From: Escherichia phage nepoznato
DNA length: 64,000 nucleotides
Strand: one strand, 5' to 3'
Sequence record: NC_052658.1
Shown here: positions 1-64,000 of the stretch, one piece after another
Numbering within the stretch: the first letter of the stretch is position 1
How the letters are laid out: each line of letters begins with the position of its first letter
Position numbers and translations under genes: made by a program
The notes under the pieces: model-generated
The model's input: the letters and a program-made list of their open reading frames with translations, nothing else
Told to the model about the DNA's origin: nothing
Databases searched by the model: none

Positions 1-1344
1 GCACGTCGCGCTGGTGTGTATGACAAATTGTGTGAAGGTATTGTGAAGGTGTATGGCTGGGAGGGAGAAGATGATCCAACCTGTTCAGGTGATTTTGCAA
101 TGAACGATATGACCTTCCCATATATTTCCTACAATGTCTCCACTGGTGAAATAAACGGTGTAACCAGCACCAGTGTTGATCGTTATCCAGACGCAGAACA
201 AACCACAGGAGGTTACATGTTAGATTTGATTCTTAAGAAATCAGGGTTATTGGGAATCGAAGACGTTTTCGTAGATGCAGATAGTTTATCATTAGGAGAT
301 GTTGTTAAACTACTGGTAGACTTTAGGTTTGCAACAGGTAAAAGCTTCTGGAAGCCAGAAGATGCTGAACGTTTGAAGACAATCGATCCAAGTATGTATG
401 AACTGCCACAATATAAAGATAAACAATTCCGCAAGGTTATCTTCTTTGATCGTCAAGCAGGCTTAGATGCAATGCATATTGAAGTTGGGGATTTACCACG
501 CCCACACTCTGCTGCTACTGGTGATCGCGGCCTTGTAGAAGTCACGGCTCAAGAATTTAAAAATATGTTTGCTGCGAAATACGATGAAGCTGCGCCTGTG
601 CCAAGTATTGAGGAGCAAGAGGAAGAACAGTTTGTAGCGGAAGATACTGCATTTGAATATCTGCCGAACACAGGTGTTATGCCTTCGGAAGATTTCGTGC
701 AGGTTCGCTTCAACAATGGTCAAACAGATGTTGCTAAGGGAACAGTGTTCACTTGGAATATCGACAATCTGGAAGAGTGGGCGATTAAAGAATACTTCAT
801 TCTCCCGCGCACGGCAAAATACAACTATAATAATGGTGGACACCGCCCTTGTGGTGGTCACGTAGAAGTTCTCTTTCGTGACGGAACTACGGATAGTGGA
901 TCGGCTACGCATTTCACTTGGGGTCATGTTGGATATGATCGGGATATTGTTGGTTGGCTTCCAACTAACAACCCTAAACCACGTTACCGTAAGCCTCGTA
1001 AGAAGCCTCCGGTAGGTAAGAAGAGTGTCGTTCGTGTCCTCTACACTACGCAACAGACCTACACATTTAAAAATGTGGTAGACGTGCAAGTAACCGAGGA
1101 GCGAGTTTATATCCAATATGATCGTGAAGTTACAGAGGGTATCAAAGAATCGGTTACTACCGAAATTGAAAATAAGCTTGTTATGGCAATCATTGTGGAA
1201 GAAAGTAAAGTAGAGAACGGTAAAGCCTATACTGTTCGTGATAGCTTCTTGCGTAATATCGATGGAACCTGGGATTACAATGGACACGATGGGACCGCTG
1301 TGAAGAACGGTAAGATCATGGGAAGACAATTCCTCTCCAAATGA
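1..1344 (+). CDS. Hypothetical protein, possibly 5' partial (frame is open back to position 1; GTG at 16 is the first possible start)
   Basis: Long ORF with no in-frame stop from position 1; lysine/proline-rich stretch PKPRYRKPRKKPPVGKK; no recognisable catalytic motif. Confidence 0.5.
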   Translation, partial: ARRAGVYDKLCEGIVKVYGWEGEDDPTCSGDFAMNDMTFPYISYNVSTGEINGVTSTSVDRYPDAEQTTGGYMLDLILKKSGLLGIEDVFVDADSLSLGDVVKLLVDFRFATGKSFWKPEDAERLKTIDPSMYELPQYKDKQFRKVIFFDRQAGLDAMHIEVGDLPRPHSAATGDRGLVEVTAQEFKNMFAAKYDEAAPVPSIEEQEEEQFVAEDTAFEYLPNTGVMPSEDFVQVRFNNGQTDVAKGTVFTWNIDNLEEWAIKEYFILPRTAKYNYNNGGHRPCGGHVEVLFRDGTTDSGSATHFTWGHVGYDRDIVGWLPTNNPKPRYRKPRKKPPVGKKSVVRVLYTTQQTYTFKNVVDVQVTEERVYIQYDREVTEGIKESVTTEIENKLVMAIIVEESKVENGKAYTVRDSFLRNIDGTWDYNGHDGTAVKNGKIMGRQFLSK

Positions 1345-1352
1345 TAAAACTT

Positions 1353-1377
1353 AAAGGCGCACTTTGCGCCTTTTTTG
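1353..1377 (+). terminator. Rho-independent terminator
   Basis: Hairpin GGCGCA-CTT-TGCGCC (1356-1370) followed by TTTTTT (1371-1376), just after the stop at 1342-1344. Confidence 0.7.
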
Positions 1378-1447
1378 ATTTCCCTCAAAGCTTTTTTCGG
1401 TTGAAAGAGGTAGAATAATAGTTCTACTCACAAAATAAGGATTAATA

Positions 1448-2320
1448 ATGAAAGATTTGTACCAAGATGTTTTTTCTTTTTTAGATCGCACTTCAGAAAC
1501 ATACACTAGAGAGAATGCAAACAAACCTTCCCACCTTGTTAACACGCACAGGGATCTCTTGGCGGGGATTTTAAGCAAACATATGGCAATGACACAGATA
1601 CTGCCAAAAAACTTGTCAGAATGGCATACAGAAGGTTTTGGACATATTCACGACTTGGATTATCTGCTCTCTCCTCTTACAAACTGTTGTCTTGTTAATT
1701 ATCAAGATATGTTAGAGAATGGTTTTAAGATCGGTGCTGCACAGATAGAAAAACCAAAATCTATTGGAGTAGCTACTACAGTGCTAACTCAAATCATCCA
1801 AGCTGTTGCCTCCAGTCAGTATGGAGGTCAGACGTGTGCGCACATTGATAAAGGTCTTAGTCCTTATGTTGAAGCCAGTTTCCTTAAAAACATGGAGATA
1901 ACCAAACGTCGCTACGGTTGTTATGCAAGGAAAGAAGCCCTAGAAATGACCGAACAAGATGTATATGACGCTATGCAAACTCTTTTGTATCAGGTTAACA
2001 CTTTAATGAGTGTTAATGGACAATCTCCTTTTATTACAATCAGTATGGGTCTGGATACCTCTGTTTTTGGCAGAATGATCACAGCTAACTATCTTAAAGT
2101 GCATAGTAACGGTCTAGGTAAAGATCATGTAACGCCTGTATTCCCTAAAGTTATTTTCTTTTTACAAGAAGGTGTTAACATGAAACCTAGTGATCCTAAC
2201 TACGACCTTAAGCAACAAGCTTTGGCATGTTGTGCTGATCGTATTTATCCAGATTTTATTTCTGTTCCTTTGAACAAAGAAGTTACGGGATCAGCAGATG
2301 GTACCGTTACGAGTATGGGT
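1448..2320 (+). CDS. nrdD: Anaerobic ribonucleoside-triphosphate reductase NrdD, exon 1
   Basis: Class III RNR N-terminal/catalytic region (e.g. KPKSIGVATTVLTQIIQAVASSQYGGQT, DPNYDLKQ). Exon ends after ...TSMG; the last exon base is T, as expected at a group I 5' splice site. The ORF as read runs on to a stop at 2327-2329. Confidence 0.8.
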
Positions 2321-3090
2321 AAACTATAACTGCTCATGTAAAATCTGCCTAAACGGGGGAACTCTCAACAGAGACAATCCCGTGCTAAACGTAACAGAAC
2401 TCCCAACACAGAAGAAGGGGGTACTGATATGAGAAAACAAATTCGTGATTTTGAAGGGTATGAAATTGACGAGCTTGGAAATGTTTATTGTACCAGGTAT
2501 AAGGATGAAAGAATCCTTCGCTCGTGGGAAGAAATAAACACAGGATACCAACTTGTCAGAATACGTAAAAACAAGAAAACTGTTTGCTTTCGGGTGCACA
2601 GACTTGTAGCTGAAGCGTTTTTACCCAATCCAGACAATTTACCTTATGTGAAGCATAAAGGTGACAATAGGAAAGACAACAGTGTATACAATCTTGAGTG
2701 GGGATCTTGTCCAGACAACACGCAAGAGGGTTACGATAATAACTGTTATGCTTTCTACACAAGGTGTCACAGTGTAAAAGCTACTCATAAGGCTACTGGT
2801 GAAGTTTTTTACTTTAAAAGTCTGAGATGTTGTGCTGACGCTTTAGGGTTGGACAGAAAAAGAATATCTGCAATCTTAAAACAAGGAGCACCAAATAATT
2901 ATGATTATGAGTTCTGTTACGAAATGCCTAACGACTAGCTGTGATGAATGTAGCAGCGTAGGGTGTAAGCCTATGACACCCCAAATGGTAGACATGCTTT
3001 AAGCATGAAGATATAGTCTGATCTGCATGGTGACATGCAGCAGCACGTAATGGTGCGGGAGTGGCCTTGCGAGCCACTTTGAACATAATG
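2321..3090 (+). mobile_element. Group I intron (T4 td/nrdD-like, IA2-type core) interrupting nrdD and carrying an HNH endonuclease ORF
   Basis: AAATCTGCCTAAACGGGGGAACTCTCAACAGAGACAATCCCGTGCTAAAC (about 2341-2390) closely matches the T4 td intron core as recalled; S-element-like AAGATATAGTCT at 3007-3018; intron ends in G (3090). Joining 2320 to 3091 gives SMG|CRSFL, matching E. coli NrdD PMGCRSFL. Exact boundaries are inferred, not verified. Confidence 0.7.
2429..2938 (+). CDS. HNH-family homing endonuclease (intron-encoded)
   Basis: ATG at 2429 with a GGGGG SD-like run upstream; HNH-type motif around VKHKGDNRKDNSVYNLEWGS; lies wholly inside the intron. Confidence 0.65.
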   Translation: MRKQIRDFEGYEIDELGNVYCTRYKDERILRSWEEINTGYQLVRIRKNKKTVCFRVHRLVAEAFLPNPDNLPYVKHKGDNRKDNSVYNLEWGSCPDNTQEGYDNNCYAFYTRCHSVKATHKATGEVFYFKSLRCCADALGLDRKRISAILKQGAPNNYDYEFCYEMPND

Positions 3091-4032
3091 TGTAGAAGTT
3101 TCTTGTCATACTATGCAACAGAGCAAGGAGAAAAATATGATGGACGATTCAACCTTGGAGTAGTTTCTATCAACTTGCCTCTGATTGCTGCGGAAGCGAG
3201 AAGTAAAGGAGAATCTTTCACCGATCTTCTTAATAAACATATGGAGATAGCCTACGATGCTCACATGCTACGTGTAAACCGTATCAGACATACCAAAGCA
3301 TCTGAAAACCCTATTCTTTTCATGGAAGGGGCTTTAGCGCGTTTAAATGCCAATGATGAAATTGGTGTTTTGTTTGAAGGTGGTTATGCTTCTATTAGTA
3401 TTGGTTATGTAGGTCTTGCCGAAGCTTTGGAAATCCTTTATCCAGAAGAAAAAGATAAAAAGGAACTTGGTAAAAACATTCTGCAACATATGAAAGATGT
3501 GTGTGCTGTGTTTAAAGAGCGATCTAAGCTGGCATTTAGTCTCTATGGAACTCCAGCAGAATCTTTGTGCTATAAGTTTGCAACAGCTTTAAATGAAAAA
3601 TACCCAGGTTTGGTAGAAAGAGACTATCTTACTAACTCTTTTCATCAACCTGTATGGTTGGTAACAAATCCTTTTGAAAAATGGGATTATGAAGCAGGTT
3701 TTGCACAGATTAGTAATGGTGGTAACATAAGTTATGTCGAAACACCAAACTTAAAGAATAACTTAGAAGCTTTGGAGACTTTAGTAGACTACGCTTATGA
3801 ACATATTCACTATTTTGGTATTAATCAGCCCGTGGATCAATGCTTTAAGTGTGGTTTTCATGGAGAATTTAAGGCAACGGCTAAAGGGTTTGAGTGTCCT
3901 GATTGTGGCAACCATGAAGAAGAAACTATTTCTGTAGTTAGACGTGTATCAGGGTATCTTTCTGCTCCTAATTCACGGCCTTATAACAAAGGTAAAATGC
4001 AGGAAGTTTTGCAAAGGGAGAAACATCTTTGA
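3091..4032 (+). CDS. nrdD: NrdD, exon 2 (glycyl-radical C-terminal part)
   Basis: CRSFL...GRFNLGVVSINLP, C-terminal zinc ribbon CFKCGFHGEF...CPDCGN and glycyl-radical motif RRVSGYL. The open frame begins at 3061 (GTG) but homology begins at 3091. Confidence 0.8.
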   Translation, partial: CRSFLSYYATEQGEKYDGRFNLGVVSINLPLIAAEARSKGESFTDLLNKHMEIAYDAHMLRVNRIRHTKASENPILFMEGALARLNANDEIGVLFEGGYASISIGYVGLAEALEILYPEEKDKKELGKNILQHMKDVCAVFKERSKLAFSLYGTPAESLCYKFATALNEKYPGLVERDYLTNSFHQPVWLVTNPFEKWDYEAGFAQISNGGNISYVETPNLKNNLEALETLVDYAYEHIHYFGINQPVDQCFKCGFHGEFKATAKGFECPDCGNHEEETISVVRRVSGYLSAPNSRPYNKGKMQEVLQREKHL

Positions 4033-4499
4033 ATTTTGCAGGATATGAACCTGTAGATCTTATTAATGGTGAGGGAGTTAGGTGCTCCCTCTGGGTTAGT
4101 GGTTGTAGCCACGGTTGTCGTGGCTGTTTTAACCAGAAAGCCTGGTCTTATTCTTACGGGGAACCGTTTACTCACGAAAATGTAGAGCAAGTTTTAAAAG
4201 ATTTGTCAAGACCGTTTGTAAAAGGTTTAACAATTTTAGGAGGAGAACCATTAGATCCGCAGAATATTTACAATGTTAAAAGCCTTATAGAAAAGGTTAG
4301 AGACGTTTATGGGTCAAGCAAAGATATAATGGTGTATACAGGATATACTTTTGAGGAAGTGCCTTTATATATTAAAAATCTTGTTGACATTATTGTAGAC
4401 GGAAAGTATGAAATAAACAATCCAACTACAAAACCTTTCAGAGGGTCAGATAATCAAAGATTATGGACCAAAACGGCAAGTGGTTGGCAATCAGATTAA
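4029..4499 (+). CDS. nrdG: Anaerobic RNR activating protein NrdG (radical SAM)
   Basis: Cysteine cluster CSLWVSGCSHGCRGCFN and LTILGGEPL; TTG start overlapping the nrdD stop; AGGGAG SD upstream. Confidence 0.8.
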   Translation: MNFAGYEPVDLINGEGVRCSLWVSGCSHGCRGCFNQKAWSYSYGEPFTHENVEQVLKDLSRPFVKGLTILGGEPLDPQNIYNVKSLIEKVRDVYGSSKDIMVYTGYTFEEVPLYIKNLVDIIVDGKYEINNPTTKPFRGSDNQRLWTKTASGWQSD

Positions 4500-4512
4500 C
4501 TTAGGAGGTTTC

Positions 4513-4704
4513 ATGGTTACATATTTTGCTGTAGGAGATAGAGTAGGGACGGCAGGAGAACTGTTGAAGAACAGTGATCGGGACGTTAAGGAGATTCTTG
4601 CAACCCTTGTGGATATTTTACAAAGAAAAGAGTTGCTTTCTGATCGAGATGTTGCTAAATTACTTGATATCGGAGGAGATGAACTTCAAAGACTTCCATT
4701 TTAA
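4513..4704 (+). CDS. Hypothetical small protein
   Basis: ATG at 4513 preceded by AGGAGG (4503-4508); 63 aa; no motif. Confidence 0.4.
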   Translation: MVTYFAVGDRVGTAGELLKNSDRDVKEILATLVDILQRKELLSDRDVAKLLDIGGDELQRLPF

Positions 4705-4719
4705 GTGAGGAGATAAGTA

Positions 4720-5325
4720 ATGCAACATAGTGTAGTAGTCAACATGCCGAATAGTGGGGATAAATCTTTTGGTGTCCCTGCTAAAAAAGTGTGGAAAGCC
4801 CATTTTCATCTTACTTTATCTAACGTTAGTTCTGAAGAGTTGATGAAAGCAGCTAAGATTATTGGTGCCAAATGCACAACAATTGATTTACATCGGGATA
4901 CAAAGTCTCAACGTGATCGTATGTTAACAAAGTATCAAAGCGATCTCGACACTACTTTAATGTTGCAGTGTGTAGAAAAACTTGAGAATGCAGGTTTCAA
5001 TGTTGTTCGTTACAAACTGGAACGAATGTTTAAACATGTTGCCTGTGTTCTTTTCATGGATCTAAGTAAAGAAAATTATGGAGAAGTTCACATTAAGACT
5101 TCAGCAAGTGATCCCGAAGTAGAAACAAACTTCTTCCGTATTTCTTCTAATGCTGAAGAAATTGATTACCGATTTTATAATGCTCGCTTATATTCCGCAG
5201 AAGATAAGTTGCGTTTCAATGAAGCGTATGATATGCTCTTGAACAGTGGGATACAGATAAAAGGCTACCACATAGAACAAGTGGTAGTGGACAGTAATCT
5301 TAACTTAGACGCATGGTGGGCTTAA
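4720..5325 (+). CDS. Hypothetical protein; weak 2H-phosphoesterase-like HxTx motif
   Basis: GAGGAG SD; one HLTL (H-x-T-x) motif near residue 30; a second canonical motif is not clear (VHIKTS). Confidence 0.45.
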   Translation: MQHSVVVNMPNSGDKSFGVPAKKVWKAHFHLTLSNVSSEELMKAAKIIGAKCTTIDLHRDTKSQRDRMLTKYQSDLDTTLMLQCVEKLENAGFNVVRYKLERMFKHVACVLFMDLSKENYGEVHIKTSASDPEVETNFFRISSNAEEIDYRFYNARLYSAEDKLRFNEAYDMLLNSGIQIKGYHIEQVVVDSNLNLDAWWA

Positions 5326-5326
5326 T

Positions 5327-5983
5327 ATGACTATTAAACATATCTCTTTTGATGTATGGAACACACTGATCACAGCAAACTCCAATTACGCAGACATGCG
5401 AGCCTGGACTATCGCAAAATATGGAGATATTACGGAAGTGGAAGCAAGAGCAGCTTATAAGAAGATCAAAAAGGAACTGGATAATGCAGCACTTCAAGGC
5501 AAAGCCGAGTGTGCAGCATACGCCTGGGAAAGACTTGGTTCTGAACTTGGGATAACACCTTGGAAGTCTGCAAAGCTTCGTTTCGAGTGTGAACAGTGGT
5601 TCCTTAAGTTTCCACCACACGTAGCCGTGGATCTGCCGATGTACTTGCTGTATCTTTCGGGACGTTATGATTTGAGTATTAAGAGCAATACCAACTTTAT
5701 ATCAGGGGATATCCTGCGTCGTGCTTGTAAGTTTGATAGTTGGAATTGTTTTGAGTTCACCCATTTCTCGGATGAAGCTTTACTTTGTAAACCAGATCCG
5801 CGATTCTTTGCTCGCACGCTCACATATTCTCCGATCCCTCTGTTAGGGCACGAAGTATTGCACGTAGGCGATAGTGAAGAATATGATGGAAAATGTGTTG
5901 ACTTAGGATTTAACTTCTGTCATATTAAGAACCCTAACGACTTACTAGAGAAACTTAAAAGAGGAGAAATTGTAAATGCGTAA
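5327..5983 (+). CDS. HAD-superfamily hydrolase-like protein
   Basis: N-terminal ISFDVWNTLI (haloacid-dehalogenase-type DxYGT-like motif I variant) and C-terminal HVGDSEEYDG (motif IV-like). Confidence 0.5.
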   Translation: MTIKHISFDVWNTLITANSNYADMRAWTIAKYGDITEVEARAAYKKIKKELDNAALQGKAECAAYAWERLGSELGITPWKSAKLRFECEQWFLKFPPHVAVDLPMYLLYLSGRYDLSIKSNTNFISGDILRRACKFDSWNCFEFTHFSDEALLCKPDPRFFARTLTYSPIPLLGHEVLHVGDSEEYDGKCVDLGFNFCHIKNPNDLLEKLKRGEIVNA

Positions 5984-6803
5984 TCAAACTCAAATTTTTG
6001 CAAATAAATTTGATGACCTGGAAACTGCTACTTTTGATATCCAAGATTATTCAAAATTGAAATTTGGTAGTAACCAAGCCGCGCGTCGTATGGGTAAAGA
6101 ATTGGCACTTCAGTTTTTTGCTCAAGTGGCAATGAAACATATTGGGGAACAATTTGTTATCATTCCTTCTCCTTACAACCATGTGCATAATGCTGCAACA
6201 ATGATGACAGATCATTTTATTAATTACTTTAACATGTTGCAATCACAATATAATCAAGGTCGTTCAGCAGAACTGGACATTATTCATCGTAAAGTTAGCT
6301 ATATCAACGATTATGGTTTCTTGGATAAAGCTAGTCGTAAGAAACTTATTGATGGGGATACATTCTACTGCAACAAAGAATTCTGGGGTGATAAGAAGCT
6401 TGTATTCATTGATGATGTAAATATCACTGGAACGCATGAAGACAAACTGATTGAGATTCTTGATGAAAATCAAGTTAAAAATGATGTTTACTTCCTGTAT
6501 TTTGCAAAATATGAAGGTAATCAAGCAGATACCGAAGCTAAACTGAATTTTAACTACATTAATACACCAGAAGCGTTTGTTAAAATGATTAATGAAGAAC
6601 GTGATGCACAGTGTCTTGTTCGTCCTATTAAATATCTTATGGGCCAAAATCATGAAGACTTCAAAATCATTCTTAGCCAATTGCCACACTACTATGTAGA
6701 GCAACTTTTCTTCGGCTGTTTAGCTGAAGGCTACAATCGAATTGCAAAGTATACTGAAAACTTTGAATTCTTGGATCGTTACACAAAACAACACATTCTG
6801 TAA
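5976..6803 (+). CDS. Phosphoribosyltransferase (PRTase)-like protein
   Basis: KKLVFIDDVNITGT resembles the type I PRTase PRPP-binding loop; GAGGAG SD; start overlaps the end of the HAD-like gene. Confidence 0.5.
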   Translation: MRNQTQIFANKFDDLETATFDIQDYSKLKFGSNQAARRMGKELALQFFAQVAMKHIGEQFVIIPSPYNHVHNAATMMTDHFINYFNMLQSQYNQGRSAELDIIHRKVSYINDYGFLDKASRKKLIDGDTFYCNKEFWGDKKLVFIDDVNITGTHEDKLIEILDENQVKNDVYFLYFAKYEGNQADTEAKLNFNYINTPEAFVKMINEERDAQCLVRPIKYLMGQNHEDFKIILSQLPHYYVEQLFFGCLAEGYNRIAKYTENFEFLDRYTKQHIL

Positions 6804-6817
6804 TAAGGAGCTAAAAA

Positions 6818-7291
6818 ATGCTTAAAATGAAAACAGGTAATCTTATTGATGCCGCTAAAGCAGGTGAAGTAACTGTTATTGCTCATTGTTGCAATTGTAT
6901 GTGTAATATGGGGGCAGGAATTGCTCCGCAAATTAAACGAGCATTCCCTTATGCATATGCGGCGGATTTAGACACAATGGCTGGTGATCAGAGTAAGTTA
7001 GGTTCTTTTAGTTTAGGGGTGCCAGACGAACAATCAGACCCTTTGGTATATAATCTATACGGGCAATACCGTTACGGATATAATGCTAAAGGTCGTCAGT
7101 TGGACTATGATGCCCTATACGATGCACTAATAGCTATGGCTAATGATTTGCTTCTCCGTGACCAAAAATGTAAGATCGGTTTACCTATGATTGGAGCGGG
7201 ACATGCCGGAGGTAATTGGGCTATCATCCAAGTGATGATTGAAGAAACTTTAGTAAAAACAGGTCACGATGTGACTATTTATAAACTTTAA
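6818..7291 (+). CDS. Macro-domain (ADP-ribose-binding/processing) protein, divergent
   Basis: VTVIAHCCNCMCNMGAGIAPQI aligns with the macro VxNAAN..LxGGGGVDGAI region; LPMIGAGHAGGNWAII aligns with the second macro motif; 157 aa. Confidence 0.55.
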   Translation: MLKMKTGNLIDAAKAGEVTVIAHCCNCMCNMGAGIAPQIKRAFPYAYAADLDTMAGDQSKLGSFSLGVPDEQSDPLVYNLYGQYRYGYNAKGRQLDYDALYDALIAMANDLLLRDQKCKIGLPMIGAGHAGGNWAIIQVMIEETLVKTGHDVTIYKL

Positions 7292-7303
7292 GAGGAGATT
7301 AGT

Positions 7304-7525
7304 ATGGGTGTTTTTGCAGGTATTGTTGCAGTGGTAAGCTTTTTTGTTATTGCTTTTATGCTTAGTTTGATTCCAGCTTGGTTACTGTTGCTGGCTTACA
7401 ACTATGTTGCTGAAGTTATGGGTCATGCAGATATCACTGTCCCAGTAACCTTCTGGACCGTGGTTTGTGTTTCGTTTATTCTGGCTGTATTACGAGGAAT
7501 CTTTTCCTCTCATTCAACAAAATAA
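7304..7525 (+). CDS. Small membrane protein (two predicted TM helices)
   Basis: AGAGGAG SD; hydrophobic segments FAGIVAVVSFFVIAFMLSLIPAWLLLLAY and TVVCVSFILAVL. Confidence 0.5.
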   Translation: MGVFAGIVAVVSFFVIAFMLSLIPAWLLLLAYNYVAEVMGHADITVPVTFWTVVCVSFILAVLRGIFSSHSTK

Positions 7526-7528
7526 GTG

Positions 7529-7557
7529 TTGACATAGTTCTTAAAAAGAGTAAGATA
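7529..7557 (+). promoter_or_regulatory. Sigma70-like promoter upstream of terC
   Basis: TTGACA at 7529-7534, 16-17 nt spacer, TAAGAT -10-like hexamer; followed by a leader hairpin GCGGGGA/TCCCCGC (7569-7587) before the SD. Confidence 0.45.
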
Positions 7558-7604
7558 TATCACATGAAGCGGGGAATAGTTCCCCGCAAAGAGAGGAGAA
7601 AAGA

Positions 7605-8579
7605 ATGCAACTCGGTTTCCCAATTATTGATGTAGTTGTTTTAGTTGGTATTTTGGCATTGTCTATTGGTATCGATTTCTTTGGTCATAAAGAGAATAAA
7701 GAAATTGGAATTAAATCTGCTTTGCTTTGGTCTATTTTTTGGATTGCTTTAGCTTTAGGATATTACGCATTCATTTGGGTAGAACATGGTAAAGAGTTTG
7801 CCGCGCTTTTCCTAAGTGGCTATGTGTTGGAAAAGAGTCTTTCTGTAGATAACCTGATGGTGTTCATGGCAATTTTTGCAAGCTTTGGAATTAAGAGCAC
7901 ACATCTCCAACATAAGATTTTACTTTGGGGGATTGCAGGAGCCATTGTCTTCCGAGGTATTTTTGTTGCAGCAGGCACCGCTTTGTTTAACCTTCATTGG
8001 TCGGTACAAGTGTTGTTCGGTTTGATTGTAGCTTGGTCTGCCGTAGCTATCATCAAAGGTGGTGACGAAGAAGAGGATATTGATTACTCTAAGCATTGGG
8101 CTGTTCGTTTAGTAGGTAAAGTTCTGCCTGTGCACAATGCACTGGATGGTGAAAAGTTCATTACCATTAAGAATGGTATTAAATATGCAACTCCTGCTCT
8201 TCTTTGTGTGTTTGTTATTGAGCTTACAGATATTGTCTTCTCTTTTGATTCAGTTCCGGCTGTGATCGGTGTGACACAAGAACCTCTGCTGGTTTATTCT
8301 GCAATGCTGATGGCTGTTCTTGGTTTACGTGCGCTTTTCTTTGTGTTAAGTGTAGCTGTGAAATATCTGGTTCACTTAGAGAAAGCTGTTGCTGTGGTTC
8401 TGGTGTTTGTTGGTGTTAAACTTATGTATCACCCGTTCGGTGAAACACTTCATGCCAAGTGGTCATTCCTCCCGCATGATATTTCCCCTAACGTAAGTCT
8501 GATGATTGTTCTAGGCACATTAGCTCTTGGTGTTATTGCAAGCTTTATCTTCCCTGAAAAAGAAGAAGCTGCTGTTTAA
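7605..8579 (+). CDS. terC: TerC-family integral membrane protein
   Basis: Multi-pass membrane protein with the TerC signature EKSLSVDNLMVF and a second SFDSVPAV segment; 324 aa. Confidence 0.8.
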   Translation: MQLGFPIIDVVVLVGILALSIGIDFFGHKENKEIGIKSALLWSIFWIALALGYYAFIWVEHGKEFAALFLSGYVLEKSLSVDNLMVFMAIFASFGIKSTHLQHKILLWGIAGAIVFRGIFVAAGTALFNLHWSVQVLFGLIVAWSAVAIIKGGDEEEDIDYSKHWAVRLVGKVLPVHNALDGEKFITIKNGIKYATPALLCVFVIELTDIVFSFDSVPAVIGVTQEPLLVYSAMLMAVLGLRALFFVLSVAVKYLVHLEKAVAVVLVFVGVKLMYHPFGETLHAKWSFLPHDISPNVSLMIVLGTLALGVIASFIFPEKEEAAV

Positions 8580-8585
8580 TAGATG

Positions 8586-8610
8586 AGCCTCCTTCGGGAG
8601 GCTATTTTAT
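8586..8610 (+). terminator. Rho-independent terminator after terC
   Basis: Hairpin AGCCTCC-TTCG-GGAGGCT followed by ATTTTAT. Confidence 0.65.
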
Positions 8611-8621
8611 AGGAGAGACTT

Positions 8622-8972
8622 ATGAATAATTTTGATGAAATTCAAGAACTTGTTTGGGATTTATCTGGTGATGTGGATTACATTTCAGATTATCTTTCAA
8701 AAGTTTACCCTGGGGTAAGCGTTATGATTGTGACCAAAGATCCGATTAATTTGCCTCCTAATGTGGTAGCTTGTTGTGGAAGTGGTTCAGGAGAAGTAGA
8801 GCCTGTATCTCGTTGGGAATTAACTAAAGCTGTTTCAAAACGAAACGGTGAAGTTTTGAATATTGATATTGAACAAATATGGACTTCTCCAGCAGCCAAA
8901 TGGAATGATCCGAATGGTTGGGATTTGTTCTTCTGGGATAATGAAACTGATGATGAGGTATTTTTAAAATGA
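8622..8972 (+). CDS. Hypothetical protein
   Basis: ATG with SD; 116 aa; no motif. Confidence 0.45.
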   Translation: MNNFDEIQELVWDLSGDVDYISDYLSKVYPGVSVMIVTKDPINLPPNVVACCGSGSGEVEPVSRWELTKAVSKRNGEVLNIDIEQIWTSPAAKWNDPNGWDLFFWDNETDDEVFLK

Positions 8973-9214
8973 AATACTTGTTGGTTGTGTTTGAAAATAT
9001 CTGTTTTGCAATAGGGTTGTTTGTTGTAATTTTTGTATTGACAAGCGTAATCAACGGCAGTAAAGTGAGTTTATACCGAGATGGAGAGCAAATTTATTGC
9101 TTCTCTGGAGATTTCAAACACAGATGTATTAATAGTCAAAATGAGGAAAGCAAATATGAAAAAACTAGCCCTGATTTTAATTGGTTGTATCTTTTTAACA
9201 GCTTGCGAGGATGA
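8969..9214 (+). CDS. Hypothetical small membrane protein (uncertain; overlaps the lipoprotein start)
   Basis: N-terminal hydrophobic segment LLVVFENICFAIGLFVVIFVLTSV; overlaps the next gene. Confidence 0.3.
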   Translation: MKYLLVVFENICFAIGLFVVIFVLTSVINGSKVSLYRDGEQIYCFSGDFKHRCINSQNEESKYEKTSPDFNWLYLFNSLRG

Positions 9215-9593
9215 AACAAATCCTGCACAATACCAACAACCTCCTCAACAATACGCCCAACAAGGATCTGATGGAGATACAACTATTATCAACAATGGTG
9301 GCGGTTCTAGTAGTAGCGGTGTTGGTGAGTTTGCTACAGGTATGTTGTTAGGGCATATGATGAGCGGTGGTAGTAATCGTAGTGGCGGGGATTATAACGA
9401 TAACAGAACAATTATTAATAAACATTATAACACACCTAAACCGAAGACTAATTTTTATGGTAAGCCTAAACAAGAGACAAAAACTTATGAAAAGCCGAGA
9501 CAAACTTTTAAAACAAATAGTAGCTATACAACTCGTAAATCTTACAATAGCCCTTTAAGTAAAAAGAGTTCATCTCGTAGCAAGCGACGTTAA
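9156..9593 (+). CDS. Lipoprotein (signal peptide plus lipobox), Q/G/S-rich with a lysine-rich C-terminus
   Basis: MKKLALILIGCIFLTAC lipobox; GAGGA SD at 9143-9147; alternative ATG at 9141; low-complexity mature region. Confidence 0.55.
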   Translation: MKKLALILIGCIFLTACEDETNPAQYQQPPQQYAQQGSDGDTTIINNGGGSSSSGVGEFATGMLLGHMMSGGSNRSGGDYNDNRTIINKHYNTPKPKTNFYGKPKQETKTYEKPRQTFKTNSSYTTRKSYNSPLSKKSSSRSKRR

Positions 9594-9608
9594 TAAGGAG
9601 AAAAAACA

Positions 9609-10052
9609 ATGACAATTTCTATCCGTACTTCCATTACAGGTGTTAAAAGTTTGCCTAATGCTTTGCAAATTACACGCGCTTTGAGGGATACGTTCTCCGC
9701 TGTGGATGAGCATAAGATGCTTGATAATCTCTCAAATTGGCCTTATTTTCATTATTTTAAAAATGAAGACGACGAGTTTATAGATGCTGTTTCTTATGGT
9801 TATGATTTCGGTAAGGAGGTTTCTCCTGAAGAATTTGTAGCTATGGTGTTCCCAAACGGTTTGCCTACTCGCAGTAAACGTAAAAAAGGACCAAAAAACA
9901 AGAAACGTGCTACTAACAAAGCTACCATTTTCTTTACTGATGGCACACAATATACGATTAAAGATTTTGAAGAGGTATCTTATACAGCAGGTGGGAATCT
10001 TTCTTTCTACACCATCAAAAAAACAAAACCCTACGTTCAGCCATGTTTCTAA
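9609..10052 (+). CDS. Hypothetical protein
   Basis: ATG with GGAG SD; 147 aa; basic patch KRKKGPKNKKR. Confidence 0.45.
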   Translation: MTISIRTSITGVKSLPNALQITRALRDTFSAVDEHKMLDNLSNWPYFHYFKNEDDEFIDAVSYGYDFGKEVSPEEFVAMVFPNGLPTRSKRKKGPKNKKRATNKATIFFTDGTQYTIKDFEEVSYTAGGNLSFYTIKKTKPYVQPCF

Positions 10053-10206
10053 CATGATTGAAATGTTAGTAGAAGATATTGAAAGCGTGGCTGTGTTAGG
10101 TATGCATAAAAGCTTTTTAATTACAAATATTTCAGATTTCAGTGCACGTTTATCTGGCCCTGATTTTGAAGCCACGACCACGCATTTCACTTTTAAGGTG
10201 TAAGTT

Positions 10207-10797
10207 ATGCATACCGAGAGAGACTTGCAACTCTTGTGGTGGGAAGTGATGCAGGAAATAAAAGAAGATTTTCCTGTTTACTACAACATGTTACGTGAAG
10301 CAGGATATAAAGCTTGCGTTAGAAACAAAGTGAATAACTCTTTTGGTTGGTGCAATTACCGAGATAAGATTGTTGTTGTAAATTGGCACTTGCATAAGAA
10401 CTCCACAAGAGATATGATCGTGGATACAATGAAGCACGAAATTGCTCACGCTATTGATGGTTGTATGGGTAAGTTTAGTAGGCATGGTGCTCATTGGCAA
10501 AAACTGGCAGCAGAATTAGGGGCTAATCCTAAAGCCACTTCCAAAGAGCCGTTGAACCACGAATATAAATATGTTCTTGTTCTGGTAGATAGGTTTGCGA
10601 CAAGATGTGTTAGAGGTTATAATCGTAAACCTAATCGCATGTACCCAGGTAAGCAACCTAACATGTGGTTGAAATCAGATAAAGAAGGAACTGAAGGAAA
10701 ATTATGGTTGTATAAATGGGATGATTGGGTTAAAGTAGCTAAAGAGTACGGTGTTTCACCATATATAAGAGATGCAGAAGAGGAGAATGAAGAATGA
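10207..10797 (+). CDS. SprT-like zinc metalloprotease domain protein
   Basis: HEIAHAID (HExxH) in a SprT-like context, followed by ...HGAHW. Confidence 0.5.
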   Translation: MHTERDLQLLWWEVMQEIKEDFPVYYNMLREAGYKACVRNKVNNSFGWCNYRDKIVVVNWHLHKNSTRDMIVDTMKHEIAHAIDGCMGKFSRHGAHWQKLAAELGANPKATSKEPLNHEYKYVLVLVDRFATRCVRGYNRKPNRMYPGKQPNMWLKSDKEGTEGKLWLYKWDDWVKVAKEYGVSPYIRDAEEENEE

Positions 10798-11906
10798 CAA
10801 GTCCATTTTTAAAAGCAGCTACTGGTGGTCAGAAGAAGTCTGAAATGAGTGTATTCGCTGCAACAACAGATGCAAGTAAATCTGTATTCGCTCCAAGTGT
10901 GTTAGATGCCAGTCCTGTTTATGCACCAGCAGCACCGCAAGAAGTTCCAGTTTTGCCTGCTATGACCCGACAAGAGATCGAAGAGATTGGGGCAGAGGCA
11001 GGAACAACCTTGCGTTCCTTGAATGCCGAGGTATTAAAACATCAACGTAGTAATCAAGGCGATCAGATGAGTGAACGACTCACAGCTTTGATTAAACAGG
11101 CAAAACAACTTGATCCAAATTCTATTAAACAAAGCAAGGGTATTACTAAACTCATTAAAAAAGTTATGGGTATGAAAGAAGACCTGTTCGGGGAGTTTGA
11201 TAATGTTAATAACCGTATTGAAGAGTTGGTAAAGAACCTTCAAATGGATATTCGCAAAGAAGAAGATTCCTTGGTATATCTTGAAAAGCTACATCAAGCT
11301 ATTGGACAATATGCTGCAAGTTTGAACCGAGATATGCAGCTTCTAACAGCAACCTATGAAAAAGAAGAACAAGCTTTGGCTGCTCTTCCAGAAGATGCAG
11401 TAGAACAGCGACAAGTGATCCGAGATACTTTGGATCTTCTGGAGATTCGTATTGCAGATTTAAAAGCATTGCGCCTACTGTGTGTCCAAATGGGACCGCG
11501 TGTACAAGGTATGCAAAAAGTTTCTGCAAGCTTAATGCGATCTGCGCGTAACATAGTAAATAATGTTATTCCTGCTTACTCTGCTAACTTCTCAATGTAT
11601 ATCGAGAGTTTACGTCAAATGAAAGCAGCAGAGACGCAGAATAACGTTCTTGATGAATTTAACCTGGCAATTAAACTGGGTAGCGATCTTGCCACACAGA
11701 ATCAGATCGAAGCAGCAGCACTGGCTAACCGTCAAGTGTTGGATATTGAAACTCTGCGTCACGATCAGGAAAACTTGGTTAAGATGTTGGAAGAAACTAA
11801 CCGCATCAATACGGAAGCCCGTGCTGCTCGTGTTGATTATATTAATGAAGTTCAATCTCTGGAAGACGGGATGGTAGCTGCTGTGAAACGAGGGCTTGGT
11901 AAATGA
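10794..11906 (+). CDS. Coiled-coil protein, tentatively TelA-like (toxic anion resistance family)
   Basis: 370 aa, largely helical/coiled-coil; size and context (terC/terD neighbourhood) fit TelA; no diagnostic motif verified. Confidence 0.3.
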   Translation: MTSPFLKAATGGQKKSEMSVFAATTDASKSVFAPSVLDASPVYAPAAPQEVPVLPAMTRQEIEEIGAEAGTTLRSLNAEVLKHQRSNQGDQMSERLTALIKQAKQLDPNSIKQSKGITKLIKKVMGMKEDLFGEFDNVNNRIEELVKNLQMDIRKEEDSLVYLEKLHQAIGQYAASLNRDMQLLTATYEKEEQALAALPEDAVEQRQVIRDTLDLLEIRIADLKALRLLCVQMGPRVQGMQKVSASLMRSARNIVNNVIPAYSANFSMYIESLRQMKAAETQNNVLDEFNLAIKLGSDLATQNQIEAAALANRQVLDIETLRHDQENLVKMLEETNRINTEARAARVDYINEVQSLEDGMVAAVKRGLGK

Positions 11907-12100
11907 GAATCCGTATCTATATAATTGATGAAGACATTGGTGTCCGTTATGATGACGAAAAACGATTCGCACCGATGGGAGGCATATATCCCCCAAGTGT
12001 TCTAGCAGTTTGTCGTGATTGTTATATTTATGAAGGTTGTCGTAACTTCCGTAAATTCCAACTACTTGCAGATATTGACTTCAACGAGGAGGAGGAGTAA
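11903..12100 (+). CDS. Hypothetical small protein
   Basis: Start overlaps the upstream stop (translational coupling); 65 aa; acidic C-terminus. Confidence 0.4.
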   Translation: MRIRIYIIDEDIGVRYDDEKRFAPMGGIYPPSVLAVCRDCYIYEGCRNFRKFQLLADIDFNEEEE

Positions 12101-12271
12101 TGAAAATATTACGAGTGAATATTGAAACTGCTTGGTGTGGATGCAATGAGGTTGTGGATATCGAAATTGAAGATGATATGTCTCAAGAGGATATAGAAGA
12201 TCTTGCACACGAAACCTTTCAGGACTATTGTAATTACGGGTTTCATATTTTAGAGGAGGAAGAAGATGTTT
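12100..12271 (+). CDS. Hypothetical small acidic protein (57 aa, below the ORF-track cutoff)
   Basis: ATG at 12100 preceded by GGAGGAG; translation MKILRVNIETAWCGCNEVVDIEIEDD...; stop at 12269-12271. Confidence 0.4.
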
Positions 12272-12469
12272 AACTACGATAACGATCCTAATATTATCCA
12301 GTTAACCCGACAAGAACTGATCACAATCATTGAAGATGCTTTTATTGATGGTTGGAATACACAAGATAATGATTGGGGTGGACCCGAAGCTTTTCTGGAA
12401 CATCATAAAACGTATGGAGACTTTTGTGAAACCACTGTAGCTCTTGATAATCTGAAGGAGGGTTTGTAA
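12266..12469 (+). CDS. Hypothetical small protein
   Basis: GAGGAGGAAG SD; 67 aa. Confidence 0.4.
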   Translation: MFNYDNDPNIIQLTRQELITIIEDAFIDGWNTQDNDWGGPEAFLEHHKTYGDFCETTVALDNLKEGL

Positions 12470-13029
12470 TGGGTTGTTTTAGTTTTTTGTGTAAGGAATC
12501 TGGAAAAGCTGCCCTTTCTACTTCTTTCGACGGATCACCTTGTTATCTCTTTCTTTTGAAGGACGGTGTTGTTATTGAAGAGATGTATGGCAACTATGAT
12601 AGTTATGGTTGTGTTTTCTCTGGAAAGGAGGATGAAAATGGCGTTCGTGAACGGTTCGAATGGGCTATGGATTGGGGTAAGGTTTGTGATTTAATGCATT
12701 CCTCAAATCCAAGGGACGGTATTGCTATGGTGCTGGAAGAGTACTTTACAGGTGAAATCCCTACAGAACAATCTGACGGAGATCCTAATCAAGGTTGGGG
12801 TGATGGTGAAGAAGATCCAGATTGTTTTTTCAGCACAGAAAAGAATAAGTTTAAACGTGTTGACAACCCTTATCACAAAGTGCATAATACTCTCATTGAA
12901 ACAGAAGATGACAAGATGGAAATTGAAGAAGATCCTCTTGTAACACTTCCTATAAGTGAGTTACAAAAGATCACTAAGGAAGCTTACGATTTGGGCTTCA
13001 AAATTGGTAGAGGAGGTATGCGTGTTTAG
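12469..13029 (+). CDS. Hypothetical acidic protein
   Basis: Start overlaps the upstream stop; 186 aa; very acidic C-terminal half. Confidence 0.45.
   Translation: MGCFSFLCKESGKAALSTSFDGSPCYLFLLKDGVVIEEMYGNYDSYGCVFSGKEDENGVRERFEWAMDWGKVCDLMHSSNPRDGIAMVLEEYFTGEIPTEQSDGDPNQGWGDGEEDPDCFFSTEKNKFKRVDNPYHKVHNTLIETEDDKMEIEEDPLVTLPISELQKITKEAYDLGFKIGRGGMRV
12860..12888 (+). promoter_or_regulatory. Sigma70-like promoter (inside the 12469 gene) ahead of the first Ter cassette
   Basis: TTGACA (12860-12865), 17 nt spacer, CATAAT (12883-12888). Confidence 0.45.
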
Positions 13030-13300
13030 ATTCAATATTCAAGAAGAAAAGTGTCAGGATTTACCTATTGCTTTCGAAGATCTTGGCATAGGGGCCACAT
13101 TCATGTATTATGATGCCTATGAAGACGCAGGGTTGGATACATACCGTAACTTGGTGTTCATTAAAAATTCCACAAACAGTGCGATCTGTATTAATGGATC
13201 ACTAGCACAACGAGGCTATACTCATTGCATCCCGCCAGATACAAATATGGTGGAAGTAGATTTAGAAGTTACCAACATTACACTTAAGAAGGAGAAATAA
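13022..13300 (+). CDS. Small protein, paralog A of a duplicated pair (cassette 1)
   Basis: GTG start with AGGAGG at 13011-13016; about 35-40% identical by eye to the 14322 protein (shared FxIxxxK, DLxxGxTFxY, GLD, VxLxVTxITLK). Confidence 0.5.
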   Translation: MFRFNIQEEKCQDLPIAFEDLGIGATFMYYDAYEDAGLDTYRNLVFIKNSTNSAICINGSLAQRGYTHCIPPDTNMVEVDLEVTNITLKKEK

Positions 13301-13301
13301 T

Positions 13302-14096
13302 ATGTCCGAGAAAATCAGCCTGAAAAAACGTCAAGAAAACCTTGCTTTCTCTCTGAAAAAGAATAAGAACCTGAATGAAGGTAAGATTGTTCTTCGTGTA
13401 GCATGTGCTCTAGATATTTCTGGTAGTATGCATGGTCTATATTCTAGTGGGGTAGTGAGTGATTTTGTAGGTAAACTGCTTCCTTTTGGTATGCTGTTCG
13501 ACGATAATCAACAAATTGATATGTGGGCCTTCAATACGAGTTCCCAAGAGCTTACTCCAGCAACAGCAGATGTTTACGATGACTATGTTGGTAAATGTAT
13601 GCGTAATGTTCGTATCGGAGGTGGAACAAATTACGCCCCTGTAATGGCGGATATCTACGATGAGTATTTTGGCACTGTTACTAAATATATTACCACTAAA
13701 CAAGTGGTACAAGAGGAGGCTCCAAAGAAAGGCTTCTTTAATCGTCTGCTTGGTAAAACTGAAACAGTGTCTGTAGAGCGTGAAAAAGTTGTAGCTGTAT
13801 CTGAACCAGGTGCTGACGTTACCCCTGGTGTTGTATTCTTCCAGACGGATGGTGAGAATGGTGATCCTAGTGCTGTTCGTCGTCTTATCGAAGAGAATAA
13901 GAATAAACCTATTTATTGGTTCATGGTTGGCGTTGGTAATGAGAAGTTCGGCTTCCTGAAAGAACTGGCAAATGCTTATGATAATGTTGGTTTTATTGGC
14001 ATTAAAGATTTAGACTTGACAGATTCAGAGCTTTATGACAAACTCTTATCTGAAGAGTTCGGAGAGTGGGTTGTTAAAGTAGGTGCTAAAAAATGA
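13302..14096 (+). CDS. vWA-domain protein with a TerD-type N-terminal ISLKK peptide (TerF/TerY-like)
   Basis: N-terminus MSEKISLKK...FSLKK, then vWA MIDAS motif LRVACALDISGSM (DxSxS). Confidence 0.55.
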   Translation: MSEKISLKKRQENLAFSLKKNKNLNEGKIVLRVACALDISGSMHGLYSSGVVSDFVGKLLPFGMLFDDNQQIDMWAFNTSSQELTPATADVYDDYVGKCMRNVRIGGGTNYAPVMADIYDEYFGTVTKYITTKQVVQEEAPKKGFFNRLLGKTETVSVEREKVVAVSEPGADVTPGVVFFQTDGENGDPSAVRRLIEENKNKPIYWFMVGVGNEKFGFLKELANAYDNVGFIGIKDLDLTDSELYDKLLSEEFGEWVVKVGAKK

Positions 14097-14341
14097 TCGA
14101 CGAGCTTGCCTCTCAAGTCATAGAAAATTATTGGCGCGAGAGAGAAGCTTTCATTATGCGCAGTCTCAAAGAGTATTTCATTGGGACTGTGCGAATGGAA
14201 GATATTGTAAGTAGAGTAGAGATTCATGTATGGCCCGATTATGAAGAATGGGTTGACAAAGAAAATGAAAATGCTATAATTCTTCGTATATACAAACCGG
14301 AGATAACATTAGGAGGAAGAAGTGTTAAACTTCGAAATTGA
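14093..14341 (+). CDS. Hypothetical small protein
   Basis: Start overlaps the upstream stop; 82 aa; contains the next cassette's promoter. Confidence 0.35.
   Translation: MIDELASQVIENYWREREAFIMRSLKEYFIGTVRMEDIVSRVEIHVWPDYEEWVDKENENAIILRIYKPEITLGGRSVKLRN
14253..14280 (+). promoter_or_regulatory. Near-consensus sigma70 promoter ahead of the second Ter cassette
   Basis: TTGACA (14253-14258), 16 nt spacer, TATAAT (14275-14280). Confidence 0.55.
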
Positions 14342-14591
14342 TGAGCAAAAAGTAAATAAACGATGCCTTACCATTAAAGATTTGGATGTAGGAGATACTT
14401 TCGTCTATGAAAATGCATTTGACGAAAATGGTTTAGACCTTAGTGAAATCATTGTTTATTTAAAAGTAGATGATGGGGAAAATGATTGTTCTGCTGTAGA
14501 ACTAAACCATCATGCACAATTAGTATCAATCCAAAACACATCTAAGCTTTTGGAAGTAGAATTGACTGTAACTGGTATTACACTTAAATAA
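14322..14591 (+). CDS. Small protein, paralog B of the duplicated pair (cassette 2)
   Basis: GTG start with AGGAGG at 14311-14316; paralogous to the 13022 protein. Confidence 0.5.
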   Translation: MLNFEIDEQKVNKRCLTIKDLDVGDTFVYENAFDENGLDLSEIIVYLKVDDGENDCSAVELNHHAQLVSIQNTSKLLEVELTVTGITLK

Positions 14592-14606
14592 TAGAGGAGA
14601 CAAAAG

Positions 14607-15209
14607 ATGACTGATAAAATTTCCCTGAAAAAAGGCTCTAGCGAAAAAATTTCCCTGAAGAAAGTTGCTCCGGCTCTGAAAGAACTGCGCCTGGAATTCT
14701 CTTGGAAATCTGATTCTAAACTGGATCTGGATGTAAGTGCACTGGTTTGTCGTCACAATGCCGCTGGCAATCCTGAAATGCTGTCTGCACGTCACCTGGT
14801 TTGCTATGCTAACAAGTTTGATCCTGAACGTTCTACCTTCGCTGGTGACGATGTTCGTGATGGAACTGGCAGCATGGAGCAGATTGATATTACTCTGGCT
14901 AAAATCTCTCCTGATGCACAAGAGATTGCCTTTGTTCTGACCATTGATGATGATACAGGTCTGAAACGTTTTGGTCATGCTTCTGAAGGTATGCTTAAAA
15001 TCTTTGACTCCGAGCGCAATGTGGAAATTCTGGATTTTGACTTCCTGGCTCCTGAAGTAGCTGGCAACACAATCTGCCACGTGGCTTCCTTGGTTCGTGA
15101 AGATGGGGAATGGAAGCTGAAAGCATATGGTGTAGGTAAAGCTGGTCTGGATATTTGTGATGTGGTCATGGCCTTCGGTGGTAAAAAAGAATGGTATGAA
15201 TGTCCATAA
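14607..15209 (+). CDS. terD: TerD-domain protein
   Basis: N-terminal double repeat KISLKKG...KISLKK, then TerD-family motifs DLDVSAL, GDDVRDGTGS, EWKLKAYGVGKAG; codon usage strongly biased to CTG/CGT/GGT. Confidence 0.8.
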   Translation: MTDKISLKKGSSEKISLKKVAPALKELRLEFSWKSDSKLDLDVSALVCRHNAAGNPEMLSARHLVCYANKFDPERSTFAGDDVRDGTGSMEQIDITLAKISPDAQEIAFVLTIDDDTGLKRFGHASEGMLKIFDSERNVEILDFDFLAPEVAGNTICHVASLVREDGEWKLKAYGVGKAGLDICDVVMAFGGKKEWYECP

Positions 15210-15227
15210 TAATTAACAAATGATTTT

Positions 15228-15247
15228 GAGGGGGAGAAATCCCCCTC
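15228..15247 (+). terminator. Hairpin after terD (weak terminator)
   Basis: GAGGGGG/CCCCCTC stem; no strong T-tract. Confidence 0.35.
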
Positions 15248-15276
15248 TTGCAATAAAGCCTCTATCGTGTTATACT
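15248..15276 (+). promoter_or_regulatory. Sigma70-like promoter for the SleB-like gene
   Basis: TTGCAA (15248-15253), 17 nt spacer, TATACT (15271-15276); AAAGGAGG SD before the TTG start. Confidence 0.45.
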
Positions 15277-15308
15277 AGAAATTCGTTAACTTAAAAAGGA
15301 GGCAAAAT

Positions 15309-15830
15309 TTGCTGATAAAAAACTTTGTAACAGTTGCGTTACTATCCTTAACTGCTTTTACATTTACACCTGTTGTGGCGAAAGCCGAAGCTGCAAACGT
15401 AAAAACCGCTAAAGTAGTTCACAAATGTACAAAGCAATATAATGATAAAATTCTATTAGCTTGTGCAATTTACGCAGAAGGTCGCGGTCTGGGTAAAAAA
15501 GGAATGAATGCCGTTGGGAATGTGGTAATCAACAGAAGAAATGATACCTACTTCCCTAACACAGTCAGAGGAGTCTTGTTCCAGAAAGGACAATTCTCAT
15601 ATGCGAAAACTTTTAACGTAACAGAGAAAGATAAGTGGCAGGAAGCAAAAGCAATAGCGGAGCGTTTACTTTATCTAGAGAAACATTTTCCTGAATTGCG
15701 GTCTGTTTTAGATGTTACTAAAGGTGCTCTATACTTCAAGAAACGGAATATAAAGACACACTGGGAACGTGATATGCGTCTTGTTTATCGAGATAAAGTG
15801 CATGGTTTCTATCTACCAAAGGGGAGTTAA
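15309..15830 (+). CDS. Secreted cell-wall hydrolase, SleB-like
   Basis: Signal-peptide-like N-terminus (LLSLTAFTFTPVVAKA), then CAIYAEGRG...GMNAVGNVVINRR...TVRGVLFQKGQFSY typical of SleB/Hydrolase_2; TTG start. Confidence 0.6.
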   Translation: MLIKNFVTVALLSLTAFTFTPVVAKAEAANVKTAKVVHKCTKQYNDKILLACAIYAEGRGLGKKGMNAVGNVVINRRNDTYFPNTVRGVLFQKGQFSYAKTFNVTEKDKWQEAKAIAERLLYLEKHFPELRSVLDVTKGALYFKKRNIKTHWERDMRLVYRDKVHGFYLPKGS

Positions 15831-15831
15831 A

Positions 15832-16116
15832 ATGCAAGAAGATAATACTGTTGTTGTAGCAAGTTACCTGGTTGTCGGTCTTACCGAAGAGGATGTATAC
15901 TACACCCGTAAGCATTTAGAAGCATACGCTACTTTGTTTATGGAAGATGAAAAGGATGTAGATAAATATAGCATTGATATGATCAACGACAGTATTTATC
16001 CTTGTATGGTTCTTAAAGTAGATGCTGTGTTGTGGGAGCGTTTTGCAAGGACTCATGATGCTGTAGAATGCTCCGCAGTAATGTCTCAAAACAACATTTT
16101 AGGGGAGATTCATTGA
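15832..16116 (+). CDS. Hypothetical protein
   Basis: ATG at 15832 with GGGGAG SD; the listed ORF begins earlier, inside the preceding gene. Confidence 0.4.
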   Translation: MQEDNTVVVASYLVVGLTEEDVYYTRKHLEAYATLFMEDEKDVDKYSIDMINDSIYPCMVLKVDAVLWERFARTHDAVECSAVMSQNNILGEIH

Positions 16117-16346
16117 TGGGAGAAGTCATTGAAGTCAATTTTCGCACTAAACAGAAAGTGCAAAAATATGTCGTTATTAAAAACATTTGCGTTGTCTGCT
16201 TCAATACAGTAATATACGACTCACGACGCGGAGAAAACGAAAATGAACCTTACATTGAAATTTCTAAGAACAAAGGTCAATGTATTTGTAAGAACTGTGC
16301 AGTAGCTATTAAGGAGGTTGTAAATGAAAACGCTTGGGACCAATGA
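16116..16346 (+). CDS. Hypothetical small Zn-ribbon-like protein
   Basis: ATG overlapping the upstream TGA; cysteine pairs CVVCF...CICKNC. Confidence 0.4.
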   Translation: MGEVIEVNFRTKQKVQKYVVIKNICVVCFNTVIYDSRRGENENEPYIEISKNKGQCICKNCAVAIKEVVNENAWDQ

Positions 16347-16515
16347 AACTGGCGAAATCTCTCTTCAAGAAGTGACAAACGACAAACTGATTAAGCTACG
16401 AGACGTAGCTCGTGACCATCTTCAAGAATCTTTTAAAGAATACATGGAAGCACGAGATCGTGTCATCCAAATCCAACAGGAAATGATTAAACGTGGGATT
16501 GTAGCCGACAGTTAA
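16324..16515 (+). CDS. Hypothetical small protein
   Basis: AGGAGG SD; 63 aa. Confidence 0.35.
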   Translation: MKTLGTNETGEISLQEVTNDKLIKLRDVARDHLQESFKEYMEARDRVIQIQQEMIKRGIVADS

Positions 16516-16531
16516 TATAACGGAGGGGAGA

Positions 16532-17095
16532 ATGATTTATTATATTACTCCCTATCTGACAGGAAATATCGGCAAGGCTATCAATGAAGCCATTGCCGTT
16601 CTTCCAGATGATAGTTGGGTGTGTTTAAGAGATACCGATACAATGTTCCTCCTACCTGATCAACCATCTATGCTTGAAGAGCTTGTTATGTCAAACCCGC
16701 CTTTTGATGTAATAGGTGCAACTTGTAACAGGTTAGGCAGTGGTTATCAACTTTTCTCTAACCAAATTAACGATGATCCAGATATTCTAAACCATATAGA
16801 ATATGCTAAGATTGCAAGAGAATATCATAAAGTGAGTGTTGAAGAAGTTCCTTTCGGAACACCTCTAGCAGGTTTCTTTTTGCTTTTTAGAAAATCCTTG
16901 TGGAATGAAATTCCTTTCGAAGAAAAATCTATCCAATTCGACTTAATTTTCTCTCGCACTTTACATGAAAAAGGAAAGAGGTTAGGATTGATGCGGGGAA
17001 TGTATCTATTTCACATTTACAGATTAGGTCAAACAAATCCTCAACGGTCTATACATCATTTATTACACTGTCACGATCACAGTAAAACTATTTAG
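16532..17095 (+). CDS. Putative glycosyltransferase (GT-A-like, tentative)
   Basis: GGAGGGGAG SD; Rossmann-like N-terminus and DTD motif; 187 aa. Confidence 0.3.
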   Translation: MIYYITPYLTGNIGKAINEAIAVLPDDSWVCLRDTDTMFLLPDQPSMLEELVMSNPPFDVIGATCNRLGSGYQLFSNQINDDPDILNHIEYAKIAREYHKVSVEEVPFGTPLAGFFLLFRKSLWNEIPFEEKSIQFDLIFSRTLHEKGKRLGLMRGMYLFHIYRLGQTNPQRSIHHLLHCHDHSKTI

Positions 17096-17103
17096 GAGAG
17101 AAA

Positions 17104-17787
17104 ATGGAAAATATTAAAATCGGAGTGGGTGTTATCACTGTAGGTGTCCGTCCACTTAAAGACTACCTTGTAACAGATCCACGTGCAGATTTTCGAGTAT
17201 TCAACGATCCAGACCGTAAAGGTGTAGCTTATGCCAGGAATGAACTTATGCACCAGTTTTATGAAGAAGGTTATGATTATTGGTTTATTTTTGACGACGA
17301 TTGTTACCCAGTCATGGAAGGATGGGAAACATACTTTGTAGATCAAGCTGTTTCTGGAGGATGGGATTTCTTTGGTATGCCGGAGTACTTCAAAGATAAA
17401 GTTGTTGGAAGCAAAGGAGAAGTTATTCTCTGGGAACTTGCAATGTGTCAATTTGCAATGTATTCTCGTGCCGTTGTTGAAAAGATGGGTTATTTCCGCC
17501 CTTACACTCACGGTTATGGTTTTGAAGATGCCGAATGGGGACACCGTTTGAAAGCTGCTGGTTTGAATCATGGTATTCAGGCAACACCTTGTCCACTTCG
17601 TATCATGGCTTATATCCACCCAGACGATGTTTTTGGAAACAATCCTATGCCTTTTGCTAATCTGACAAAAGAAGAGAAAGAAGCTGCTATCGAGATTAAC
17701 TGGGAAGAATATAAAGCATCTTTAGAGGATATTAAAAATGGGAAAATCCGAATTTCCTATGAGGAGGCACTAGCACATGTCAAATAA
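17104..17787 (+). CDS. Glycosyltransferase, GT-A fold (DxD)
   Basis: YDYWFIFDDDCYP (DxD) and GFEDAEWGHR. Confidence 0.45.
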   Translation: MENIKIGVGVITVGVRPLKDYLVTDPRADFRVFNDPDRKGVAYARNELMHQFYEEGYDYWFIFDDDCYPVMEGWETYFVDQAVSGGWDFFGMPEYFKDKVVGSKGEVILWELAMCQFAMYSRAVVEKMGYFRPYTHGYGFEDAEWGHRLKAAGLNHGIQATPCPLRIMAYIHPDDVFGNNPMPFANLTKEEKEAAIEINWEEYKASLEDIKNGKIRISYEEALAHVK

Positions 17788-18724
17788 AAAATGGTCTAAA
17801 CTAAAAATTGATGCAAAACCTCACAGCGGTTGTGACTATCATCGTATTGTTATGCCATTTAACAACAATAATATTCAACCTAAGAAAGATGTTGTTGTGT
17901 TTAACCGTATCCATTCTAAAGGTGCAGAATACGTTTTATCTTTGAAACGTCAAGGTGTTAAGATTGTTGTAGATTTAGATGATTTCTACCAACTTAATCC
18001 AGAACATTATTTAGCAAGTCTATACGAGTCAAACACTCATGCTATTGTAGCTATGGTTAAGCTTGCTGATGTGGTTATTGTGACTACGGAATATTTGGCA
18101 TATAAGATCCGTCACTTAAATAGGAATGTTGTTGTGATCCGAAATGCGCTTCCTTTTGATAGCGGACAATTTACTTTGTCAAATGACCGTTCATCCGGTA
18201 CCCCTATTGTATGGGCTGGAGGTGCTAGTCACGAACCCGATTTACGACTAGTCTCTAACACTTTTGATGATGAACTTCTTACTATTGCGGGGTATGAAGC
18301 TTCGCAGAGTATCACAGGGCAAGAGTGGATTAAAATCCGTAGAAATTTACCAAATGCCAAATATAAAGCTGCTGTAAAAGATTTAGATAATTACATGAGT
18401 GTTTACGAAAGTCATGCTATTGCTATAGCTCCTTTGGTAGATAATGATTTTAATAATTGTAAAAGTAATCTCAAAATCCTTGAAGCTGGGGCAAAAGGTA
18501 TTCCGATTGTTTGTTCTAAGGTATTACCTTATTTTAACCCTGTAGATGCTCGCGCTGTTGCTTACGCAGAGAATAAAGCTGAATGGCATTACGAAATTGT
18601 TAAGCTTCTTCGCAATCCGAACTATCGGGAAGATCGCGGCTTGTTCTTAGCGGAACATGTTCGAACACATTATAATCTGGCAGATGCAAACGAATTGCGA
18701 CGCCAGGTTATTGAAAGCTTGTAG
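17777..18724 (+). CDS. Glycosyltransferase, GT-B fold (GT1-like), paralog 1
   Basis: C-terminal NNCKSNLKILEAGAKGIPIVCS resembles the GT1 E-x7-E/EAxAxG motif; N-terminus HSGCDYHRIV. Confidence 0.5.
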   Translation: MSNKKWSKLKIDAKPHSGCDYHRIVMPFNNNNIQPKKDVVVFNRIHSKGAEYVLSLKRQGVKIVVDLDDFYQLNPEHYLASLYESNTHAIVAMVKLADVVIVTTEYLAYKIRHLNRNVVVIRNALPFDSGQFTLSNDRSSGTPIVWAGGASHEPDLRLVSNTFDDELLTIAGYEASQSITGQEWIKIRRNLPNAKYKAAVKDLDNYMSVYESHAIAIAPLVDNDFNNCKSNLKILEAGAKGIPIVCSKVLPYFNPVDARAVAYAENKAEWHYEIVKLLRNPNYREDRGLFLAEHVRTHYNLADANELRRQVIESL

Positions 18725-18731
18725 GTGAAGT

Positions 18732-19676
18732 ATGGGACAAATAATTCTTGACAATCGTAACGGAATCAATTATAGTGTCTGCGATTTCCATAGGGTAGTG
18801 CTGCCTTACTCAAGGCAGTTCTCTTCACAACCTAAACACAACGTTTTCGTTTTTAACGGAGTGCCAACAAAAGGTAAAGAGGGCTTTTTAGCCCTTAAAA
18901 ACCTAGGCTTTAAAATGGTTATGGATTTGGATGACTCTTTAGTTATTCCAAAAGGACACATGTTAGAAGGTATTTTTGAATCAGGTATTCGTGAACATTT
19001 AAAATGGTTTTTAGAGCACAGTGATCTTGTTACAACTACGACACCTGTCTTGCAAGTTGAACTTTCACAATATAATGATAATGTGCACATAATCCCTAAT
19101 GGACTTCCTTACGATGAAGGTCAATTTGTGTTGACCCGTGATCGCTACTCCAAAACTCCATTAGTCTGGGCTGGAAGTGAAACACATAAACAAGATTTGG
19201 CTATCTTACCCGATTTTGGTAAAGATCTTACAATATGTGGTTTTCGTAGGGATTCTGAAGTTTTAAGTAGTCGTGAATGGTCTTTAATCAGAGAAAATGT
19301 AGCACCAACTTGTGTTTATGAAGGTGTAAGACCATATGCCAACTACATGGAATCTTACGATGGTCATCAAATCAGTCTTGCACCATTGATCGATAACGTG
19401 TTTAATAATGCAAAAAGCAATCTTAAAATTCTTGAGGCAGGTGCTAAGGGTTTACCTTTAATCTGCTCTCCTCGTGAGAATTATCATACACAAGAGTTTA
19501 AAGATTTGTTATTCTTTGCTGAAACACCTTCCGAGTGGAAAGATATTACGGAATACTTATTAAGTGCTCCCGATGTTTGCATGGAGAAAGGATTAGCATT
19601 AGCTAAGTATGTCAGGACTCATTATCACATTGATGTGTTGAATGAGCGTCGTAGACTTTTATTTGAGGAGCTATAA
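18732..19676 (+). CDS. Glycosyltransferase, GT-B fold, paralog 2
   Basis: Collinear with the previous protein (CDFHRVVLP..., NNAKSNLKILEAGAKGLPLICS); tandem duplicate. Confidence 0.5.
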   Translation: MGQIILDNRNGINYSVCDFHRVVLPYSRQFSSQPKHNVFVFNGVPTKGKEGFLALKNLGFKMVMDLDDSLVIPKGHMLEGIFESGIREHLKWFLEHSDLVTTTTPVLQVELSQYNDNVHIIPNGLPYDEGQFVLTRDRYSKTPLVWAGSETHKQDLAILPDFGKDLTICGFRRDSEVLSSREWSLIRENVAPTCVYEGVRPYANYMESYDGHQISLAPLIDNVFNNAKSNLKILEAGAKGLPLICSPRENYHTQEFKDLLFFAETPSEWKDITEYLLSAPDVCMEKGLALAKYVRTHYHIDVLNERRRLLFEEL

Positions 19677-19954
19677 TGATTAACACTTTTGATTTTGAAT
19701 ACACCACTCGTAACGGGAAAGCCTTGGTCGTGGAGGTGGATTACTATTATGAAGAACCTAATCCACTTTCTCGTGAAAGCGATTGGGATTACCACGGAGG
19801 GCTTTTAATTGACGGTATTCGTTTTTATGAAGGATCTACAGAAGTTTTTGAAAAAGATTTAAATGTAACTGTAGCAGAAATTGCTTTCCAATTTAGAAAG
19901 CACATGGAAGAACTAGAAGCAGAATATATGATGGAGACTAACGAACCATTTTAA
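19676..19954 (+). CDS. Hypothetical protein
   Basis: ATG overlapping the upstream stop; 92 aa. Confidence 0.4.
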   Translation: MINTFDFEYTTRNGKALVVEVDYYYEEPNPLSRESDWDYHGGLLIDGIRFYEGSTEVFEKDLNVTVAEIAFQFRKHMEELEAEYMMETNEPF

Positions 19955-19966
19955 CAGGAGAACAAA

Positions 19967-21745
19967 GTGTCGCACATTATAACTAAATATGGATTTGATG
20001 TTGATCTTAGCAAGGAAGGACATACAGGTTGTCCGCGCTGCATGAAAAATGGCAAGGATCGCTCTCGTAATAACCTGATGGTTTACGGATTAGATTCTAA
20101 TGGAGAGCATAAAGGTGCTAAGTGCTTTGCGTGTGAATACACTATTCCTAGCGTAGAATGGTTACGAGAAAATGGTGAAGTTTTAGAAGAAGAGGAGGAG
20201 ATTGTGGGTTCGGAATTTAATAAACAGATTCATCGTAAAATTGTTCAAGAAACATCAACCAACCCACGTGGTTATCGAGGCATTAAAGAAAAAGTTTCAT
20301 CTTTCTATGGTGTTCGTTATGAATACCGTCAGGAAGGGGATCAGATGGTAGTAGAAAGTTGTTTATATCCAACTACCATCGGTAAAGAATTGGTTGGTTT
20401 TAAGCGTCGTATTCATCCTAAAGATTTCAGTAAACCTATTGGTCAAGTAGGTAAAGATGTAGATCTTTTTGGACAAATTCGTTTTGCAGACCGTTCTCAT
20501 ACTGTTGTAATTACAGGTGGTGAACACGATGCTCTGGCAGCTTATCAAATGCTATCTGAAAACTTGGACAGTAAATATGAGCTTCCAGCCGTAGTAAGTG
20601 GCACAACTGGTGAAACCAGTATGTATAAACAAGTTCAGGCACAATATCCTTTCTTTGAAAAATTTAAGAAGATTATTGTTTGCATGGATAACGACAAAGC
20701 AGGTAACGAGGCATTTGAAAATATTGTTAAGGTGCTGCCTCGTAACAAAGTCTACCGTATGCAGATGGATCTTAAGGATGCCAATCAGTATCTGGAAGAA
20801 GGTCGTGCAAAAGATTTCGTAAAAGCTTTTTGGAGTGCTCGTCTATACACCCCAGCAGGTGTTTATGCTTCTAATGTCTTGTATGAAGCTGCATTGGAAT
20901 GCTTGGAATCCAAGATGATTACCTTGCCTCCTTTTATGCGTGTTGCTGCAAATATGTTGGGTGGTGGTTTAGTAGAGGAAGAGATTACAGTCATCCTGGC
21001 AAAGACCAGTATCGGTAAAACTTTGATGGTGAACGAGATCACCAAACATATTATTGTTGCACACCCAGAACATACCCTAGGTATTCTGTCCTTGGAAGCA
21101 ACTTATAAAAAGTATTCTCGTAACCTGTTATCCTCTTTCCTACACATTCCTCTACACAGGAAAACACCAGAAGAGAAATTTCAAATCTTGGAAGAGAATA
21201 AAGAAAAAATCCTAGATTTTTACGAAAGAGAAGATGGATCACCACGTTTTTATGTGTGTGATGATCGTGGAGCAGATGTGGAGTCTATCAAAGAAAAAGT
21301 TTTGGAGATGATCATCTATTTTGGAGTAACAATTCTTGTTATCGACCCTTATTCTGATTTGCTTTCTGGTATGGATGTTCAAGCCCAGGAAGAGTTAGCA
21401 ACATGGTTGAAGCGAATCATGAAAGAGTATGCTATAACTATTATCGTCATCTCACACGTTAAGAAGTCAGCTAACGGTGGCAATGAGCACTTAACAGAGG
21501 ACGATGCAATGGGTAGTAGTTTCTTGGCTAAAGGTGCTGGTATTACCTTGGCTTTGGAACGAGATAAGGCTGCTGAAGATCCTGTAGAACGTAATACAAC
21601 TCATTGCTTTATCCTAAAAAACCGTGAGTTCTCGGAGACTGGTCCAGCAGGGCAGTTTTACTATGACATTAGAACTGCAACTCTTCACGACAAAGAGCAG
21701 TATTTTAACAACCCTGCTAACTTACCTACGGATAGCAACTACTAA
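19967..21745 (+). CDS. Bifunctional DNA primase/helicase (T7 gp4-like)
   Basis: N-terminal zinc ribbon (CPRCMK...CFACEY), TOPRIM-like VITGGEHDALAAYQM / CMDNDKAGNEA, helicase Walker A AKTSIGKT and Walker B VIDPYSDL; GTG start with AGGAG SD. Confidence 0.8.
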   Translation: MSHIITKYGFDVDLSKEGHTGCPRCMKNGKDRSRNNLMVYGLDSNGEHKGAKCFACEYTIPSVEWLRENGEVLEEEEEIVGSEFNKQIHRKIVQETSTNPRGYRGIKEKVSSFYGVRYEYRQEGDQMVVESCLYPTTIGKELVGFKRRIHPKDFSKPIGQVGKDVDLFGQIRFADRSHTVVITGGEHDALAAYQMLSENLDSKYELPAVVSGTTGETSMYKQVQAQYPFFEKFKKIIVCMDNDKAGNEAFENIVKVLPRNKVYRMQMDLKDANQYLEEGRAKDFVKAFWSARLYTPAGVYASNVLYEAALECLESKMITLPPFMRVAANMLGGGLVEEEITVILAKTSIGKTLMVNEITKHIIVAHPEHTLGILSLEATYKKYSRNLLSSFLHIPLHRKTPEEKFQILEENKEKILDFYEREDGSPRFYVCDDRGADVESIKEKVLEMIIYFGVTILVIDPYSDLLSGMDVQAQEELATWLKRIMKEYAITIIVISHVKKSANGGNEHLTEDDAMGSSFLAKGAGITLALERDKAAEDPVERNTTHCFILKNREFSETGPAGQFYYDIRTATLHDKEQYFNNPANLPTDSNY

Positions 21746-21764
21746 GGGCTTCGGCCCTTTTATT
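21745..21764 (+). terminator. Rho-independent terminator after the primase-helicase
   Basis: AGGGC-TTCG-GCCCT followed by TTTTATT. Confidence 0.6.
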
Positions 21765-21775
21765 AAAAATACCTG

Positions 21776-21804
21776 TTGACAACTTTGCGGAAGGGACTTA
21801 TACT
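21776..21804 (+). promoter_or_regulatory. Near-consensus sigma70 promoter
   Basis: TTGACA (21776-21781), 17 nt spacer, TATACT (21799-21804); strong SD GAGGAGAAG before ATG 21838. Confidence 0.6.
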
Positions 21805-21837
21805 TGTCTCATCAACCAAACAAGAGGAGAAGTAAAA

Positions 21838-22269
21838 ATGCGTATGACAATCGATCTGAATGCAAAAGTTAAAGCTGCTGGTGCTCTAGGTGCTGGTGTT
21901 ATTAAACACAAACAAGCGTTGGCATTTGCCATCCCACACATGATTGTTGAGGATCATCCTGAAGAGTTTGCTGTAAAAGTTGTTGAGAACAATGTCTCTG
22001 TTATTGAGTATATCCCAACTGGACGTTCTTACCGTGTTGTTTCTTCTAAAGGTTTCCGTTTCGATGTAAGCCCTTCTTTCACAAAAGGTGCTGGTCGTAG
22101 TAAAGTGGGTATTCTTTCTTACAAATATTATATCGATAAAGTTGCAGATGGTGTTGCATTCTGTCGTGTAAGTGAAGGTAAAGTAGATATCATCTTTAAA
22201 AATACCAAAAACATGGTTATTTCTGATGATGGTAAAGTTGACCTCACTATTGAGTTCGCTAACAACTAA
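21838..22269 (+). CDS. Hypothetical protein (likely abundant early/middle product)
   Basis: Strong promoter and SD; codon usage biased to host-preferred codons; 143 aa. Confidence 0.5.
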   Translation: MRMTIDLNAKVKAAGALGAGVIKHKQALAFAIPHMIVEDHPEEFAVKVVENNVSVIEYIPTGRSYRVVSSKGFRFDVSPSFTKGAGRSKVGILSYKYYIDKVADGVAFCRVSEGKVDIIFKNTKNMVISDDGKVDLTIEFANN

Positions 22270-22278
22270 GGAGGACTA

Positions 22279-23073
22279 TTGAGCAAGTTGAACACACTTG
22301 ATCAATATTACACTAACCCCGCTTATGCGGGGTTCTTATGTGATAAGATCAAAGAAATTTTTGGAGAGGAAGCTAACTACGTAGAACCATCTGCGGGAGA
22401 AGGGGCTTTCTCTTCTTGTTTTAAAAACATAACTTCTTTTGATATTGACCCTAAGTTTGAAGATTGTATTGAGGCAGATTTTTTAGCTCAATCTGTTGAG
22501 TCTGTTGGCAGTGTAACTGCTTTTGTCGGTAATCCTCCGTTTGGAAAAAATGCTAGTCTTGCCATTAAGTTCTTTAACCATTGTGCTGAAATGTTGGATA
22601 ACGAAGGTGGTATTTGTTTTATCTTGCCTCGCACATTTCAAAAAATCTTTTTTGCACACAAACTAAATCCCCACATGCATCTTCTTTACGAAGAAGAATG
22701 TCCAAAAGGATCTTTTATTCTTCATGGAGAACCTTGGGATGTTCCTTGTGTATTCCAGATATGGATTAAACGCAACGAGAAGCGTTCTCCCGTTGTTTTA
22801 GGAGAAAATCGACTATTCGTATTAGGCAACAGTAAAGACTACGACATAGCCGTTAGGAGAGCGGGAGCAAGTGCAGGTAAAGTGTTATCAGAAGAGGATT
22901 CTTTATCTGAAGCATCTACCTATTTTTTAAAAGCCTTGACTTCTGATCTTAAAACGCGTATCATTGAGGCTTACCCGTTACTTAAAGCTGAAGCTAGTAA
23001 AACTGCGGGAGTAAGAAGTTTAAGTTTAAAAGAACTTCAGTGGGTTCTGGAGAACATTAGAAAGGAGGAATAG
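22279..23073 (+). CDS. N6-adenine DNA methyltransferase (NPPF motif)
   Basis: Motif I-like EPSAGEGAF and motif IV GNPPFG; TTG start with AAGGAGG SD. Confidence 0.6.
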   Translation: MSKLNTLDQYYTNPAYAGFLCDKIKEIFGEEANYVEPSAGEGAFSSCFKNITSFDIDPKFEDCIEADFLAQSVESVGSVTAFVGNPPFGKNASLAIKFFNHCAEMLDNEGGICFILPRTFQKIFFAHKLNPHMHLLYEEECPKGSFILHGEPWDVPCVFQIWIKRNEKRSPVVLGENRLFVLGNSKDYDIAVRRAGASAGKVLSEEDSLSEASTYFLKALTSDLKTRIIEAYPLLKAEASKTAGVRSLSLKELQWVLENIRKEE

Positions 23074-26000
23074 TGAGTAAGTTTACATGGGATATTGAAG
23101 CAAACGGATTGTTGAATAATGATACTATTGATTATTTAGCTAGTCCTTATCGTCTCAAAGACACATTTCAAATGCACTGTATTGTCTTAGAGAACCATGA
23201 AACAGGAGAAATAGTAGCTTTCCACGATGGCCCTAAATACATTTTTGATGGTCGTCCTTATGAAGAGTCAGATGATAAATATACATATGTTCTTAAAGAA
23301 TATGTGGCGCAAGATTACACACATTTTCAACTAAAAGATTTCCCAGATTTTATTAATCATGAAGGTTATTTTAAAGACAAGCCTGAATATTTGGTTGAAA
23401 TGGCTGTGGCACACAACGGTATCAACTATGACTGGTTGGCTACAAAACTGTTTTATGGATTAGATTACAGTGTTAAATATAACACGTGGGGTAAAAGCAA
23501 GGTAAAACTTATTGACTCCTTAATTTTGAGTAAAGTGTTAAACCCAGATCGAAAGATTGAGGGCAAATCAGGACATAGTTTGGCAGCACTTTCTCGAAAG
23601 GCAGGCGGGGATGTAAAAATAGATTTCCGTAAAGAGATTCCAGAAGAAGATCGATTTAAGACTTTTGCTGCGGATATGCTTTATTACTGTATCTATGATA
23701 ACAAAGCCAACACAAGTGTATATAATTACCTCATGGAAGAATGGGGTGATTATGATAAATGGGAAGGTCCATTTGAACTTGAACAACGTGTAGCAGACAT
23801 TATCACGCGCCAGGAACACCGTGGGTTTGCTTTTAACATGAAGCAAGCAGAAGAGAACCTTGCTTTTTTGGATGCAGAAATGGAACGTCTTCGTTTACTC
23901 GTTGAGCCTATTTTGCCACCTAAACCAGCAACAAAAGGTTATCTTAAAGCTTTTATTCCGCCTAAATTGCAAATTAAAAAGAACCTCGAACCAACTAACC
24001 ATATGATCAATTTTGCTAAAAAACATGATGGTCATTTGGAAGAGAGGGATGGCGATTGGTGGTTAGTTATGTTGGGGAAAGAGTGGAAACTGCCAGTTGC
24101 AGCAGATGAGCCTTTGTGTGATCCTAATATCCCTGCAACATTGAACGATACAACCCATATTAAAAACTGGCTTGTAGGATTAGGTTGGGTACCGTCTGAA
24201 TATAAAGATAAAGACTTGACTCTTAAATCTGGCACCAAGATTAAAAAGAGTGAGGAAGAACTTCAGAAAGGTATTCGAGCTTACATTGAGCAAACTCTAT
24301 CTTCTAATTTTTGTCAGGATCGTTGTGATCATCTGGAGTGCACACCGGAAACCTTGGAAAGGAAGATTCAAGAGCGTATAGCAAAAGGTAAAGGTCGCGG
24401 TCTTAAAGTATTGACTAACCCATGTTTTACCAAAGGTCAGGAAAAAGAAATTTGTCCTAACCTGCAAGCTTTGGGTGAGAAATTTCCTTATGCTACACAG
24501 ATTGTAGAATACTTAACGTATAAACACCGTAGGAACTCTATTTTAGGTGGTGGTGCCGATTGGGAAGAAGACGAAGAAGATCAAGAATACAACAAAGGTT
24601 TCTTGGCAGCAGTTCGTGCAGATGGACGTATACCTACGCCAGCGGCTACATGCGATGCAGCAACCTCTCGTATGAAGCATAGGTCTGTAGCCAATATTCC
24701 TCGTGTTACCTCTTTGTTTGGATGGCAGATGCGTAACCTGTTTGGTGTAGAGGTTCCTAAATACTTCCAGATTGGTTATGACTTTGATTCATTAGAGGCG
24801 AAGATTGAGTCGCATTATACGTGGAGATATGATAATCCTGATCATGCTTACTGTAATGCACTTCTGTTAGAAAAACCAAACGATGTGCATACTATGATGG
24901 CAAAACATATTACTGATATTATTGGACGTAAGTTTGAACGTGGTCCTGCTAAGAGCGTTAAATACGGTTGTGTACCTGTAGATAATACGGAAGTGTTAAC
25001 AAGAACGGGTTGGAAGAAACGTAAAGATCTTTTTGTAGGGGATGAAGTTTTATCTTATAATACTCACACCGCTCTTTACGAATATACCCCTATTCTTAAG
25101 CTGTGGGACTATAACGATGCAGAAGTTGTCTCTCTCGGTAACAAGTGGTTCAAAGTAGAAGTTACTAACGATCATATGTGGATTAACGCACAGAGAAAAA
25201 CTATGCGATCAGATGGTAACAATGTTAAGTATATGCAAGTGGAGCGTAGATCTACAGAGGATTTAAACTCGGAGTCAAACATAATTGCAGCAGGGCGATC
25301 TGGTGTGGTGTCTACTCTAACAGTGGAAGAAGGTCGTTTCTTAGGCTGGCTTCTTTCGGATGGCTACTATAAGTGGTCTGGCAAAGCCAGAAATAAAGTA
25401 ATGGGTATTACAGTCACGGTAGATCAAGATGAGAAAAAATTCTTAGAAGAAGCACGTGAGGCTGTGGGAGATATCTTCACATTTGACGAGTATGTATCTG
25501 GAACGATGCATTCATTACGTCCTAATAAGAGTCAGTTTAGGGAATTTTTGACTAAATGTGGCGTTGAAGTGGGTCAAAATAAGCACGAAGTGGACTGGTC
25601 TACATTAATTGCTAATCAAGGTCAAGCTGTGTTGGAAGCATTCTTAGAGGCATTCTGGATGGCAGATGGTCATAAGCGTCCAAACGGCAGTCTTGTTATC
25701 CGTCAAAAGAAAGGTAAGATTAGCGACGCTGTTTCTTTGGCTATCAATATGACAGGTAATATTGCGTATGGTTCTGTTCAAAAAGATGGCATGTTAACGT
25801 TGGCAATCAATAACGGACAAACTATTTCAGGACAGAGGTTGACAAAAGCTTTTTCACGAGTAACAGATGTATTCTGTATCTCAACCAAGAATGAATCTTT
25901 TGTTATGCGTCAGAATGGTTTTATCACGTTGACAGGTAACTGCACGTACGGCGCTCAAGCAGACAAGGTTGCTAAAACAATTGGTAGCGATAAATACACA

Positions 26001-26642
26001 GGGCAACTGGTGTTCGATGCTTTCTGGGAAGCTGCATTCCCACTGGCGCGTCTTAAAGAACGTTTAAACGATTTCTGGGTTAAGACTGGTAAACAGTATG
26101 TTTTGGGTATTGACGGTCGTAAGGTTCCTACTCGTTCTGCTCACGCGATTCTTAACTCTCTGTTCCAAAGTGGTGGGGTTATCTGTGCTAAACGTGCAAT
26201 GGTTATTTATGACGACATGATCGAAGAAGAAGGGCTAAGTGTTGACTTCTTTAAAGATGACTGGAAGAATAAAGACTTCGTGCAACAAATGATTGCATAT
26301 CACGATGAAGCCCAGCTTGAAGTTTCTCGTAGCCTTGTAGAATTTAAATGGTTTTCACCTGAATCATTAGGTTGGAAGAAAGTAGACGATCCTGAAGAAC
26401 AAAAGAAAATTGATAAAGAATGCCTTGCTAAAGTTGAAGAATGGAAGCATAATAAGGAAAAAGAGACAGGGCAAATTTGGGCTAACATTCATGAATCTCC
26501 CAAAGGTGGATGGTTTACAGCCTATAGTCGGGCAGGTGAACTTGCTGCTTTAGCTGTTACTAAGGCTGGAGAATTTTACAATCTTAATGTTCAGCTTACT
26601 GCCGGATATGATGTGGGTAACTCCTGGGCGAGCTGCCATTAG
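23073..26642 (+). CDS. Family A DNA polymerase with 3'-5' exonuclease, interrupted by an in-frame intein
   Basis: Exo I WDIEANGL; Pol A motif A IGYDFDSLEAKI; motif B RGPAKSVKYG|[intein]|CTYGAQADKVAKTIG; motif C YHDEAQLEV; GTG start with AAAGGAGG SD. Confidence 0.8.
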   Translation: MSKFTWDIEANGLLNNDTIDYLASPYRLKDTFQMHCIVLENHETGEIVAFHDGPKYIFDGRPYEESDDKYTYVLKEYVAQDYTHFQLKDFPDFINHEGYFKDKPEYLVEMAVAHNGINYDWLATKLFYGLDYSVKYNTWGKSKVKLIDSLILSKVLNPDRKIEGKSGHSLAALSRKAGGDVKIDFRKEIPEEDRFKTFAADMLYYCIYDNKANTSVYNYLMEEWGDYDKWEGPFELEQRVADIITRQEHRGFAFNMKQAEENLAFLDAEMERLRLLVEPILPPKPATKGYLKAFIPPKLQIKKNLEPTNHMINFAKKHDGHLEERDGDWWLVMLGKEWKLPVAADEPLCDPNIPATLNDTTHIKNWLVGLGWVPSEYKDKDLTLKSGTKIKKSEEELQKGIRAYIEQTLSSNFCQDRCDHLECTPETLERKIQERIAKGKGRGLKVLTNPCFTKGQEKEICPNLQALGEKFPYATQIVEYLTYKHRRNSILGGGADWEEDEEDQEYNKGFLAAVRADGRIPTPAATCDAATSRMKHRSVANIPRVTSLFGWQMRNLFGVEVPKYFQIGYDFDSLEAKIESHYTWRYDNPDHAYCNALLLEKPNDVHTMMAKHITDIIGRKFERGPAKSVKYGCVPVDNTEVLTRTGWKKRKDLFVGDEVLSYNTHTALYEYTPILKLWDYNDAEVVSLGNKWFKVEVTNDHMWINAQRKTMRSDGNNVKYMQVERRSTEDLNSESNIIAAGRSGVVSTLTVEEGRFLGWLLSDGYYKWSGKARNKVMGITVTVDQDEKKFLEEAREAVGDIFTFDEYVSGTMHSLRPNKSQFREFLTKCGVEVGQNKHEVDWSTLIANQGQAVLEAFLEAFWMADGHKRPNGSLVIRQKKGKISDAVSLAINMTGNIAYGSVQKDGMLTLAINNGQTISGQRLTKAFSRVTDVFCISTKNESFVMRQNGFITLTGNCTYGAQADKVAKTIGSDKYTGQLVFDAFWEAAFPLARLKERLNDFWVKTGKQYVLGIDGRKVPTRSAHAILNSLFQSGGVICAKRAMVIYDDMIEEEGLSVDFFKDDWKNKDFVQQMIAYHDEAQLEVSRSLVEFKWFSPESLGWKKVDDPEEQKKIDKECLAKVEEWKHNKEKETGQIWANIHESPKGGWFTAYSRAGELAALAVTKAGEFYNLNVQLTAGYDVGNSWASCH
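24969..25940 (+). mobile_element. Intein (324 aa) with a LAGLIDADG-type homing endonuclease domain, inserted in Pol A motif B
   Basis: Begins with Cys (CVPVDNTEVLTRTG), block B TNDHMW, LAGLIDADG-like LGWLLSDGYY and EAFWMADGHK, ends ...FITLTGN followed by extein Cys; removal rejoins KYG + CTYGA into a canonical motif B. Confidence 0.7.
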
Positions 26643-26659
26643 TTAACTCATTGTTTTAT

Positions 26660-26677
26660 AAGGGGCTTCTGCCCCTT
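26660..26677 (+). terminator. Hairpin after the DNA polymerase (weak terminator)
   Basis: AAGGGGC-TTCT-GCCCCTT followed by TATAGG; short T-tract. Confidence 0.35.
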
Positions 26678-26690
26678 TATAGGAGGAGAT

Positions 26691-26882
26691 ATGCATTACG
26701 ATTTAGACTGTCTTGGTATGCCTTACCTACCAGATGAATTTGAAGGTGAAGAAGAACGTGAATGGGACGATGGGGATATCCGTTGTTGGTCTTGTGGTAA
26801 AGATATGTCTTATGAACAGCATATGCACAACGATGGCTACTGCATACATTGCTATAATGAAATTGATCTGGAGGAAGATTAA
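26691..26882 (+). CDS. Hypothetical small acidic Zn-ribbon protein
   Basis: AGGAGG SD; CWSCGK...CIHCYNE; acidic termini. Confidence 0.45.
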   Translation: MHYDLDCLGMPYLPDEFEGEEEREWDDGDIRCWSCGKDMSYEQHMHNDGYCIHCYNEIDLEED

Positions 26883-27049
26883 TGGGAAATGGTATCATGA
26901 TTTGCTATAAAATTGTGCGTATTGTCGGAGACGAAATTACCACTCGGTATTTTATGATAGAGTCTCAAGCCGATGATGTTTACAATGACTGGCTTGAAAA
27001 AGGTGGATACGATTTTGTATCTAAAGAAACTTTCCGTTTAGAAGTATAA
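26882..27049 (+). CDS. Hypothetical small protein (55 aa, below the ORF-track cutoff)
   Basis: ATG at 26882 overlapping the upstream stop; open to 27049. Confidence 0.3.
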   Translation: MGNGIMICYKIVRIVGDEITTRYFMIESQADDVYNDWLEKGGYDFVSKETFRLEV

Positions 27050-27059
27050 GGAGAAAACA

Positions 27060-27278
27060 ATGCGTAAATTAGTGAGCTTTAATGTTTCAATTCTTGTTGA
27101 TGAACAAAATGAAGATGTTATTAAAGGTCTTGCAAATAAGATTGAAGGTGGAATGACGGAAGCAGAAGTATGGGAAGAATGTGCTCGACTTTATGAGGAA
27201 GGTGTTATTGAGGTCTTGGGGGATGAGATTAATATGGACGATGTTGTAAAAGTAACTGTGGAGCGTATCCATGACTAA
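27060..27278 (+). CDS. Hypothetical small acidic protein
   Basis: AAGGAG SD; 72 aa. Confidence 0.45.
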   Translation: MRKLVSFNVSILVDEQNEDVIKGLANKIEGGMTEAEVWEECARLYEEGVIEVLGDEINMDDVVKVTVERIHD

Positions 27279-27864
27279 ATCAAAACAAATCAATATTGCC
27301 AAAGAAATTCTTACCGTATTAAAGATTGCTGATCCTAATTCTGTCTTGGCTGGCGGCGCTGTTCGTGATTGGCGTATTCTTGATATTGCTGGACGTGATC
27401 TGGATTTTTACACGTCTCTTCCTGCACATCGATCAGAAGAGCAAATACAAGAATTGATTGCATCTGCTTTGATGGGAACTAATGTTCGTAAATTAGGAAA
27501 CAAAGAGGCTTCTGACAATTATGAGGGTGTTACTGGTCTTAAACACGTTTTTGAGTTTGAACATGATGGTCAGCTTTGCAACCTTATGATTATGGAACCA
27601 AGCGTAATGACAACCTTTCTAAATGAGTTTGATCTGTCCATCTGCCAGGCTGCATTTGATGGGAAGGATTGCTATTATTCTAAAGATTTTGAAACAACCT
27701 TGGAAACAGGGATCTGCTTCTTGCACAAAGATGTTAGAGAAGATGCCAAACACGTTATTAAAATTGCTACACGTTTCCCATATCTTCGTTTTGTGAAAGA
27801 GGTTAAGGTTCCACGTCCACCTCAAGTAGATACCAGATTGGAAGAAGATGATATTCCTTGGTAA
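27271..27864 (+). CDS. Minimal Pol-beta-superfamily nucleotidyltransferase (CCA-adding/poly(A) polymerase head-domain type)
   Basis: LAGGAVRDWRILDIAGRDLDFY matches the GGxVRD...DxD head-domain signature; 197 aa; ends EEDDIPW. Confidence 0.55.
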   Translation: MTKSKQINIAKEILTVLKIADPNSVLAGGAVRDWRILDIAGRDLDFYTSLPAHRSEEQIQELIASALMGTNVRKLGNKEASDNYEGVTGLKHVFEFEHDGQLCNLMIMEPSVMTTFLNEFDLSICQAAFDGKDCYYSKDFETTLETGICFLHKDVREDAKHVIKIATRFPYLRFVKEVKVPRPPQVDTRLEEDDIPW

Positions 27865-27871
27865 TTAAAGC

Positions 27872-27902
27872 TTGACAATATTAAACATTTTATGATAGGA
27901 TA
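27872..27902 (+). promoter_or_regulatory. Sigma70-like promoter
   Basis: TTGACA (27872-27877) with a downstream TAGGAT/ATAGGA -10-like element; precedes ATG 27910. Confidence 0.35.
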
Positions 27903-27909
27903 GCATTCA

Positions 27910-28302
27910 ATGACTGAACGTTCTAAGATAGCTGTTGAAACTGTTTATGGAAACTACACCAGTTTGACACTAGTTGAGAAAAATGTTGTAGGTCTTGACA
28001 ACTCTTTTTATTTTCAAATTTTGGTTATTCAAGGTGGAAACAAGAAGCTAACTGCTCGTGTCGAAACATCTGAAATAATTGAAACCACTGTTACAAACAA
28101 AGAATTCATTTCACTGCAAGATACAATCCGAAACGTTATAGACGAAGAAGGCAAAGCTGCCACAATTAAACTCGGAGGTTTCCCAGTGCAAATAGTTCAT
28201 TTTCCTAATGGTGAAATTGGAGTTGGAATAGGTAAAGGTAAATACCTGTTAGAGCAAGATGATATGGAAAGACTCCGCTCTTTCTGTGCAAAATTAATGT
28301 AA
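27910..28302 (+). CDS. Hypothetical protein
   Basis: 130 aa; no motif. Confidence 0.45.
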   Translation: MTERSKIAVETVYGNYTSLTLVEKNVVGLDNSFYFQILVIQGGNKKLTARVETSEIIETTVTNKEFISLQDTIRNVIDEEGKAATIKLGGFPVQIVHFPNGEIGVGIGKGKYLLEQDDMERLRSFCAKLM

Positions 28303-28318
28303 TATAGAGGAGATAATA

Positions 28319-29206
28319 ATGTCCATAATTAATACTGAAACTGATCGTAAAGGCAAAACCGTAACTTATGCAACTGGTATCGTAGACTACGTTAAACTGG
28401 ATAAATTCGCTGAACCTAAAACTTTTCATTGGGAAGGAAAAACGATTGTTTCAACTCACCGAGCTTCTCTTGTTCTGAAAGAGAAAGGTGCTAAACCAGA
28501 GGAGAAAGGTGTTTGGATTTCTCTTGGTGATATTGAACTGAAAGAAGGTTATGAAAACCTGCAAGTTAAAGAAGGTGATAACTGGATCACTATTGAAAAA
28601 GGTGTAGAAGTAAGTATTGATATTGATCGCGTTGACAATAAAGGCGGTAAAACTTACTACAATACTAAAAAATCTCGTATTACAGTATTGTCTACCGATG
28701 GTGTTCAGAAGTCTAACAAATCTTCTGGCAATAAGGGTTCCAACGATGCTGCTCCTAAACAGTCCTATAAAAAACGTGATACTGTAGGTCTGGAAACTGG
28801 TCACGCAGTAAATGGTGCGCTGGAACTGATTCGTAATGGTGTTAAAGGCGATGCTTTTGATATCGCTGGGGTTGTTCAATCTGCGACTGTCACGTTGAAA
28901 TCGGAAATTGCTGAATCTCGTGGCGTTGATATTAATGATTATGATCTTGGGGCAGCTGTTGGTCACGCTATTCTCAATGCTTGTAAAGACCATACCATTA
29001 AGACTGTCTCTGTAGAAGATCTGATTGATTCTGCTCGTAAAGTTCTGGCTCTGTCTGATAAAGTTGCTGCTGCCATTCGTGGTTCCGCAGAACAACCTAA
29101 GAAAGAAGAGAAGAAAGAAGTTAAAAAGCCTGAACCACAACCAGAACCAACTCCAAGCAATCAAGAAGAACCTCCAATGGACTTCGATGATAATATTCCT
29201 TTTTGA
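28319..29206 (+). CDS. ssb: Single-stranded DNA-binding protein with an E. coli-type acidic C-terminal tip
   Basis: C-terminus ...NQEEPPMDFDDNIPF is nearly identical to the E. coli SSB tip ...EPPMDFDDDIPF; flexible G/S/K linker before the tail; host-optimised codon usage. Confidence 0.65.
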   Translation: MSIINTETDRKGKTVTYATGIVDYVKLDKFAEPKTFHWEGKTIVSTHRASLVLKEKGAKPEEKGVWISLGDIELKEGYENLQVKEGDNWITIEKGVEVSIDIDRVDNKGGKTYYNTKKSRITVLSTDGVQKSNKSSGNKGSNDAAPKQSYKKRDTVGLETGHAVNGALELIRNGVKGDAFDIAGVVQSATVTLKSEIAESRGVDINDYDLGAAVGHAILNACKDHTIKTVSVEDLIDSARKVLALSDKVAAAIRGSAEQPKKEEKKEVKKPEPQPEPTPSNQEEPPMDFDDNIPF

Positions 29207-29634
29207 TCAGTAAGTTATGCTCGTGTTGTGGGGCTGAAAAGCCCCTCAACATGTTCCAAGTAAGGAAGGCTTCTAAAGATGGCTATACGGCATCCTGTAA
29301 AGCTTGCTTAAAAGAACGTGACCGTATACGAGATCAAGACCCTAATCGTAAAGCAGCAAAAGAAAAGTATGTAAAGGGAAAAGGAAAGGATAAAGCAGAC
29401 GCGGCTAAAAAACGTTGGCAAGAAAAGAATCCCAAGAAGCGTAGTGTTCACGTTTTAGTTGGCAACGCACTCCGAGATGGAAAGTTAGTAAAACAACCTT
29501 GCCAAGTGTGTGGGTCTGTTGATGTTCATGCTCATCATTGTGATTATGATAAACCGTTAGATGTTCTATGGCTGTGTCCTCTGCACCATGAAGCTTGGCA
29601 TCAAGAACATGGGGAAGGGTTGAACGCTGAATAA
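29203..29634 (+). CDS. HNH endonuclease-like protein (free-standing)
   Basis: C-terminal HAHHCDYDKPLDVLWLCPLHHEAWH (HNH zinc-finger type); start uncertain (TTG 29203 or ATG 29251); a GGGGC/GCCCC hairpin lies at 29228-29243. Confidence 0.55.
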   Translation: MISKLCSCCGAEKPLNMFQVRKASKDGYTASCKACLKERDRIRDQDPNRKAAKEKYVKGKGKDKADAAKKRWQEKNPKKRSVHVLVGNALRDGKLVKQPCQVCGSVDVHAHHCDYDKPLDVLWLCPLHHEAWHQEHGEGLNAE

Positions 29635-29636
29635 AA

Positions 29637-29668
29637 GAAAGGAGCCAAATGGCTCCTTTTCTTATTTA
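29637..29668. terminator. Bidirectional terminator between the convergent early and structural blocks
   Basis: 10-bp stem GAAAGGAGCC/GGCTCCTTT(T) with loop AAAT, T-runs on both strands; lies where the plus HNH gene and the minus fibre gene converge. Confidence 0.6.
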
Positions 29669-32334
29669 TAATTGGAAGGAATGTTGTTATAATCAGAAAG
29701 TTTTGTGCAATACCTGAATAGGTAACTATTAGCTACTCCGCCTAATGTATTTGTTAATGTTGTTCCTGTTCCTGTAAGATTTGTGCATCCACTAAAGAAA
29801 GAAGATAATGCTCCACGTTTACCACAAACAGTTAACCCTGGGTTGTCATTAAAGATCTTATTAAAATCTGTAAGTCCTAAACAACCTTGGAATGTAGCTG
29901 TTAAAGAGGTCACTTTCGTTGGAATATTATCAAACATTCCTGCTGGAACTTCTGCAAGAGAGGTGCAATCTTTAAAGGTGTAAGAATATCTTGTAACTTT
30001 TGACAGATTCTTAAATAAATCTGAAGGAATAGATGTTAAAGATGTACAACCTTCAAACGTGCTTGACATTGTTGTCATTGAAGGAAATAAAGCATCACTG
30101 AATAATCCTTCAGGGATAGCTGTCAAACTTGTGCAGCCAGAGAAGATACCGCTTATAGATGTTCCGGTGTAAGATGTGTTACTAAAACAATCAGAAGTTA
30201 TTCGTCTTAAGTTAGCACAACCTTTTAAGAATTGTGAGGCTGGGCTTGTAGAATAACTAATTCTATTACCGCCCCAAAGTTCTAAAAGACTTTGGTTTGC
30301 TTCCATAGACACTTCCACACTATTAACTACGGAAGCACTTGCAAATTCAATAGCCAGTCTGTATTCTCCTGCTGGATAACTATCCACTGTAGAGAAAGCT
30401 TTGTTTCTAAATATTACCTTACTTGAAGGAACTACAACGTCATCCACCTTAACTACAAAGTTAGCTGGTGCGACAGTACCCGATAAAGTTGGGAACGTAA
30501 TCGCCCCATCTGCCGAGTGGTTGAAATATCCGTTTAGAACCGTTAAACTACTACTCGGAGATGGAGCTAACTCCTTTCCCGCAACAGCGTTCACCGTTAA
30601 ATAAGAACTATCAGAAGCGGTAACAACACCTTGATACGTAGCTGTGCAACCAATCCTACAACCACCATCACCAACACCAGTTATTACACCAGTTGTAGGA
30701 TCTACTGTAGCAACATTAGGATCTGTAGTTGTATACTCAACAACCATACCAGGTAAGCTTGCTGCTCCTGTTGGCGTTATTTCTGCTACTATTGTTTGTG
30801 TTGTTCCTACATCCATCGCAGATAAGCTAGGGGTGTAAACGCTCAATGTTGAAGCATATCCTCTAGAGGTATCTGATAAAGTTGTTCCTTCAGCGTTTAA
30901 GGCTGTCATACCTGCATCAAAACCACCTTCTGCTTGGAAAGTCATTAAGCCAGTAGATGATATTGTCATGTTTGCAGGGGCAGAAGAAGTGTATTTAATA
31001 TTGAAAAGTTTACCTCCTTCTGGGCTAACAGAATGTGTCAACTGTTTAGTTCCACCTACAATACAAATTCCTAAAGAATCTGTAGTTAAGCTAGTTGCCA
31101 GCACATCACCCGTAATCACGGAGCTTGCTATTGGTGTGAATTTATTATAGTTTAGACCACTATTGAACAGATATGACGCTTTCCCATCTTTCCAAATACC
31201 GGAATAATACATATCTCCATTATAAACGAAAAAGGTTCCTTGATAACCTAATTGGTTAGTAACATCCATATTCAGCGTATGAACGCTTGTGAGCTTGTTT
31301 ATATCCCAGGCACCCACTCCTTCAGGTTTAACTGGTTTTCCCACTTGGAGTGGATCTCCGCTCGCAGAATCATACCCCAAACCTAAGTTTGCCGTATAGT
31401 TCTTACCAATAGCCCACAAGGAATTATTAATCCCAACGAAAAAAGAGTGGCGGCTTGGTGGAAACTTCCATGTTGAGAAACCTGCTGCAAAGGTATCCAG
31501 TTTAGTGTAGGTTGTTTCTGTATTAGACCTAACATATAAGTAGTTTACTGTACCCGTGCCGCCGGAGGTATCTCCTACAACTATTGTCTGGGAAACTGTA
31601 TTGATGTAATCTTTGACATACACTGTTTCAGTAGCGGATATTTTGGCATTGACAAAAGCTGTTGTTGTGTTATTATTACCTGCTAAACCTTTACTAGCTC
31701 CACAAACACGCAAGGTTCCCACATTGTTGACATAAGAGCATTGGTTGTAGCCTGCATCAAAAGCAACTGCTGCACTTGTTATCTGACGAGGAGTAGAAAC
31801 TTCGTTAGTAGTACTTGCACCTAAACTGCCTACTGTGTTTTGACCTGATCCATAAAGAACACCACTATTCATTAACCAGAGAGTGTTGTTATATCCTCCC
31901 TTAACCTCTTTAAGATTGGCTAAAGAGATAGTCCCTGTTATTACAGATGGAAAGCTGGTCCAAGTAGTTACACATGCATCCATACCACCTGCTGCTATAG
32001 ATCCTACCAACCCTGCTGTCAATCCTGAATATTGCCATCCCCCACTGTTAGTTTTAATAACAAAACAACGATCTGCGGTAAACACATCCGCTACTACAGT
32101 AGAAGCTAAGTGGAAATTATTGAATCGTGCACTACGAGTTCCATCTGCAATCTCACCAAAAAGGTTTGCGCCTTGAGTAAACAATCTACCATCATTAAGC
32201 AAAATTGCTAAACTGCTATTAGAATTACCAGCATTATCTGGGTAATCTAAAGTGATTACTTTTTTAACAATACCTGCTGGCAGAGGAACGACACCAGTGC
32301 TGGTCATAATAGTAAATATTGGAATTGGAAACAT
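29662..32334 (-). CDS. Tail fibre / receptor-binding protein with C-terminal BspA-type leucine-rich repeats
   Basis: 890 aa; repeated F-x-x-C-T-x-L-T-x-I/P units near the C-terminus (FSGCTSLTAIPEGLFSD, FEGCTSLTSIPSDLFKN, FKDCTSLAEVPAGMFDN, FQGCLGLTDF, FSGCTNLTG); GGAGGG SD. Confidence 0.55.
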   Translation of the reverse strand: MFPIPIFTIMTSTGVVPLPAGIVKKVITLDYPDNAGNSNSSLAILLNDGRLFTQGANLFGEIADGTRSARFNNFHLASTVVADVFTADRCFVIKTNSGGWQYSGLTAGLVGSIAAGGMDACVTTWTSFPSVITGTISLANLKEVKGGYNNTLWLMNSGVLYGSGQNTVGSLGASTTNEVSTPRQITSAAVAFDAGYNQCSYVNNVGTLRVCGASKGLAGNNNTTTAFVNAKISATETVYVKDYINTVSQTIVVGDTSGGTGTVNYLYVRSNTETTYTKLDTFAAGFSTWKFPPSRHSFFVGINNSLWAIGKNYTANLGLGYDSASGDPLQVGKPVKPEGVGAWDINKLTSVHTLNMDVTNQLGYQGTFFVYNGDMYYSGIWKDGKASYLFNSGLNYNKFTPIASSVITGDVLATSLTTDSLGICIVGGTKQLTHSVSPEGGKLFNIKYTSSAPANMTISSTGLMTFQAEGGFDAGMTALNAEGTTLSDTSRGYASTLSVYTPSLSAMDVGTTQTIVAEITPTGAASLPGMVVEYTTTDPNVATVDPTTGVITGVGDGGCRIGCTATYQGVVTASDSSYLTVNAVAGKELAPSPSSSLTVLNGYFNHSADGAITFPTLSGTVAPANFVVKVDDVVVPSSKVIFRNKAFSTVDSYPAGEYRLAIEFASASVVNSVEVSMEANQSLLELWGGNRISYSTSPASQFLKGCANLRRITSDCFSNTSYTGTSISGIFSGCTSLTAIPEGLFSDALFPSMTTMSSTFEGCTSLTSIPSDLFKNLSKVTRYSYTFKDCTSLAEVPAGMFDNIPTKVTSLTATFQGCLGLTDFNKIFNDNPGLTVCGKRGALSSFFSGCTNLTGTGTTLTNTLGGVANSYLFRYCTKLSDYNNIPSNYK

Positions 32335-32345
32335 TTAAACCCTCC

Positions 32346-32372
32346 ATAAAAAGAAAGCCCCTTTCGGGGCTT
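32346..32372 (-). terminator. Rho-independent terminator (minus strand) after the collagen-like fibre gene
   Basis: Minus-strand hairpin GAAGCCCCGAAAGGGGCTTTC followed by TTTTTAT. Confidence 0.5.
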
Positions 32373-32375
32373 CTG

Positions 32376-34400
32376 TTATCGTGTTACAACAACCATGTCC
32401 ACGATATTACCCACACCAGGATACGTTAATTGCAAAATTGTTACTGCGTTGGCAGTAGTTGCTATTTCTGTATCATTCAGTGCTCCATAAGACGCATCTA
32501 GTGTAACCGTGTGTCCCGTTGTATCTTGAATCAAATAAATCATTGCTGAAAACGCTTTAGGCTTTGTAGAGCCAGTGACACCAGGCCATGCTCCAACTGT
32601 TAAAGCATCGGTTACTGTAACAACATACATATTGGAAGTTCCAGAAGGAGTCCAAGATGCTCCAGAGTTGGCAGTAGTTGTTTCAAGTTCCATGAAACCT
32701 GCTGTAACTCTAGTTGGTGTTATAGCTTCCGTAGGATCTGATCCTGATATTTCAATCCAGTTTCCATCAGAACGACCATAAGTCAAGCCGTCTTGAGGGG
32801 CTTCTGGTATACTAGGAAGAGTTCCTATAAGTGTCCACGTAGAAGAATCTGTTTTCTTAAATACTGCTCCAGTGGTAGTATTGAAGGCGTAATCATTGAT
32901 AACACCGTCTCCTGCGACTGGATTAGTTGTTGCTACAAACCACTGTGCGCCGTCCTTACCGTTGGCCCCATCAGTACCGTTGGTTCCGTTTGTTCCAGGA
33001 TCACCCTTATCTCCTTTATCCCCTTTTTCACCTTTGTCGCCCTTAATACTTCCCATGTCAACAAAAGATGCGGAATTGGTGTCTTGATCGTAGGTATAGA
33101 TGTAAAGATTACTGGTATCCTCAGTTAAGTAGGCATCACCATAGTTATTATAAACAGGGAGAGCTTCTCCGTTTGCAACATGACCTTTAGCTGTAATAGA
33201 TCTGCCTCCCAAACTGCCTACATTGAGCCAAGTTTGGTTGTCATCAATCCACACATAAAGTTCATTTTTTATGATGTAGGCATCACCGACCTCCGCTACA
33301 GAGGGTAACTCTGAAACATCTGCCAATTCTCCGTTTACAGAAAGACCTGCACCAACTGGACCTTGGATACCTTGAACACCCTGTTCACCTTGTGGACCAG
33401 GATCTCCCTTCTCGCCCTTGTCTCCCTTTTCACCTTTTAAAGCAGCAACAAAATCTACTTCTGTCCCTTCATTACCAGCGTCCAGCCAACTTTGATATGC
33501 AGATTTCCCTTCGTCTCCATCTGTTCCATCTAGACCGTCTTTACCTGCCTCACCTTGTGGACCTTGAGGACCAACAATATTACCCATGTTGACCCAAGCT
33601 GTCCCATTAGAGACATAAAGATTACCATTAATAGAATAAGCTTGGCTTACGTTTTCAGAGTTAGGTTGTGGTAAGTTACTTGTAGAAGGCAAATCTCCAC
33701 GGTAATCAAAACCATTAGCGTTGACACCAGGTGCACCCTGTGGACCTGTAGGACCAACGTCTCCTTTATCACCTTTTATAGAGGCAAGAAAGTCATAAAC
33801 AGATCCTGTATTACCATCTGCCAACCATACCTCGTAAGCTGATTTCCCTTCTGGTCCAAGAGAAGAAATAAGTTTCCAAACAGAACCGTCCCAAGCGTAA
33901 ATCACATCACCTACGATATAACCATCCCCTGCAACGTTACCTGTAGATGGTAGTTCACTAGTGCTTGCTAATGATCCTTTAATATTAAGTTGAGCACCAG
34001 TATCCCCTTTCAAAGAAGCAAGCCATTGTGCTTCTGTTCCAACAAAACCATTATCAAGTGCGATCTGATAAGCCGATTTACCAGCTTCAGGTATTGCTTC
34101 TGACAAATCATCGATCTGTTGTTGCACTGCCGTAAACTTGGCATTGATAATTGCTATATCATCAGCAGTCCCAACACTTTGCCATGCAAGGGAAGAAATA
34201 CCACCTGTGGTGGCTGGCGTAGAGTTTGCTGGAACTACTTTAGGAAAAGTTCCTTTCCATTGGTAATAATTCCCTTCTGCCGCTAACAGCAAAACTTCAC
34301 GGGAATTACGTAATGTAAAACCTGCCTCAAAACTGCGACGTTTTCGATAAGTAGCTTCTACCAGATCGGCTATCGCACTATTAGGTCTTGTTAAATTCAT
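32376..34400 (-). CDS. Tail fibre protein with collagen-like Gly-X-Y repeats
   Basis: Runs of GEKGDKGEKGDPGPQGEQGVQGIQGPVG and GDKGEKGDKGDKGDPGTNGTNGTDGANGKDG. Confidence 0.65.
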   Translation of the reverse strand: MNLTRPNSAIADLVEATYRKRRSFEAGFTLRNSREVLLLAAEGNYYQWKGTFPKVVPANSTPATTGGISSLAWQSVGTADDIAIINAKFTAVQQQIDDLSEAIPEAGKSAYQIALDNGFVGTEAQWLASLKGDTGAQLNIKGSLASTSELPSTGNVAGDGYIVGDVIYAWDGSVWKLISSLGPEGKSAYEVWLADGNTGSVYDFLASIKGDKGDVGPTGPQGAPGVNANGFDYRGDLPSTSNLPQPNSENVSQAYSINGNLYVSNGTAWVNMGNIVGPQGPQGEAGKDGLDGTDGDEGKSAYQSWLDAGNEGTEVDFVAALKGEKGDKGEKGDPGPQGEQGVQGIQGPVGAGLSVNGELADVSELPSVAEVGDAYIIKNELYVWIDDNQTWLNVGSLGGRSITAKGHVANGEALPVYNNYGDAYLTEDTSNLYIYTYDQDTNSASFVDMGSIKGDKGEKGDKGDKGDPGTNGTNGTDGANGKDGAQWFVATTNPVAGDGVINDYAFNTTTGAVFKKTDSSTWTLIGTLPSIPEAPQDGLTYGRSDGNWIEISGSDPTEAITPTRVTAGFMELETTTANSGASWTPSGTSNMYVVTVTDALTVGAWPGVTGSTKPKAFSAMIYLIQDTTGHTVTLDASYGALNDTEIATTANAVTILQLTYPGVGNIVDMVVVTR

Positions 34401-34436
34401 TTATCTCTCCTATTATTAGACCATTCTATTGGAAGA

Positions 34437-34455
34437 AGAGGGGGAATCCCCCTCT
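34437..34455 (-). terminator. Intergenic GC-rich hairpin (possible terminator)
   Basis: AGAGGGGG-AAT-CCCCCTCT between two minus-strand fibre genes; weak U-tract. Confidence 0.3.
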
Positions 34456-34464
34456 CTATTTCCA

Positions 34465-37400
34465 TTAGGTTGTTGGCACATCTACCACTGGTGTTGGGCG
34501 AATAACCGCAGTATTACCTACAGAAACATTACTAGAATCGTTAGGTATGGTTTTGATTCTAACTCCAGCACTCGTAGGCGTTACAATTGGATCTGCAATG
34601 TCTATTTTAACTGGGTTAGTCCACGTATCATTATCTTGATAAGGTGCACGAGTGATAACTGTGTCCAAATCTGCTCCACCTACACCAGCACCAGGAATAC
34701 GGATACGTGTTCCTGCTGACAGAGGATAGTGATACAACCAAGAAGCGTTTGTTGCTGTCCCATTAGGAGTCAAGTTCTGGGTCAGGAAGGTATCTCCTGC
34801 TTGTGTAGCTCGAATACCGAAAGCTGGGATATCTGGAATGTATGCCCCACTTGTTGTTACAAGGAAGAACGTATTATCCGCTTTGACTATCATATCCCCT
34901 TTGTCAAACTCCTTCCCTGTTGGGAAATGCATCCCATCAATGTTTCGGCTAGGGTTAGGCTCTAAGTAATAAACTTTGCCAGTTGTCCCTACAATAGCTC
35001 CAATACCACCTGCGATATTGGTATACATATTAGCTTCAACATTACAGTTGACACGATGAATATCCGAGTAACGGCAACGGCTCCACTGTGGACGACCAGT
35101 AACCATCGTCTTGCCATCTGGGTAACAGTTTACGTTAACCATCTCAAGAACAGATTTTTCTCTACGGAAGAATCCATCATAAAATGTCCCTGGACCAGAT
35201 TCAGGTTGACCAACACAATCGAAGATATTACAGGTGATGTTAGACATTGAAAGCCAAGAAGCTATACCGAACAACTGCAATGCGGCGCAACGAATATTTT
35301 CAAAGCTAACTCTGTTTTCATAACCTGGCCCAGCGGAAACTCCCGCAAAAACACGCCCAGTTTTGGTGTGAATGTTACGAACAGAATAGTTAAAGCATGG
35401 ATTTGAAGGTCTACCCTGTGCCGGAACTACCGGATTACCCTCTTCGTCCAGAACTGCGTTAGTTCCCCACTCCAAATAAATCATACGGATATTACTTGCA
35501 AGTGTGCTACCGTCTGTTTTAGGCTCTCCATAAACACCATCAATCGTAAAGTCTTTACTTCCATACATTACAACTGCGCCAGTTGCCAAACCTGTCCCAA
35601 CAGATACAGTTTGGTCTGGATCGCCATGAATGTTTTCGATAGAGATATTACGACCAACTTCTACGTGGACAATCTGACGACAACGTTTTGCAAAAACGTT
35701 ACGAATTGTAATATTCTTGCAATATTGATCATCAGGAATTCCGTAACCATATGGTCCTTTACCAGCTACACCAATACCGATACCCCAGTTGGACAGAGGA
35801 ATAGGAGCGTTAGTCCCATCGATATTAGACAGGTAAATATTCTCAATCACACAACCATCATCATAATGTTTATTGATGACGTTCAGTTCTATTGCATCAC
35901 CTTGCATGTCCATGAAGGTAAGGTTACGGAAGACACCGCGTGTTACTGGTTCCCCTGTTCCTTGTTGAAGGATGCCATATAACCCGTTTTTAAAAGTACA
36001 ATTATCAATTTCAAAAGTACCTGATATTGGGTTGCCTTGGAATACCAAGCTACCAACTTGACCTGCGCGAGGAGCACCGTCCCACAAACAATCGAACATG
36101 CGCACAGCACCACCCCAATACATAACACGAGAGTTACGGAAAGTTGTGCCTTCTACTGTAGCATTTTGCACACGATAGTCACGTTGACCACGGAACACAC
36201 CCCCACGCAAAGTGATACCTTGAATATCAAAAGAGCTTGTCGTGAAAGTCATATCGCAACCGTAAGCATCGAGAATCTTGCTTTTCGAAGCTTTTGCTGC
36301 TAACAGTGCCGCCTGGAAAGCTGCTTCTGGTGTGGTATAGGTAGTTGTATTGTTAGCAAATTCGGACAAGTAGACAACATCGAATAAATCGTTGTATGTT
36401 CCACCACGAGGGGTTAACAGTCCTTCTGTATTGGTCAGAACCCATGCATTTGGACCTAATCCACCGCTTGTCTCCAATGTATCAGAGGCCAAAATACTTT
36501 TTGGTAAACTTCCAGCCCAACGATAACGACCAGCACCACGTCCAATCGTCTGATTTTTAGCTGTCAGAGTTACGTTATTACCAAAGCTTGTAGGCAAATG
36601 AACAAACTGTCCACGTTCAACAGCCAGTGCAGAAAGATCTACGGACCCCCCAGAATAAGTCATTACTCCAGAAACAGATAAGGATGTTAAAGTTCCTGTG
36701 ATGTTAGGAGGTAATGTGTAGGAAGACTGTGCTACTGGATCATACAGAGCTTTAATCCCTGTTAACGATTGACCTGCTGTTGCGTAAGCCACCTCATCAT
36801 CTAACAAACCATATTTACGAGCAATAGTTTGCAGAGGGACTTTATCCATGCTTTCTGTTAGTTCTTCCGTTTTTGTTTCTAAACTAACAAGACGGTTCTC
36901 TAGATTAGGATCTGTATCTGCTGAAGCTACGATTTTACCAATATAAGCAAAAAGCTTGTTTGGTAGTCCTGTTGCAGGATCGTGTCCCAAAGGTTCAGAT
37001 AAAATGATTTTACTATCTTCTATGCGGAAAGCTTCTCCCAGAACCTGAATAACACCATTGATTGTAACAATAGCACTATCAAAGATGTAGGGAGGACTGA
37101 TTACTGTTTCATAACCAGTTGCACCAGAATATACCCAAGGGGTGACTTCTGTTGCTAGTTGTTCTGTCTTCAGTCCCCACAATACCCAGTTGTTATCTCC
37201 TACTGGAGTCCCTTGCATAGGAATTGGGTTTACCAGCGTAGCATTAGGCGCATAGTAATAACCACTCAACACTCCGTTCTGGAAATAACGAAGTTGGTTA
37301 AAAACTGTTTCGTTTGTGCCTTGCGCCCAATCTAATGGACTTTTAAAGAAAAAGTTGTCAACAAGGGCTTTTCTCAGGGTTGGTATCAACCCTGATTCTG

Positions 37401-37518
37401 TTTCAATACTCTCTGTAGCACTTCCATTAATAACATCATGGAGTTGGTTAGACGAGAAAATAACCAGATCTACGCCCTGTTCGAGAGACGTTGCTGGATA
37501 TGTTGGGAATGTTGCCAT
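34465..37518 (-). CDS. Tailspike with right-handed parallel beta-helix (putative polysaccharide depolymerase)
   Basis: 1017 aa; repetitive beta-helix rungs (NCTFKNGLYGILQQG, VFRNLTFMDMQGDAIELNV, ITIRNVFAKRCRQIVHVEVGRNISIENIHG). Confidence 0.55.
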   Translation of the reverse strand: MATFPTYPATSLEQGVDLVIFSSNQLHDVINGSATESIETESGLIPTLRKALVDNFFFKSPLDWAQGTNETVFNQLRYFQNGVLSGYYYAPNATLVNPIPMQGTPVGDNNWVLWGLKTEQLATEVTPWVYSGATGYETVISPPYIFDSAIVTINGVIQVLGEAFRIEDSKIILSEPLGHDPATGLPNKLFAYIGKIVASADTDPNLENRLVSLETKTEELTESMDKVPLQTIARKYGLLDDEVAYATAGQSLTGIKALYDPVAQSSYTLPPNITGTLTSLSVSGVMTYSGGSVDLSALAVERGQFVHLPTSFGNNVTLTAKNQTIGRGAGRYRWAGSLPKSILASDTLETSGGLGPNAWVLTNTEGLLTPRGGTYNDLFDVVYLSEFANNTTTYTTPEAAFQAALLAAKASKSKILDAYGCDMTFTTSSFDIQGITLRGGVFRGQRDYRVQNATVEGTTFRNSRVMYWGGAVRMFDCLWDGAPRAGQVGSLVFQGNPISGTFEIDNCTFKNGLYGILQQGTGEPVTRGVFRNLTFMDMQGDAIELNVINKHYDDGCVIENIYLSNIDGTNAPIPLSNWGIGIGVAGKGPYGYGIPDDQYCKNITIRNVFAKRCRQIVHVEVGRNISIENIHGDPDQTVSVGTGLATGAVVMYGSKDFTIDGVYGEPKTDGSTLASNIRMIYLEWGTNAVLDEEGNPVVPAQGRPSNPCFNYSVRNIHTKTGRVFAGVSAGPGYENRVSFENIRCAALQLFGIASWLSMSNITCNIFDCVGQPESGPGTFYDGFFRREKSVLEMVNVNCYPDGKTMVTGRPQWSRCRYSDIHRVNCNVEANMYTNIAGGIGAIVGTTGKVYYLEPNPSRNIDGMHFPTGKEFDKGDMIVKADNTFFLVTTSGAYIPDIPAFGIRATQAGDTFLTQNLTPNGTATNASWLYHYPLSAGTRIRIPGAGVGGADLDTVITRAPYQDNDTWTNPVKIDIADPIVTPTSAGVRIKTIPNDSSNVSVGNTAVIRPTPVVDVPTT

Positions 37519-37521
37519 TAA

Positions 37522-37857
37522 TTACCCCTTATTCTGTGTACGTTTAACTATGTCATCTAGCATCATTTGGATAGTCGCATTCTTGAGGTCCATAATCTTT
37601 TCAATCTTTTGCTCAAGAGTGTTATTATTTGCCATTAATGTAGAGTTAATTTGATTTAGCATCTGGGTAAGTTCGGCTTTAGTTGCATAAGTTGATTCAA
37701 CAAAGACCAACTTCTTCTCTAGCTCTCGACTTTTCTCCTCCATTTCCTCAAGATCAGAGCCGAATTTATCCATTTTTTGTTTGAAAAAGAACCAGATGAC
37801 TCCGATTAAAGGGATAATTGCATCCTTAGCAAGTCCCCATGCTTCTTGAAATTCCAT
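37522..37857 (-). CDS. Small membrane-anchored coiled-coil protein
   Basis: N-terminal TM segment IIPLIGVIWFFF, then charged coiled coil; 111 aa. Confidence 0.4.
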   Translation of the reverse strand: MEFQEAWGLAKDAIIPLIGVIWFFFKQKMDKFGSDLEEMEEKSRELEKKLVFVESTYATKAELTQMLNQINSTLMANNNTLEQKIEKIMDLKNATIQMMLDDIVKRTQNKG

Positions 37858-37867
37858 ACTGTATCCC

Positions 37868-38407
37868 TTACTGAGTAGGTCTATCAGGCCACTGAATGTT
37901 GTTCAAGTCTTTCAGATCTAATAGAACTAAAGATGCTCGATATAATTTAACAGCTTTTAACCATTTTTCTTGTGTCTCTGACAAACCTTGTAACTCTTGC
38001 AAATCTGTCAAAGCACCTATTTGGTTTCCAGCCCACGTTAATTCTGTCTCTAAGGTAGTATCCACATCTTCTTGTGTCCAAGTGTTGTGTTTTTCAAAAG
38101 TTATTCCATTATATCTCCATTGTCTTGGATATTCAGTCATACCTTTTGGAACATTATCTGTAACAACAACACGCATATTGTGGGGGAATAATCCTGCTGC
38201 GTCCTCCCCTACACCTAAAACTAAATTATCAGTGTTTAAGCTAACAAAATATGCATCAGGATACTTAGCATCCAACTCTTTCGACAAATCATACCAATCC
38301 CTGCCAGACGAATCCTTTAGAAATCCTACTCCTAAACTAATTAAAAAGAGCGTATCCTCATTAGGTTCTGGAGTATATAGTTCAAAACCATCGTAAACAA
38401 TATTCAT
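37868..38407 (-). CDS. Tail fibre assembly (chaperone) protein
   Basis: C-terminal LSETQEKWLKAVKLYRASLVLLDL resembles Tfa-family proteins; lies immediately downstream of a fibre gene. Confidence 0.5.
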   Translation of the reverse strand: MNIVYDGFELYTPEPNEDTLFLISLGVGFLKDSSGRDWYDLSKELDAKYPDAYFVSLNTDNLVLGVGEDAAGLFPHNMRVVVTDNVPKGMTEYPRQWRYNGITFEKHNTWTQEDVDTTLETELTWAGNQIGALTDLQELQGLSETQEKWLKAVKLYRASLVLLDLKDLNNIQWPDRPTQ

Positions 38408-38422
38408 TATTTATTCTCCTAC

Positions 38423-39454
38423 TTAATAGCTTACTGTTACCCATCCACCATTCACATAATACTGCAATGGCCCAGACCAATAAGAAGCACCACGAAGTTC
38501 TTTCTTATTACCGAAAGCCCAACCAGTCATAACGTGACCAGCATAATAAGGTGACTCTGATACACCTAATTGGATACGTCCGTTAATACGAACTGCTGTT
38601 ACACGGGCATTAACTTGATTTTGAAGTGAGTTTATTTGATTTTGTAAGCTGTTCTGCAAATTATCAATACGAGAATTTAAATTGCTGTTAACGTTATTCA
38701 AATTATTTTGAACACTGTTAATATTTGTTTGTAATGTGTTTTGAAGAGAGCTTAAACGAGAGTTCAAATAATCCAAGCGAACCAAGGCATTTCCGTTAGA
38801 AGTGTCTTGTCCATTGTTTGATCTTGGATTATCTATTAGAACATAACCTGCATCATATAAACGAACACCTGCGGCTACACCACCTGTGCTAGGATTTCTA
38901 CGATAAATATAAAGTTGACCTCCACTTTGATATTCCGCAGAAATCTCTCCGTTAGTTTGTCCTGCAAAGTTCTTGAAAAACAGGGTTGCAGGATCTGTTG
39001 TGGAAGTACCGTTAACATAAACATCACCACCATAAATAGCACCACCTGCATCACGTTTTACCAACACGTTTGGTGTTACTATTGAACTAGTAGCATCTGT
39101 AATGTTTGCCGATAAGTGATTATGACTGTTATCTTGAACTTGGATAGATAAAGTAACTTCTTTATTACCATTCCAAGTAGCCTCACCAGTAGCATCACCT
39201 GCCATTGTAATCTTAGTTCCAACTAAAGGCAAGTAAGTATTAGGTAAAGTTGGAATAAAGTCATCCACCAAATAACGAATCCATAAACCGATATTATTAA
39301 GAATCCAGTTCATTTCTTCGCAAGTCATGATTTGACCATAATCCATACCAACTGTGCGGATGGTTTCTTTAGGTCTAATTTTGTTTGTGTTTAAAGTTCC
39401 TGGGAGCGTTACAGTTTGTGTAGCCCAGTCAGGATAATATATTGGCTTCGCCAT
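38423..39454 (-). CDS. Tail fibre protein
   Basis: Heptad-like repeat block NSRLSSLQNTLQTNINSVQNNLNNVNSNLNSRIDNLQNSLQNQINSLQNQVN. Confidence 0.6.
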   Translation of the reverse strand: MAKPIYYPDWATQTVTLPGTLNTNKIRPKETIRTVGMDYGQIMTCEEMNWILNNIGLWIRYLVDDFIPTLPNTYLPLVGTKITMAGDATGEATWNGNKEVTLSIQVQDNSHNHLSANITDATSSIVTPNVLVKRDAGGAIYGGDVYVNGTSTTDPATLFFKNFAGQTNGEISAEYQSGGQLYIYRRNPSTGGVAAGVRLYDAGYVLIDNPRSNNGQDTSNGNALVRLDYLNSRLSSLQNTLQTNINSVQNNLNNVNSNLNSRIDNLQNSLQNQINSLQNQVNARVTAVRINGRIQLGVSESPYYAGHVMTGWAFGNKKELRGASYWSGPLQYYVNGGWVTVSY

Positions 39455-39463
39455 TTAAACTCC

Positions 39464-40093
39464 TTAATCTATTTGCTTGAGAAGCGTACACATGCGTCCT
39501 GTTTCATCCCCAGTAGATTCCATGTACAGGGAACCTAAACCACCAATACCATGAGGCGGTTTGGTAGCATAATAAGAACTAAAACCAAAAGCTGATCCTG
39601 CTTTTGCTCCAAGACGGTAGCTGCTAATAATAGGAAAAACACTTAGCAACTGCTCTAAAGCTTGATCAGATTGAAGACACAGGTTGTAGAAAAACACGTC
39701 AAAGGTTTTATTCAAACCTACATAAGTATTAAGCGTTTCACGCTCGGTTCCTGTGAAACGGGCGAAGATATCAATTATGTCACCACGAGTCCCCGATGAG
39801 GCTACGCGGTAAGCCCTGATTTTTAATATTGTTCTATACTCTTCATCATCAGAGCCATTACGTTCGATCCCCATTTCTTCTCCTAAGATATCTAGGTATT
39901 TGCCTGTGGCTGTGGAGATCAAGCGGTGTTTAGCAAGATAGATCATTGCCTGATCTATCTTTTGCTTTTCACTGGATACGATGTAGAGGAGCTTGACAAT
40001 GTTAGGAGAAGATTTAAAATCTTCAATCAGAAGGTTTTTAACGTCTTCATTGATACTGGCCCAAGTTGTTACATGGTCAACACTCACTGCCAT
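39464..40093 (-). CDS. Baseplate protein (position equivalent to P2 gpI)
   Basis: Positional inference only, between a J-like gene and a fibre gene. Confidence 0.35.
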   Translation of the reverse strand: MAVSVDHVTTWASINEDVKNLLIEDFKSSPNIVKLLYIVSSEKQKIDQAMIYLAKHRLISTATGKYLDILGEEMGIERNGSDDEEYRTILKIRAYRVASSGTRGDIIDIFARFTGTERETLNTYVGLNKTFDVFFYNLCLQSDQALEQLLSVFPIISSYRLGAKAGSAFGFSSYYATKPPHGIGGLGSLYMESTGDETGRMCTLLKQID

Positions 40094-40095
40094 TT

Positions 40096-41583
40096 TTACA
40101 CTCCATACTCGTAAGAAATGTTATCAAGGTCAAAAGAAGGGACAACATTATAAGCAGGAATTATATTATTCTCTGTATATTTACTGTCATCCTCAGTATT
40201 AAGTTTAACATAAACACGAAGAGAAGTCAAGCGTCCAAAAGCAAGTGCTGCATAAATAACACCTTTGATTTGATCGTTCGTTACTGAAGAACCTAACTCA
40301 AAGTAAGCTTGCAGGTTTTGTAAAGCTTCTACGATGTTTTGTTTTTCTGTTCCACTTAAAGTTGTTCCGTTGACAGTTTGATAAACAAGTTTTACGGAAT
40401 ACATAGCAGAAGCACCAGGAGAGAAGCGAATAATTTCTTGTCCTCCATCTTCTGTTGTAACTGTTATGTTAGTTGTTCCGTGTGTCAAAGTGTTGATTGG
40501 TTTGGTTTTATAGATAACATTTGCAATTTCTTCTGCACTGCCACCATAAACTATAGTCTGGAAAGTCATAGCTGGAGCGTGTTCTTGATCATGTAACGTA
40601 GGGTTATCATAAATCTTCACCTTAGTGACACCATCTGTAAGCAGTAGTGCTTTCACAATAGCTGCTCGTGTCCCTGCGTTAGCTTCGTCAACGTTGTCAT
40701 TGAAACGAGAGCGGAATTCTGCATCTGTCTCAACATCTCGACCAGGAGAAAACGAATAGAAGTTACCACTATCAAGATAACCTGTAAAGGTAGAAGATAT
40801 CCCTGTAATAGACTCCACACCCACCGGATTGTATCCTTTCTCTGCTGCAACTACCGGAATTTCACTCCATTTGGTTCCAACTGGAACACTAGCATAAAAT
40901 TTGATAGGAGTTACTAGTCCCACTGGAGTATCACTGGTTAAAGAAGTAAAACCAATTGACAAGTTACCAGAATCAGAAAATACAAGACTACGATCAGCCT
41001 CTGTTAAGTTTGCCTTGATAAAAGTTTCAAGATCGGCTATAAATGTAGAAGAACCAGGTGCAAGTGTTTTACTGTTTAGTCCTCCATCTATCGCACTTTG
41101 TGCATAAAAAGTAATATTTGGAACACCTGTAGCAGTGGCATTAGCACGAGAAATTTGATAAGCTGCAATCTTAGCATTCAACATAGTTGGTGTGCTAACA
41201 TAGTAGTTCATATCGCTATCAGAGTTGAAGTAAATATCTGTGCCTAACTCGTAAGTCCAAGCTGCTTTGTTATTACTTTTAACATATGCATAACCTGTAC
41301 TTGCTGCTGCCCCTGCTCGATAGAAACCACGTTTAGAAAAGATTTCGTCAAGATAAATACCTTCTGCACCATCCAGTGTTTGAGTATTATAAACCCCTTG
41401 CATACCTTCCCACAATGTGTAATCTGTGTATGCAATTATTCTAAACAGTTGTCCGATCACAGTATCTTCCGAAGTGGCTGCATCTACACCAAATGTGTTT
41501 TTTACTGCTGTCATGTAGTTGTTTAAAACATCGTCAAAAGTCGGGATTACAAATCCCGCATCTGTCAAACCATATTCGTCCAT
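40096..41583 (-). CDS. Baseplate J-like protein
   Basis: 495 aa; size and position in the baseplate cluster fit gpJ/gp6-like wedge proteins; not motif-verified. Confidence 0.4.
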   Translation of the reverse strand: MDEYGLTDAGFVIPTFDDVLNNYMTAVKNTFGVDAATSEDTVIGQLFRIIAYTDYTLWEGMQGVYNTQTLDGAEGIYLDEIFSKRGFYRAGAAASTGYAYVKSNNKAAWTYELGTDIYFNSDSDMNYYVSTPTMLNAKIAAYQISRANATATGVPNITFYAQSAIDGGLNSKTLAPGSSTFIADLETFIKANLTEADRSLVFSDSGNLSIGFTSLTSDTPVGLVTPIKFYASVPVGTKWSEIPVVAAEKGYNPVGVESITGISSTFTGYLDSGNFYSFSPGRDVETDAEFRSRFNDNVDEANAGTRAAIVKALLLTDGVTKVKIYDNPTLHDQEHAPAMTFQTIVYGGSAEEIANVIYKTKPINTLTHGTTNITVTTEDGGQEIIRFSPGASAMYSVKLVYQTVNGTTLSGTEKQNIVEALQNLQAYFELGSSVTNDQIKGVIYAALAFGRLTSLRVYVKLNTEDDSKYTENNIIPAYNVVPSFDLDNISYEYGV

Positions 41584-41846
41584 TAGTCATCCTCTTTGGT
41601 AGATTGTGATCTGCCCCAACGTAAATCAATAAGATTTTTCATGAGGCGAGAAGGGGTTATCATGAAAACAAAAGCCCAACCCATCCATTCAGGAATTTCT
41701 TTTTCTATTCCTAAAAAGATAAACATGCCTGTCATAACCGACATGCCTACAGCGTTCCAGACTTTCGTAGAGCTTACCCCGTTGCCGGGGTAAGTGCAGA
41801 ACATTCCGCGAATAAATTTTTTAAAACCGTTTTTCTCTTTAACCAT
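41583..41846 (-). CDS. Small membrane protein (two TM helices) embedded in the tail module
   Basis: Hydrophobic segments VMTGMFIFLGI and WMGWAFVFMITP; 87 aa. Confidence 0.4.
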   Translation of the reverse strand: MVKEKNGFKKFIRGMFCTYPGNGVSSTKVWNAVGMSVMTGMFIFLGIEKEIPEWMGWAFVFMITPSRLMKNLIDLRWGRSQSTKEDD

Positions 41847-41894
41847 GAGTACCTCTAAGTGAGATATAAAGATTGAAATACCGCCTAAGCGGTA

Positions 41895-44660
41895 TTATTT
41901 ACTTTCCAGGGTTGCAAGTCTTTCTTCAAGAGCTTTTAACTTTTTACGTTGATAAGCCATCTCAATAAAAAACATTTGGTCAGCGCGGATACCCCATCGC
42001 GATCCTGCTGGAATTATTTCGATAGTTTCTACAACATCTTCTACGATTGTTACTGGATTACCTTCTTCATCAATTACAACATTCCCTTCATCATCAAATA
42101 AAGGGATTTCTTTTTGTCCCGTAACAACACTATCGTACATAGCAGGGTATTCATCATAACACAGAAAAGCATACTTACAATCAGTGCTATTTTCATCCAT
42201 TAAACCATAATTAATCAGAATATCTCTTACATCTTGAGCTATAACACCAAAATGAATACGCGCAGAATCTCCTTTCTCCGCGATAGCACTCAGCCATTGG
42301 TAAGAGATTACATGAATATCTTCCCACGCTTTCAGTAAAATATCTTCAATCTCTGTAGGTTTAGTTTTTAATGTTCCATCTGAAGTATTAATGGTTCCTG
42401 TAGATGCGTACACTTCTGACCATCTATTAGATGCACCACCTAATGCAACTTGTCCATCTAAATACGGCATGAAATTATTTTGGGTATATGCTCCTCCTGG
42501 GGCATATAAAACTGCTCTGTTTGGATACGTATGGTTTGAACCATATAGTTGTAATAGCGATCCATCAGTAACGTAAGGAGTTTCTCCTCCACATAAGATT
42601 AGTCGCTGTTCAGAAGGATTTTTTATTGGGACATTTTTTGCAACAACCCCATAATCACCATCTAATTTTATTCTAACGGCAGATTGTTGTGTCCCATCAT
42701 GCTCAAGACCAGTAACTGTTAAAGAGTGTACTTGCACATCATTATCAAAAGTTACAGGGGCTGAGACATGCCTTACCCCATCCGTACCCATAGATACAGG
42801 CAATGTACGGTTTGGCGTAGCTCCATATTTGAAATCACGTGATACAAAATCATGTTCGGTAATCTTTAGTCTATAGCTATATAAATCGGCTGGATGACCA
42901 TCATGCTTGTACCATAATTTTTTACTATTATCCCCAATAGACCAAGGAGATAAGAAATCTTCGCCTCCAAAGATATAATATAACCAACCATCTTTAACAC
43001 ATACCGAACCAACACCACATGCAGAATTAACAATATGCCCTTGATACATCTGATCAGTGATATTAAACCATTGAACATCGGATAAAGATGCAGGCCATGC
43101 AGATACATTAATCTTGCACATAAACGTTCGAGGATACGTACCTTTATATCTATTATCTAGTTCTTCTCCTTCCCATTCTCCAAATGAACGTTCTGTACCA
43201 AAGATATAAAGGTAGTTACCAACTTTTGCAAATGGTAGGTTTGTATGATGAACGTTGTTAGGAAATCTTAAGTAATTCCAGTTTTCTCCAAGGTCAGCAC
43301 TCATTGCTAATGTAGAACCAGCAGCAGAAGTTGAAGTACCCCTAGTAGTTAAATATAAAATTCCATCATAATATTTAATGCAGGGTTCTGCTGCATTGTC
43401 AGCATATTCTTGACTAATTGTTCTACGAGTAAAAGAACTTGGGTCAGAGTAAGCATTATTGAAATACAAAATACCTAATCTTCTTGGGGAAACATCACCA
43501 TTGTGATAACCCACAGCAAAAGTGTAATTATCATCATCTATAACTGTAAAACTATGGGTTTCTGTAACACATAAGTCTGCATTAGTAGAATAGGCAACAT
43601 CTGGTAATTCTGTAATTTCCCAAGGGCTATCCCAGAAACGTGTTCCAAAATGCCAAGTAGTTCCTGTATTATCTATATTAGATGTGGCAGCACTCGCTAA
43701 TGTAACAGTAAATGTATCCTTGTTAATTACAGATGCAACAGTCATATTTCCAGATACACCAGTTGCACCTGAATTGGAAAAGTTAACAGCATCTCCAACT
43801 TTAAGACCATGTTTTTCTAAAACAATCGTCGCCGTAGTAGACCCAGAACTAATTGTTATACCTCCAGTCGGCCTTCTATAATAAGGCATTGGACGTGACC
43901 AAAGTTCTGCTTTCTTCAATCGCATGTTAGATAAGTAACGGGTTTCGATGACTGCATATAGGCGATTACCACATACGCCCATACTCATACAATGATAGTT
44001 AACTTTGTTTGCTGAAGAGGCATTATAATCAGGATGAATTGGAGTTAACCATTCTGGCATAGACCAAGTTTGTCCATCATCTCCTGATTTAACCCACGCT
44101 ACATGGAGGTTTTGTACACCATGACGTTCGCCAGCCATAAATGGTGCATATATGACATTGTCATAAACAAACGTCTTATCTTGCGTCCAAGCATTGTAAA
44201 ATGGTGTATCCGTAATCTTTGTCAGATTTCCATCGAAGAAACCTTCAGATACATAAGTAAGGGGTTGTCCAACAATACGCTCGTAAACAAAAGCAGCGTT
44301 TTTAAACTTGCTTATATCTGGTAGTGTTGTAACCTTGAAAGTGAGATTACGCCCATCAATAATCCATCCATCAGGCATAGCAGCAAGAAGCTGTGTTATG
44401 GCATTAGTATCGTCTGTTACTCCGTCACCTACTGCTCCCCATCCTCTAGGATCACCTTCATCTCTCCAGCGTGACATTTGAAGTTCTGGGTACTTGGTAG
44501 CTCCAGAAATATCTTTTAACTGGGTGGCTAAAACCACCCCAGTGTCAGTAAGAAAGTTGGAAACTGTGCTTTTAACAGTCTTATCAGGTTGGTCTAAAAC
44601 CAGGTAATCTGAACCATTAACTTTTGATGTTTCGGGTAAATTAGTAATTGTAGTTGACAT
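41895..44660 (-). CDS. Tailspike with C-terminal intramolecular chaperone (peptidase S74-like) domain
   Basis: C-terminal region ...TSDGTLKTKPTEIEDILLKAWEDIHVISYQWLSAIAEKGDSARIHFGVIAQDV is typical of self-cleaving endosialidase-type chaperone domains; 921 aa. Confidence 0.6.
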   Translation of the reverse strand: MSTTITNLPETSKVNGSDYLVLDQPDKTVKSTVSNFLTDTGVVLATQLKDISGATKYPELQMSRWRDEGDPRGWGAVGDGVTDDTNAITQLLAAMPDGWIIDGRNLTFKVTTLPDISKFKNAAFVYERIVGQPLTYVSEGFFDGNLTKITDTPFYNAWTQDKTFVYDNVIYAPFMAGERHGVQNLHVAWVKSGDDGQTWSMPEWLTPIHPDYNASSANKVNYHCMSMGVCGNRLYAVIETRYLSNMRLKKAELWSRPMPYYRRPTGGITISSGSTTATIVLEKHGLKVGDAVNFSNSGATGVSGNMTVASVINKDTFTVTLASAATSNIDNTGTTWHFGTRFWDSPWEITELPDVAYSTNADLCVTETHSFTVIDDDNYTFAVGYHNGDVSPRRLGILYFNNAYSDPSSFTRRTISQEYADNAAEPCIKYYDGILYLTTRGTSTSAAGSTLAMSADLGENWNYLRFPNNVHHTNLPFAKVGNYLYIFGTERSFGEWEGEELDNRYKGTYPRTFMCKINVSAWPASLSDVQWFNITDQMYQGHIVNSACGVGSVCVKDGWLYYIFGGEDFLSPWSIGDNSKKLWYKHDGHPADLYSYRLKITEHDFVSRDFKYGATPNRTLPVSMGTDGVRHVSAPVTFDNDVQVHSLTVTGLEHDGTQQSAVRIKLDGDYGVVAKNVPIKNPSEQRLILCGGETPYVTDGSLLQLYGSNHTYPNRAVLYAPGGAYTQNNFMPYLDGQVALGGASNRWSEVYASTGTINTSDGTLKTKPTEIEDILLKAWEDIHVISYQWLSAIAEKGDSARIHFGVIAQDVRDILINYGLMDENSTDCKYAFLCYDEYPAMYDSVVTGQKEIPLFDDEGNVVIDEEGNPVTIVEDVVETIEIIPAGSRWGIRADQMFFIEMAYQRKKLKALEERLATLESK

Positions 44661-44668
44661 TTTTACTC

Positions 44669-46822
44669 CTATATATAAAATTTTTGTGTTGTTACTAAAT
44701 CTTCTCCAGATTTAGTGGCTAATGTAATTCCACTTATGGTGGCAATCTCAACATTTACCTGTTTAAGAGTGATATCCTGTAAATAAACGTTCAAAGGCAC
44801 GTTACCCATATAGAAAACTTGGGATTGAGAATTAACTACCGTGATAGAATCATGCATTATTTGAGGATAGGCCCATATATATTGTGTAAGTCCGTCAAAC
44901 TTATTGGCGTTCAACACTATGTTACCTATAATCATCTTCCAAAGATATGTGCGGTAGTTTGATTTAGGATCAAAGCCATACAAAGGTGCAAGAGTAGCAT
45001 CTGGAACAAAACCTGCAAGATAATGTATCTTATCATAACTAAAACCTAATTGTTCATTAGGTATTGTGATAGCGTCAAAAGATTTTTCCATCTTACCTTC
45101 CAACAACCAGTCATAACATTCTGAACAATAAAAGTCGAAGTTTTCTGGGATATAATAATCTTTAGGGAAGTTAACAAACTCCATCATACCGTTACCTAAA
45201 ATGGATGGCACAAATGGTAATAATGTAACTTTAGCTCCAGGATAGGCTAATCTAGTATCTGTTGCAAACTTTGCAACTCTTAATCCTAGTTTACGAGACA
45301 AAAATGCATAGTATTCGTCAAACGGCGTTCCTGTTTTATAATTATCTATTGTTCCTACATCTTGTGCAAATAAACCTGTTTCTGTGTTGAATGCTAGTTT
45401 AGTAGTGTAATCGTATATACAAGGCATTTTACTCGCTGTATTATACCACCACCAAGGCTCACCAATTTGAATGACAACTGGAATATTATTAGCTTGCGAA
45501 ATAGATGCTATTTTATTAATAACATTTTGCAAATATTTCATACCTTCGTCAATAGTTGGAGACAACACATAACTAGGAGGCTCATACCCTGTTGCTGCAA
45601 GAGCATCGTTCCAATCATGCTGGACCCATTCGACAGGACAAACTGTGCTCATCAACTCAAAACTTAAAGAGTTCATTATTGTGTAACCCTTCTCGTTCGC
45701 TACAGAATGGAAACTATTTAGCCAAGCTTCTGTAGCTGGATTCAGGAAGACAGATCTATTTAAAGCCCAAGATGTTCCGTTCCATGAGAACTCATAATAG
45801 TGAGACATTCCATTGTAATGGTTAATCATTCCACGATAACCTAGTGCATATGTATTATAAATAACTCTCTCTGGAGTCAGGTTATACATATCGTCATAAG
45901 ATGTGCACATGCGAATATCATGTTCAGGCTGGACAAGGTTACTGACTTTCATCATACTATAACCAGAAGTAGGTTCAAGAAGAGTGAAAGTAAACCAAGC
46001 CTCTTGACTATCAATAGGCACAATCTCTTCTATTTCTTCATACCTTGCTGTAATCAAAGAGAAGAAAATATTATCTACAGCACTCATGTCCAAAGGAATA
46101 TCATTATTAGGACCAGAGAAGATATTACCAAAATCTAATTTGATTGTAGCTGTTTTACCATCTTCTGAAATATCTGAAGCATAAAATCCTAAACTAACAT
46201 AGTGGACACTTTTATCCAAGAGAGTTACAGTCAAAGTTGGCACCAAAGGTTCTTCTTTAAAACCTGGCATGTTTTGACTAATTTCCATTTTAAACCAAAG
46301 TTTCTCTGAACTTAAATCTGTGTGGGGTAAATACCCAACACCTTTATGGTCATATTTGTCAACTGTGCTCCAGATAACCCCTGCCAAACCTGCTGTTGTT
46401 CTGTTTACAAATCTTGCAGTAAAAGAGTCTCCATGAGATACAATAGAACAACTTTCCGTTGCTTGAGAATCTATTGTCCAATACATAGGAGAGAACATTT
46501 TAACGTCTTTTGTAGTCCAAGTTATTGGAGTAGTATTTTCTTGGATAGTAGTTATAATACAATTGATGGTCGTTTCAACCATCATGTTATTTTGACTAAT
46601 CCCTGAAACTTGGAGGGAGAAGTTAAGATCTATTGAGTTCTTTGGTCGTTCAAATACTTCAACCACAATGGTAGCAGAATCAGCATCATCAGGGAACACA
46701 AGTGTTCCCGATTTTGCTATATAATCTCTACCAGCGACTGCTGTTCCGTCAACAGTCGTGTAGTTAAATGAACTCGCATTTACTCTCTTGTCTCGCGTGA
46801 CAGTAAATATAGCTTGTTTCAT
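44669..46822 (-). CDS. Large tail-associated protein (putative tailspike / receptor-binding protein)
   Basis: 717 aa in the tail fibre cluster; no motif identified. Confidence 0.4.
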   Translation of the reverse strand: MKQAIFTVTRDKRVNASSFNYTTVDGTAVAGRDYIAKSGTLVFPDDADSATIVVEVFERPKNSIDLNFSLQVSGISQNNMMVETTINCIITTIQENTTPITWTTKDVKMFSPMYWTIDSQATESCSIVSHGDSFTARFVNRTTAGLAGVIWSTVDKYDHKGVGYLPHTDLSSEKLWFKMEISQNMPGFKEEPLVPTLTVTLLDKSVHYVSLGFYASDISEDGKTATIKLDFGNIFSGPNNDIPLDMSAVDNIFFSLITARYEEIEEIVPIDSQEAWFTFTLLEPTSGYSMMKVSNLVQPEHDIRMCTSYDDMYNLTPERVIYNTYALGYRGMINHYNGMSHYYEFSWNGTSWALNRSVFLNPATEAWLNSFHSVANEKGYTIMNSLSFELMSTVCPVEWVQHDWNDALAATGYEPPSYVLSPTIDEGMKYLQNVINKIASISQANNIPVVIQIGEPWWWYNTASKMPCIYDYTTKLAFNTETGLFAQDVGTIDNYKTGTPFDEYYAFLSRKLGLRVAKFATDTRLAYPGAKVTLLPFVPSILGNGMMEFVNFPKDYYIPENFDFYCSECYDWLLEGKMEKSFDAITIPNEQLGFSYDKIHYLAGFVPDATLAPLYGFDPKSNYRTYLWKMIIGNIVLNANKFDGLTQYIWAYPQIMHDSITVVNSQSQVFYMGNVPLNVYLQDITLKQVNVEIATISGITLATKSGEDLVTTQKFYI

Positions 46823-46830
46823 TTTACCCC

Positions 46831-49707
46831 TTACTCGGTAACGTCCACACTAATGTTTGCCATTGTCAAAACAGTAAGTGCAGGAATATTGCTCGAATCC
46901 AAAACAGGTAATGCATTTTGGGGATTAAGTTTTTTGTATAAAGCATACAACCCAAAACCACGTAACAACTCTCCAGCGTGGAAGCCAAAGAAGACTCCGT
47001 TATCACTATCTGGTCTAGGAGCGGCACTCCAACAACCATTCATGACGTGATTAGGACCAAGAACAATATAGTTTTCCTGAATAAGTTCAAAACAGCGGTC
47101 TGCTACTATTTTAATGTTAGGAATTTCTGAATCATATCCAGCCATCCCCATTATAGCACATCCCGCCATAAAGAGCGCAGACATGTGACTTGTAAAGTCA
47201 TCTACAGGCGCAGCCACTTCTCCATTGGGATAAAATATTGTTGGTGTTCTTCCTTCGTTGTTATCTTGGAACCATTTCAGATAGTTGATCCAGTTTTTAC
47301 AAACTGTTAAAAGTTTTTCAGGAACTTCGGCTCCTCGTTTTTTCAGTTCGTATACCGTATGACACGCACAGAAGAATGCTCGTGCTTCATAACCATCCCA
47401 AGCTTTATCGTTCCAATGATACATTGTGAACTCATTTTTGTTTCCATATTTATGAGCATCCCAACGATCCCAAACATAAGCTTGTGCCATTGGCCCAGGC
47501 ATTACAGGGGCAAACTTATTATAAAACCACATTTGTGAATCATATAAAAAGTCTATACTGTTGTTCATACGAACCCAGTCAATATCTCTCCCTTTAAAAC
47601 AATATAAGGATGGGTATTGATAACCTGGGTAAGGAATACCACGCCAACCGTCATATAATGCTGTATTAGGATCACTAATATTGGAAAATGGAATGATTCC
47701 TGGAGTATAATTCAAACTGTCAAGTTTGTAGTCCAGTATTGTACAATCTCCAAGTTTTGCTGTATAAGGATTTTCAGATGAAACTGTAACCCTGAAATAC
47801 ATTGTGTAATCATCACCAGTGGCTGAAGAATACAAAGATGGGATATCGTTAACGCAATAAAAATCGATTGCCCCTGTCAAGCCATTTGCAGGTTCAGAAT
47901 CCAATGCAATATTGATCTGATCAACAGCAGTCAGGTTTATTGACGAAGGTTTTGCCTCTGTGTCTTCGTGATTAGGTTGCCAAGTACTTAATTTGAAATC
48001 GGCAGGACTTAAAGCTTTAGTAACCCATGCAGAATTTGTTTTTTCTAACATGGCCCACCATCTCCAACCTGCGGAATCCGTAATAGTGATGTTAAAATCA
48101 TCTGTGTATGAACGATACGTAATAGATTTTAAATTGGCTGTTTTAGTTGGTGTTAACCAAAACCCAACAGTAAAACCACCATCTGAATCCATATTAGCAG
48201 AAACTATCTGATCACTATTTGTCCCAGCAATACCAGTTGCATATTTATATTGTATCACAGTATTGCTTCCCCAGTCAACAATAATTCTGGGTTCAGCAAT
48301 AATATATACACCACCTCCAGGAGGTTCGGTGCGCATAAAACTAGATAAAGGTATATCCATCTTAGTCATATTAGCTGCACCAAGAGGTAAGCCACAACGA
48401 TATGTCACTGTGTCTGTTTCACTCTTAGTTTTGCTTAATTCTAGCTCTGGACGGAAAAGAACACCTTCCCCTGCATCATCTACACCTTGAAACTCAATAC
48501 GCAGTTTTGAATTCTGATCTACTCTGAACCAAACTGCCTGTTGTTCTAGAGTTGTTTGTGCTGAAACATCTTGGCGAATTACTGTGTATCCTAATTCGTC
48601 ACGAGAATATTTAGGTATTGCTGTAGATGGGTATGAGTAATCATACGAGATACCATCTGTAAAAGGAATTATTGCTGTCGTAGATCTACGGAAGAATTTA
48701 TCAAACATATCGATGTTTGAGTAGTCTTGACACAACAATAAAGAAGATTGCCAGCAAAGCCAGTATTTTCTCTCTCCTGTGATCTGATACATCAAGTAGT
48801 TTGCATCACACCACCACGTTTCAGCATCGGAAGCATTATCTTGATAACCTAACTCTACCGGAACGTTTACAGGACGGTTATGCCACATCTCATTACGTTT
48901 AAGTAGATACCCACCGTGTTCTACAGGGTTGCATGTAGCGTAGTTGAATTTATAGTCACCGTTCACAGAAGCGTTTTTAAGTTGCACTGTTCCATATTCT
49001 GCAAAGCTATGACCAGTAGATAAAATGTTACCATCCCAATCAACTTTACGTCCTAGACGGTCTATAATCCATTCAACGTCCCACTGATCTCCATATTCTT
49101 TCCAGTTGGTTGAACCATCTGGGTTAGTTGCATACACTGTTGCGTTAACAGAGTTCCAACCAAGATTACCATTGAAAGCAAACCAAGCTTTATCTAAGTA
49201 TTCTCCCCAGTGTGGCGCACCTTTAGGAATAACAGTCCTTCCGTTAATCCAAGTCATCATGCTACCTTTGAACCCACCGTGCGTAGGATACCCATCATCT
49301 GTGAGAGGGTAATGTGCTAAACGTGGTTCTTTACCATTGATGATCCAGTTGGGACGATATTTAGCCGGAGGATCAGGAATAGGTTGGCCCCCGAAGAAGT
49401 GATCTATATAGGCTTGCCAATACTTCTCGGCAGATTCAAGATATTTTTTATCCCCTGTAGCCAAATATGCATAAGCAAAACCAGTGATAAGCACAGATTG
49501 ACCTTCGGTAGTAGCGTCACCGTTTGGTTGCCCTTCCTGCGCTGTCCAGTTAATAAAGTGTCTGTTGTTCGCCAATACGTTTTGTGGGTTGATAATGTAA
49601 TGCTGAACCGTAGGATCTATGGTAAGCCCAGTATTTCTTTCCAAAAACTGAACCAACCCTTCAATCAACTGAAACGTGTTGTCAATATTGTGCTTAACTC
49701 TTGACAT
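46831..49707 (-). CDS. Large tail-associated protein (putative glycan-degrading enzyme)
   Basis: 958 aa; Trp/Tyr-rich C-terminal half suggestive of a carbohydrate-active fold; position in the tail cluster. Confidence 0.4.
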   Translation of the reverse strand: MSRVKHNIDNTFQLIEGLVQFLERNTGLTIDPTVQHYIINPQNVLANNRHFINWTAQEGQPNGDATTEGQSVLITGFAYAYLATGDKKYLESAEKYWQAYIDHFFGGQPIPDPPAKYRPNWIINGKEPRLAHYPLTDDGYPTHGGFKGSMMTWINGRTVIPKGAPHWGEYLDKAWFAFNGNLGWNSVNATVYATNPDGSTNWKEYGDQWDVEWIIDRLGRKVDWDGNILSTGHSFAEYGTVQLKNASVNGDYKFNYATCNPVEHGGYLLKRNEMWHNRPVNVPVELGYQDNASDAETWWCDANYLMYQITGERKYWLCWQSSLLLCQDYSNIDMFDKFFRRSTTAIIPFTDGISYDYSYPSTAIPKYSRDELGYTVIRQDVSAQTTLEQQAVWFRVDQNSKLRIEFQGVDDAGEGVLFRPELELSKTKSETDTVTYRCGLPLGAANMTKMDIPLSSFMRTEPPGGGVYIIAEPRIIVDWGSNTVIQYKYATGIAGTNSDQIVSANMDSDGGFTVGFWLTPTKTANLKSITYRSYTDDFNITITDSAGWRWWAMLEKTNSAWVTKALSPADFKLSTWQPNHEDTEAKPSSINLTAVDQINIALDSEPANGLTGAIDFYCVNDIPSLYSSATGDDYTMYFRVTVSSENPYTAKLGDCTILDYKLDSLNYTPGIIPFSNISDPNTALYDGWRGIPYPGYQYPSLYCFKGRDIDWVRMNNSIDFLYDSQMWFYNKFAPVMPGPMAQAYVWDRWDAHKYGNKNEFTMYHWNDKAWDGYEARAFFCACHTVYELKKRGAEVPEKLLTVCKNWINYLKWFQDNNEGRTPTIFYPNGEVAAPVDDFTSHMSALFMAGCAIMGMAGYDSEIPNIKIVADRCFELIQENYIVLGPNHVMNGCWSAAPRPDSDNGVFFGFHAGELLRGFGLYALYKKLNPQNALPVLDSSNIPALTVLTMANISVDVTE

Positions 49708-50180
49708 TAAATAACTCCTGCTAAAACTAAGCTACCTGTCCAAGTTGCTCCATTATCATAACTGATAAACTCAAAAGTGTCTGTTGCACCTTGACGATAA
49801 CTCAAAACTGGGGAACGACCAAAACTCCATTTTACAGAAGAAGGCCATACGACTTTATTTGCACCACTTCCTTGACGCAAAGCTAAAGTAAAGTTTAAAA
49901 CTGCATTTGTTGCTACTGGAATATTAGTAAAACTAATTGTGCACGTTGCAGAAGATAAAGTTGCTGAAAAATATTCTGCCGAACTAATATCTAATGCCAA
50001 GGTGCTAGTTACTGTTCCCCGTGCATTCAGACGGTTTCTAGTTACCCCTGCACCACTCAACAGCACTTTCAAAGAAGTTTTCTTTGTTATTCCAGCCTGA
50101 TCTGTTACAAAGAAATCTGTATCAGACACAGAGGTTGTTTGTGTAAGATCAGAAATTTTGATCGTAGTTAAATCTGCCAT
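49707..50180 (-). CDS. Tail/baseplate protein
   Basis: 157 aa; translationally coupled to flanking baseplate genes. Confidence 0.4.
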   Translation of the reverse strand: MADLTTIKISDLTQTTSVSDTDFFVTDQAGITKKTSLKVLLSGAGVTRNRLNARGTVTSTLALDISSAEYFSATLSSATCTISFTNIPVATNAVLNFTLALRQGSGANKVVWPSSVKWSFGRSPVLSYRQGATDTFEFISYDNGATWTGSLVLAGVI

Positions 50181-50806
50181 TACTCTTCTACTCCTGTCAT
50201 AGCTGTTATACCGAAATTATTGTTTGTAGCTAATGCATCACCTTTTTCGTTAACCATGATTCTTTCCACTGCTGACTCTGTAGACCATTCATTCCACCAA
50301 GTAGAGTAGGTATCACGTGGCAAACCAACAAAGTTGATAAAGCGATAAAGTCTATTCGAATTCTCAACAATACTGTAAGCTTCACAAATGATCGCTGCAT
50401 TGTCTTCACCAGCTTCAGGGTAAATAAACTCTTCAGAAGGTTGAGTATTGAATATAGATGTTACTGTATCTGCTCCAACTGTGACCATAACTGTCATTGA
50501 GTAATAACGTTGATCCATGTCATAAGCAGATTTATAACTGTTTATTGTATCTATGTAAACGTTTTTGGCAATCTCCGCTAAAAATATTCTGTCTACAATA
50601 TCTTTCTTTCTAGCAACACCAATAATCTCTTGTAAGTAAGGAACACCGAAGTTAGTATTTAAAAACCACTCTCCACGATACGTGTTCAGAGTTATCCCAA
50701 GAGTTTGTGCTGCAATTTCTGTTCTGGTTGTGGTGAGGACCAAATCCCCATCGTCCATGATGAGGTCGTTGTTTGGTCCAAGCTTTAAGTCAAAAGGGAT
50801 TCCCAT
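50180..50806 (-). CDS. Baseplate protein
   Basis: 208 aa; position next to the spike gene. Confidence 0.4.
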   Translation of the reverse strand: MGIPFDLKLGPNNDLIMDDGDLVLTTTRTEIAAQTLGITLNTYRGEWFLNTNFGVPYLQEIIGVARKKDIVDRIFLAEIAKNVYIDTINSYKSAYDMDQRYYSMTVMVTVGADTVTSIFNTQPSEEFIYPEAGEDNAAIICEAYSIVENSNRLYRFINFVGLPRDTYSTWWNEWSTESAVERIMVNEKGDALATNNNFGITAMTGVEE

Positions 50807-50807
50807 G

Positions 50808-51542
50808 TTAGGCTCCTGTTGGTTTTAAGGACTCGGCACTTGAGCTACCGCTCTGAATGTTACGAACCGTGTGCGTGTGAGTATGGAATCCGATGCCATT
50901 ACCATCTGTCATCAAACCGTTCTGATCTATTTTAAGACCATTAATATCTGCTACGCCGCCTTTGAAAGTTAAATTACCACCTTTTAGATCCAAAGTCCCT
51001 GTGCCATCTGTAATAGTAATACCAGAGGTAGTAATATCTATTTTCATCCCTTGACTATTCCATATTGAAATATTACCTGTAGGGTCGAAAGAAGCGTACG
51101 TGTTTTTGTTATTAGAAATAACTACCTTTTCAGAATCTACAGCTTCTGTTGAATCTGTTCCTGTAGCTATTTTGGGAATAAAACAAATAGGGTATAATCC
51201 ACAAGGCTGCATAAAAGTGGATGATGAAGAGGTTTCCCCACTAGTTTGCAGTGCATTAGAAGGATCTCTTTCAGAAAATATAACAGTTCCTAAATCGCCA
51301 GCTTTAATAGGGAATGAGATTCTTCCTGTCCCACCACCATTAACCATAAAAGGAACATCTTCAAAAGTAGGGTAATCTATTTCATCTTCGCTAGATCGTG
51401 TGTTTTTAACAATAGATTCTAAGGTGACAGTCTTAGCACCATAATTAACGCCAGTCACACGGACTGGCAGGGCTGTATGGACTTCTGCTAATTGTTCTGT
51501 CATTAAGCCACGCATTGCTGTGACAAAATTCAATGCATCCAT
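50808..51542 (-). CDS. Baseplate central spike (P2 gpV-like)
   Basis: C-terminal beta-helix with HTHTHT motif (GIGFHTHTHTVRN), as in metal-binding spike tips of gpV-type proteins. Confidence 0.55.
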   Translation of the reverse strand: MDALNFVTAMRGLMTEQLAEVHTALPVRVTGVNYGAKTVTLESIVKNTRSSEDEIDYPTFEDVPFMVNGGGTGRISFPIKAGDLGTVIFSERDPSNALQTSGETSSSSTFMQPCGLYPICFIPKIATGTDSTEAVDSEKVVISNNKNTYASFDPTGNISIWNSQGMKIDITTSGITITDGTGTLDLKGGNLTFKGGVADINGLKIDQNGLMTDGNGIGFHTHTHTVRNIQSGSSSAESLKPTGA

Positions 51543-52552
51543 TATTTCTCCTTAGTCATTATTTCAGACACGGATACACACTCCACTTCAGTAACCCACT
51601 CTTTACCCTCTTTATCACCATTGTGAGAAACAGAAACAACTTTAAACGGACCATCATAATCTCGGCTTTTTAACCAGATTGTTTTTTCTGGTAATATTGC
51701 ACCATTCATTTGGCATTTGAATTTAACACCGTCTGTAGGTTTCTTTGCCTTCTTAGAGGACTTGGTAACTTTTTTAGTAGGTTTTATATCGTTGTGGAAT
51801 GGTTCTGGACTTCCTATCAGACCAGTTTCAGGGCTAATATAGGCGCTACGTGCACTAGACATTTGTGAACGAGGAGTGACATAAACAGATCCATCTTGTA
51901 TTGATACATTGTGATCAATACTTTTACAAATATGTTCTAGGTAATGTGAAGTGTTTCCACACATAGCTGTTGCTGAAGATAAGGTTTGATCATTATCTAC
52001 GTGTATATTACCTTCTGTAGTTCCTAAATCCTTTACCAAATCTGTCACAACACGTTTGATTTTAGTTCCTTTTGGATAACTGCGACTTGTTCTTGCTTCT
52101 GCAATGTTAATCCCGCCATCCAAACAGTGTAAAGTGGTTTTCCTGTCTACCGAGTCAAAAGTATCACTAACCCACTGGATAGTTCCTTTGAAGACCATAA
52201 CCAACTCTTCACCTTCGTATCCTACCGCTAAAGCAACAGCCAAGTTATTTCGGATACCACGGTTTATATAGTTAACAGTATCATCCGAAAGGTTATAAAC
52301 TACAATCTCTGCTTGGTTAGGATCTTTGTTATTATCTTTCTTAATACTGAAGGTTATTTGATGGTCTTGCAACAAATACAAATTAGAAGAGGATTTTTCT
52401 GTTGTCCCTAACTTGGTATCCAAATCTACTGTAGATTTAAATGCCGAGTTCTTAGTTCTCTTCTGTATTGTGTTTGTGGCAGAACCAATTAATAATTTGT
52501 ATGCCCTGTTTAAATTAGGGGCAGGAGCTTTTGTATACTCTCTTTCTGCCAT
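51542..52552 (-). CDS. Tail protein (hub / gpD-like position)
   Basis: 336 aa; positional inference. Confidence 0.4.
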   Translation of the reverse strand: MAEREYTKAPAPNLNRAYKLLIGSATNTIQKRTKNSAFKSTVDLDTKLGTTEKSSSNLYLLQDHQITFSIKKDNNKDPNQAEIVVYNLSDDTVNYINRGIRNNLAVALAVGYEGEELVMVFKGTIQWVSDTFDSVDRKTTLHCLDGGINIAEARTSRSYPKGTKIKRVVTDLVKDLGTTEGNIHVDNDQTLSSATAMCGNTSHYLEHICKSIDHNVSIQDGSVYVTPRSQMSSARSAYISPETGLIGSPEPFHNDIKPTKKVTKSSKKAKKPTDGVKFKCQMNGAILPEKTIWLKSRDYDGPFKVVSVSHNGDKEGKEWVTEVECVSVSEIMTKEK

Positions 52553-52561
52553 ATTATCTCC

Positions 52562-52975
52562 TTACGCCTGATTAGGTTTGTTATCAATATAAACCAATAC
52601 AAAACGTTTATCTCGACCTGTAGTTGTATACCCAGGACGACCATTAATCTTAACTGTATCTACTATATACAATTGACCATCTGGCACACTTTCAAGATAT
52701 TTATAAGGTTTAAGAAGATCTAAACCATTTGTAACTTTGAAACTTATACTTGGGTCATCTCCAGATAATCCAATCTGACATTGCCAAGACTCGTCCCTAG
52801 TGTTCCACCTTAAACGAATGTCATAATCAACTCCATCTAATGTAACTGTATATGTTTGATCAGGATACTCTTCAGTTTTCAGGTACCATGCAAAATAAGT
52901 AGAATGGTCCTCTAGATAAACTGCACTGTAGCCTGTATTACTTGTAGACCTTGTTGTTTTAGAATAAGTTGTCAC
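52562..52975 (-). CDS. Tail protein
   Basis: 137 aa; positional inference. Confidence 0.4.
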   Translation of the reverse strand: MTTYSKTTRSTSNTGYSAVYLEDHSTYFAWYLKTEEYPDQTYTVTLDGVDYDIRLRWNTRDESWQCQIGLSGDDPSISFKVTNGLDLLKPYKYLESVPDGQLYIVDTVKINGRPGYTTTGRDKRFVLVYIDNKPNQA

Positions 52976-52977
52976 TA

Positions 52978-53679
52978 TTAACCTCCGTTGTTTGTTGGGG
53001 TATTAGTAGCTTCAGCAGTTCTTACTGTAATATCTGACTTAGGACCATTCGAAGCAACTCGACCTTTCACATCACCACCAGTCGATTTATTTGGTGCTGT
53101 TTTTACAGCAATAGCATTAGTAGTGGCCTTAGAAACGAGACGGATTTGTTCAAACTCTAAATCAAATTGCATAGCAAATTCAGATTTATAATCATAAGAG
53201 TAGCCTTTGAGAATAACATTTTCAAAAGTCCTGTGTTCTGTCAAAAGAACTATTGGTTGTCTTGACTCAAATATTTGATCTAGATATTCTATTGCTTGAG
53301 AAATCCTTGCCCCATTTACACCTGCACTGTATAATTGATCTCGCATAAGCCGAATTGGTGTTTCGGTAATTATACCTGAAAGTTTAAATCTGTTGTTTTT
53401 TATTTGAACGTGGTCACTTACATCCGATCCTGATTCTACTGGAAAACTTGTAACATCTGCCTCACGAGTTACACCTACTTCAGGGACCGAATCGAAAGTA
53501 ATTGCTTTAAAGTTTTGAATGTATTGATCACTTGAACTATTATAAACACTTGCTAAAATGCAGAAACCATTATCACCCTTTACAGTAGATGCCGAGGTAT
53601 TTTTATTCTCGGTAGAGTTGATTTCCTGTTCTGCCTTATAGACGGCTCTCACCGACTGTTGTGGAGTCATTGCTGCCAT
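52978..53679 (-). CDS. Tail protein (gpU-like position)
   Basis: 233 aa; directly downstream of the tape measure gene. Confidence 0.4.
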   Translation of the reverse strand: MAAMTPQQSVRAVYKAEQEINSTENKNTSASTVKGDNGFCILASVYNSSSDQYIQNFKAITFDSVPEVGVTREADVTSFPVESGSDVSDHVQIKNNRFKLSGIITETPIRLMRDQLYSAGVNGARISQAIEYLDQIFESRQPIVLLTEHRTFENVILKGYSYDYKSEFAMQFDLEFEQIRLVSKATTNAIAVKTAPNKSTGGDVKGRVASNGPKSDITVRTAEATNTPTNNGG

Positions 53680-53774
53680 GATAACCTCGTAGTAATGATA
53701 ATGCCAAAAGGAAGATGCAAGATCTTCCCATATTGATTATTGTAACACATATAGAAACTTCGTGTCAAGGGAAA

Positions 53775-53798
53775 CGAAAAAACCCCGCCGAAGCGAGG
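53775..53798 (-). terminator. Rho-independent terminator (minus strand) after the tape measure gene
   Basis: Minus-strand hairpin CCTCGC-TTCG-GCGGGG followed by TTTTTT. Confidence 0.6.
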
Positions 53799-53805
53799 TA
53801 TTTTA

Positions 53806-55746
53806 TTAACCACCAGTGTTAGATTGTCCACTTAGAGTTGAAAGAGACAAACGTTGGAAAATGCTATTTCCGCTATTTTGAATTCTTGCATCAAGAATAT
53901 TTCCAAACTCTGAAGAAGGGCTGATCGTAACTTTGATAAGATCACTTGGTATTGCTACCGTATTCTCAACAACAGGTTGATTACGAGCCAAACTTACGTT
54001 AGGTGTATAGGCTGATTCACGTAAATCTTCAAGAGGATTACCAAATCCAAAAGCACGTGTCCTTGTTTGTTCTCCTCTCCACATACGACCAATATCTTGT
54101 GTATCAATACCTGTTAAATTGTACAACCAATCTGCTACAGGATTGCTGTCTCCACTTTGCGTTGCCTCGTATGCTTTTTGTGCCATAGATTTATTAGGAT
54201 CTGTGTTATCTCCGAATGTATCTGGGAATGTTTCTTTAAGCCAATTGGTAAAAGATCCGAAACCATCTCCCAATTCTTTAGCAAAACCTCCTAATTGAAC
54301 TGTTGTCTTACCGAGTTCTTCACCTAAATCTTTGGCAAACTGATCTAGCACTTTAACATTATCCAACCAAGAATCATCTTTAGGTAAGGCTTTCACAAAA
54401 CCCTCTAAGAAGTGGTTCTGCATACCTTGACCTACAAGCTGAACTGTTGCAGCAAAACGAGTAAACTCTTTAGAAGCATCTATTTGTTCTTGAGTTAATG
54501 TTGCACCTGTTCTTTGAAGCATTTTCAATACTTCATTATACCCTTCGCCGTTTTTACTAAACATACGTTGGTAGTGCATAAGGTCATCACCAAGGTTTTC
54601 AAGAAGTCGCCCGATTTGAGCAGAGTTCATACCTCGACGCTCACCTTCATTAACAGTAGCCTGAATAAAAGCTAAAGGATCGTTCTGTAAAGGTTTAAGC
54701 TGTTCTGGATTCCATCCAAACAAGTTCATAATGTCATTTATGCCATTATCACCGCCTTTCCACTTCCCTTCTTTCTCATTCCATTTTGAGGCTAAAACTG
54801 TATTACCAAGACGTTCACGAACGTCTTTAATATTATCTATTGACTTAATAATATTTGCAGAGTCTACACCGTTCTGTTCACCCCAAGCTGTCATTGCCAA
54901 AATAGCGTTGGCGTTTGTCTGAACGTTTTCAGCACCACGACTTACAAGTTTAATTCTTTCGTTAGTATTCATCAACGTGTTACCAACTACAGAACCACCT
55001 GCAAACAGCCCAGCACCTATTAAAGAGGATGCAATCATGCGTGGATTAAGACCTGCTGCACCTTCTTTTAATTGTCCATATCGACGATCACGATCACGTT
55101 TTTGTTGAGCTAATTCACGCTTACGGTTGCGTTCTATATCTCTAAGTTCACGATTTCGCATACGTATACGCATTTTAGCTTCTGCTTCTAGCTCTCTACG
55201 AATACGGCGACGACCGCGAACCTCGTCTTCTATTTCAGCATTCTTTTCACGATGAGATCTGCGTAAGGCATCTAACTGGTGAGCAAGAGCTTGGTTCATA
55301 CGTTGAAGAGTTATTTCACCCTTTTTGTATTGCTCTACAGCTTTACCCATAACGTCTCTAGCTTCTTGCATAGCGCCAGGACTGGCTTTACTAAATGCTC
55401 TTGCTCGATAGTTAAAGTTCTGCAAACGAAGATTACCTAAGTCTTCCCTACGTGCTGCTGCTTTAGCTTCGCGTTCAGCAGCTTTACGAGCTTTTTCTTC
55501 TTCTCTTCCTTGCGGGGTTTTAGGAGTTCTAGGTCTGCCAGATCCGCCTACAGGAGCACCCGCTCCAGCGGGAGTAGGTGCTCGCATAGGTTTTTGACTT
55601 TGAGTTTGAGCTTTCTTAAGTTCACGCTCAATCTCTTTCATTTGTTGTCTAAACTTGGTCATGTTCATAGTGGGTTGCATTTTATTTGCAAACTTCTGAA
55701 CACTCAACACGGCATCTTTTGCTTCCTTGAGACTGTTCTTGTCCAC
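53806..55746 (-). CDS. Tail tape measure protein
   Basis: 646 aa; long N-terminal Arg/Glu-rich coiled coil, central hydrophobic segment MIASSLIGAGLFAGGSVVG; downstream of the frameshifted chaperone. Start is GTG with an SD almost adjacent, so the exact start is uncertain. Confidence 0.65.
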   Translation of the reverse strand: MDKNSLKEAKDAVLSVQKFANKMQPTMNMTKFRQQMKEIERELKKAQTQSQKPMRAPTPAGAGAPVGGSGRPRTPKTPQGREEEKARKAAEREAKAAARREDLGNLRLQNFNYRARAFSKASPGAMQEARDVMGKAVEQYKKGEITLQRMNQALAHQLDALRRSHREKNAEIEDEVRGRRRIRRELEAEAKMRIRMRNRELRDIERNRKRELAQQKRDRDRRYGQLKEGAAGLNPRMIASSLIGAGLFAGGSVVGNTLMNTNERIKLVSRGAENVQTNANAILAMTAWGEQNGVDSANIIKSIDNIKDVRERLGNTVLASKWNEKEGKWKGGDNGINDIMNLFGWNPEQLKPLQNDPLAFIQATVNEGERRGMNSAQIGRLLENLGDDLMHYQRMFSKNGEGYNEVLKMLQRTGATLTQEQIDASKEFTRFAATVQLVGQGMQNHFLEGFVKALPKDDSWLDNVKVLDQFAKDLGEELGKTTVQLGGFAKELGDGFGSFTNWLKETFPDTFGDNTDPNKSMAQKAYEATQSGDSNPVADWLYNLTGIDTQDIGRMWRGEQTRTRAFGFGNPLEDLRESAYTPNVSLARNQPVVENTVAIPSDLIKVTISPSSEFGNILDARIQNSGNSIFQRLSLSTLSGQSNTGG

Positions 55747-56088
55747 CTTAAACGTAACAACGTTACTAATTTTTGCATTGTATTCGGGAAGATTCGTTAA
55801 TTCTTCCCCGCTTTCGCTGCTGTAAGTTTCCCTACAGATTAGACTATATCTTCATCTACATGAGACGCTTTGCGCTTCGGACCACTTGATCCTACTCCCT
55901 TTCGGGATAGTCGTTGAACCTTCTCCTAAACGGAGCTTGGCTGCTGATTACCCAATCCACACACTTTTCAAACCGTGGCTTCATCTTTCGATTCGCAGTG
56001 GTAGTGTGGCTCTAAGGGTGTCCCAGCAATTCACAAAGTTGATAATGTGTATCACTACACATTAGCCCCTAAGTTAAGGCGTTAATTT
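55747..56088 (-). other. 342-nt non-coding spacer between the zinc-ribbon/T5orf172 ORF and the tape measure gene
   Basis: No ORF on either strand in an otherwise tightly packed operon; contains short hairpins (e.g. TCCC-TTTC-GGGA near 55905-55916). Confidence 0.4.
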
Positions 56089-57405
56089 CTAACAAAGTAT
56101 TCCTCCATTATCTTCAAAGATTTTCATAATGTTTTCCAGGTTGTAGATATAAGTTGTCTCTGTCCACCCGTCTGGAATGTCTTGTTGGGAGAAAACTCCG
56201 CAAGGTAAAACGTCTTTCACTTCTTTCTCTGCGGTGCGACAAGCTGCCACAGTTTCAAATCTATATAACTTAAACTTGTGTAGTTTATATTTAGCAAGTC
56301 GATTTTGTTGCCTTATTCTTATTCTTGGATTTTTTGTTATTCCAAATTTAAGACCAATAATACCAAGACCCTCATCTTCCACCAGGTGAATATAAGCATA
56401 GGTCTGATTTTTACCTCTACATTCTGGACAACCTTGTTCACCGTGTATAAAGTTTGTGATTGATATTTGTTGGATGCCGTGGGTTTTGCAAGAGTATTGA
56501 AAAGAACTCTTATTTGATTTGTAATCAATAAGCTTTACAAAAGTGTATCCACGTTCCTCACAAACCTTTTTCAATTGTTCTTTCATGTCGGTTTCTGGTT
56601 TCGGTTTGTGTCCGTGACAAGTAATACAACGGTTTCCCGATAACAAACCAAAAACAGTCATCTCTATCTCACCACCATGTTCTTCGCAAAAAACTACGAC
56701 TTTTGAGCGATTACCTTTAAACTTCCCAATCCAACGAATAAAGCTATAAGGTGTTTCAGTGTTAATTCGTAAAATATATTGCTCTTCAGTGTATACATAC
56801 CTTGAAGAACAACGACAAGGTTTAGCACCCCTCAAAAGATTAGACTTCATGCCTTCAAAGATACCAGAGCAAAGTCCAGCTTTTACAAACTTATCATTTG
56901 AACATGTAGGGCAGGTAACAAACCAATAAGGACTCCAACCATTTTTATCTTTTCTTTCAGATTTGGTAAAAGTAGTCCCATCTTCAAAGAAGCCTGTTGC
57001 CAAGAAATCTTCAGCTTTTACTAAATCTTTTCTTTTCCTGGGATCTACACACTTTGGACAACCCACACCCTTTCGAATCGTTGAAATTATACCAGTGTTC
57101 CATTCCCCATGTTCAGGACAAACACAACGGATTTTTGTAGAACTTGAGCCTGTGTATTCTTTACTCCAACCTAAAAAAGTATATCCTAAAGCTTCTGTAG
57201 CTCTCTTTGCTACGATGTAGGCTTGATCTTCACTTAGTTTTGGACATTTTGAGCAACCACAAGGTGTTTGCCTACCAAAGTTACTTTTGAACATGCTGAA
57301 AGGTTGAGGATAAAGTTCTTTATCTTCTGAACAGATAGAGCATGTAACCAAAATTTTGTCTGGATTGTTTGGGTCTTGACCTATAATATTTAAAACGCCA
57401 CGCAT
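56089..57405 (-). CDS. Zinc-ribbon repeat protein with C-terminal T5orf172/GIY-YIG-like domain (putative homing endonuclease-like selfish gene)
   Basis: Repeated CxxC modules (CSICSEDK, CGCSKCPK, CPEHG...CPKC, CPTCSN, CITCHGH, CPECRG); C-terminal YAYIHLVEDEGLGIIGLKFGITKNPRIRIRQQNR...DGWTE; GGAG SD; inserted between the chaperone and the tape measure gene. Confidence 0.5.
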   Translation of the reverse strand: MRGVLNIIGQDPNNPDKILVTCSICSEDKELYPQPFSMFKSNFGRQTPCGCSKCPKLSEDQAYIVAKRATEALGYTFLGWSKEYTGSSSTKIRCVCPEHGEWNTGIISTIRKGVGCPKCVDPRKRKDLVKAEDFLATGFFEDGTTFTKSERKDKNGWSPYWFVTCPTCSNDKFVKAGLCSGIFEGMKSNLLRGAKPCRCSSRYVYTEEQYILRINTETPYSFIRWIGKFKGNRSKVVVFCEEHGGEIEMTVFGLLSGNRCITCHGHKPKPETDMKEQLKKVCEERGYTFVKLIDYKSNKSSFQYSCKTHGIQQISITNFIHGEQGCPECRGKNQTYAYIHLVEDEGLGIIGLKFGITKNPRIRIRQQNRLAKYKLHKFKLYRFETVAACRTAEKEVKDVLPCGVFSQQDIPDGWTETTYIYNLENIMKIFEDNGGILC

Positions 57406-57457
57406 GATGTTACTCCTCTATTCAATAAAAGAAGTATACCACCGTGACGTTTTAAAG

Positions 57458-58206
57458 TCAAACAAGTTTCTTAAACAAATCTGACATTTTATTTGTCTGG
57501 TTTTGATGTTTTCTCTTTATTGAAGTGTCTTTAACATACATGGCTTCAACATACTCTTCGTATGTTAAATACTCATATAGTTTTAAAAGATAATCTACAC
57601 CGTAGTTATCTAATGTTTTCAGTGTTTCCGAGGTATCTTTAACGACTTTGCAAAGAATAACCTCATACCACTTCAAAGTAAGGGTTTTCGTTGCTGTGTC
57701 GATAGCATGTTCAATCGCAGGTGTTAATTTGCTGCTAAACTCGTCATCGCCTGAAGCTGTGTGAACAGTTTTCCGAAACCTCGTTTGAAAAAAGGGCCGT
57801 AGTTTACCTCCAGAACTTTAGCAGTAAGATCTAACACTAGTTCTGGGTGAGCCATAAATAATTCATCAAAATTTTCTGCAACGTTATAACCGTCTTGGGT
57901 ATAAACCTCATCTAAAATTTTACGCAAAAAGACCGTTAAATTCTTTTCTTCCAAACCTGCAAAAAGTTGAATCAGTGCCATAGCAATACGTGACTCAAGG
58001 TCTTCGTCTGCGGACATTGTTGCTGTGCTATACATAGTCATAGGAACAACCAGAACACTACCCAATTCTGGAATCCTGTCAAACACTTTAGATGGACTCC
58101 ACTTCATAATACGGAAAGTAACAGATCTGTTTCCATCTAACGGAATCTCAACTACTTCTTCTGGTCGAGCATATTTTTGAATTGTGTTATCTTGTTCTTG
58201 TGACAT
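57458..58206 (-). CDS. Tail assembly chaperone, -1 frameshift fusion product (gpE+E' / gpGT analogue)
   Basis: Slippery heptamer C-CCT-TTT on the minus strand (plus coordinates 57796-57790) in the 0 frame; the -1 frame is open from there to the stop at 57458 and runs into the listed 57458..57676 ORF with no intervening stop. Confidence 0.55.
57724..58206 (-). CDS. Tail assembly chaperone (short, in-frame product; P2 gpE / lambda gpG analogue)
   Basis: 160 aa ORF between tube and tape measure; GAGAGGA SD; contains the slippery site near its 3' end. Confidence 0.6.
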   Translation of the reverse strand: MSQEQDNTIQKYARPEEVVEIPLDGNRSVTFRIMKWSPSKVFDRIPELGSVLVVPMTMYSTATMSADEDLESRIAMALIQLFAGLEEKNLTVFLRKILDEVYTQDGYNVAENFDELFMAHPELVLDLTAKVLEVNYGPFFKRGFGKLFTQLQAMTSLAAN

Positions 58207-58226
58207 ATTTTCCTCTCTAATGATAA

Positions 58227-58246
58227 AAAGGGCATTTCTGCCCTTT
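58227..58246 (-). terminator. Intergenic hairpin between the tube and chaperone genes (possible attenuator/terminator)
   Basis: AAAGGGCA-TTTC-TGCCCTTT; modest U-tract. Confidence 0.35.
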
Positions 58247-58251
58247 ATTTA

Positions 58252-58731
58252 TTATTGAATTGTCAGAGCAGAGATTGAGTTAAGGGTGCTCAAACCTACA
58301 CCAACTTCATTACGCAGAAGGCTTGCATCTTTAAGACCAATAACCCATTGGTTCTCTGTAATCATTTCGCCAATAGTATCTTCAGGCTGACTTTGAATCC
58401 ATCCAATCGTGCTAATGTAATAGCCACGTGGGTCTTCCAAGTAAACACTGAACGCTACTTGACGAGTAGAATACATTGTTTGTGCATATGTTGCAAGTAC
58501 TTCGTTAGCTGGAGATGTGCGTTGCAAAGACATTGTGAGTGTTCCCAAACGGTTACGACTCAAAGCTAGTGAAACGTCGCCATCAGTCCCTGAATAAGGG
58601 TTGATAATATCGTTAGATTTAGCAATAACGATTTTAGTATCAGCCGCAAAACCCCACGGTTCCCAACCACCTAATGAAAGGATAACTTGAGATGGGTCGT
58701 AGGCCATTACGCCAGTAAGCATTTTATCCAT
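58252..58731 (-). CDS. Tail tube protein
   Basis: 159 aa; immediately downstream of the sheath gene and upstream of the chaperone-frameshift-tape measure set; AGAGGA SD. Confidence 0.5.
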   Translation of the reverse strand: MDKMLTGVMAYDPSQVILSLGGWEPWGFAADTKIVIAKSNDIINPYSGTDGDVSLALSRNRLGTLTMSLQRTSPANEVLATYAQTMYSTRQVAFSVYLEDPRGYYISTIGWIQSQPEDTIGEMITENQWVIGLKDASLLRNEVGVGLSTLNSISALTIQ

Positions 58732-58746
58732 TATAGATCCTCTTTA

Positions 58747-58763
58747 TTTTGATAACGGGGGCT
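58747..58763 (-). terminator. Intergenic hairpin between the sheath and tube genes
   Basis: CGGGGG-CTTAA-CCCCCG; weak U-tract. Confidence 0.3.
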
Positions 58764-58777
58764 TAACCCCCGCCGTA

Positions 58778-60151
58778 TTAGTTTGCAGTACGGTTAGTCA
58801 GGACGTTGACCTGAACTTTAACGTAATGGAAGAAGCCAGCGTAAACATATTCAATCTTCATCCCATCGACCAGACGAGCATTGATTTGCGCATCAGTCAT
58901 ATCGGCACGAGAAGGAATATAAACAATAGGTTTCAGATCGACACGCAAACCAGTCTCTTCAGAAGTAACAACTTCATTAGCGATGGAACCGTTGAGGATA
59001 CCTACTTGGATCGGGTTAGCCAGAACAGCTTGTCGAATCAAAGCCAGACCGTTTGAAGTAGCACGAACACCACCACCCAGCATAGACTGTTGTTTAAACA
59101 GTGTAAACAGTGATTCTTCTGTGCGAGCTTTAAACCACAAAGCATGAACAACATAGTCAACAAAGAAACCGCTAACCATCAATCCATCACGATAGAACAG
59201 AGTTCCATGCTCTTTACGATAGATGTTACCGTTCTGTTGAACAATATTGTTTTCCGAAGTCTGATCCAGTTTCTCGATCTCTACACCTACCAGTGTTTTA
59301 CCGTGAAGAGTAGTTAAACCAGGTTGACGAGAACAGATTGCACCAACAACTGCCGCTTCTGGGAATACAGAATCTGCATCGGTCATCCACAAAGCAAAGC
59401 AAGTGTTATTATAACCGAGGTCATTCAGTCGTTCCAGAACGTTATCTTCTGCTTTCGTTTTAATTCCAGGTTCAGAGCTAGAGAAGAAGTAAACTTTATC
59501 ATTCTCTTCTACCCATGCAGCCAAAGCTAGAACATCTTCTGTTTCATGGGAATCTGAAAGGGTCCAGAACCAGCTACTATCAATATCATGCAGAGCAGCA
59601 ATATCTTCCGTAATAGCATTAGCATAGACAGTTTCTTGAGTGAAACCTGTGCTGTCAATAGAACCAAACTTACCTTCTACTGGAGTGAAAGTCATTGCAG
59701 CGCCGTTGTTAGCTACTGTAAACAGTGGGCCATAAACAAGATCTGCATTGATCATTTCAGTCAGACCAACTACAATCTCTTGTGCAGTTGCAGTGTCATC
59801 AGCAATGAATTTAAATTCTTTTTTCTTGGTACCATTTTTGATGGTAATTGTGTAAGTTGCACTATCTTCTACGATTGGAGTTAGAGTAAAGTTTGTAACT
59901 TCACGCTTACCAACCATGACTTGATCTGGTGGGAACAAACCGTTAAACAGTTTGACTGCCATAATATACGCTGGATCATTTAATCCATAACCTGCTTCCA
60001 AAAGTGCATCGGAAGAAGAGTAATATTGAATCGCTTCGCCAGTTACGTTCTGACCTGTAAGGATCAGGGGAATATCGAACTGGGTTTCACGAATTGATGT
60101 AGCACCATACAGTAAAGTTACGGTTGCTACCTTTTCACGAAAAGTTGCCAT
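58778..60151 (-). CDS. Tail sheath protein
   Basis: 457 aa; conserved position upstream of the tube gene; call is positional. Confidence 0.5.
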   Translation of the reverse strand: MATFREKVATVTLLYGATSIRETQFDIPLILTGQNVTGEAIQYYSSSDALLEAGYGLNDPAYIMAVKLFNGLFPPDQVMVGKREVTNFTLTPIVEDSATYTITIKNGTKKKEFKFIADDTATAQEIVVGLTEMINADLVYGPLFTVANNGAAMTFTPVEGKFGSIDSTGFTQETVYANAITEDIAALHDIDSSWFWTLSDSHETEDVLALAAWVEENDKVYFFSSSEPGIKTKAEDNVLERLNDLGYNNTCFALWMTDADSVFPEAAVVGAICSRQPGLTTLHGKTLVGVEIEKLDQTSENNIVQQNGNIYRKEHGTLFYRDGLMVSGFFVDYVVHALWFKARTEESLFTLFKQQSMLGGGVRATSNGLALIRQAVLANPIQVGILNGSIANEVVTSEETGLRVDLKPIVYIPSRADMTDAQINARLVDGMKIEYVYAGFFHYVKVQVNVLTNRTAN

Positions 60152-60185
60152 TTATGCTCCTGTTAGAAACTTAATTCCAATGAGT

Positions 60186-60845
60186 TTATTCGGTAGGGTT
60201 GTTAAATAATGATCCATTTTGATTAACTGACGAGTATTCGCCTGGAACCAAAGTAATTGCATAAACCCTGTTTAGAATTAAATCTAAAGGGATAGGATCA
60301 TTGTAACTATCTCTGAATGAACGGATGTGCATGTTGATTGCTTCTATTGGTGTAGTAGCAATATCTTCAATACTCATACGAGTGTTGAACGTCATAACCA
60401 TACGCGCTCTTAATTCAGTCTTATCTCCGTCTACAATCGTATTGGCTTGAGCTATATTAGAGGCTCCTAAAAAACCAAGACCTTTAGAATAGAGATGTTT
60501 GTATTTTAATTCCTCTGCACCACGGAGAGCAGCCAGAACATAGCTCATCAAAGTGGTAGGCCTTCCACGATAGGCTACAAGTTCAATCTCGTAGGTATTA
60601 TCCATCTCGTAGGAATACATATCATTTTGAATAGAGCTTCGGTAAGACCAACCTCCAGAATCGCTGGAAGTGATAATACGTAGTGCTAGGTAAGGAGTAT
60701 CCGGTTTAATGAATGGCTTATCCATAACATAGACTGGCAACCCCACTAATTCTTGAAGGAAGCCACCTATATTTAAGTAGATGGCATTTTCGTATGCTTC
60801 TATTTGTTGGTAAATATTAGCCAAAGTTTCCTCCTTCTGTTCCAT
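60186..60845 (-). CDS. Virion protein (head-tail joining / tail completion region)
   Basis: 219 aa; between head and sheath genes. Confidence 0.4.
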   Translation of the reverse strand: MEQKEETLANIYQQIEAYENAIYLNIGGFLQELVGLPVYVMDKPFIKPDTPYLALRIITSSDSGGWSYRSSIQNDMYSYEMDNTYEIELVAYRGRPTTLMSYVLAALRGAEELKYKHLYSKGLGFLGASNIAQANTIVDGDKTELRARMVMTFNTRMSIEDIATTPIEAINMHIRSFRDSYNDPIPLDLILNRVYAITLVPGEYSSVNQNGSLFNNPTE

Positions 60846-61266
60846 AAGACCAGGAGTTGTTTTGATCGTCTAATATTGCAACACAGTGATGATGGACTAA
60901 GAAAGATGTTCTGGTCCAATCTTTAAGGGAATAAACAGAATACCATTTACCATCTATCAATATCTGATCTGATAACTGTTCTGTTCCTTGTTGTAACCCC
61001 TTCATTTCTGTTTTAGTCCAGAAACTATATTGAGCCTTAGATCTGTAACCTTCAGGTAGTGCATTCAGTGTTTTACCAGATATCGGTTGTAAGCTTGCCG
61101 CTTCAATAGTAAATGGTTCATATTCTACACTACTTTCTAAGTTAGCAATAACTGAACCAACCGCCTCTTTGTAGACTCGTCTACGACCTTGGTATTCAGT
61201 TAGATCAAGGAGAGTAAATTGATCTAGTAACACTTGTATCTCCTTTTTAGTATACATCAAAAACAA
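60817..61266 (-). CDS. Virion protein (head-tail joining region)
   Basis: 149 aa; overlaps the downstream gene by 29 nt. Confidence 0.4.
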   Translation of the reverse strand: MFLMYTKKEIQVLLDQFTLLDLTEYQGRRRVYKEAVGSVIANLESSVEYEPFTIEAASLQPISGKTLNALPEGYRSKAQYSFWTKTEMKGLQQGTEQLSDQILIDGKWYSVYSLKDWTRTSFLVHHHCVAILDDQNNSWSYGTEGGNFG

Positions 61267-61278
61267 AGTTTATGCAAG

Positions 61279-61767
61279 TTATTTTTTAGACTTGCTTTTT
61301 GTGATTTTTGTTTCGATTGCATTTATCATGTATGCCGTATCTATTAAGATATGATTAGAATAGTTGCCTTTATCTTGTCGTATCTTAATTGTCACAGGAG
61401 ATAAAGGACGATAACGTTGCATTGCAATCGCTTGAGCTATTCCTTCTCTAGAGGCTCTCGCTATAGGCTCAAAAACAGCTAACCCGACATTATTCATTAA
61501 GTAATTTGCAAACACCTGCTTCATCTTTTTAGCGATATTGTTCTGTGAGATAACAGCACCATCTGTTATAAAAGGGCGAGCAGGTATGTTATTTGTTTCA
61601 TTACCATATTGTTGAATAGCTGCTATTGCAGGAATAGTGAGATCTGATTCAGGATGCCTTTTGTTTGTTAAAAAACCAGCTTCGATTTGAACTTGTTCGA
61701 GGTCCATCATCTTTTTGATAATGGTTTCCCAATCCGTATCATCACCTGGTAAGATCTCACTTTCCAT
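61279..61767 (-). CDS. Virion protein (head completion region)
   Basis: 162 aa; positional. Confidence 0.4.
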   Translation of the reverse strand: MESEILPGDDTDWETIIKKMMDLEQVQIEAGFLTNKRHPESDLTIPAIAAIQQYGNETNNIPARPFITDGAVISQNNIAKKMKQVFANYLMNNVGLAVFEPIARASREGIAQAIAMQRYRPLSPVTIKIRQDKGNYSNHILIDTAYMINAIETKITKSKSKK

Positions 61768-62315
61768 TATTTGTCCCTACGATAAAAAGAAACAGGTCCA
61801 TAATTTCGCAAATAATTAACGTTGCGTGTATTACGATCAACACTTGCAACATTACCAAGACCATTTACAGAGTTAGGATCGCTGTTTACTCGATCAATCT
61901 CACGAGCATCAACACCACCAATAAGAACTTTACTGGTTGCTCCTCGTCCTGCCGTGCACCCAGGAATGACCATAAGGCCATTTAAATAGTTATGATAAAT
62001 ATCTTCCCACGGAGACTTATAAGTTACTTGACCGTTGTTAAATTTAACTTCAACTTCGACTTCACCCATCTTTTCTCTGCGGGACATAGCTCCTCCTGTT
62101 TGAGTATTGTTATTAAGAACATCGTTGTTCCATAAATACTCTAAAACAGAAATCAAGCTGTTCCACAATACTGCACACTTATCCTTATCTTCATTCCCTA
62201 TAATATCAATCCAAGTCTGGATGATCTGAATCAGCATTGCATCTGGCAATACTTCTTGAGAAGGGTTATAAACAAGAATTCGGATCAGTGGTGCCAACTC
62301 TACCGCATTCAGCAT
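61767..62315 (-). CDS. Virion protein (head completion region)
   Basis: 182 aa; positional. Confidence 0.4.
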   Translation of the reverse strand: MLNAVELAPLIRILVYNPSQEVLPDAMLIQIIQTWIDIIGNEDKDKCAVLWNSLISVLEYLWNNDVLNNNTQTGGAMSRREKMGEVEVEVKFNNGQVTYKSPWEDIYHNYLNGLMVIPGCTAGRGATSKVLIGGVDAREIDRVNSDPNSVNGLGNVASVDRNTRNVNYLRNYGPVSFYRRDK

Positions 62316-62324
62316 AAGCCCACC

Positions 62325-62723
62325 TTATTTTTTACGAAGGGAACGTTTTTTAGCTGGAGTGTCTACCGCTTCTACTTTTAAAACTTCTTCTTTGATTTTT
62401 ACAGGTGCATAGTCTTCGTAACTTACAAGATAGTAACCCATGTGTTCTTCACTTGCAAAAGGATGTACAAGAATACCTGTTTCTTCTCTCAAACGCGTGA
62501 GGAAGTGAATGAAGTTTCCACCTAATGCAATACGACCATCTTTCAGATAGAAAGACATTGGTGGCGCAGATACTAATGTTTTATCAGCATCAATCAGTGG
62601 TGAAAGCGATTCGAAATCACGAATCATTTCGTGATAACTAAAGTAACGTTTCAATTCTGGGTTTGACATATCAATCTCCTCATTGTAAACTCTTGTTGTA
62701 AACAGAAAAGGCTCGCCCATCAC
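62325..62723 (-). CDS. Virion protein downstream of the major capsid gene
   Basis: 132 aa; positional. Confidence 0.4.
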   Translation of the reverse strand: MMGEPFLFTTRVYNEEIDMSNPELKRYFSYHEMIRDFESLSPLIDADKTLVSAPPMSFYLKDGRIALGGNFIHFLTRLREETGILVHPFASEEHMGYYLVSYEDYAPVKIKEEVLKVEAVDTPAKKRSLRKK

Positions 62724-62753
62724 GGACGAGCCTCTAATATTAACAGAGTTCTG

Positions 62754-63755
62754 TTAAGCCGTAGTCAGTTTAACTACCAGTTCTGGACGAGTGTTAACTG
62801 CGAGCAGCGAGAATTCAGACTGAAGCTGAATGGTGCGGTGCTGGCTGATCATGAAGGTATACAGTTCACGAGCCTGGGTGTTAGCCAGTTCTGGAGTATC
62901 CGCAGGAGCGTAGTGCGCCTGGAACATACCTTCGATACCCATAGGCAGAACATATGCTTCACCAGCAGGGATGTTACCGTGGATATCTTCAATGTAAGTT
63001 ACACCGTTCCATTCGAACACCTGAACATCCATGTTACCGCTAAGGCGGTCACGCAGAAGGTTAGGAGTTCCCTGGAAATACTGATATGCCTGGCGAACAA
63101 ATGGAGAGTTAACCAGAGATGCGAAAAATTCACGAGAACACAGAGCTACGATACGAGTAGCGGTAGAGCCATCTTGTTTAGTATCGATGATGTAAGCACG
63201 AGCTTCTTGCTCGATAGTGGTTGCTGGAGAAACAGTGGTAGAAGCAAAGTCTACAGCAACAGATTTCTGGGTAGCACCCCATTCGGTATACCAGTTGTAT
63301 GCAGAGTTAGCTGCACCACCTACGCCGTTATAGGCACGACCCATAACTGCTTCTGCAAAGATTTTCTCTTTGGTTTTTGCTACGTCACGCAGAATCTGGG
63401 ACATATAGCGGTTAACAACTTCAGCGTCTGTGCGCAGAGAGTCATTGATTCCTGCCATCGCAAAGCTACGGAAAGATTGAATATCTTGAGCTTTGATGTT
63501 TTTATCCAGAGGGAAGAACGGAATACGGAACGCTTTCAGTTCTGGATTTTTCATGGTCAGGAAGTTACGCTCACCACCACGCTCACGAGCGGAGATCAGA
63601 GCATCTTCAGCTTTTTCTTTACCGATTTCAATAGCGGTAGTTGAATGATAGTCAACGCTGAACAGATTCAGGCTGGCAATCAGTGTATCAGGGGAATCCT
63701 GAAGTTCGATCATAGGGCTGAAATCTACAACCTGATCTAAAATTACTGCTGGCAT
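62754..63755 (-). CDS. Major capsid protein (lambda gpE-like)
   Basis: 333 aa; C-terminal ...ANTQARELYTF... recalls the lambda gpE NTQARGLRTYG region; marked shift to host-optimal codons; AGGAG SD; follows a D-like gene. Confidence 0.6.
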   Translation of the reverse strand: MPAVILDQVVDFSPMIELQDSPDTLIASLNLFSVDYHSTTAIEIGKEKAEDALISARERGGERNFLTMKNPELKAFRIPFFPLDKNIKAQDIQSFRSFAMAGINDSLRTDAEVVNRYMSQILRDVAKTKEKIFAEAVMGRAYNGVGGAANSAYNWYTEWGATQKSVAVDFASTTVSPATTIEQEARAYIIDTKQDGSTATRIVALCSREFFASLVNSPFVRQAYQYFQGTPNLLRDRLSGNMDVQVFEWNGVTYIEDIHGNIPAGEAYVLPMGIEGMFQAHYAPADTPELANTQARELYTFMISQHRTIQLQSEFSLLAVNTRPELVVKLTTA

Positions 63756-63776
63756 TATATTAATCTCCTATTAAAA

Positions 63777-64000
63777 TTAAGAAGTGAAAACGACTTTTTC
63801 GGTCAGTTTCAGATCATGTGTTTCCAGTGCTGCTACGCCAGCGTCATCTACCAGGGAGCCATCTTTGTAGTATACTGCAAAGCGGTTCAGAGTAAGATCA
63901 CGTACGCCAACAACTGCGGTGAAAGTGTCACCTACTGCTACATCGTCAATACCGAACAGAGCATCAGTCCAAATCAGAACTTTAGCAGCATCGGCAGCTT
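63777..64000 (-). CDS. Head decoration protein (lambda gpD-like), C-terminal part only; the N-terminus lies beyond the window
   Basis: Open frame to the window edge, stop at 63777-63779; C-terminus ...KVLIWTD...RFAVYYKDGSL... resembles gpD (KLVAWDG...TLTFYKSGTF); host-optimal codons. Confidence 0.4.
   Translation of the reverse strand, partial: AADAAKVLIWTDALFGIDDVAVGDTFTAVVGVRDLTLNRFAVYYKDGSLVDDAGVAALETHDLKLTEKVVFTS

Follow-up and report, generated by a model that had tools for sequence, protein, structure and literature searches.

A probable mobile intein inserted in motif B of a phage DNA polymerase of family A, with a footprint of transfer between phage genera

The family A (T7-like) DNA polymerase of Escherichia phage nepoznato carries in its motif B an insert of 324 residues, which is very probably a genuine mobile intein harbouring a nested LAGLIDADG endonuclease of the two-motif type. 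The window analyzed here is a 64,000-nucleotide stretch of this phage (NC_052658.1), a phAPEC8-like E. coli myophage of the genus Phapecoctavirus. The polymerase precursor is encoded by an open reading frame at 23073..26642, which has a length of 1189 aa including the intein; this frame and all features described below are situated on the plus strand. The insert is an ordinary kind of element, of a type that is already known, having an unusual mix of catalytic residues. It was previously unannotated in this phage, and nothing in current understanding is overturned by these findings. A search of the literature brought up only a BASEL methods note on intein annotation, with no description of a motif B intein in a phage family A polymerase, and no paper describing inteins in Phapecoctavirus was found.

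The intein occupies 972 nt in frame at 24969..25940, as established from the sequence, the gap in the polymerase of phage ESCO13, the AlphaFold model and Foldseek. It starts with the TGT codon of Cys1 (24969-24971) and ends with the AAC codon of Asn324 (25938-25940). The next codon, TGC at 25941..25943, encodes the residue with which the C-extein begins, Cys+1. These positions agree exactly with the Cys...TGN|C boundaries that an earlier note had proposed from the sequence. The insert therefore has both junction features of an intein, a nucleophile at position 1 (Cys1) and a C-terminal Asn that is followed by C, S or T (Asn324 and Cys+1).

The insert is located within the polymerase motif B, or O-helix (RGPAKSVKYG | CTYG, 24939..25952), between motif residues 10 and 11. 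The same note had placed it in a family A motif B, and this is borne out by removal of the insert, which restores RGPAKSVKYG|CTYGAQ. The restored segment aligns with the O-helix of T7 DNA polymerase, RDNAKTFIYGFLYGAG, and the insertion point lies between the equivalents of T7 Gly527 and Phe528. The alignment of the polymerase spliced in silico to the T7 enzyme crosses the junction (phmmer, E=6.6e-20), which is far beyond chance. The Pfam DNA_pol_A profile gives 30.8 bits on the unspliced precursor, below the threshold of 34.3, with a match that ends at the junction. After in-silico splicing the score rises to 50.8 bits, above the threshold, and a single stretch crosses the junction. Motif A (DFDSLEAK, at residue 570) and motif B (RGPAKSVKYGCTYG) are both present; together with a DNA_pol_A match above the gathering score, they identify the host protein as a family A polymerase. 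Translation would yield the 1189-aa precursor, from which the Hint domain is predicted to excise the 324 residues and to ligate KSVKYG to CTYGAQ; motif B would then be whole in the resulting 865-aa polymerase. The peptide spanning the ligated exteins would be SVKYGCTYGAQADK.

Intein-free homologues, with which a comparison had been proposed, do exist. The polymerase gene is exactly 972 nt shorter in most relatives, and the ESCO13 polymerase has a clean 324-aa gap at the insert. Elsewhere in the polymerase, the protein sequence of the intein-less relatives is 98.2% identical. Among about 135 related Stephanstirmvirinae polymerase records the intein is found in only 10, and it is cleanly absent from the rest. 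This is the opposite of what the earlier note had named as evidence against an intein, namely homologous polymerases with the same 324 residues as an integral domain. The identical polymerase is carried by nieznany, ukendt, AV126, phiWec187 and the "Campylobacter" A150 group; the nieznany gene, annotated as "DNA polymerase I", is 99.2% identical to the polymerase gene of the window. None of the 10 public carrier records annotates the intein.

In those records the whole open reading frame is labelled simply as DNA polymerase, as it would be if the 324 residues were not excised from the protein, being either an integral accessory domain or an in-frame group I intron with an endonuclease ORF. Because the frame is continuous, neither of these is excluded by the sequence alone. 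Nevertheless, the insert breaks the O-helix, is missing precisely from close relatives, has a Hint and LAGLIDADG fold and has all of the splice-junction residues, so that the probability of either explanation is negligible. An integral domain is effectively refuted by the related records, all but 10 of which cleanly lack the insert. A group I intron at this site is ruled out, no Rfam family being matched over 24500-26300 at E<=1. A true group I intron occurs elsewhere in the window (92.9 bits, Rfam). The GC content of the insert, ~0.38-0.43, equals that of the host gene, and a foreign base composition is thus uninformative as a criterion.

Standard profile libraries barely detect the intein. 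The two domains that had been proposed for an HMM check were both matched by Pfam in the insert, LAGLIDADG_3 with E=0.0023 and Hint with E=0.09, but both matches are below threshold; an NCBIfam scan of the insert gave no relevant match. The check would thus have looked negative, and the intein was identified by structure prediction, searches of the PDB and comparison with relatives. The AlphaFold model of the intein has a pLDDT of 83.2 and a pTM of 0.84. When it was compared with the PDB using Foldseek, hits 1-16 were all endonuclease-containing inteins with a probability of 1.00, the best matches being TliVMA, PhoVMA, PI-SceI, PI-PfuI and PI-PkoII (E=6e-16 to 9e-8). The Hint domain is formed by about residues 1-105 and 285-324. 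The secondary structure of residues 119-280 in the model fits the pseudo-dimeric alpha-beta-beta-alpha-beta-beta-alpha arrangement, and the endonuclease domain matches I-DmoI and I-Tsp061I (Foldseek, E=3e-5 to 7e-4). The best sequence match, found with phmmer, is PI-PkoII (E=0.0012), and the alignment takes in both LAGLIDADG motifs. A profile of the family matches the mini-inteins Spl DnaX (3.6e-8) and AceL NrdHF (1.5e-7). The element is missed by the standard HMM libraries. The polymerase of the window and the identical ones in the carrier records call for re-annotation as intein-containing precursors.

The family itself was revealed only by an exhaustive HMMER search, in which the insert matched 1764 cluster representatives at E<=1e-3; a word-indexed protein search had returned 7 relatives. 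Residue conservation was counted over 118 full-length relatives. In 80 of these (68%) the intein is inserted in the PolA motif B, the insertions being spread over at least 5 neighbouring positions. Only three residues occur at +1, C (53 relatives), S (39) and T (26). The five residues Cys1, Thr and His of block B, Cys at F:4 and the C-terminal Asn are all invariant (118/118).

Splicing block A (CVPVDNTEVLTRTGW, 24969..25013) begins with Cys1. Block B (FKVEVTNDHMWIN, 25149..25187) contains the TxxH sequence that had been recognized earlier, Thr66-Asn-Asp-His69, with Thr66 at B:7 and His69 at B:10, followed by Trp71 at B:12, which is kept in 116 of the 118 relatives. The two LAGLIDADG-like motifs previously pointed out are situated at residues 124-134 (FLGWLLSDGYY, 25338..25370) and 225-236 (FLEAFWMADGHK, 25641..25676). 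They lie on predicted helices 119-129 and 219-233, and align with the first and second motifs of PI-PkoII, respectively. Each retains its catalytic aspartate, Asp131 in the first and Asp233 in the second; A232, D233 and G234 of the second motif are invariant in the alignment of relatives. Block F (VTDVFCISTKNESFVMRQ, 25860..25913) has Cys303 (25875-25877) at F:4, where Asp is usual in class 1 inteins. Block G (GFITLTGN, 25917..25940) ends with Thr322 (G:5, 114/118), the penultimate Gly323 (G:6, 117/118) and Asn324 (G:7). The catalytic signature is non-canonical, combining Cys at F:4, Trp at B:12 and Thr at G:5 with Gly in place of the penultimate His.

The order of the nucleophilic steps can be proposed from these residues, and a class 1 pathway initiated by Cys1 is favoured with moderate confidence. 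An N-S acyl shift at Cys1 would be followed by transfer to Cys+1, after which Asn324 would cyclize with assistance other than that of a penultimate His, and Cys303 would substitute for the usual block F Asp. The nucleophile required at position 1 of a class 1 intein (C, S or T) is present as the invariant Cys1, whose role as initiator is predicted. At the other two class 1 positions Cys303 and Gly323 are found instead of Asp F:4 and the penultimate His. Asp F:4 and the penultimate His are common in class 1 without being obligatory; in the RDF intein of phage Bethlehem, which splices, the two positions are likewise occupied by Cys and Gly.

The same intein might instead follow a class 3 route, which is considered unlikely. 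Cys303, activated by His69 and Thr322, would attack the N-terminal junction and form a branched thioester at block F, from which the N-extein would pass to Cys+1; Cys1 would then owe its retention to some other function, for example straining the scissile bond, acting as a redox switch or serving as a relay. The full WCT triplet is indeed found at its defining positions (Trp71 at B:12, Cys303 at F:4 and Thr322 at G:5). Cys303 and Asn324 are 21 residues apart, as are Cys124 and Asn145 of the MchDnaB1 intein, which belongs to class 3. The conservation of Cys F:4 is complete, and the class 3 AceL NrdHF split intein is matched by the family profile as well as by the modelled Hint domain. Class 3 splicing by a WCT intein with an N-terminal nucleophile was reportedly shown by Tori and Perler in 2011. 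In InBase, 3 of 37 WCT inteins have Ser1 or Cys1 (Tori et al. 2010).

However, position 1 in true class 3 inteins is varied and non-nucleophilic, whereas here it is Cys in all 118 relatives. The Thr at B:7, too, never varies, which agrees with class 1; in the class 3 MP-Be DnaB intein the equivalent Ser62 is dispensable. The +1 residue is Cys, although class 3 inteins nearly always have Ser or Thr at this position, Bvi IcmO being the only class 3 intein known with Cys+1. In the PDB, the profile of the family does not favour class 3 DnaB1 inteins, which it matches with E=0.07-0.5, over class 1 inteins (Spl DnaX, 3.6e-8). Furthermore, the closest relative studied by experiment, the intein of the Bethlehem RDF, is regarded as class 1 (PMC5050341).

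A more doubtful suggestion is that the phage-borne family with Cys1, WCT and a penultimate Gly is a living representative of the proposed phage-encoded class 1 progenitor of class 3 inteins, or that it uses a two-cysteine relay (Cys1 -> Cys303 -> Cys+1). If this were true, a single C1A substitution might switch the intein to class 3 splicing, and such a conversion would put to the test whether class 3 arose by divergence or by convergence, on which there are competing views (Tori and Perler 2011 against Beyer et al. 2020, PMC7664689). As hallmarks of classes 1 and 3 are combined in it, the family is a convenient E. coli-compatible system for the question of class 3 origin.

The Bethlehem intein, which interrupts gp51 (RDF/metallophosphoesterase), resembles the window intein in being phage-borne, in its length of 317 aa and in its nested LAGLIDADG endonuclease (PMC5050341). 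The two share Cys1, His B:10, Cys F:4 (VWC) and a C-terminal Thr-Gly-Asn (HLTGN|S in Bethlehem). A BLASTP match of 26% identity (E=5e-6) runs from LAGLIDADG motif 2 through blocks F/G. The Bethlehem intein, classed as class 1, undergoes complete splicing in E. coli; a change of the penultimate Gly to His (G316H) slows the reaction, and the endonuclease of this intein is toxic to E. coli (Kelley et al. 2016, PMC5050341). It differs in its host protein and phage lineage, its low overall similarity, and in having Val at B:12 and Ser at +1, where the window intein has Trp and Cys.

The class 3 inteins MP-Be DnaB, MchDnaB1, MsmDnaB1 and AceL NrdHF have in common with the window intein their association with phages and the WCT residues at B:12/F:4/G:5 with identical spacing; the structure 6zgq (AceL NrdHF) is matched by the window Hint part in both fold and profile. 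In contrast to them, the window intein has the invariant Cys1 and Thr B:7, Cys at +1 and a penultimate Gly, and it shows no specific sequence affinity to the DnaB1 members. The archaeal and yeast inteins PI-PkoII, PI-PfuI, PI-SceI and TliVMA have a Hint domain that is similarly split by a two-motif LAGLIDADG endonuclease, and the host of PI-PkoII is also a DNA polymerase. Their hosts, however, are family B polymerases or V-ATPase, and they keep both canonical residues, Asp in block F and His in the penultimate position. The sequence identity to these structural matches is 8-16%. The window intein is smaller; its size and model indicate that the additional DNA-recognition region present in PI-SceI is missing from it.

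The intein is 99.8-99.9% identical at the nucleotide level to those of the Justusliebigvirus phages phiWec187 and A150, whereas the polymerase exteins are merely 76-78% identical. The near-identical block (~99.9% nt) extends over 24741..25960, or gene positions 1669-2888, and comprises the intein and, of the exteins, 228 nt upstream and 20 nt downstream of it; beyond it each genus resumes its own backbone. The near-identity shows that the intein was transferred recently between the two phage genera, and the block is a putative co-conversion tract. It bears the signature of homing with co-conversion, very probably by an intein that is mobile currently or was so very recently. In a mixed infection, the endonuclease of the free intein would cut intein-less alleles at approximately GTTAAATACGGG|ATCACTTATGGTGCA. 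Repair of the break from the intein-bearing allele would copy the intein together with ~200-230 nt of upstream and ~15-20 nt of downstream extein. The downstream stretch would bring with it the TGC codon of the +1 Cys nucleophile. Both the endonuclease activity and the exact target site are predictions.

The codon at the +1 position is ATC or ATT in the empty alleles, which have Ile there. The +1 Cys is not native to the polymerase and appears to be imported with the co-converted flank; the tract would bring its own +1 nucleophile, changing Ile to Cys in the O-helix. The locus is a clean natural case of apparent cross-genus phage intein homing, having a measurable asymmetric co-conversion tract. 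This footprint and the imported +1 Cys had been missed by the earlier note, as had the weak HMM detection and the non-canonical signature.

The intein's own endonuclease is the probable agent of the transfer, a role for which near-identity alone would be insufficient as proof. The endonuclease could be inactive and the splicing intein a vertical passenger, the cross-genus identity arising from ordinary recombination during co-infection. The genomes of this subfamily are mosaic, the endonuclease activity is a prediction, and an intein that occurs in just 10 of the approximately 135 polymerase records is not sweeping to fixation. This explanation is nonetheless improbable. The endonuclease domain, with Asp131 and Asp233 kept, is conserved even in relatives at 30% identity, and the endonuclease of the related RDF intein is toxic in E. 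coli (PMC5050341). In addition, the intein lies exactly at the centre of the exchanged segment, which has short asymmetric flanks in two different backbones; this is the pattern to be expected if a double-strand break at the insertion site was repaired, and not of random recombination.

Besides the motif B intein, polymerases of sister phages in the same subfamily carry a second intein, of the phi92/Justusliebigvirus type, in the same gene family. It has the same catalytic signature (CVP..., DHRW, VWC, ITITGN|C) and 32% identity over 80% of the window intein. It differs in its size of 245 aa, in having one LAGLIDADG-like motif, and in its site, ESHY|CWRY, just past motif A and 50 codons upstream. 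This intein does carry the annotation "intein" in GenBank, in PaulScherrer (MZ501100) and SD2. The position of its +1 Cys corresponds in the window to the Thr583 codon (24819..24821), 150 nt upstream of the window intein and within the co-converted tract, and homing of the motif B intein would overwrite this insertion site. The two inteins never occur together in one record.

The 1189-residue ORF at window positions 23073..26642 (+) contains an in-frame insert of 972 nt, or 324 amino acids, as read from the DNA. The insert starts with a TGT (Cys) codon at 24969-24971 and ends with ACA GGT AAC (Thr-Gly-Asn) at 25932-25940, the next codon being TGC (Cys) at 25941-25943. Upon re-reading the DNA, the coordinates in the earlier note were found to be exact to the base, and the motifs it quoted are all present. 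These are block B, VEVTNDHMW, with Thr66 and His69, and two LAGLIDADG-type motifs, FLGWLLSDGYY (residues 124-134) and FLEAFWMADGHK (residues 225-236), which retain Asp131 and Asp233, respectively, at the catalytic position. The observation of the insert is confirmed, and its interpretation as an intein is supported.

The polymerase gene was compared with 50,697 phage records using megablast. It is 99.2% identical to that of Escherichia phage nieznany and 98.3-98.7% identical to those of ukendt and AV126, all of which belong, with the window phage, to Phapecoctavirus (Stephanstirmvirinae, phAPEC8-like myophages). The gene is labelled 'DNA polymerase I', 'putative DNA polymerase/3'-5' exonuclease domain' or 'hypothetical protein' in these records, and an intein is mentioned in none of their annotations of it. 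With the insert in place, the Pfam DNA_pol_A profile scores 30.8 bits (threshold 34.3) and its match ends at residue 634, at the junction. In-silico deletion of residues 633-956 raises the score to 50.8 bits, in a single stretch, 503-764, that spans the junction. The spliced C-terminal half matches T7 DNA polymerase with E=6.6e-20 (phmmer), aligning RGPAKSVKYG-CTYGAQADKV (hyphens mark insertion points) with the T7 O-helix, RDNAKTFIYGFLYGAGDEKI, and thus placing the intein between residues 10 and 11 of motif B (RxxxKxxxYG-xxYG). This point is equivalent to Gly527/Phe528 of T7. The proposed insertion within family A motif B is therefore borne out by both the gain in profile score and the T7 alignment across the junction.

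In most relatives, the match to the gene is broken into two parts that cover 72-73% of it and together span exactly 2598 nt, that is, 3570 minus 972. If the 324 residues were an integral domain of the polymerase, homologues should contain them. The 865-residue ESCO13 polymerase aligns with the window protein with one clean 324-residue gap and is 98.2% identical over the remainder, in favour of an intein. The intein is found at >=99% identity in 10 records (tblastn), and about 135 records encode a polymerase C-extein sharing 60% or more identity with that of the window. Directly 3' of the polymerase, nieznany has an HNH endonuclease gene (L002:5100-5678, compared with window 26643-26690) that is missing in the window, ukendt and ESCO13; this adds another, independent mobile-element polymorphism to the locus.

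Curated profile libraries all but overlook the element: Pfam finds LAGLIDADG_3 (E=0.0023) and Hint (E=0.09) in the insert, both below threshold, and an NCBIfam scan of the insert gave no relevant match. The best match among PDB sequences (phmmer, E=0.0012, both LAGLIDADG motifs aligned) is PI-PkoII, the intein endonuclease from a Thermococcus family B polymerase. An AlphaFold2 model calculated from an 8-sequence alignment (mean pLDDT 83.2, pTM 0.84) has an alpha/beta core situated between beta-rich N- and C-terminal parts, with helices 119-129 and 219-233 bearing the two LAGLIDADG motifs. Upon comparison of the model with the PDB using Foldseek, the top 16 matches were endonuclease-containing inteins with a probability of 1.00, led by TliVMA (6.4e-16), PhoVMA, PI-SceI, PI-PfuI and PI-PkoII; these are followed by the monomeric LAGLIDADG enzymes I-Tsp061I and I-DmoI and then by a mini-intein, which matches the Hint part. 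By the proposed mechanism, the polymerase precursor would be translated whole, intein included, and the Hint domain would excise the 324 residues and join KSVKYG to CTYG, restoring the O-helix. An in-frame intron is excluded, because Rfam shows no family at E<=1 within window 24500-26300 yet detects a group I intron elsewhere in the window. That intron (RF00028) is complete at 55820..56088 (-), scores 92.9 bits (E=1.4e-22) and lies between a Cys-rich 438-aa ORF (56089..57405) and a tape-measure-like ORF (53806..55746).

Further carriers of the window intein are phiWec187 and four 'Campylobacter phage' records (A150, C3, A145 and A110a), all Justusliebigvirus, a phi92-like sister genus. The polymerase exteins of these carriers are 75.7-78.5% identical to those of the window at the nucleotide level, compared with 99.8-99.9% for the intein, where 1-2 of the 972 positions differ. 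The block of identity covers gene positions 1669-2888 (window 24741..25960), reaching beyond the intein by 228 nt on the upstream side and 20 nt on the downstream side. Past its 3' edge, the window is identical to intein-less ESCO13 and phiWec187 to PaulScherrer, the backbones of their own genera. The window is 94-100% identical to ESCO13 across most of the gene, falling to 71-84% in the approximately 200 nt directly upstream of the intein, with 6 differences in the 15 bases that follow it. Such a pattern is what repair of a double-strand break at the insertion site would leave if co-conversion were asymmetric, and it suggests homing by the intein's own endonuclease, with an unusually clean footprint between genera. 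The endonuclease is probably active, since both catalytic Asp residues are kept, the footprint points to recent transfer, and the endonuclease of a relative, the Bethlehem RDF intein, is toxic in E. coli (PMC5050341). The A150 (L007, MG065639), C3, A145 and A110a records are UNVERIFIED, unannotated and labelled with Campylobacter jejuni as host; their polymerase genes are virtually the same as that of the E. coli phage phiWec187, and this host assignment is questionable.

In both genera, alleles lacking the intein read KSVKYG-ITYGAQ, with Ile (ATC or ATT) at the +1 position. Intein-bearing alleles have TGC (Cys) there, plus several synonymous changes. The spliced polymerase would thus retain an Ile-to-Cys scar in the O-helix, and homing must co-convert at least the +1 codon for the product to be capable of splicing. 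The Cys+1 is imported together with the intein, a notable feature of the transfer.

A different, 245-residue intein occurs in the same polymerase gene in 35 records (phi92, PaulScherrer, ESCO5 and others; L003:3001-3738 in PaulScherrer). It is 32% identical to the window intein over 80% of the latter, has one LAGLIDADG-like motif and is inserted at ESHY-CWRY, just past motif A, with 50 codons separating it from the motif B intein downstream. The two do not occur together in any record (92 records, 92 places; phiWec187 and PaulScherrer were checked directly), giving two mutually exclusive sites 150 nt apart. The co-conversion tract around the motif B intein takes in the motif-A-proximal site, and in all motif B intein alleles examined Thr583 (window 24819-24821) replaces Cys at this site. 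The arrangement is consistent with one intein displacing, excluding or competing with the other. LAGLIDADG-endonuclease inteins in phage replication proteins are well known, and this sister intein is already annotated as such in GenBank (PaulScherrer, SD2); the window intein, currently without annotation, is therefore another example of a familiar type.

When 1.84 billion cluster representatives were searched exhaustively with the window intein (phmmer), 1764 proteins scored E<=1e-3, of which 609 reached <=1e-10 and 47 reached <=1e-30; almost all of the matches are internal segments of proteins of about 1000 residues. Conservation was counted on 118 full-length copies among the best 150 of the 1764 proteins. 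Cys1, Thr B:7, His B:10, Cys F:4 and Asn G:7 occur in all 118, the penultimate Gly (G:6) in 117, Trp B:12 in 116 and Thr G:5 in 114; the +1 residue is Cys in 53, Ser in 39 and Thr in 26. The window intein carries the full signature: C1, T66, H69, W71, C303, T322, G323, N324 and C+1. PolA motif B hosts 80 of the 118 copies (68%), inserted after residue 10, as in the window, in 58, after residue 9 in 13, after residue 7 in seven, and after residues 6 and 11 in one each. A 32%-identical copy in Pseudomonas phage KIL1 (L004) is situated after residue 6. One intein family thus occupies at least five neighbouring points (after 6, 7, 9, 10 and 11) of this 14-residue motif, each with its own +1 Cys, Ser or Thr. 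The remaining copies are in other proteins, for example in a ...PFY-TFxRKN... context or a primase-like GGGY(Q/H)-(C/S)YW motif. The metagenomic proteins P0071, P0108 and P0149 have two copies apiece. Free-standing full-length homologues, 28-31% identical, are found in Vibrio phage VPMCC14 (L005:2974-4044, beginning right after the polymerase stop codon), P0004 and P0005; in these, Cys1, the His of block B, Cys F:4 and the terminal Asn are gone but both LAGLIDADG motifs persist, and they look like intein-derived free-standing homing endonucleases comparable to yeast HO.

Splicing initiated by Cys1 (class 1) is the probable route, because Cys1 and Thr B:7 are invariant in the family down to about 25% identity, which speaks for their use, and because the nearest relative with experimental data, the Bethlehem gp51 RDF intein (BLASTP E=5e-6), is treated as class 1. 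That intein shares Cys1, Cys F:4 and Thr-Gly-Asn with the window intein, but has Ser+1 instead of Cys+1. It splices completely in E. coli, where a penultimate Gly is better than His (PMC5050341). Trp B:12, Cys F:4 and Thr G:5 of the window intein, however, form the 'WCT' triplet that defines class 3, and the distance between block F's Cys and the terminal Asn, 21 residues, is the same as in the crystallised class 3 MchDnaB1 intein. A class 3 route, in which Cys303 would make the first attack, or a relay from Cys1 through Cys303 to Cys+1 is thus a serious alternative, although a considerably less likely one: class 3 inteins lack a position 1 nucleophile and, save one known exception (Bvi IcmO), have Ser or Thr at +1, whereas the window intein has Cys at both positions. 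Nor does the family Hint-region profile show special affinity for class 3 DnaB1 inteins (E=0.07-0.5, against 3.6e-8 for a class 1 mini-intein); AceL NrdHF, an atypical class 3 intein, gives E=1.5e-7. Tori et al. recorded just three InBase WCT inteins with Ser1 or Cys1, and a subsequent survey of 1701 inteins of class 3 left out Cys1 sequences by construction.

A further point of some interest is the hybrid class 1/class 3 signature in a very large group centred on PolA motif B. It is conceivable but improbable that the family is what survives of a class 1 progenitor of class 3 inteins, or that it uses a two-cysteine relay. The Gordonia phage GordTnk2 TerL intein (L011:901-1872) has the full Cys1, Trp/Cys/Thr and Gly-Asn signature, and the Mycobacterium phage LinStu gp3 nucleotidyltransferase intein (L010:901-1893) has Cys1, Cys F:4 and Gly-Asn without the Trp and Thr. 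The signature thus reaches, in graded form, actinophage inteins assigned to class 1 in the literature. The full-text literature searched, with subscription journals outside its scope, contained no description of an intein in family A polymerase motif B or of the Cys1+WCT+Gly family as such.

Elsewhere in the window, the anaerobic ribonucleotide reductase gene nrdD (1448..4032, +) is broken up into two ORFs, at 1448..2329 and 3061..4032. No Rfam intron reaches the gathering threshold in this region, which leaves a fractured gene or an intron that escaped detection. A 169-aa homing-endonuclease-like ORF is situated between the two parts (2429..2938), and the annotation of phage nieznany shows this arrangement too.

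Follow-up and report, generated by a model that had tools for sequence, protein, structure and literature searches.

Phage T7 encodes an SSB, gp2.5, in which an OB fold is combined with an acidic, Phe-ended C-terminal tail. The acidic Phe-ended tails of both gp2.5 and gp4 bind T7 polymerase, and the gp2.5 tail serves the helicase as well. A layout of OB fold, disordered linker, and acidic tip ending in Pro-Phe is common to E. coli SSB (PF00436) and to the canonical SSBs of phages and plasmids. At least 17 E. coli proteins dock at the nine-residue tip of E. coli SSB (PMC10018359, PMC7145534), to whose binding the carboxylate of the terminal Phe contributes, as modelled for DnaG (PMC5872125). 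HK620 SSB requires its six C-terminal residues to engage Sak4, a phage annealase, on ssDNA (PMC5928155). Bas52_0087 of Escherichia phage RudolfGeigy (Vequintavirus) is needed to trigger DRT10, a reverse-transcriptase defence that produces ssDNA and also restricts Stephanstirmvirinae (preprint 10.64898/2026.04.29.721553). The same preprint described Bas52_0087 as an SSB-like protein that has two OB folds and whose tip reads FDDDIPF, and showed that the protein is non-toxic and insufficient to trigger DRT10 when expressed alone, that the dosage of host exonuclease I (SbcB) modulates DRT10 defence, and that the substitutions D252V and Y351C in Bas52_0087 allow escape (10.64898/2026.04.29.721553).

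The protein analysed in the present study joins this recently described kind, of which Bas52_0087 is already published and is, by sequence comparison, its closest characterised relative. Its gene lies in a 64,000-nt stretch of DNA from Escherichia phage nepoznato (NC_052658.1), referred to here as the window, and an exact-sequence look-up identified the 295-aa product as YP_009986090.1 (nepoznato_236, Escherichia phage nepoznato). BLASTP alignment with Bas52_0087 gave 35% identity over the OB domain (E 1e-12) and 32% over the helical domain and tail (E 8e-15). Both genes (Bas52_0087 at L002:15982-17208) are positioned after those of a primase-helicase and a polymerase, and both products end in an acidic IPF tip. 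The proteins differ in length (295 aa in the window vs. 408 aa), in the number of OB folds, as the window protein is without the inserted second beta domain and has one rather than two, and in the tip, which reads DDN in the window protein and DDD in Bas52_0087. Of the two escape positions, D252 aligns with D154 of the window protein, a near-invariant residue of the family within the four-helix domain, and Y351 corresponds to A250, a residue of the last helix. Sequence similarity thus predicts that phAPEC8-like phages would likewise be sensed by DRT10 and could escape through the helical domain.

Genomic context and domain architecture

The SSB-like gene has 97-98% DNA identity to 63 Phapecoctavirus genomes, i.e., phAPEC8- and ESCO5-like myoviruses of ~150 kb within the Stephanstirmvirinae, and the source of the window is a Phapecoctavirus. 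The original prediction had taken the tip as the mark of an enterobacterial host. This did not hold, as Vibrio phage SSBs also carry PPMDFDDDIPF; E. coli is identified as the host by the matching phage records rather than by the tip. Near-identical Phapecoctavirus and rV5-like genomes have been deposited as Campylobacter, Pseudomonas, Acinetobacter, and Klebsiella phages, and these odd host names reflect either unreliable labels or a host range beyond E. coli. Related phage records label the gene "SSB" in some cases and "hypothetical" in most, and its product was matched over its full length by PHROG 4477 (function unknown; E 4.5e-95).

In the window and in REC alike, the replication module is closed by this gene, which follows those of the primase-helicase and family A polymerase (Table 1), and the order of polymerase followed by SSB-like gene is kept in the distant relatives Bas52, L003, L006, and L008. 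The gene order around the 130-aa ORF is likewise the same in L003 and L006. The window together with bases 1-96,000 of the sister genome SF1-1 spans the whole genome and was used as a genome equivalent. No second SSB was found in this genome equivalent by phmmer or in the PHROG- and structure-based annotation of the SF1-1 record. Acidic xP[FW] ends occur only twice in it, on the SSB-like protein and on the nucleotidyltransferase-like protein encoded two genes upstream, the latter ending in ...EEDDIPW (codons 27847-27861), a second SSB-tip-like C-terminus. DDIPW is kept in nucleotidyltransferase homologs down to 59% identity, with a variable linker before it. A precomputed "Gad2" label (PF26128) on two of these homologs was not reproduced by our own Pfam scan and was set aside. 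Just one further [hydrophobic]-P-F C-terminus exists in the genome equivalent, on the product of a 74-aa ORF at 4480-4704 (PHROG 17780, unknown function), whose weakly acidic end reads ...GGDELQRLPF. As to the family A polymerase, it comprises 1189 aa in the window and L003 vs. 1110 aa in REC; matches to DNA polymerase PHROG families extend over residues 2-634 and ~925-1189, with ~300 central residues falling outside, and in Bas52 the polymerase annotation joins two pieces.

Table 1. Features of the replication module and of the SSB-like gene in the window.
Feature	Position	Strand	Remarks
Primase-helicase, Toprim + DnaB_C, T7 gp4-type	19967..21745	+	replication module
Methyltransferase gene			between primase-helicase and family A polymerase
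Family A DNA polymerase	23073..26642	+	same replication module
Several small ORFs			between family A polymerase and nucleotidyltransferase-like gene
Nucleotidyltransferase-like gene, 197 aa	27271..27864	+	PHROG 10174 nucleotidyltransferase, E 1e-62
Promoter-like site	27872-27901		upstream of 130-aa ORF; score 10/12, TG motif
130-aa ORF, PHROG 16560 (unknown function)	27910..28302	+	between the two tip-bearing genes
Shine-Dalgarno GAGGAG	28307-28312	+	strong ribosome-binding site; 6 nt upstream of the 28319 ATG; read from sequence
SSB-like protein gene	28319..29206	+	ORF, ATG start, 295 aa, stop TGA
N-terminal beta domain, predicted OB fold	28319..28702	+	aa 1-128
Disordered basic linker	28703..28774	+	aa 129-152; pLDDT <50 at residues 131-148
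Four-helix domain	28775..29080	+	aa 153-254; pLDDT ~92; bacterial SSB is without such a domain
Lys/Glu/Pro-rich disordered linker	29081..29167	+	aa 255-283; pLDDT <50 at 261-285; highly variable
Tip EPPMDFDDNIPF, candidate SSB-Ct-type docking peptide, free C-terminal Phe	29168..29203	+	BLASTP to E. coli SSB; family-wide conservation
HNH endonuclease gene, free-standing	29203..29634	+	PHROG 2340 endonuclease, E 3e-40; abuts SSB-like stop codon
Bidirectional terminator-like hairpin	29637..29660	none	closes replication operon and convergent tail operon; conserved in REC, L003

The structure of the window protein was predicted with AlphaFold2 from an alignment of 46 relatives. In the model, residues 1-128 form a beta domain (pLDDT 75-89), four helices (156-172, 179-201, 208-223, and 232-253) lie within residues ~155-253, and the tip is undocked. 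An OB fold, which the original prediction presupposed, is indeed predicted for residues 1-128, at the level of the generic fold. Most structural neighbours among the matches to this domain are nucleic-acid-binding OB folds, and the family alignment showed that the domain has conserved aromatic and basic residues. Structural matches to the four-helix domain were generic helical only; a role in oligomerisation is possible. In relatives of ~375-410 aa, the alignment placed a second small beta domain at the position of the first linker (aa 129-152). Since about half of the PHROG 4477 family is of the short type, without this inserted domain, two OB folds are not a defining trait of the wider family.

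Comparisons with known SSBs were largely negative. A Pfam scan of the 295-aa protein gave no SSB match at E <= 1, and the match to NCBIfam PRK09010 was limited to aa 254-295 and scored 20.9 bits against a cut-off of 260; SSB PHROG and NCBIfam matches together were confined to residues 247-295. With the E. coli OB domain as query, phmmer matched nothing in the phage proteins, and an hhalign comparison of the family's N-terminal OB profile with the canonical SSB profile returned a probability of 0.1%, i.e., no remote homology was detected. A BFVD structure search matched only uncharacterised phage proteins. By sequence, then, the 295-aa protein falls outside the bacterial SSB family. It differs from canonical SSBs in its DNA-binding core, where neither sequence nor profile comparison shows homology, in its extra four-helix domain, and in a linker that is Lys/Glu/Pro-rich rather than Gly/Gln/Pro-rich; the database label "SSB" is driven by a tail-only match. 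Consequently, the claim that the gene encodes a phage SSB stands as far as the predicted OB fold, linker, and tip are concerned but not as far as SSB family models, which match the tail only, or the null profile comparison are concerned. The alignment proposed at the time was similarly divided, with a tail that aligns with E. coli SSB and a core without homology to canonical SSBs, and the earlier interpretation as a whole is partly supported.

Conservation of the C-terminal tip

The ORF translation ends in ...PSNQEEPPMDFDDNIPF and is followed directly by TGA. As originally claimed, the tip is a near-exact copy of that of E. coli SSB: 11 of the last 12 residues are identical, the sole change being Asp to Asn at position -3, and the BLASTP alignment between the two proteins covers the last 26 residues only (15/26 identical, E 2e-7). 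The same tail-only alignment was obtained with PDB chains 1eqq_A and 7f2n_A, both of the E. coli type, the chain ending in ...PSNEPPMDFDDDIPF. By our own arithmetic, an 11/12 match of this kind would arise by chance in any window ORF with a probability of <1e-10. DFDDNIPF stands at the extreme C-terminus with the stop codon directly after it, giving an acidic run, [ILV]-P-F, and a free carboxylate. Most Phapecoctavirus alleles have the exact host 12-mer, EPPMDFDDDIPF, and the DDN of the window is a rare variant.

Among close and medium relatives, [ILVC]-P-F was kept in all 91, with P294 and F295 invariant. Distant relatives were sought by searching 1.84 billion cluster representatives with residues 1-256 as query, i.e., with the tail left out. 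This query matched 127 proteins, so that the PHROG 4477 family comprises at least 127 diverged clusters. When 125 of these distant representatives were inspected, 96 ended in acidic [ILV]-P-[FW] and nine more had the tip before a short extension; despite the tail-less query, the tip was thus present in ~105/125 (~84%). Positions -5 to -3 of the distant tips are Asp in 65-73%, Ile, Leu, or Val occupies position -2, and Trp is the last residue in five, giving a position-specific pattern of D-D-D-[ILV]-P-[FW] for the family. The position taken by Asn in the window (-3) is Asp in 76 of the 91 relatives and in 80 of 110 family tips. The linker ahead of the tip varies freely among relatives. A conserved tip beside a freely varying linker is what purifying selection on a short docking motif should produce. 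No close relatives of the distant family members were found among isolated phages.

We also considered whether the tail had recently been captured from the host chromosome. This was rejected, as the DNA match to ssb genes is only 39-59 nt long at 81-87% identity. The ssb genes concerned are mostly plasmid-borne, and the match stops at the peptide.

Proposed function and alternatives

The reading frame, the tip and its conservation, the predicted architecture, the genomic position, and the homology to Bas52_0087 are direct observations, and from them we infer ssDNA binding, oligomerisation, and the partners of the window protein. We put at roughly 0.6 the probability that the phage uses it as its own ssDNA-binding protein, in the most economical reading the one for replication and recombination, with the tip as a docking handle; it would represent a non-canonical type that occurs in large myoviruses of the phAPEC8, phi92, and rV5 kinds. 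In this view, the OB fold at the N-terminus would contact ssDNA, self-association would fall to the four-helix domain, and the disordered Lys/Glu/Pro-rich linker would present the acidic, Ile-Pro-Phe-ended peptide, whose use for docking is suggested by its conservation. Because it is identical to the E. coli SSB tip at 11/12 positions (12/12 in the majority of sister phages), the peptide should be accepted by the pockets on host SSB-interacting proteins, e.g., exonuclease I. The phage protein could then recruit or compete for such proteins on phage ssDNA, and the same tip may also serve the phage's T7-like replisome. The tip is functional, with partners that belong to the host, the phage, or both. 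Should it dock host nucleases or helicases, the phage protein would compete with host SSB for them during infection. For a widespread family of large coliphages, therapy candidates included, these results point to a likely ssDNA-binding role for a protein mostly labelled "hypothetical".

Of the alternatives, the one that survives best is that the tip is mainly for phage partners (the PolA polymerase, the primase-helicase, and the nucleotidyltransferase-like protein), as in the case of the T7 gp2.5 tail, and that its identity to the host tip arose as phage SSB genes swapped a portable tail module, not through selection for binding to host proteins. We regard this as unlikely, if far from negligible, and it is compatible with the window protein being the phage's ssDNA-binding protein. 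The replisome, with its primase-helicase and family A polymerase, is T7-like, and the window protein resembles gp2.5 in being an OB-fold protein specific to phages, in its acidic tail with a terminal Phe, and in coming from a phage that also encodes a primase-helicase of the gp4 type and a family A polymerase. However, gp2.5 was absent from the top structural matches of the window protein, which differs from it in having a tail of the bacterial SSB type and a helical domain. Partners encoded by the phage are also suggested by the distribution of the tip, which occurs, followed or not by the cap described below, on canonical SSBs, other small OB-like proteins, the SSB-like family, and a 691-aa primase-helicase, by the conserved DDIPW that ends a second protein of the same operon, and by the viability of phages with capped alleles. 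The tail of HK620 SSB binds phage Sak4 and provides a further instance of a phage SSB with a partner-docking C-terminal tail, although HK620 SSB is itself a distantly related canonical SSB, ends in NDYPPF, and engages a phage annealase (PMC5928155). Against mainly phage partners, a tip that equals the host peptide at 12/12 positions, as most alleles have it, would be expected to bind host pockets anyway, and the homolog Bas52_0087 is genetically linked to host exonuclease I.

It is quite improbable that the copied tip is a decoy or hijacker that draws host SSB-interacting nucleases and helicases off host SSB or phage DNA, in a takeover or anti-defence function to which ssDNA coating is secondary or absent. 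Such a role would suit a near-exact host peptide, but it accords poorly with the conserved position of the gene in the core replication module, with an OB domain that retains aromatic and basic residues, with a genome equivalent that has no other SSB, and with Bas52_0087 alone being neither toxic nor enough to trigger DRT10. That the protein does not bind ssDNA at all, its barrel binding something else and its "SSB" label being a tail-match artefact, would agree with SSB PHROG and NCBIfam matches covering aa 247-295 only, with the hhalign probability of 0.1%, and with the "hypothetical" label in most records, but is very improbable in view of the mostly nucleic-acid-binding OB folds among its structural neighbours, the replication-module context with no other SSB found, and the sensing of its homolog by the ssDNA-based DRT10 system.

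Capped tips and neighbouring HNH genes

The less expected parts of this analysis are the portable tip, its cap, and an association with HNH genes. In many phage proteins, the terminal IPF is followed by a conserved extension of 14-17 residues consisting of A-P-[IV]-G-L-Q-Y and a hydrophobic tail (pattern A-P-[IV]-G-L-Q-Y-x6-9, often ending C-[MIF]), referred to here as the APIGLQY cap. It was observed at loci L003, L006, L008, L009, L010-L057, L060, and L061, and the window is without it. A search of viral contigs with the pattern P-F-A-P-[IVM]-G-L-Q-Y matched 48 genes, including 26 canonical E. coli-type SSBs, three members of the SSB-like family identified by phmmer and at least one more by eye (L024), and a 691-aa primase-helicase on three contigs; the others are truncated fragments and small proteins, some of them OB-like by eye. 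Host genera of the phages with capped proteins include Vibrio, Salmonella, Klebsiella, and Escherichia. Since third-codon positions of the cap-coding DNA vary, selection acts on the cap peptide. No paper with the APIGLQY motif was found in the literature searched, and the capped form of the tip is apparently undescribed.

The tip is capped by APIGLQYGRNFLHCF in Mt1B1_P17 and nieznany, which are viable sister phages. Such a cap should block any binding that needs the terminal carboxylate. Docking of the cap in cis on the folded domains was found to be unsupported, as the cap is predicted to be disordered (pLDDT ~41). We also rejected, for the general case, the cap as a by-product of an HNH cassette: 43 of the 48 capped genes have no adjacent HNH gene, and L009 is capped without one. 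Within Phapecoctavirus, the cap and a type-2 HNH travel together.

An HNH gene after the SSB-like gene is present in ~10 of 69 related records and absent in ~59, e.g., REC. In most Phapecoctavirus genomes, again including REC, the SSB-like gene ends ...GATGATGATATTCCGTTCTGA and no HNH gene follows. In the window, AV125, and phiWec188, the HNH gene starts at the SSB-like stop codon, and ATTCCTTTTTGA is common to all three. The tips of these HNH-linked alleles read DDN (window) or DED (AV125 and phiWec188) instead of DDD, and the alleles have common synonymous changes in their last two codons. Mt1B1_P17, nieznany, and L003 combine the capped tip with a related HNH gene, and in distant phages the same HNH family occurs directly downstream of tip-bearing genes with three different cores. 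HNH-related loci were noted at L001, L003, L006, L008, and L058-L061.

We hypothesise that the HNH protein is a homing endonuclease targeting a site within or beside the conserved tip-coding DNA, and that the flanking changes were co-converted or selected for cleavage immunity. Because of such homing at the tip DNA, the copy of the host peptide in the window would be near-exact rather than exact as a side effect of a selfish element. More broadly, it is possible, if doubtful, that the SSB tip is a docking module carried by otherwise unrelated phage replication proteins (here the SSB-like protein and, as DDIPW, the nucleotidyltransferase-like protein; in relatives, a primase-helicase), that the cap switches or masks the choice of partner, and that HNH homing endonucleases repeatedly settle beside the module and reshape it, which would explain the change of Asp to Asn. 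The natural alleles, with exact tip, DDN or DED tip, and capped tip, form a test series for competition of the phage protein with host SSB. At L008, the HNH endonuclease encoded downstream of a distant family member (4174-4716) itself ends ...VIPEIKIPF, i.e., in IPF without an acidic run.

Follow-up and report, generated by a model that had tools for sequence, protein, structure and literature searches.

The fibre genes of Escherichia phage nepoznato lie in a block that very probably forms the distal portion of a late structural operon in a Phapecoctavirus myophage, encoding the baseplate periphery and host-adsorption organelle and orthologous to that of phage phi92. The window, by which we mean the whole 64,000-nucleotide stretch analyzed (NC_052658.1), belongs to Phapecoctavirus (Stephanstirmvirinae), with 97.6% DNA identity to ESCO5 over 96% of the length of the region. 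By tblastn, 16 window proteins matched phi92 (Justusliebigvirus) in the same order at 47–97% identity. Gene for gene, the block shows synteny with phi92 gp137–gp152, most genes having 72–97% protein identity; gene order corresponds one for one from the hub to gp152, and both have the wedge proteins, the short fibre and its chaperone, gp140, gp141, and gp142. All eight ORFs of the original prediction were recovered with exactly the same limits, all on the minus strand, and ORFs this long, crowded onto one strand, are not attributable to chance. The region is real but ordinary, being of an already known kind and a near-twin of the blocks of the Phapecoctavirus phages ESCO5 and phAPEC8, to which its DNA is 96–98% identical and most of its proteins, including the endosialidase and the 958-, 717-, and 1017-aa proteins, are 98–100% identical. 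The region can confidently be annotated as a phi92-type adsorption module of Phapecoctavirus, with the following features (evidence in brackets):

29662–32334, minus strand: 890-aa modular protein, 'TfpM1' in the literature, a candidate adhesin (Pfam, AF2, Foldseek, repeat pattern)
29665–30237, minus strand: seven BspA/DUF285-like leucine-rich repeats of the 890-aa protein, residues 700–890
30265–30543, minus strand: beta-sandwich of the 890-aa protein, residues 598–690
30580–31107, minus strand: two Big_2 Ig domains of the 890-aa protein, residues 410–585 (Pfam Big_2)
31135–32334, minus strand: seven-bladed RCC1-like beta-propeller of the 890-aa protein, residues 1–400
32376–34400, minus strand: 674-aa collagen-like tail fibre, phi92 gp151 homologue, 59% identity (Pfam, tblastn)
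32379–32729, minus strand: C-terminal knob of the 674-aa fibre, residues 558–674 (match to phiTE tail fibre 9cuy_g)
32943–33773, minus strand: four G-X-Y tracts of the 674-aa fibre, within residues 210–486
34170–34367, minus strand: Tail_spike_N anchor of the 674-aa fibre, residues 12–77 (Pfam)
34465–37518, minus strand: 1017-aa tailspike related to the phi92 gp150 colanidase (PDB, Pfam, phrog_6117, tblastn)
34519–36243, minus strand: catalytic body of the 1017-aa spike, residues 426–1000, 33% identical to gp150
36322–36843, minus strand: CBA120/G7C-type tailspike N-terminal module of the 1017-aa spike, residues 226–399, without a phi92 counterpart
36874–37518, minus strand: anchor of the 1017-aa spike, residues 1–215, 75% identical to gp150
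37522–37857, minus strand: 111-aa small protein, phi92 gp149 homologue (PHROG, tblastn)
37868–38407, minus strand: 179-aa fibre assembly chaperone for the short fibre, phi92 gp148 homologue (Caudo_TAP, phrog_136)
38423–39454, minus strand: 343-aa short tail fibre, phi92 gp147 'fibre III' homologue, 72% identity (PHROG, tblastn)
39464–41583, minus strand: baseplate wedge proteins of 209 and 495 aa, phi92 gp146 and gp145 homologues (Pfam, tblastn)
41583–41846, minus strand: 87-aa small membrane protein, phi92 gp144 homologue (PHROG, tblastn)
41895–44660, minus strand: 921-aa endosialidase tailspike, predicted K1/K92 polysialic acid depolymerase (Pfam, PDB, phi92 homology)
41898–42383, minus strand: self-cleaving Peptidase_S74 chaperone of the 921-aa spike, residues 760–921
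42384–44435, minus strand: catalytic trimer body of the 921-aa spike, residues 76–759
44436–44660, minus strand: adaptor of the 921-aa spike, residues 1–75
44669–46822, minus strand: 717-aa protein, phi92 gp142 homologue, not a fibre (Pfam, PDB 9lc0)
44849–45928, minus strand: TIM barrel of the 717-aa protein, residues 299–658 (Pfam)
45947–46504, minus strand: NCTSP_N domain of the 717-aa protein, residues 107–292 (Pfam)
46577–46813, minus strand: Calx-beta domain of the 717-aa protein, residues 4–82 (Pfam)
46831–49707, minus strand: 958-aa protein, 'TfpL', phi92 gp141 homologue, 83% identity
49707–50180, minus strand: 157-aa small fibre-like protein, phi92 gp140 homologue, 83% identity (phrog_9017 and other 'tail fiber' families)

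Only four of the seven large proteins (674, 1017, 343, and 921 aa) are believable as trimeric fibres or spikes. The other three (890, 717, and 958 aa) fall outside the classical trimeric types, with a propeller, a TIM barrel, and a glycosidase barrel as their folds, and the AF2 models of the 890- and 958-aa proteins, which are confident, are globular or a string of domains as monomers. Every one of the seven carried a binding or enzyme-type domain by Pfam, Foldseek, or structure matches (0 of 7 without one), contrary to the refuting case set out with the original prediction. The broad or multi-receptor host range that had been proposed is consistent with orthology to the phi92 apparatus and, by analogy, with the host range of ESCO5, which infects 32 of 46 E. 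coli strains representing several O-serogroups, with the K1 capsule present or absent. That orthology supports the earlier reading as a whole, except that an apparatus described as exceptionally large, although its large ORFs are real, is so only in a relative sense, since the same gene set is standard across the whole subfamily Stephanstirmvirinae. The idea itself is already known for this phage group, as Schwarzer et al. reportedly published the multivalent adsorption apparatus of phi92, with its "Swiss army knife" idea, in 2012 (J Virol 86:10384). The window would share with phi92 the concept of several co-displayed fibres and spikes.

Several candidate depolymerases had been suggested, and two are indeed predicted by homology, with activity documented only for their phi92 homologues, an endosialidase and a colanidase that have both been biochemically characterised. 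In the 921-aa spike all five endosialidase Pfam domains were far above threshold (Peptidase_S74 at residues 760–819), PDB matches reached E=0 for 4hiz and E=2e-70 for 3gw6, and identity to phi92 gp143 (EndoN92) was 96.6%, with 28 substitutions. Its layout is that of GH58, i.e. an N-terminal extension, a beta-propeller with inserted beta-barrel, a stalk, and a C-terminal Peptidase_S74 domain, and this propeller, barrel, stalk, and S74 architecture is also that of K1F endoNF, K1E, and K1-5; E-values for the K1-type structures PDB 1v0e and 3gvl were about 1e-237. Compared with the K1-type enzymes, the window spike has another N-terminal adaptor (residues 1–75), which attaches it to a myophage baseplate, and is one among several receptor-binding proteins, dispensable on K1-negative hosts according to ESCO5 data. 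The self-cleaving chaperone domain foreseen for this tailspike was borne out, in that the phi92 cleavage site between T756 and S757, as given by the mature peptide boundaries of phi92, aligns with T759 and S760 of the window protein and the flanks are identical. Phi92 gp143 cleaves alpha-2,8 / alpha-2,9 polysialic acid, and by homology to this characterised protein the 921-aa spike would trim the K1/K92 polysialic acid capsule, having trimerised with the aid of its C-terminal S74 domain, which would then be self-excised between T759 and S760. Knowing that a module carries a K1/K92 endosialidase is of use in predicting which hosts therapeutic phages against APEC and ExPEC can infect.

The second candidate, originally described as a beta-helix tailspike, is supported as such by its homology to gp150: the 1017-aa protein matches crystallised gp150 (PDB 6e0v) at E=1.4e-79 over residues 426–1000 and phrog_6117 at E=1e-282, with Pfam Tail_spike_N at residues 302–361 and a Pfam Beta_helix match that is sub-threshold. 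By homology it is a relative of the phi92 colanidase, but with no more than 33% identity to gp150 in the catalytic body it may act on a substrate other than colanic acid. Besides this divergent body it differs from its phi92 counterpart in the extra CBA120-type N-terminal module. The N-termini of CBA120 TSP1, TSP3, and TSP4 and PDB 4qnl ('Tail fiber protein') match the Tail_spike_N modules of both the 674- and the 1017-aa proteins, whereas the branched complexes of Ackermannviridae CBA120 TSP1–4 and of G7C gp63.1/gp66 differ from the window in the baseplate, and XD-domain hub proteins of the TSP2/TSP4 type are absent from the window. The collagen-like fibre was found as predicted, with Pfam Collagen at 47.9 bits against a cutoff of 27.2 and 35 G-X-Y triplets in tracts of 6, 8, 10, and 11; it is among the proteins that set the window apart from phi92, as is the gp148-type chaperone at 47% identity. 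A knob shared by this fibre and the 157-aa protein had been suggested by common PHROG matches and in the phi92 paper. BLASTP between the two proteins gave no significant similarity, leaving a shared C-terminal knob unconfirmed at the sequence level.

The predicted coiled-coil fibre with its assembly chaperone (37868–39454) also held. The 343-aa fibre has an N-terminal wedge-docking joint, its N-terminus matching the phiTE short tail fibre 9cuy_c, a heptad-repeat coiled coil at residues 228–290, and a tip that varies after residue 283, and directly downstream lies the gene for the 179-aa chaperone (Pfam Caudo_TAP 28.2 bits, cutoff 22.1), whose alleles co-vary with those of the fibre tip. By homology the fibre, folded by this chaperone, would dock beneath the gp145-type wedge protein. 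The 209- and 495-aa wedge proteins (Pfam DUF2612 and Baseplate_J; 87% and 80% identity to phi92) are the fibre attachment platform, a role taken from the 2026 phi92 cryo-EM work, in which three co-displayed fibre sets were described on the gp145 wedge and gp147 was identified as the trigger fibre, fibre III (PMC13450770). In phi92 it is the rearrangement of this short fibre that sets off contraction of the sheath. The 674-aa fibre and the 890-aa protein may, by way of C-terminal tips that can be exchanged, widen the range of glycans or proteins recognised.

The two further large proteins at 44669–49707 exist as ORFs of 717 and 958 aa, but are globular enzyme-fold proteins rather than fibres. 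In the former, Pfam NCTSP_N scored 59.3 and TIM-barrel_NCTSP 268.4 bits (cutoffs 27), and PDB matches were to 9lc0_M (E=6.5e-30) and 9lc0_I (E=1.8e-12); the TIM barrel matched phage N4 gp64, of the non-contractile tail sheath heterodimer gp64/gp65, at the first of these values, and the NCTSP_N domain matched gp65, the receptor-binding protein of N4. In contrast to N4, both domain types occur in a single chain with Calx-beta ahead of them, and this chain lacks most of the ten domains of gp65; the window phage is contractile-tailed and, since as a myophage it already has its own true sheath, an N4-like sheath role is improbable for this protein. The 958-aa protein was modelled as a complete (alpha/alpha)6-barrel glycosidase fold with inserted beta-sandwich domains, sharing the six-hairpin barrel of glycoside hydrolases such as GH8, GH76, GH88, GH105, and similar families, with about 10% identity to its structural matches and no Pfam or PDB sequence match. 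Both the 958- and the 717-aa protein are strongly conserved in phages whose hosts differ widely, as receptor-specific proteins seldom are.

It could be that valencies are fewer than genes, i.e. that only the 674-, 1017-, 343-, and 921-aa proteins bind the host while the 958- and 717-aa proteins are catalytically inert scaffolds of the baseplate periphery that keep glycosidase folds. We regard this as rather less probable than not. In its favour, the 958-aa protein has full-length homologues at 30–55% identity in phages of Vibrio, Pseudomonas, Aeromonas, Erwinia, Salmonella, and E. coli, as is typical of structural parts rather than receptor-specific tips, and Phapecoctavirus isolates with different spikes share it at 99% identity. 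Among solved structures, the nearest relatives of the 717-aa protein build the structural sheath of N4, but one of them, gp65, is itself the receptor-binding protein, and many acidic and aromatic residues of the 958-aa protein, Asp/Glu included (D64, D172, D294, E296, D336, E388, D544, D750, and E913), are invariant in 63 diverse homologues, a pattern that would fit a pocket for sugar binding or catalysis. Moreover, a siphophage-like prophage and an SU10-like podophage each have a homologue of the 958-aa protein, indicating a mobile accessory module; on this distribution a core part of the myophage baseplate was rejected for the 958-aa protein.

The reading we prefer is of a globular enzyme-fold accessory pair, which would probably serve as the scaffold arm for the interchangeable tailspike encoded by the adjoining gene. 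A more specific and quite tentative proposal, which we think unlikely as it stands, is that the 958- and 717-aa proteins form a heterocomplex of two enzyme folds that accounts for unassigned density in the phi92-type baseplate, corresponding to the L-shaped arm with its interchangeable tailspike (fibre I), to fibre II, or to both, and constituting a mobile 'spike-carrier' module in myo-, sipho-, and podophages. This draws on the single fused chain that the two proteins form in one SU10-like podophage (P0092), on the position of the tailspike slot directly downstream of their genes, on a natural spike deletion that extends into the 717-aa protein and removes its last ~34 residues, and on a text search of the 2026 cryo-EM paper on phi92, in which only fibre-shaped candidates are named and gp141 and gp142 do not occur (PMC13450770). 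From that absence, the phi92 counterparts of the two proteins may form its unassigned fibre densities. In the same work the endosialidase at the tip of the L-shaped arm was inferred, its density not being resolved (PMC13450770), and the place of the 958- and 717-aa proteins in the virion bears on the identity of both fibre II and the fibre I arm of phi92.

The 890-aa protein had been called a leucine-rich repeat (LRR)-tipped fibre, and the tip stands while the fibre does not. Seven F-x-[G/D]-C-x-x-L repeats at a spacing of 27–31 residues occupy residues 702–873, the AF2 model gives one short strand per repeat at pLDDT ~90, homologues have DUF285 (PF03382) C-termini, and LRR matches in PDB were weak (best E=7.8e-6). 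Pfam DUF285 was sub-threshold on the tip (14.8 bits vs 25, E=0.024) and the full protein had no LRR family match in Pfam at E≤0.01, so the LRR call rests on repeat pattern, model, and homologues. The propeller was recognised by Pfam RCC1 (24.3 bits, cutoff 21.7) and by a Foldseek match to UVR8/RCC1/HERC2 (E=4e-13, TM 0.69), with the WD40_RLD whole-domain model under its cutoff (41.9 vs 150). Phi92 holds only the Big_2 part, as gp152 by tblastn, and the window protein differs in the propeller and LRR tip added around this Ig core. As modelled by AF2 (pLDDT 84.6, pTM 0.54), the protein is a monomeric string of domains and not a classical fibre, without a recognisable baseplate-anchoring domain or trimeric anchor, and it is perhaps off the baseplate altogether.

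Extending this, the protein might lie outside the tail adsorption apparatus, as a decoration of head, neck, or tail tube of the Ig 'mucus/glycan adherence' type or as a non-virion protein, a possibility that we consider doubtful. It would agree with the monomeric model and missing trimeric anchor, with matches of the Big_2 part to PHROGs labelled 'structural protein with Ig domain' (head) and 'major tail protein', and with the 'lambda protein V like fold' noted in the record of gp152. The gene is parted from the fibre genes by a terminator-like hairpin, yet it is the last of the same-strand fibre block, with a strong bidirectional terminator at its end, and the protein is labelled 'tail protein' in related records and PHROGs, by annotation only. 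Further, its C-terminal ~240–300 residues are swapped among close relatives while the remainder is conserved, the phAPEC8 counterpart diverging past residue 653, and such exchange is a signature of host-recognition tips, in keeping with the candidate adhesin that we favour.

Swapping was also apparent at the endosialidase slot, which in tuntematon, ukendt, and WPEC1 is filled by a spike of 452 or 804 aa or is empty, with the first 54 residues kept in ukendt. The short-fibre tip of the window (after residue 283) and its chaperone are of the tuntematon/ukendt/WPEC1 allele and not that of ESCO5/phAPEC8, and no record in the phage collection pairs that allele with the endosialidase, the best coverage being 88%. 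Some relatives, such as tuntematon, have small fragmentary ORFs in the tailspike slot, but no support was found for regarding the large gene set as an assembly or annotation artefact or as decaying pseudogene remnants, which is extremely improbable given that all ORFs in the block are intact and full-length and are 97–100% identical to genes of dozens of independently isolated, viable phages, and that the AF2 models are confident.

A tRNA search within the window found none, and a promoter scan of the window was uninformative (61 sites vs 54.6 expected). The 111-aa protein has an N-terminal transmembrane helix followed by a coiled coil; the 'lipoprotein' label that it bears in related records was rejected, as the protein is without cysteine. 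The 157-aa protein, though just beyond the range of the original prediction, probably belongs to the same apparatus, and its phi92 homologue gp140 is listed among the fibre candidates (PMC13450770).

The adsorption block of Escherichia phage nepoznato (29662-49707) is of a kind already known from phi92, where it goes by the name of "multivalent adsorption apparatus" and has also been called a "nanosized Swiss army knife"; published work has carried the concept over to Phapecoctavirus, Vequintavirinae, and PVP-SE1-like phages. The original prediction of a multi-receptor apparatus is supported by near-identical characterised phages, and all of its reading frames were present with exact coordinates, every one on the minus strand. 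A megablast search with 29662-49707 aligned 96% of the query to ESCO5, with 97.6% identity, and returned approximately 60 further Phapecoctavirus records at 95–99% identity; the taxonomy is Stephanstirmvirinae, Phapecoctavirus. When 16 window proteins were compared with the phi92 genome by tblastn, a one-for-one syntenic match extended from gp137 (hub) to gp152, including the following.

46831-49707, minus strand: 958-aa protein, phi92 gp141, 83% identity
44669-46822, minus strand: 717-aa protein, phi92 gp142, 79% identity
41895-44660, minus strand: 921-aa protein, phi92 gp143 (EndoN92), 96.6% identity
495-aa and 209-aa wedge proteins: phi92 gp145 and gp146, 80% and 87% identity
38423-39454, minus strand: 343-aa protein, phi92 gp147, 72% identity
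37868-38407, minus strand: 179-aa chaperone, phi92 gp148, 47% identity
34465-37518, minus strand: 1017-aa protein, phi92 gp150, 75% identity in the first 215 residues and 33% in the body
32376-34400, minus strand: 674-aa protein, phi92 gp151, 59% identity
29662-32334, minus strand: 890-aa protein, phi92 gp152, 66% identity in the Ig core (residues 411-584)

Of the seven large proteins, only four can credibly be read as trimeric fibres or spikes; modular or enzyme-fold architectures characterise the remaining three. Among the four, the 921-aa protein was correctly described as a tailspike with a self-cleaving chaperone domain: it has all five endosialidase Pfam domains, Peptidase_S74 among them, matches PDB 4hiz, the crystal structure of the phi92 endosialidase (E=0), as well as 3gw6, the chaperone-domain structure of K1F, and keeps the annotated phi92 maturation site T756|S757 as T759|S760. 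Homology thus refines the label to a predicted K1/K92 polysialic acid depolymerase. The 1017-aa protein is a homologue of phi92 gp150, whose crystal structure (6e0v) it hits with E=1.4e-79, and differs from gp150 in carrying an inserted module.

36322-36843, minus strand: residues 226-399 of the 1017-aa protein, module of tailspike N-terminal type

This module, of the CBA120/G7C type, has matches in PDB 4qnl, an entry named "Tail fiber protein" by its depositors, and in the N-terminal domains of CBA120 TSP1/3/4; it is found in the Phapecoctavirus colanidase-like spike but not in gp150, and in Ackermannviridae such modules link spikes into branched complexes. The neighbouring 674-aa fibre likewise begins with a Tail_spike_N domain, followed by four collagen tracts totaling 35 G-X-Y triplets and a C-terminal knob resembling a phiTE tail fibre. 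The 343-aa protein has a 60-residue heptad coiled coil and a Caudo_TAP chaperone gene (Pfam) directly after its own, and its N-terminal joint matches the wedge-docking short tail fibre of phiTE.

The 890-aa protein, predicted as an LRR-tipped fibre, is not a classical fibre. Pfam detected RCC1 and Big_2, and the AF2 model (pLDDT 84.6) starts with a seven-bladed propeller, of RCC1/UVR8 type by Foldseek, and continues through two Ig domains and a beta-sandwich to a domain of C-terminal repeats. The LRR tip is plausible, given seven F-x-[G/D]-C-x-x-L repeats spaced roughly 28 residues apart, weak LRR matches in PDB, and DUF285 (BspA-like) tips on homologues, although the DUF285/LRR Pfam score of the window's own protein was below threshold. 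The 717-aa protein is made up of a Calx-beta, an NCTSP_N, and a TIM-barrel_NCTSP domain (Pfam) and matches N4 gp64 and gp65 in PDB 9lc0; in N4 these make the non-contractile sheath, and gp65 is the receptor-binding protein. The 958-aa family is kept full-length in 519 phage records, spanning rV5-like phages, Rosemountvirus, jumbo phages, and phages of Vibrio, Pseudomonas, Aeromonas, and Erwinia. Two homologues come from other tail types.

L010 6691-11364: P0092, 1557 aa, adjoining the adaptor gene of a SU10-like podophage contig (SU10_MCP, SU10_adaptor genes)
L008 10001-12823: P0026, 940 aa, 53% identity, in a siphophage-like element

P0092, one of several longer homologues, fuses a 958-like part to a 717-like part (NCTSP_N and TIM barrel), the latter 52% identical to the 717-aa protein over its residues 108-675. 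P0026, in E. coli and Enterobacter genomes, is flanked by tail-tube-like and tape-measure-sized genes and lies upstream of a lambda J-type tail tip gene, indicating that the family is not confined to contractile-tailed phages. We infer that the 958- and 717-aa proteins work as a pair. In the searched text of the 2026 cryo-EM study of phi92 (PMC13450770), gp141 and gp142 go unmentioned; only fibre-shaped AlphaFold models were screened, and fibre II and the fibre I arm were left unassigned. These two globular enzyme-fold proteins may therefore make up that density.

According to the same study (PMC13450770), three fibre sets are displayed together on the gp145 wedge, density of low resolution led the authors to infer that the endosialidase is the distal tip of an L-shaped fibre, and gp147, orthologue of the 343-aa protein, is fibre III, whose movement and rearrangement trigger contraction. 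The endosialidase of a close homologue breaks down polysialic acid capsule, phi92 gp150 cleaves colanic acid, and ECA has been proposed as a primary receptor. Strains with and without K1 are infected by ESCO5, so the endosialidase is an access tool rather than the essential receptor binder. Further specificities would come from the exchangeable tips of the collagen fibre and of the 890-aa protein, with the 958- and 717-aa proteins presumably operating together.

Local tblastn against ESCO5, phAPEC8, tuntematon, ukendt, WPEC1, and phi92 picked out three hot spots of exchange: the slot of the endosialidase, the 343-aa tip with its chaperone, and the 890-aa C-terminus. In tuntematon the slot is occupied by a 452-aa spike plus small ORFs, and in ukendt by an 804-aa spike that shares only its first 54 residues with the endosialidase; in WPEC1 it is empty of any tailspike gene, and the deletion also shortens the 717-aa protein at its end by ~34 residues.

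L007 13421-15737: WPEC1, with a 687-aa homologue matching residues 1-683 only of the 717-aa protein

The short-fibre tip, beyond residue 283, and its chaperone vary as a unit, and the phAPEC8 counterpart of the 890-aa protein diverges after residue 653, other homologues having a different tip or none. Within the genus, the 958-aa, 1017-aa, and wedge proteins are 98–100% identical. The window has the tuntematon/ukendt rather than the ESCO5/phAPEC8 short-fibre allele (37868-39454) and an endosialidase (41895-44660) of ESCO5/phAPEC8 type; no phage-collection record joins the two in one stretch (best coverage 88%), so that the phage is a new, recombinant mosaic of known alleles.

The block lies distally in a long structural operon whose genes share one strand, with tape measure, tube initiator, plug, hub, central spike, and sheath initiator genes upstream. 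GC skew changes sign at ~29.6 kb, where the block meets converging plus-strand replication genes. Several smaller features accompany the large genes.

49707-50180, minus strand: 157-aa fibre-like protein, phi92 gp140 homologue, just beyond the range first proposed
37522-37857, minus strand: 111-aa ORF between the chaperone and colanidase-like genes
34437-34457: G+C-rich terminator-like hairpin between the 1017-aa and 674-aa genes
32354-32373, minus strand: G+C-rich terminator-like hairpin between the 674-aa and 890-aa genes
29638-29659: strong, bidirectional, G+C-rich terminator-like hairpin 3′ of the 890-aa gene, at the structural operon/replication gene junction

The 111-aa ORF reads as an N-terminal transmembrane helix and then a coiled coil; the "lipoprotein" label in related RefSeq records and PHROGs is not supported, since the protein has no cysteine and hence no lipobox. 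A suggested C-terminal likeness of the 157-aa protein to the 674-aa fibre was unconfirmed by BLASTP; the protein is probably part of the same apparatus. The first two hairpins separate the last three large genes and the third follows them, so that expression of the 890-aa gene may differ in level through read-through.

Follow-up and report, generated by a model that had tools for sequence, protein, structure and literature searches.

A predicted leucine-rich repeat solenoid within an exchangeable C-terminal cassette of a tail-cluster protein from a Phapecoctavirus-like Escherichia coli phage

Results

The window analyzed here is a stretch of 64,000 nucleotides from Escherichia phage nepoznato (NC_052658.1), a Phapecoctavirus-like E. 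coli myophage. An open reading frame on the minus strand (29662-32334), which encodes a protein of 890 amino acids followed by a stop codon, closes the minus-strand tail/baseplate (tail-fibre) cluster after two Tail_spike_N proteins, this domain being present in both upstream neighbours. A Shine-Dalgarno sequence, GGAGG (32341..32345, minus strand), was read from the sequence 6 nt upstream of the ATG, and a terminator-like hairpin with a T-run (32354..32373, minus strand) separates the gene from the upstream collagen-like fibre gene. A terminator is annotated at the equivalent site in the phAPEC8 record, and the position of the hairpin just upstream suggests low expression of the gene. At the other end, a bidirectional terminator hairpin (29637..29660) is shared with a converging endonuclease ORF. 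The gene is carried by 66 phage records; the orthologues ESCO5 gp226 and phAPEC8 gp086 are annotated as 'tail protein', the same orthologue is named 'TfpM1' in PMC12695924, and the PHROG scan matched the 890-aa protein to phrog_11922 'tail protein' (E = 0).

The domain layout of the protein, all encoded on the minus strand, was derived from profile scans and an AlphaFold2 (AF2) model. Residues 1-400 (31135..32334) were assigned to an RCC1-like beta-propeller on the basis of sequence profiles (Pfam RCC1, 24.3 bits with a cut-off of 21.7; RCC1-like domain, E 1e-10), with matches to the propellers of HERC2, UVR8, RCC2 and RPGR, and the AF2 model of this part is all-beta with a pLDDT of ~90. Over its N-terminal ~195 residues the protein shares 38.7% identity with gp27 of phage rV5 and up to 41.6% with proteins of other rV5-like phages (tblastn); because this stretch is common to rV5 gp27, it is likely to be the virion-attachment part. 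Two bacterial Ig-like Big_2 domains follow at residues 401-588 (30571..31134), recognized by Pfam in two stretches (31.7 bits, cut-off 22.8) and consistent with the AF2 strands, and the region ends at a recombination junction, ...SSYLxVNAV, at residue 588. Beyond it, residues 589-699 (30238..30570) comprise a low-confidence linker and then a beta-sandwich (AF2 strands at residues 598-686, pLDDT 55-90), and residues 700-890 (29665..30237) comprise seven leucine-rich repeat (LRR) units, as judged from the motif count, profiles and the AF2 model. The last two, degenerate units together with a helical C-terminal cap occupy residues 844-890 (29665..29805; FFSGCTNLTG...LFRYCTKLSDYNNIPSNYK), the model having helices at residues 824-863, and the cap signature CxxLxDYxxIPxx(W/Y)K is common to many small phage LRR proteins. 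The sandwich is co-inherited with the LRR; in small relatives a PKD-like sandwich (WGDG...HTY) takes the place of residues 589-699.

The initial annotation had called this protein a tail fibre. The gene does belong to the tail cluster, but the fibre label is loose, as neither the domain scans nor the AF2 model revealed a Tail_spike_N domain, a recognized tail-attachment domain, a fibrous shaft or a trimeric fibre motif. With its RCC1-like propeller, two Big_2 domains, beta-sandwich and LRR, the protein cannot be called a classical fibre.

The motif [F/L]xxCxxL occurs seven times, at residues 703, 731, 760, 787, 815, 847 and 873 (minus-strand codon starts 30228, 30144, 30057, 29976, 29892, 29796 and 29718), with spacings of 28, 29, 27, 28, 32 and 26 residues, and the units start near residues 700, 728, 757, 784, 812, 844 and 870. 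Six of the seven units have a strict FxxCxxL, and the full CTSL(T/A)x(I/V)P signature is found in units 2-4, units 1 and 5-7 being degenerate. When the whole protein or its C-terminal 222 residues were shuffled, none of 20,000 shuffles reached six motifs and the maximum was two. With seven units present, the earlier count of at least five was correct and slightly conservative. The interval to which those repeats had been assigned, 29662-30330, encodes residues 669-890 and the stop codon; the tract proper begins only from about residue 700 (position 30237 of the window). At the DNA level, the repeat-coding region showed no tandem or direct repeat at the unit period (~81-84 nt), and no inverted repeat of at least 14 nt within 100 nt, and hence no palindromic motif, was found in 29662-30330. 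On these grounds the repeats are old and diverged, and neither low complexity nor a recent duplication accounts for them. Variability per position among ten orthologues of the same type revealed no clear hypervariable face.

Residues 700-890 are predicted to form a seven-turn LRR solenoid. The solenoid consists of tandem units of 20-30 residues with one short strand each, like solved LRR proteins, which places it in the LRR superfamily, and its conserved F and C residues would be expected to pack in the core. The profile of the family matches LRR structures, among them 4fs7 and 4gt6 (both LRR_5 proteins) and TpLRR (6mlx); Foldseek against the PDB gave only weak matches (E 7e-3, TM 0.15-0.3). 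A Pfam LRR_5 scan, which had been proposed as a check, was negative for this protein: no LRR_5 (PF13306) match was obtained at E <= 1 with either the full protein or the C-terminal 222 residues (gathering threshold 27.7 bits). The best Pfam match of the LRR region is DUF285 (PF03382), but the full protein scores 12.7 bits and its last 222 residues score 15.9 bits (E 0.011), below the gathering threshold of 25; the PARCEL model TIGR02167 scored 22 bits (E 1e-4), below the NCBIfam cut-off of 30. Among the relatives of the module, P0003 (32.6 bits), P0028 (30.5 bits) and a Klebsiella prophage protein (41.3 bits) exceed the LRR_5 threshold, and many pass that of DUF285. These relatives and the matches of the family profile to LRR structures bear out the proposal of a BspA/TpLRR-kind LRR at the C-terminus; the structure prediction, the other check, gave a solenoid, and the combination named in advance as counting against the assignment, namely no profile support and no solenoid, did not occur. 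The TpLRR unit is about 23 residues long with an AFxxCxxL core; here a core of that type recurs in seven units at spacings of 26-32, not about 23, and the unit length among the homologues has its mode at 27 and a second mode at 24. Within the TpLRR/BspA-DUF285 group, the LRR represents a divergent variant that has units of 27-28 residues and a conserved cap at its C-terminus.

The LRR module belongs to a family of 18,702 representative clusters. The four nearest relatives whose contigs were examined are all in phage or prophage contexts, a provenance based on the four contigs and PHROG scans of their neighbours, plus BFVD matches. The same LRR type is fused to baseplate Tail_P2_I and Big_2 domains in Klebsiella P2-like prophages, and the same module is also fused to Big_2 with DUF2612, a phage-associated Pfam family. 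In more distant members the fusion partners are Mfa-like fimbrillins and other domains of bacterial surface proteins, and relatives occur in fimbrillin and BACON proteins of gut Bacteroidales. The suggestion that the tip was acquired from a bacterial adhesin lineage is therefore unproven: the repeat class is common to adhesins and phages, the four nearest relatives examined are from phages or prophages, the fimbrillin-LRR fusions are more distant, and transfer may have gone in either direction. In the literature, DUF285/BspA genes of a Vibrio jumbo phage are annotated at the level of a table.

We computed per-domain identities over 37 orthologues. Identity between orthologues falls to noise beyond residue 588; for example, P0128-P0130 are 99% identical over residues 1-400 and 19-25% identical, which is noise, past residue 588. 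P0124-P0127 have propellers that are 75-77% identical and cassettes that are 89-98% identical. At least four alternative cassettes were found, together with a cassette-less form in which orthologues end after Big_2. One alternative is homologous to the distal part of the tail fibre gp17 (9occ, E 2.6e-17) and also to the head-spike fibre of RcGTA (6tb9, E 5.7e-13), and P0141 has a PKD-like domain with a canonical DUF285 (E 1e-42) in the same slot. The match of ZCKP1 to the 890-aa protein stops at residue 584, indicating that this phage has no LRR cassette. The adjacent endonuclease gene was considered as a tracker of cassette type and rejected, as it is present in both ZCKP1 and nieznany. Proximally the orthologues are conserved, whereas their C-terminal module varies and is exchanged horizontally, and by sequence comparison residues 589-890 are an exchangeable cassette of ~300 residues. 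Because cassette-less orthologues exist, the module is dispensable for the role of the N-terminal part.

Discussion

The protein can be set beside several known systems. In TpLRR of Treponema pallidum (6mlx) and in LRR_5 proteins such as BACOVA_04585 (4fs7) and BspA of Tannerella forsythia, the unit is 23 residues compared with 26-32 here; unlike these proteins, the phage protein has its own C-terminal cap (...DYxxIPxxW/YK), gives no LRR_5 match and carries its LRR at the end of a phage protein, without a signal peptide or a cell-anchor context. DUF285/PARCEL proteins, e.g. LppQ of Mycoplasma, have a similar MFxxCxxL...VTxM periodicity and provide the best Pfam and NCBIfam matches of the 890-aa protein, although it falls below both cut-offs and has neither the palindromic DNA motif nor the strict tandem of 25-residue units that is canonical for PARCEL (Roeske et al. 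2010, PMC2996958). A parallel in architecture is the Klebsiella P2-like prophage tail protein QBP07953 (Reipivirus ST16-OXA48phi5.4; 33% identity over 87% of the query), in which a virion anchor, an Ig-like domain and a C-terminal LRR of the same subtype follow one another; its anchor is the baseplate wedge protein gpI (Tail_P2_I) and not an RCC1-like propeller, and it has many more repeats and exceeds the LRR_5 and DUF285 thresholds. gp27 of rV5, in addition to the homologous N-terminal ~195 residues, has Big_2 domains and is likewise the last gene of its fibre cluster, but it is much longer (1878 aa) with a distinct distal part. It was detected in purified virions by mass spectrometry with three peptides and 3.1% coverage (PMC3606486 Table S5), a weak detection of a protein that has only the N-terminal module in common with the 890-aa protein. 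Modular receptor-binding proteins with swappable tips, such as gp17 of 9occ and the RcGTA head spike (6tb9), share the arrangement of a conserved N-terminus and an exchanged C-terminal module, but they are trimeric fibres or spikes, whereas the domain composition of the 890-aa protein is what would be expected of a monomeric multi-domain adhesin.

The reading that we favour as the probable one is that this protein is a modular, probably virion-borne adhesin whose exchangeable sandwich-LRR cassette binds the E. coli envelope. It draws on the repeats, the cassette exchange, the tip-like alternative cassettes, the baseplate fusions, the gene position and the finding of rV5 gp27 in virions. The conserved residues 1-588, i.e. 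the propeller and the two Big_2 domains, would carry the cassette (589-890), in which a beta-sandwich would be followed by the seven-turn solenoid with its helical C-cap. The LRR surface would most likely bind an envelope structure of E. coli, either protein or glycan, and would contribute one of several host-recognition specificities of a multi-appendage phage, so that replacement of the cassette would change the specificity. The cassette exchange points indirectly to a role of the cassette that is probably receptor binding. From the gene position, the PHROG label and the N-terminal homologue rV5 gp27 in virions, we infer that the 890-aa protein itself is located on the virion, as we infer its host binding and the nature of its ligand. 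Our searches of the literature on Phapecoctavirus LRR, DUF285 phages, BspA prophages, LRR receptor-binding proteins and phAPEC8 proteomics yielded no study of the domains or function of this protein, and no Phapecoctavirus proteome or structure was found.

Other readings have to be weighed against this one. The protein may decorate the virion and adhere to material other than the host, such as mucus glycoproteins, biofilm matrix or other bacteria, and so serve niche retention rather than host selection, a role similar to that proposed for Ig-like capsid decorations. In favour of this, the combination of Big_2 domains with an LRR is a typical one for adhesive surface proteins, one of the alternative cassettes is similar to a head-spike fibre (6tb9), the cassette is accessory since some orthologues lack it, and the module has the above relatives in gut Bacteroidales; however, the gene is located in the tail-fibre cluster and not in the head module, other phages join the same module to baseplate proteins, and cassette swaps among near-identical phages are the usual sign of host-range determinants. 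We consider such a decoration rather unlikely. LRRs are general protein-protein interaction scaffolds, and it is conceivable, at low probability, that the solenoid is an internal assembly or docking surface for another phage protein, e.g. one of the neighbouring Tail_spike_N fibres in a branched appendage, and makes no contact with the host. The neighbouring proteins, with their Tail_spike_N domains, form a multi-fibre complex, and no anchor is known in the 890-aa protein itself, but conservation and co-variation with the partner would then be expected, whereas the cassette is swapped for unrelated folds or is absent while the neighbouring genes are otherwise the same, and the conserved N-terminus is a better candidate for docking.

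It is very unlikely, in our estimation, that the protein is not part of the virion and, made late, acts within the infected cell or outside it, its propeller and LRR binding a host factor, for instance. That the 'tail protein' label is an annotation by similarity only, that the terminator-like hairpin separates the gene from the cluster and that RCC1-like propellers and LRRs are widespread in intracellular proteins would agree with it, but rV5 gp27 with the same N-terminal module was found in virions, the alternative cassettes are like tail-fibre tips, and Big_2 is frequent in extracellular or virion-surface proteins (a 'structural protein with Ig domain' and major tail proteins are among the matches). 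Finally, the sub-threshold Pfam scores might be taken to indicate a chance or compositional pattern, or an ORF that is not a real gene; this is refuted here by the shuffles, the 66 phage records, the 18,702 representative clusters related to the module, the confident structure model, and the strong ribosome-binding site and terminator.

Beyond the adhesin reading, a wider hypothesis is offered only tentatively, and we regard it as possible but doubtful: capped 27-residue LRR solenoids may form a widespread class of phage receptor-binding modules that are non-fibrous and probably monomeric, interchangeable with classical fibre tips and shared with fimbrial tip adhesins of Bacteroidales, and the Phapecoctavirus cassette may recognize a specific envelope receptor, possibly a protein on the LRR face, which would explain part of the unusually broad and variable host range of these candidate therapy phages. 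Repeats of this family are very widespread. Our searches of the literature yielded no LRR-type phage receptor-binding module that had been characterized experimentally.

Among the E. coli phages that are candidates for biocontrol and therapy, Phapecoctaviruses have some of the broadest host ranges; the receptors they use are not yet known (PMC10844046). Few genes of the tail cluster vary between close relatives, and the LRR gene is among them; its distal 300 residues, as a self-contained and swappable sandwich plus LRR cassette, provide a concrete starting point for host-range engineering and the search for receptors. The module family comprises ~18,700 representative clusters and includes fusions to baseplate proteins in several lineages of phages, and an E. 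coli phage that can be cultured and carries such a module is a convenient model.

The LRR gene and the architecture of its product

The window region has 97-98% DNA identity with the genomes of ESCO5, REC, tuntematon and AV125 from the genus Phapecoctavirus, which comprises E. coli myophages of about 150 kb in the subfamily Stephanstirmvirinae. The LRR gene (29662-32334, minus strand; 890 aa) is the last member of the minus-strand tail/baseplate cluster, and its counterparts, ESCO5 gp226 and phAPEC8 gp086, are annotated as 'tail protein' or 'hypothetical protein'. Its upstream neighbours on the same strand are, directly, a collagen-like fibre with Tail_spike_N and collagen repeats (32376-34400) and then a 1017-aa spike with Tail_spike_N (34465-37518); the Tail_spike_N (TSP1/Gp66) domain serves in building branched tailspike complexes. 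The gene has a GGAGG ribosome-binding site with the ATG 6 nt further on, a terminator-like hairpin just upstream (32354-32373) and a bidirectional terminator (29637-29660) shared with a converging ORF. In a recent comparative paper the protein is named 'TfpM1, 890 or 891 aa', from Pharokka annotation alone, and is reported to be missing from the sister genus Justusliebigvirus (PMC12695924).

The protein consists of an RCC1-like beta-propeller (residues 1-400; Pfam RCC1 above threshold), the orthologue profile of which matches HERC2, UVR8, RCC2 and RPGR, two Big_2 Ig-like domains (residues 401-588; Pfam), a short linker with a beta-sandwich (residues 589-699), and the LRR (residues 700-890). 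The full-length model had a pLDDT of 86.1 and a pTM of 0.55, as expected for a beads-on-a-string layout. Nothing similar to a trimeric fibre shaft was found within the domains or the model, and the Tail_spike_N anchor, present in both upstream neighbours, is absent. Therefore, 'tail fibre', the term used in the initial annotation, fits only loosely, and 'tail-cluster modular adhesin' describes the protein better.

Repeat tract and LRR class

In the C-terminal 222 residues (29662-30330), the [F/L]xxCxxL motif occurs seven times (residues 703, 731, 760, 787, 815, 847 and 873; spacing 26-32 residues), six times in the strict FxxCxxL form. This confirms the initial observation, which counted at least five units. 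When the whole protein or the C-terminal segment was shuffled, none of 20,000 shuffles gave six units (maximum two). All seven lie within the region originally assigned to the repeats, although the tract proper starts only near residue 700 (30237). The full form, CTSL(T/A)x(I/V)P, is seen in units 2-4, unit 1 and units 5-7 being degenerate versions. Neither tandem repeats nor palindromic motifs were found in the repeat-coding DNA (29662-30330), so these are old repeats of the protein and not a recent expansion.

The Pfam LRR_5 scan proposed in the initial annotation was negative, and the Pfam and NCBIfam scans of the repeats gave only sub-threshold matches to DUF285 (PF03382; 15.9 bits, cut-off 25) and the PARCEL repeat TIGR02167 (22 bits, cut-off 30). 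By definition, PARCELs have 25-residue units in strict tandem, encoded by palindromic DNA (PMC2996958); since both features are absent here, a canonical PARCEL was ruled out.

The LRR protein is nonetheless part of a very large family. When its C-terminal 222 residues were used in a word-indexed search, 621 proteins came up; the best 120 of these were mostly 200-390 aa in length, and for many of them DUF285 and/or LRR_5 domains had been precomputed. With phmmer, run exhaustively against 1.84 billion cluster representatives, 18,702 relatives reached E <= 1e-3, of which 990 reached E <= 1e-30. The family consensus unit is FxxCTSLTSIPxxLFxNxxxVTxF, with a dominant spacing of 27 residues and a second mode at 24, and many members, including the LRR protein (FFSGCTNLTG...LFRYCTKLSDYNNIPSNYK), terminate in a conserved cap, CxxLTG...(L)W...CFxxCTxLxDYxxIPxxWK. 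The family profile matched solved LRR structures, namely the designed LRR 5a5c (E 1.7e-20), the LRR_5 proteins 4fs7 and 4gt6 from Bacteroides and Faecalibacterium (E about 1e-18) and TpLRR 6mlx (E 6e-5), so the C-terminus is predicted to be an LRR solenoid. Among solved proteins its nearest relative is the founder of the TpLRR/BspA subfamily, and the BspA-type class proposed initially is thus upheld by the matches to 4fs7, 4gt6 and 6mlx. At the fold level the tract is an LRR of the TpLRR/BspA-DUF285 group, and it passes none of the LRR_5, DUF285 and PARCEL models; its sequence features are those of a longer-unit, capped variant between the Pfam LRR_5 and DUF285 models.

Cassette exchange among orthologues

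A full-protein search yielded 40 relatives; the per-domain comparison was made on an alignment of 37 of them. Residues 1-588 were common to all, with divergence beyond. P0128-P0130 have 99% identity in the propeller and are unrelated past residue 588, whereas P0124-P0127 have only 75-77% identity in the propeller and 89-98% in the sandwich-plus-LRR part. This clear mosaicism indicates that residues 589-890 are exchanged as one cassette, with its junction immediately past the conserved Big_2 end (...SSYLxVNAV). Two solved structures are homologous to an alternative cassette of about 300 C-terminal residues ending in GLKYYD (P0128-P0130, P0146 and P0158): tail fibre gp17, in its distal two-thirds (9occ, E 2.6e-17), and Rcc01080, the head-spike fibre of RcGTA (6tb9, E 5.7e-13). 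The cassette of P0141 is a PKD-like domain with a canonical DUF285 (E 1e-42), that of P0140 is a 250-aa module of unknown type, and P0147-P0155 (564-573 aa) end after Big_2 without a cassette. In a nucleotide search of the phage collection the gene was present in 66 records, about half of which (34) have the LRR cassette at >=90% protein identity. Several near-identical Phapecoctavirus records in this collection were deposited as 'Campylobacter phage', 'Pseudomonas phage', 'Acinetobacter phage' or 'Klebsiella phage', reflecting either an unusually wide host range or mislabelled hosts or lysates.

Two possible insertions were also observed in the window. A 143-aa endonuclease ORF (29203-29634, plus strand; phrog_2340, E 3e-40; endonuclease VII / HNH-like; no match in a Pfam scan) separates the 3' end of the LRR gene from the SSB gene. 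It is missing at the equivalent site in ESCO5 and phAPEC8, is full-length only in a few relatives (AV125 and phiWec188/190), and looks like a mobile homing-endonuclease insertion beside the exchangeable cassette; its presence did not track the cassette type. The DNA polymerase ORF (23073-26642, plus strand) has 1189 aa against 1110 aa in the ESCO5 orthologue, and the sequence of its middle part (around ...GCVPVDNTEVLTRTGWKK...) suggests an insertion of the intein or homing-endonuclease kind. In this ORF, Pfam gives only a sub-threshold DNA_pol_A stretch (residues 503-634).

Origin of the module

Contig context was examined for four of the module's nearest relatives and was phage or prophage in every case: P0028 is flanked by an SU10-type capsid gene and a terminase with an adjoining integrase, P0007 adjoins genes matching tail-fibre PHROGs, P0027 shares its 145-kb contig with several LRR paralogues, and P0003 is on a contig of small orphan genes. 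Among the more distant relatives are typical bacterial surface architectures (Mfa-like fimbrillin + LRR, BACON + LRR, and Listeria-Bacteroides repeat + PKD + LRR). Therefore, the LRR class is common to bacterial adhesins and phage appendages. The link to adhesins in the initial annotation holds as a shared class, but uptake from a bacterial adhesin by the phage does not follow from these data, and the closest examined sequences are viral. On the metagenomic phage-like contig of P0027 (L003), several paralogous repeat proteins (phrog_9915, phrog_3532) cluster around P0027 (1267-7917), adjoining a resolvase and a TnpB-like (Cas12f1-like_TNB) gene; this region is possibly a hotspot of LRR gene diversification.

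Parallels in other phages and the proposed role

The architecture parallels, by sequence, that of gpI-Big_2-LRR proteins of P2-like prophages, which are uncharacterised. QBP07953 of Klebsiella phage ST16-OXA48phi5.4 (L002 3547-6573), a 1008-aa 'tail protein', has Tail_P2_I (gpI), Big_2 and LRR, and its long LRR_5/DUF285 tract, of the same subtype as that of the LRR protein, passes both thresholds, whereas the latter fails both; the predicted anchor-Ig-LRR layout thus recurs in an unrelated phage lineage. A metagenomic protein has DUF2612, a phage-associated Pfam family, followed by Big_2 and an LRR with the cap at the end. The first ~195 residues of the LRR protein (31750-32334) share 38.7% identity with the rV5 gp27 N-terminus and as much as 41.6% with other rV5-like phages, and this region may be a common attachment module. 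The gp27 protein (L008 4001-8621), a 1878-aa Big_2 Ig-like protein, closes the rV5 fibre cluster at a position equivalent to that of the LRR gene, and 3 of its peptides, giving a coverage of 3.1%, were identified in purified rV5 particles (PMC3606486, Table S5). Virion association of the LRR protein is supported only indirectly.

LRR proteins are widely annotated in phages and the family is huge, so the LRR protein adds to a known kind. In the literature searched, neither the protein nor the genus Phapecoctavirus was linked to LRRs and no experimentally characterised LRR-type phage receptor-binding protein was described; the sole related mention was a table-level annotation in a Vibrio jumbo phage.

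The mosaicism, the alternative cassettes and the baseplate fusions are evidence for the LRR as a putative specificity module. Adhesion to a non-host surface (mucus or matrix), an internal docking role of the LRR, and a non-virion function of the protein were also considered; all three fit the cassette exchange and the baseplate fusions less well and are possible but less probable readings. Expression may be modest, to judge from the terminator-like hairpin upstream of the gene, as would fit an appendage of low copy number. In the proposed mechanism, the conserved propeller-Ig part (residues 1-588) would anchor the protein on the particle, probably at the baseplate periphery, and the sandwich-LRR cassette would point outward and bind a component of the E. 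coli envelope, either protein or glycan, both of which are bound by LRRs. The phage, which has several fibres and spikes already, would thereby gain a further specificity.
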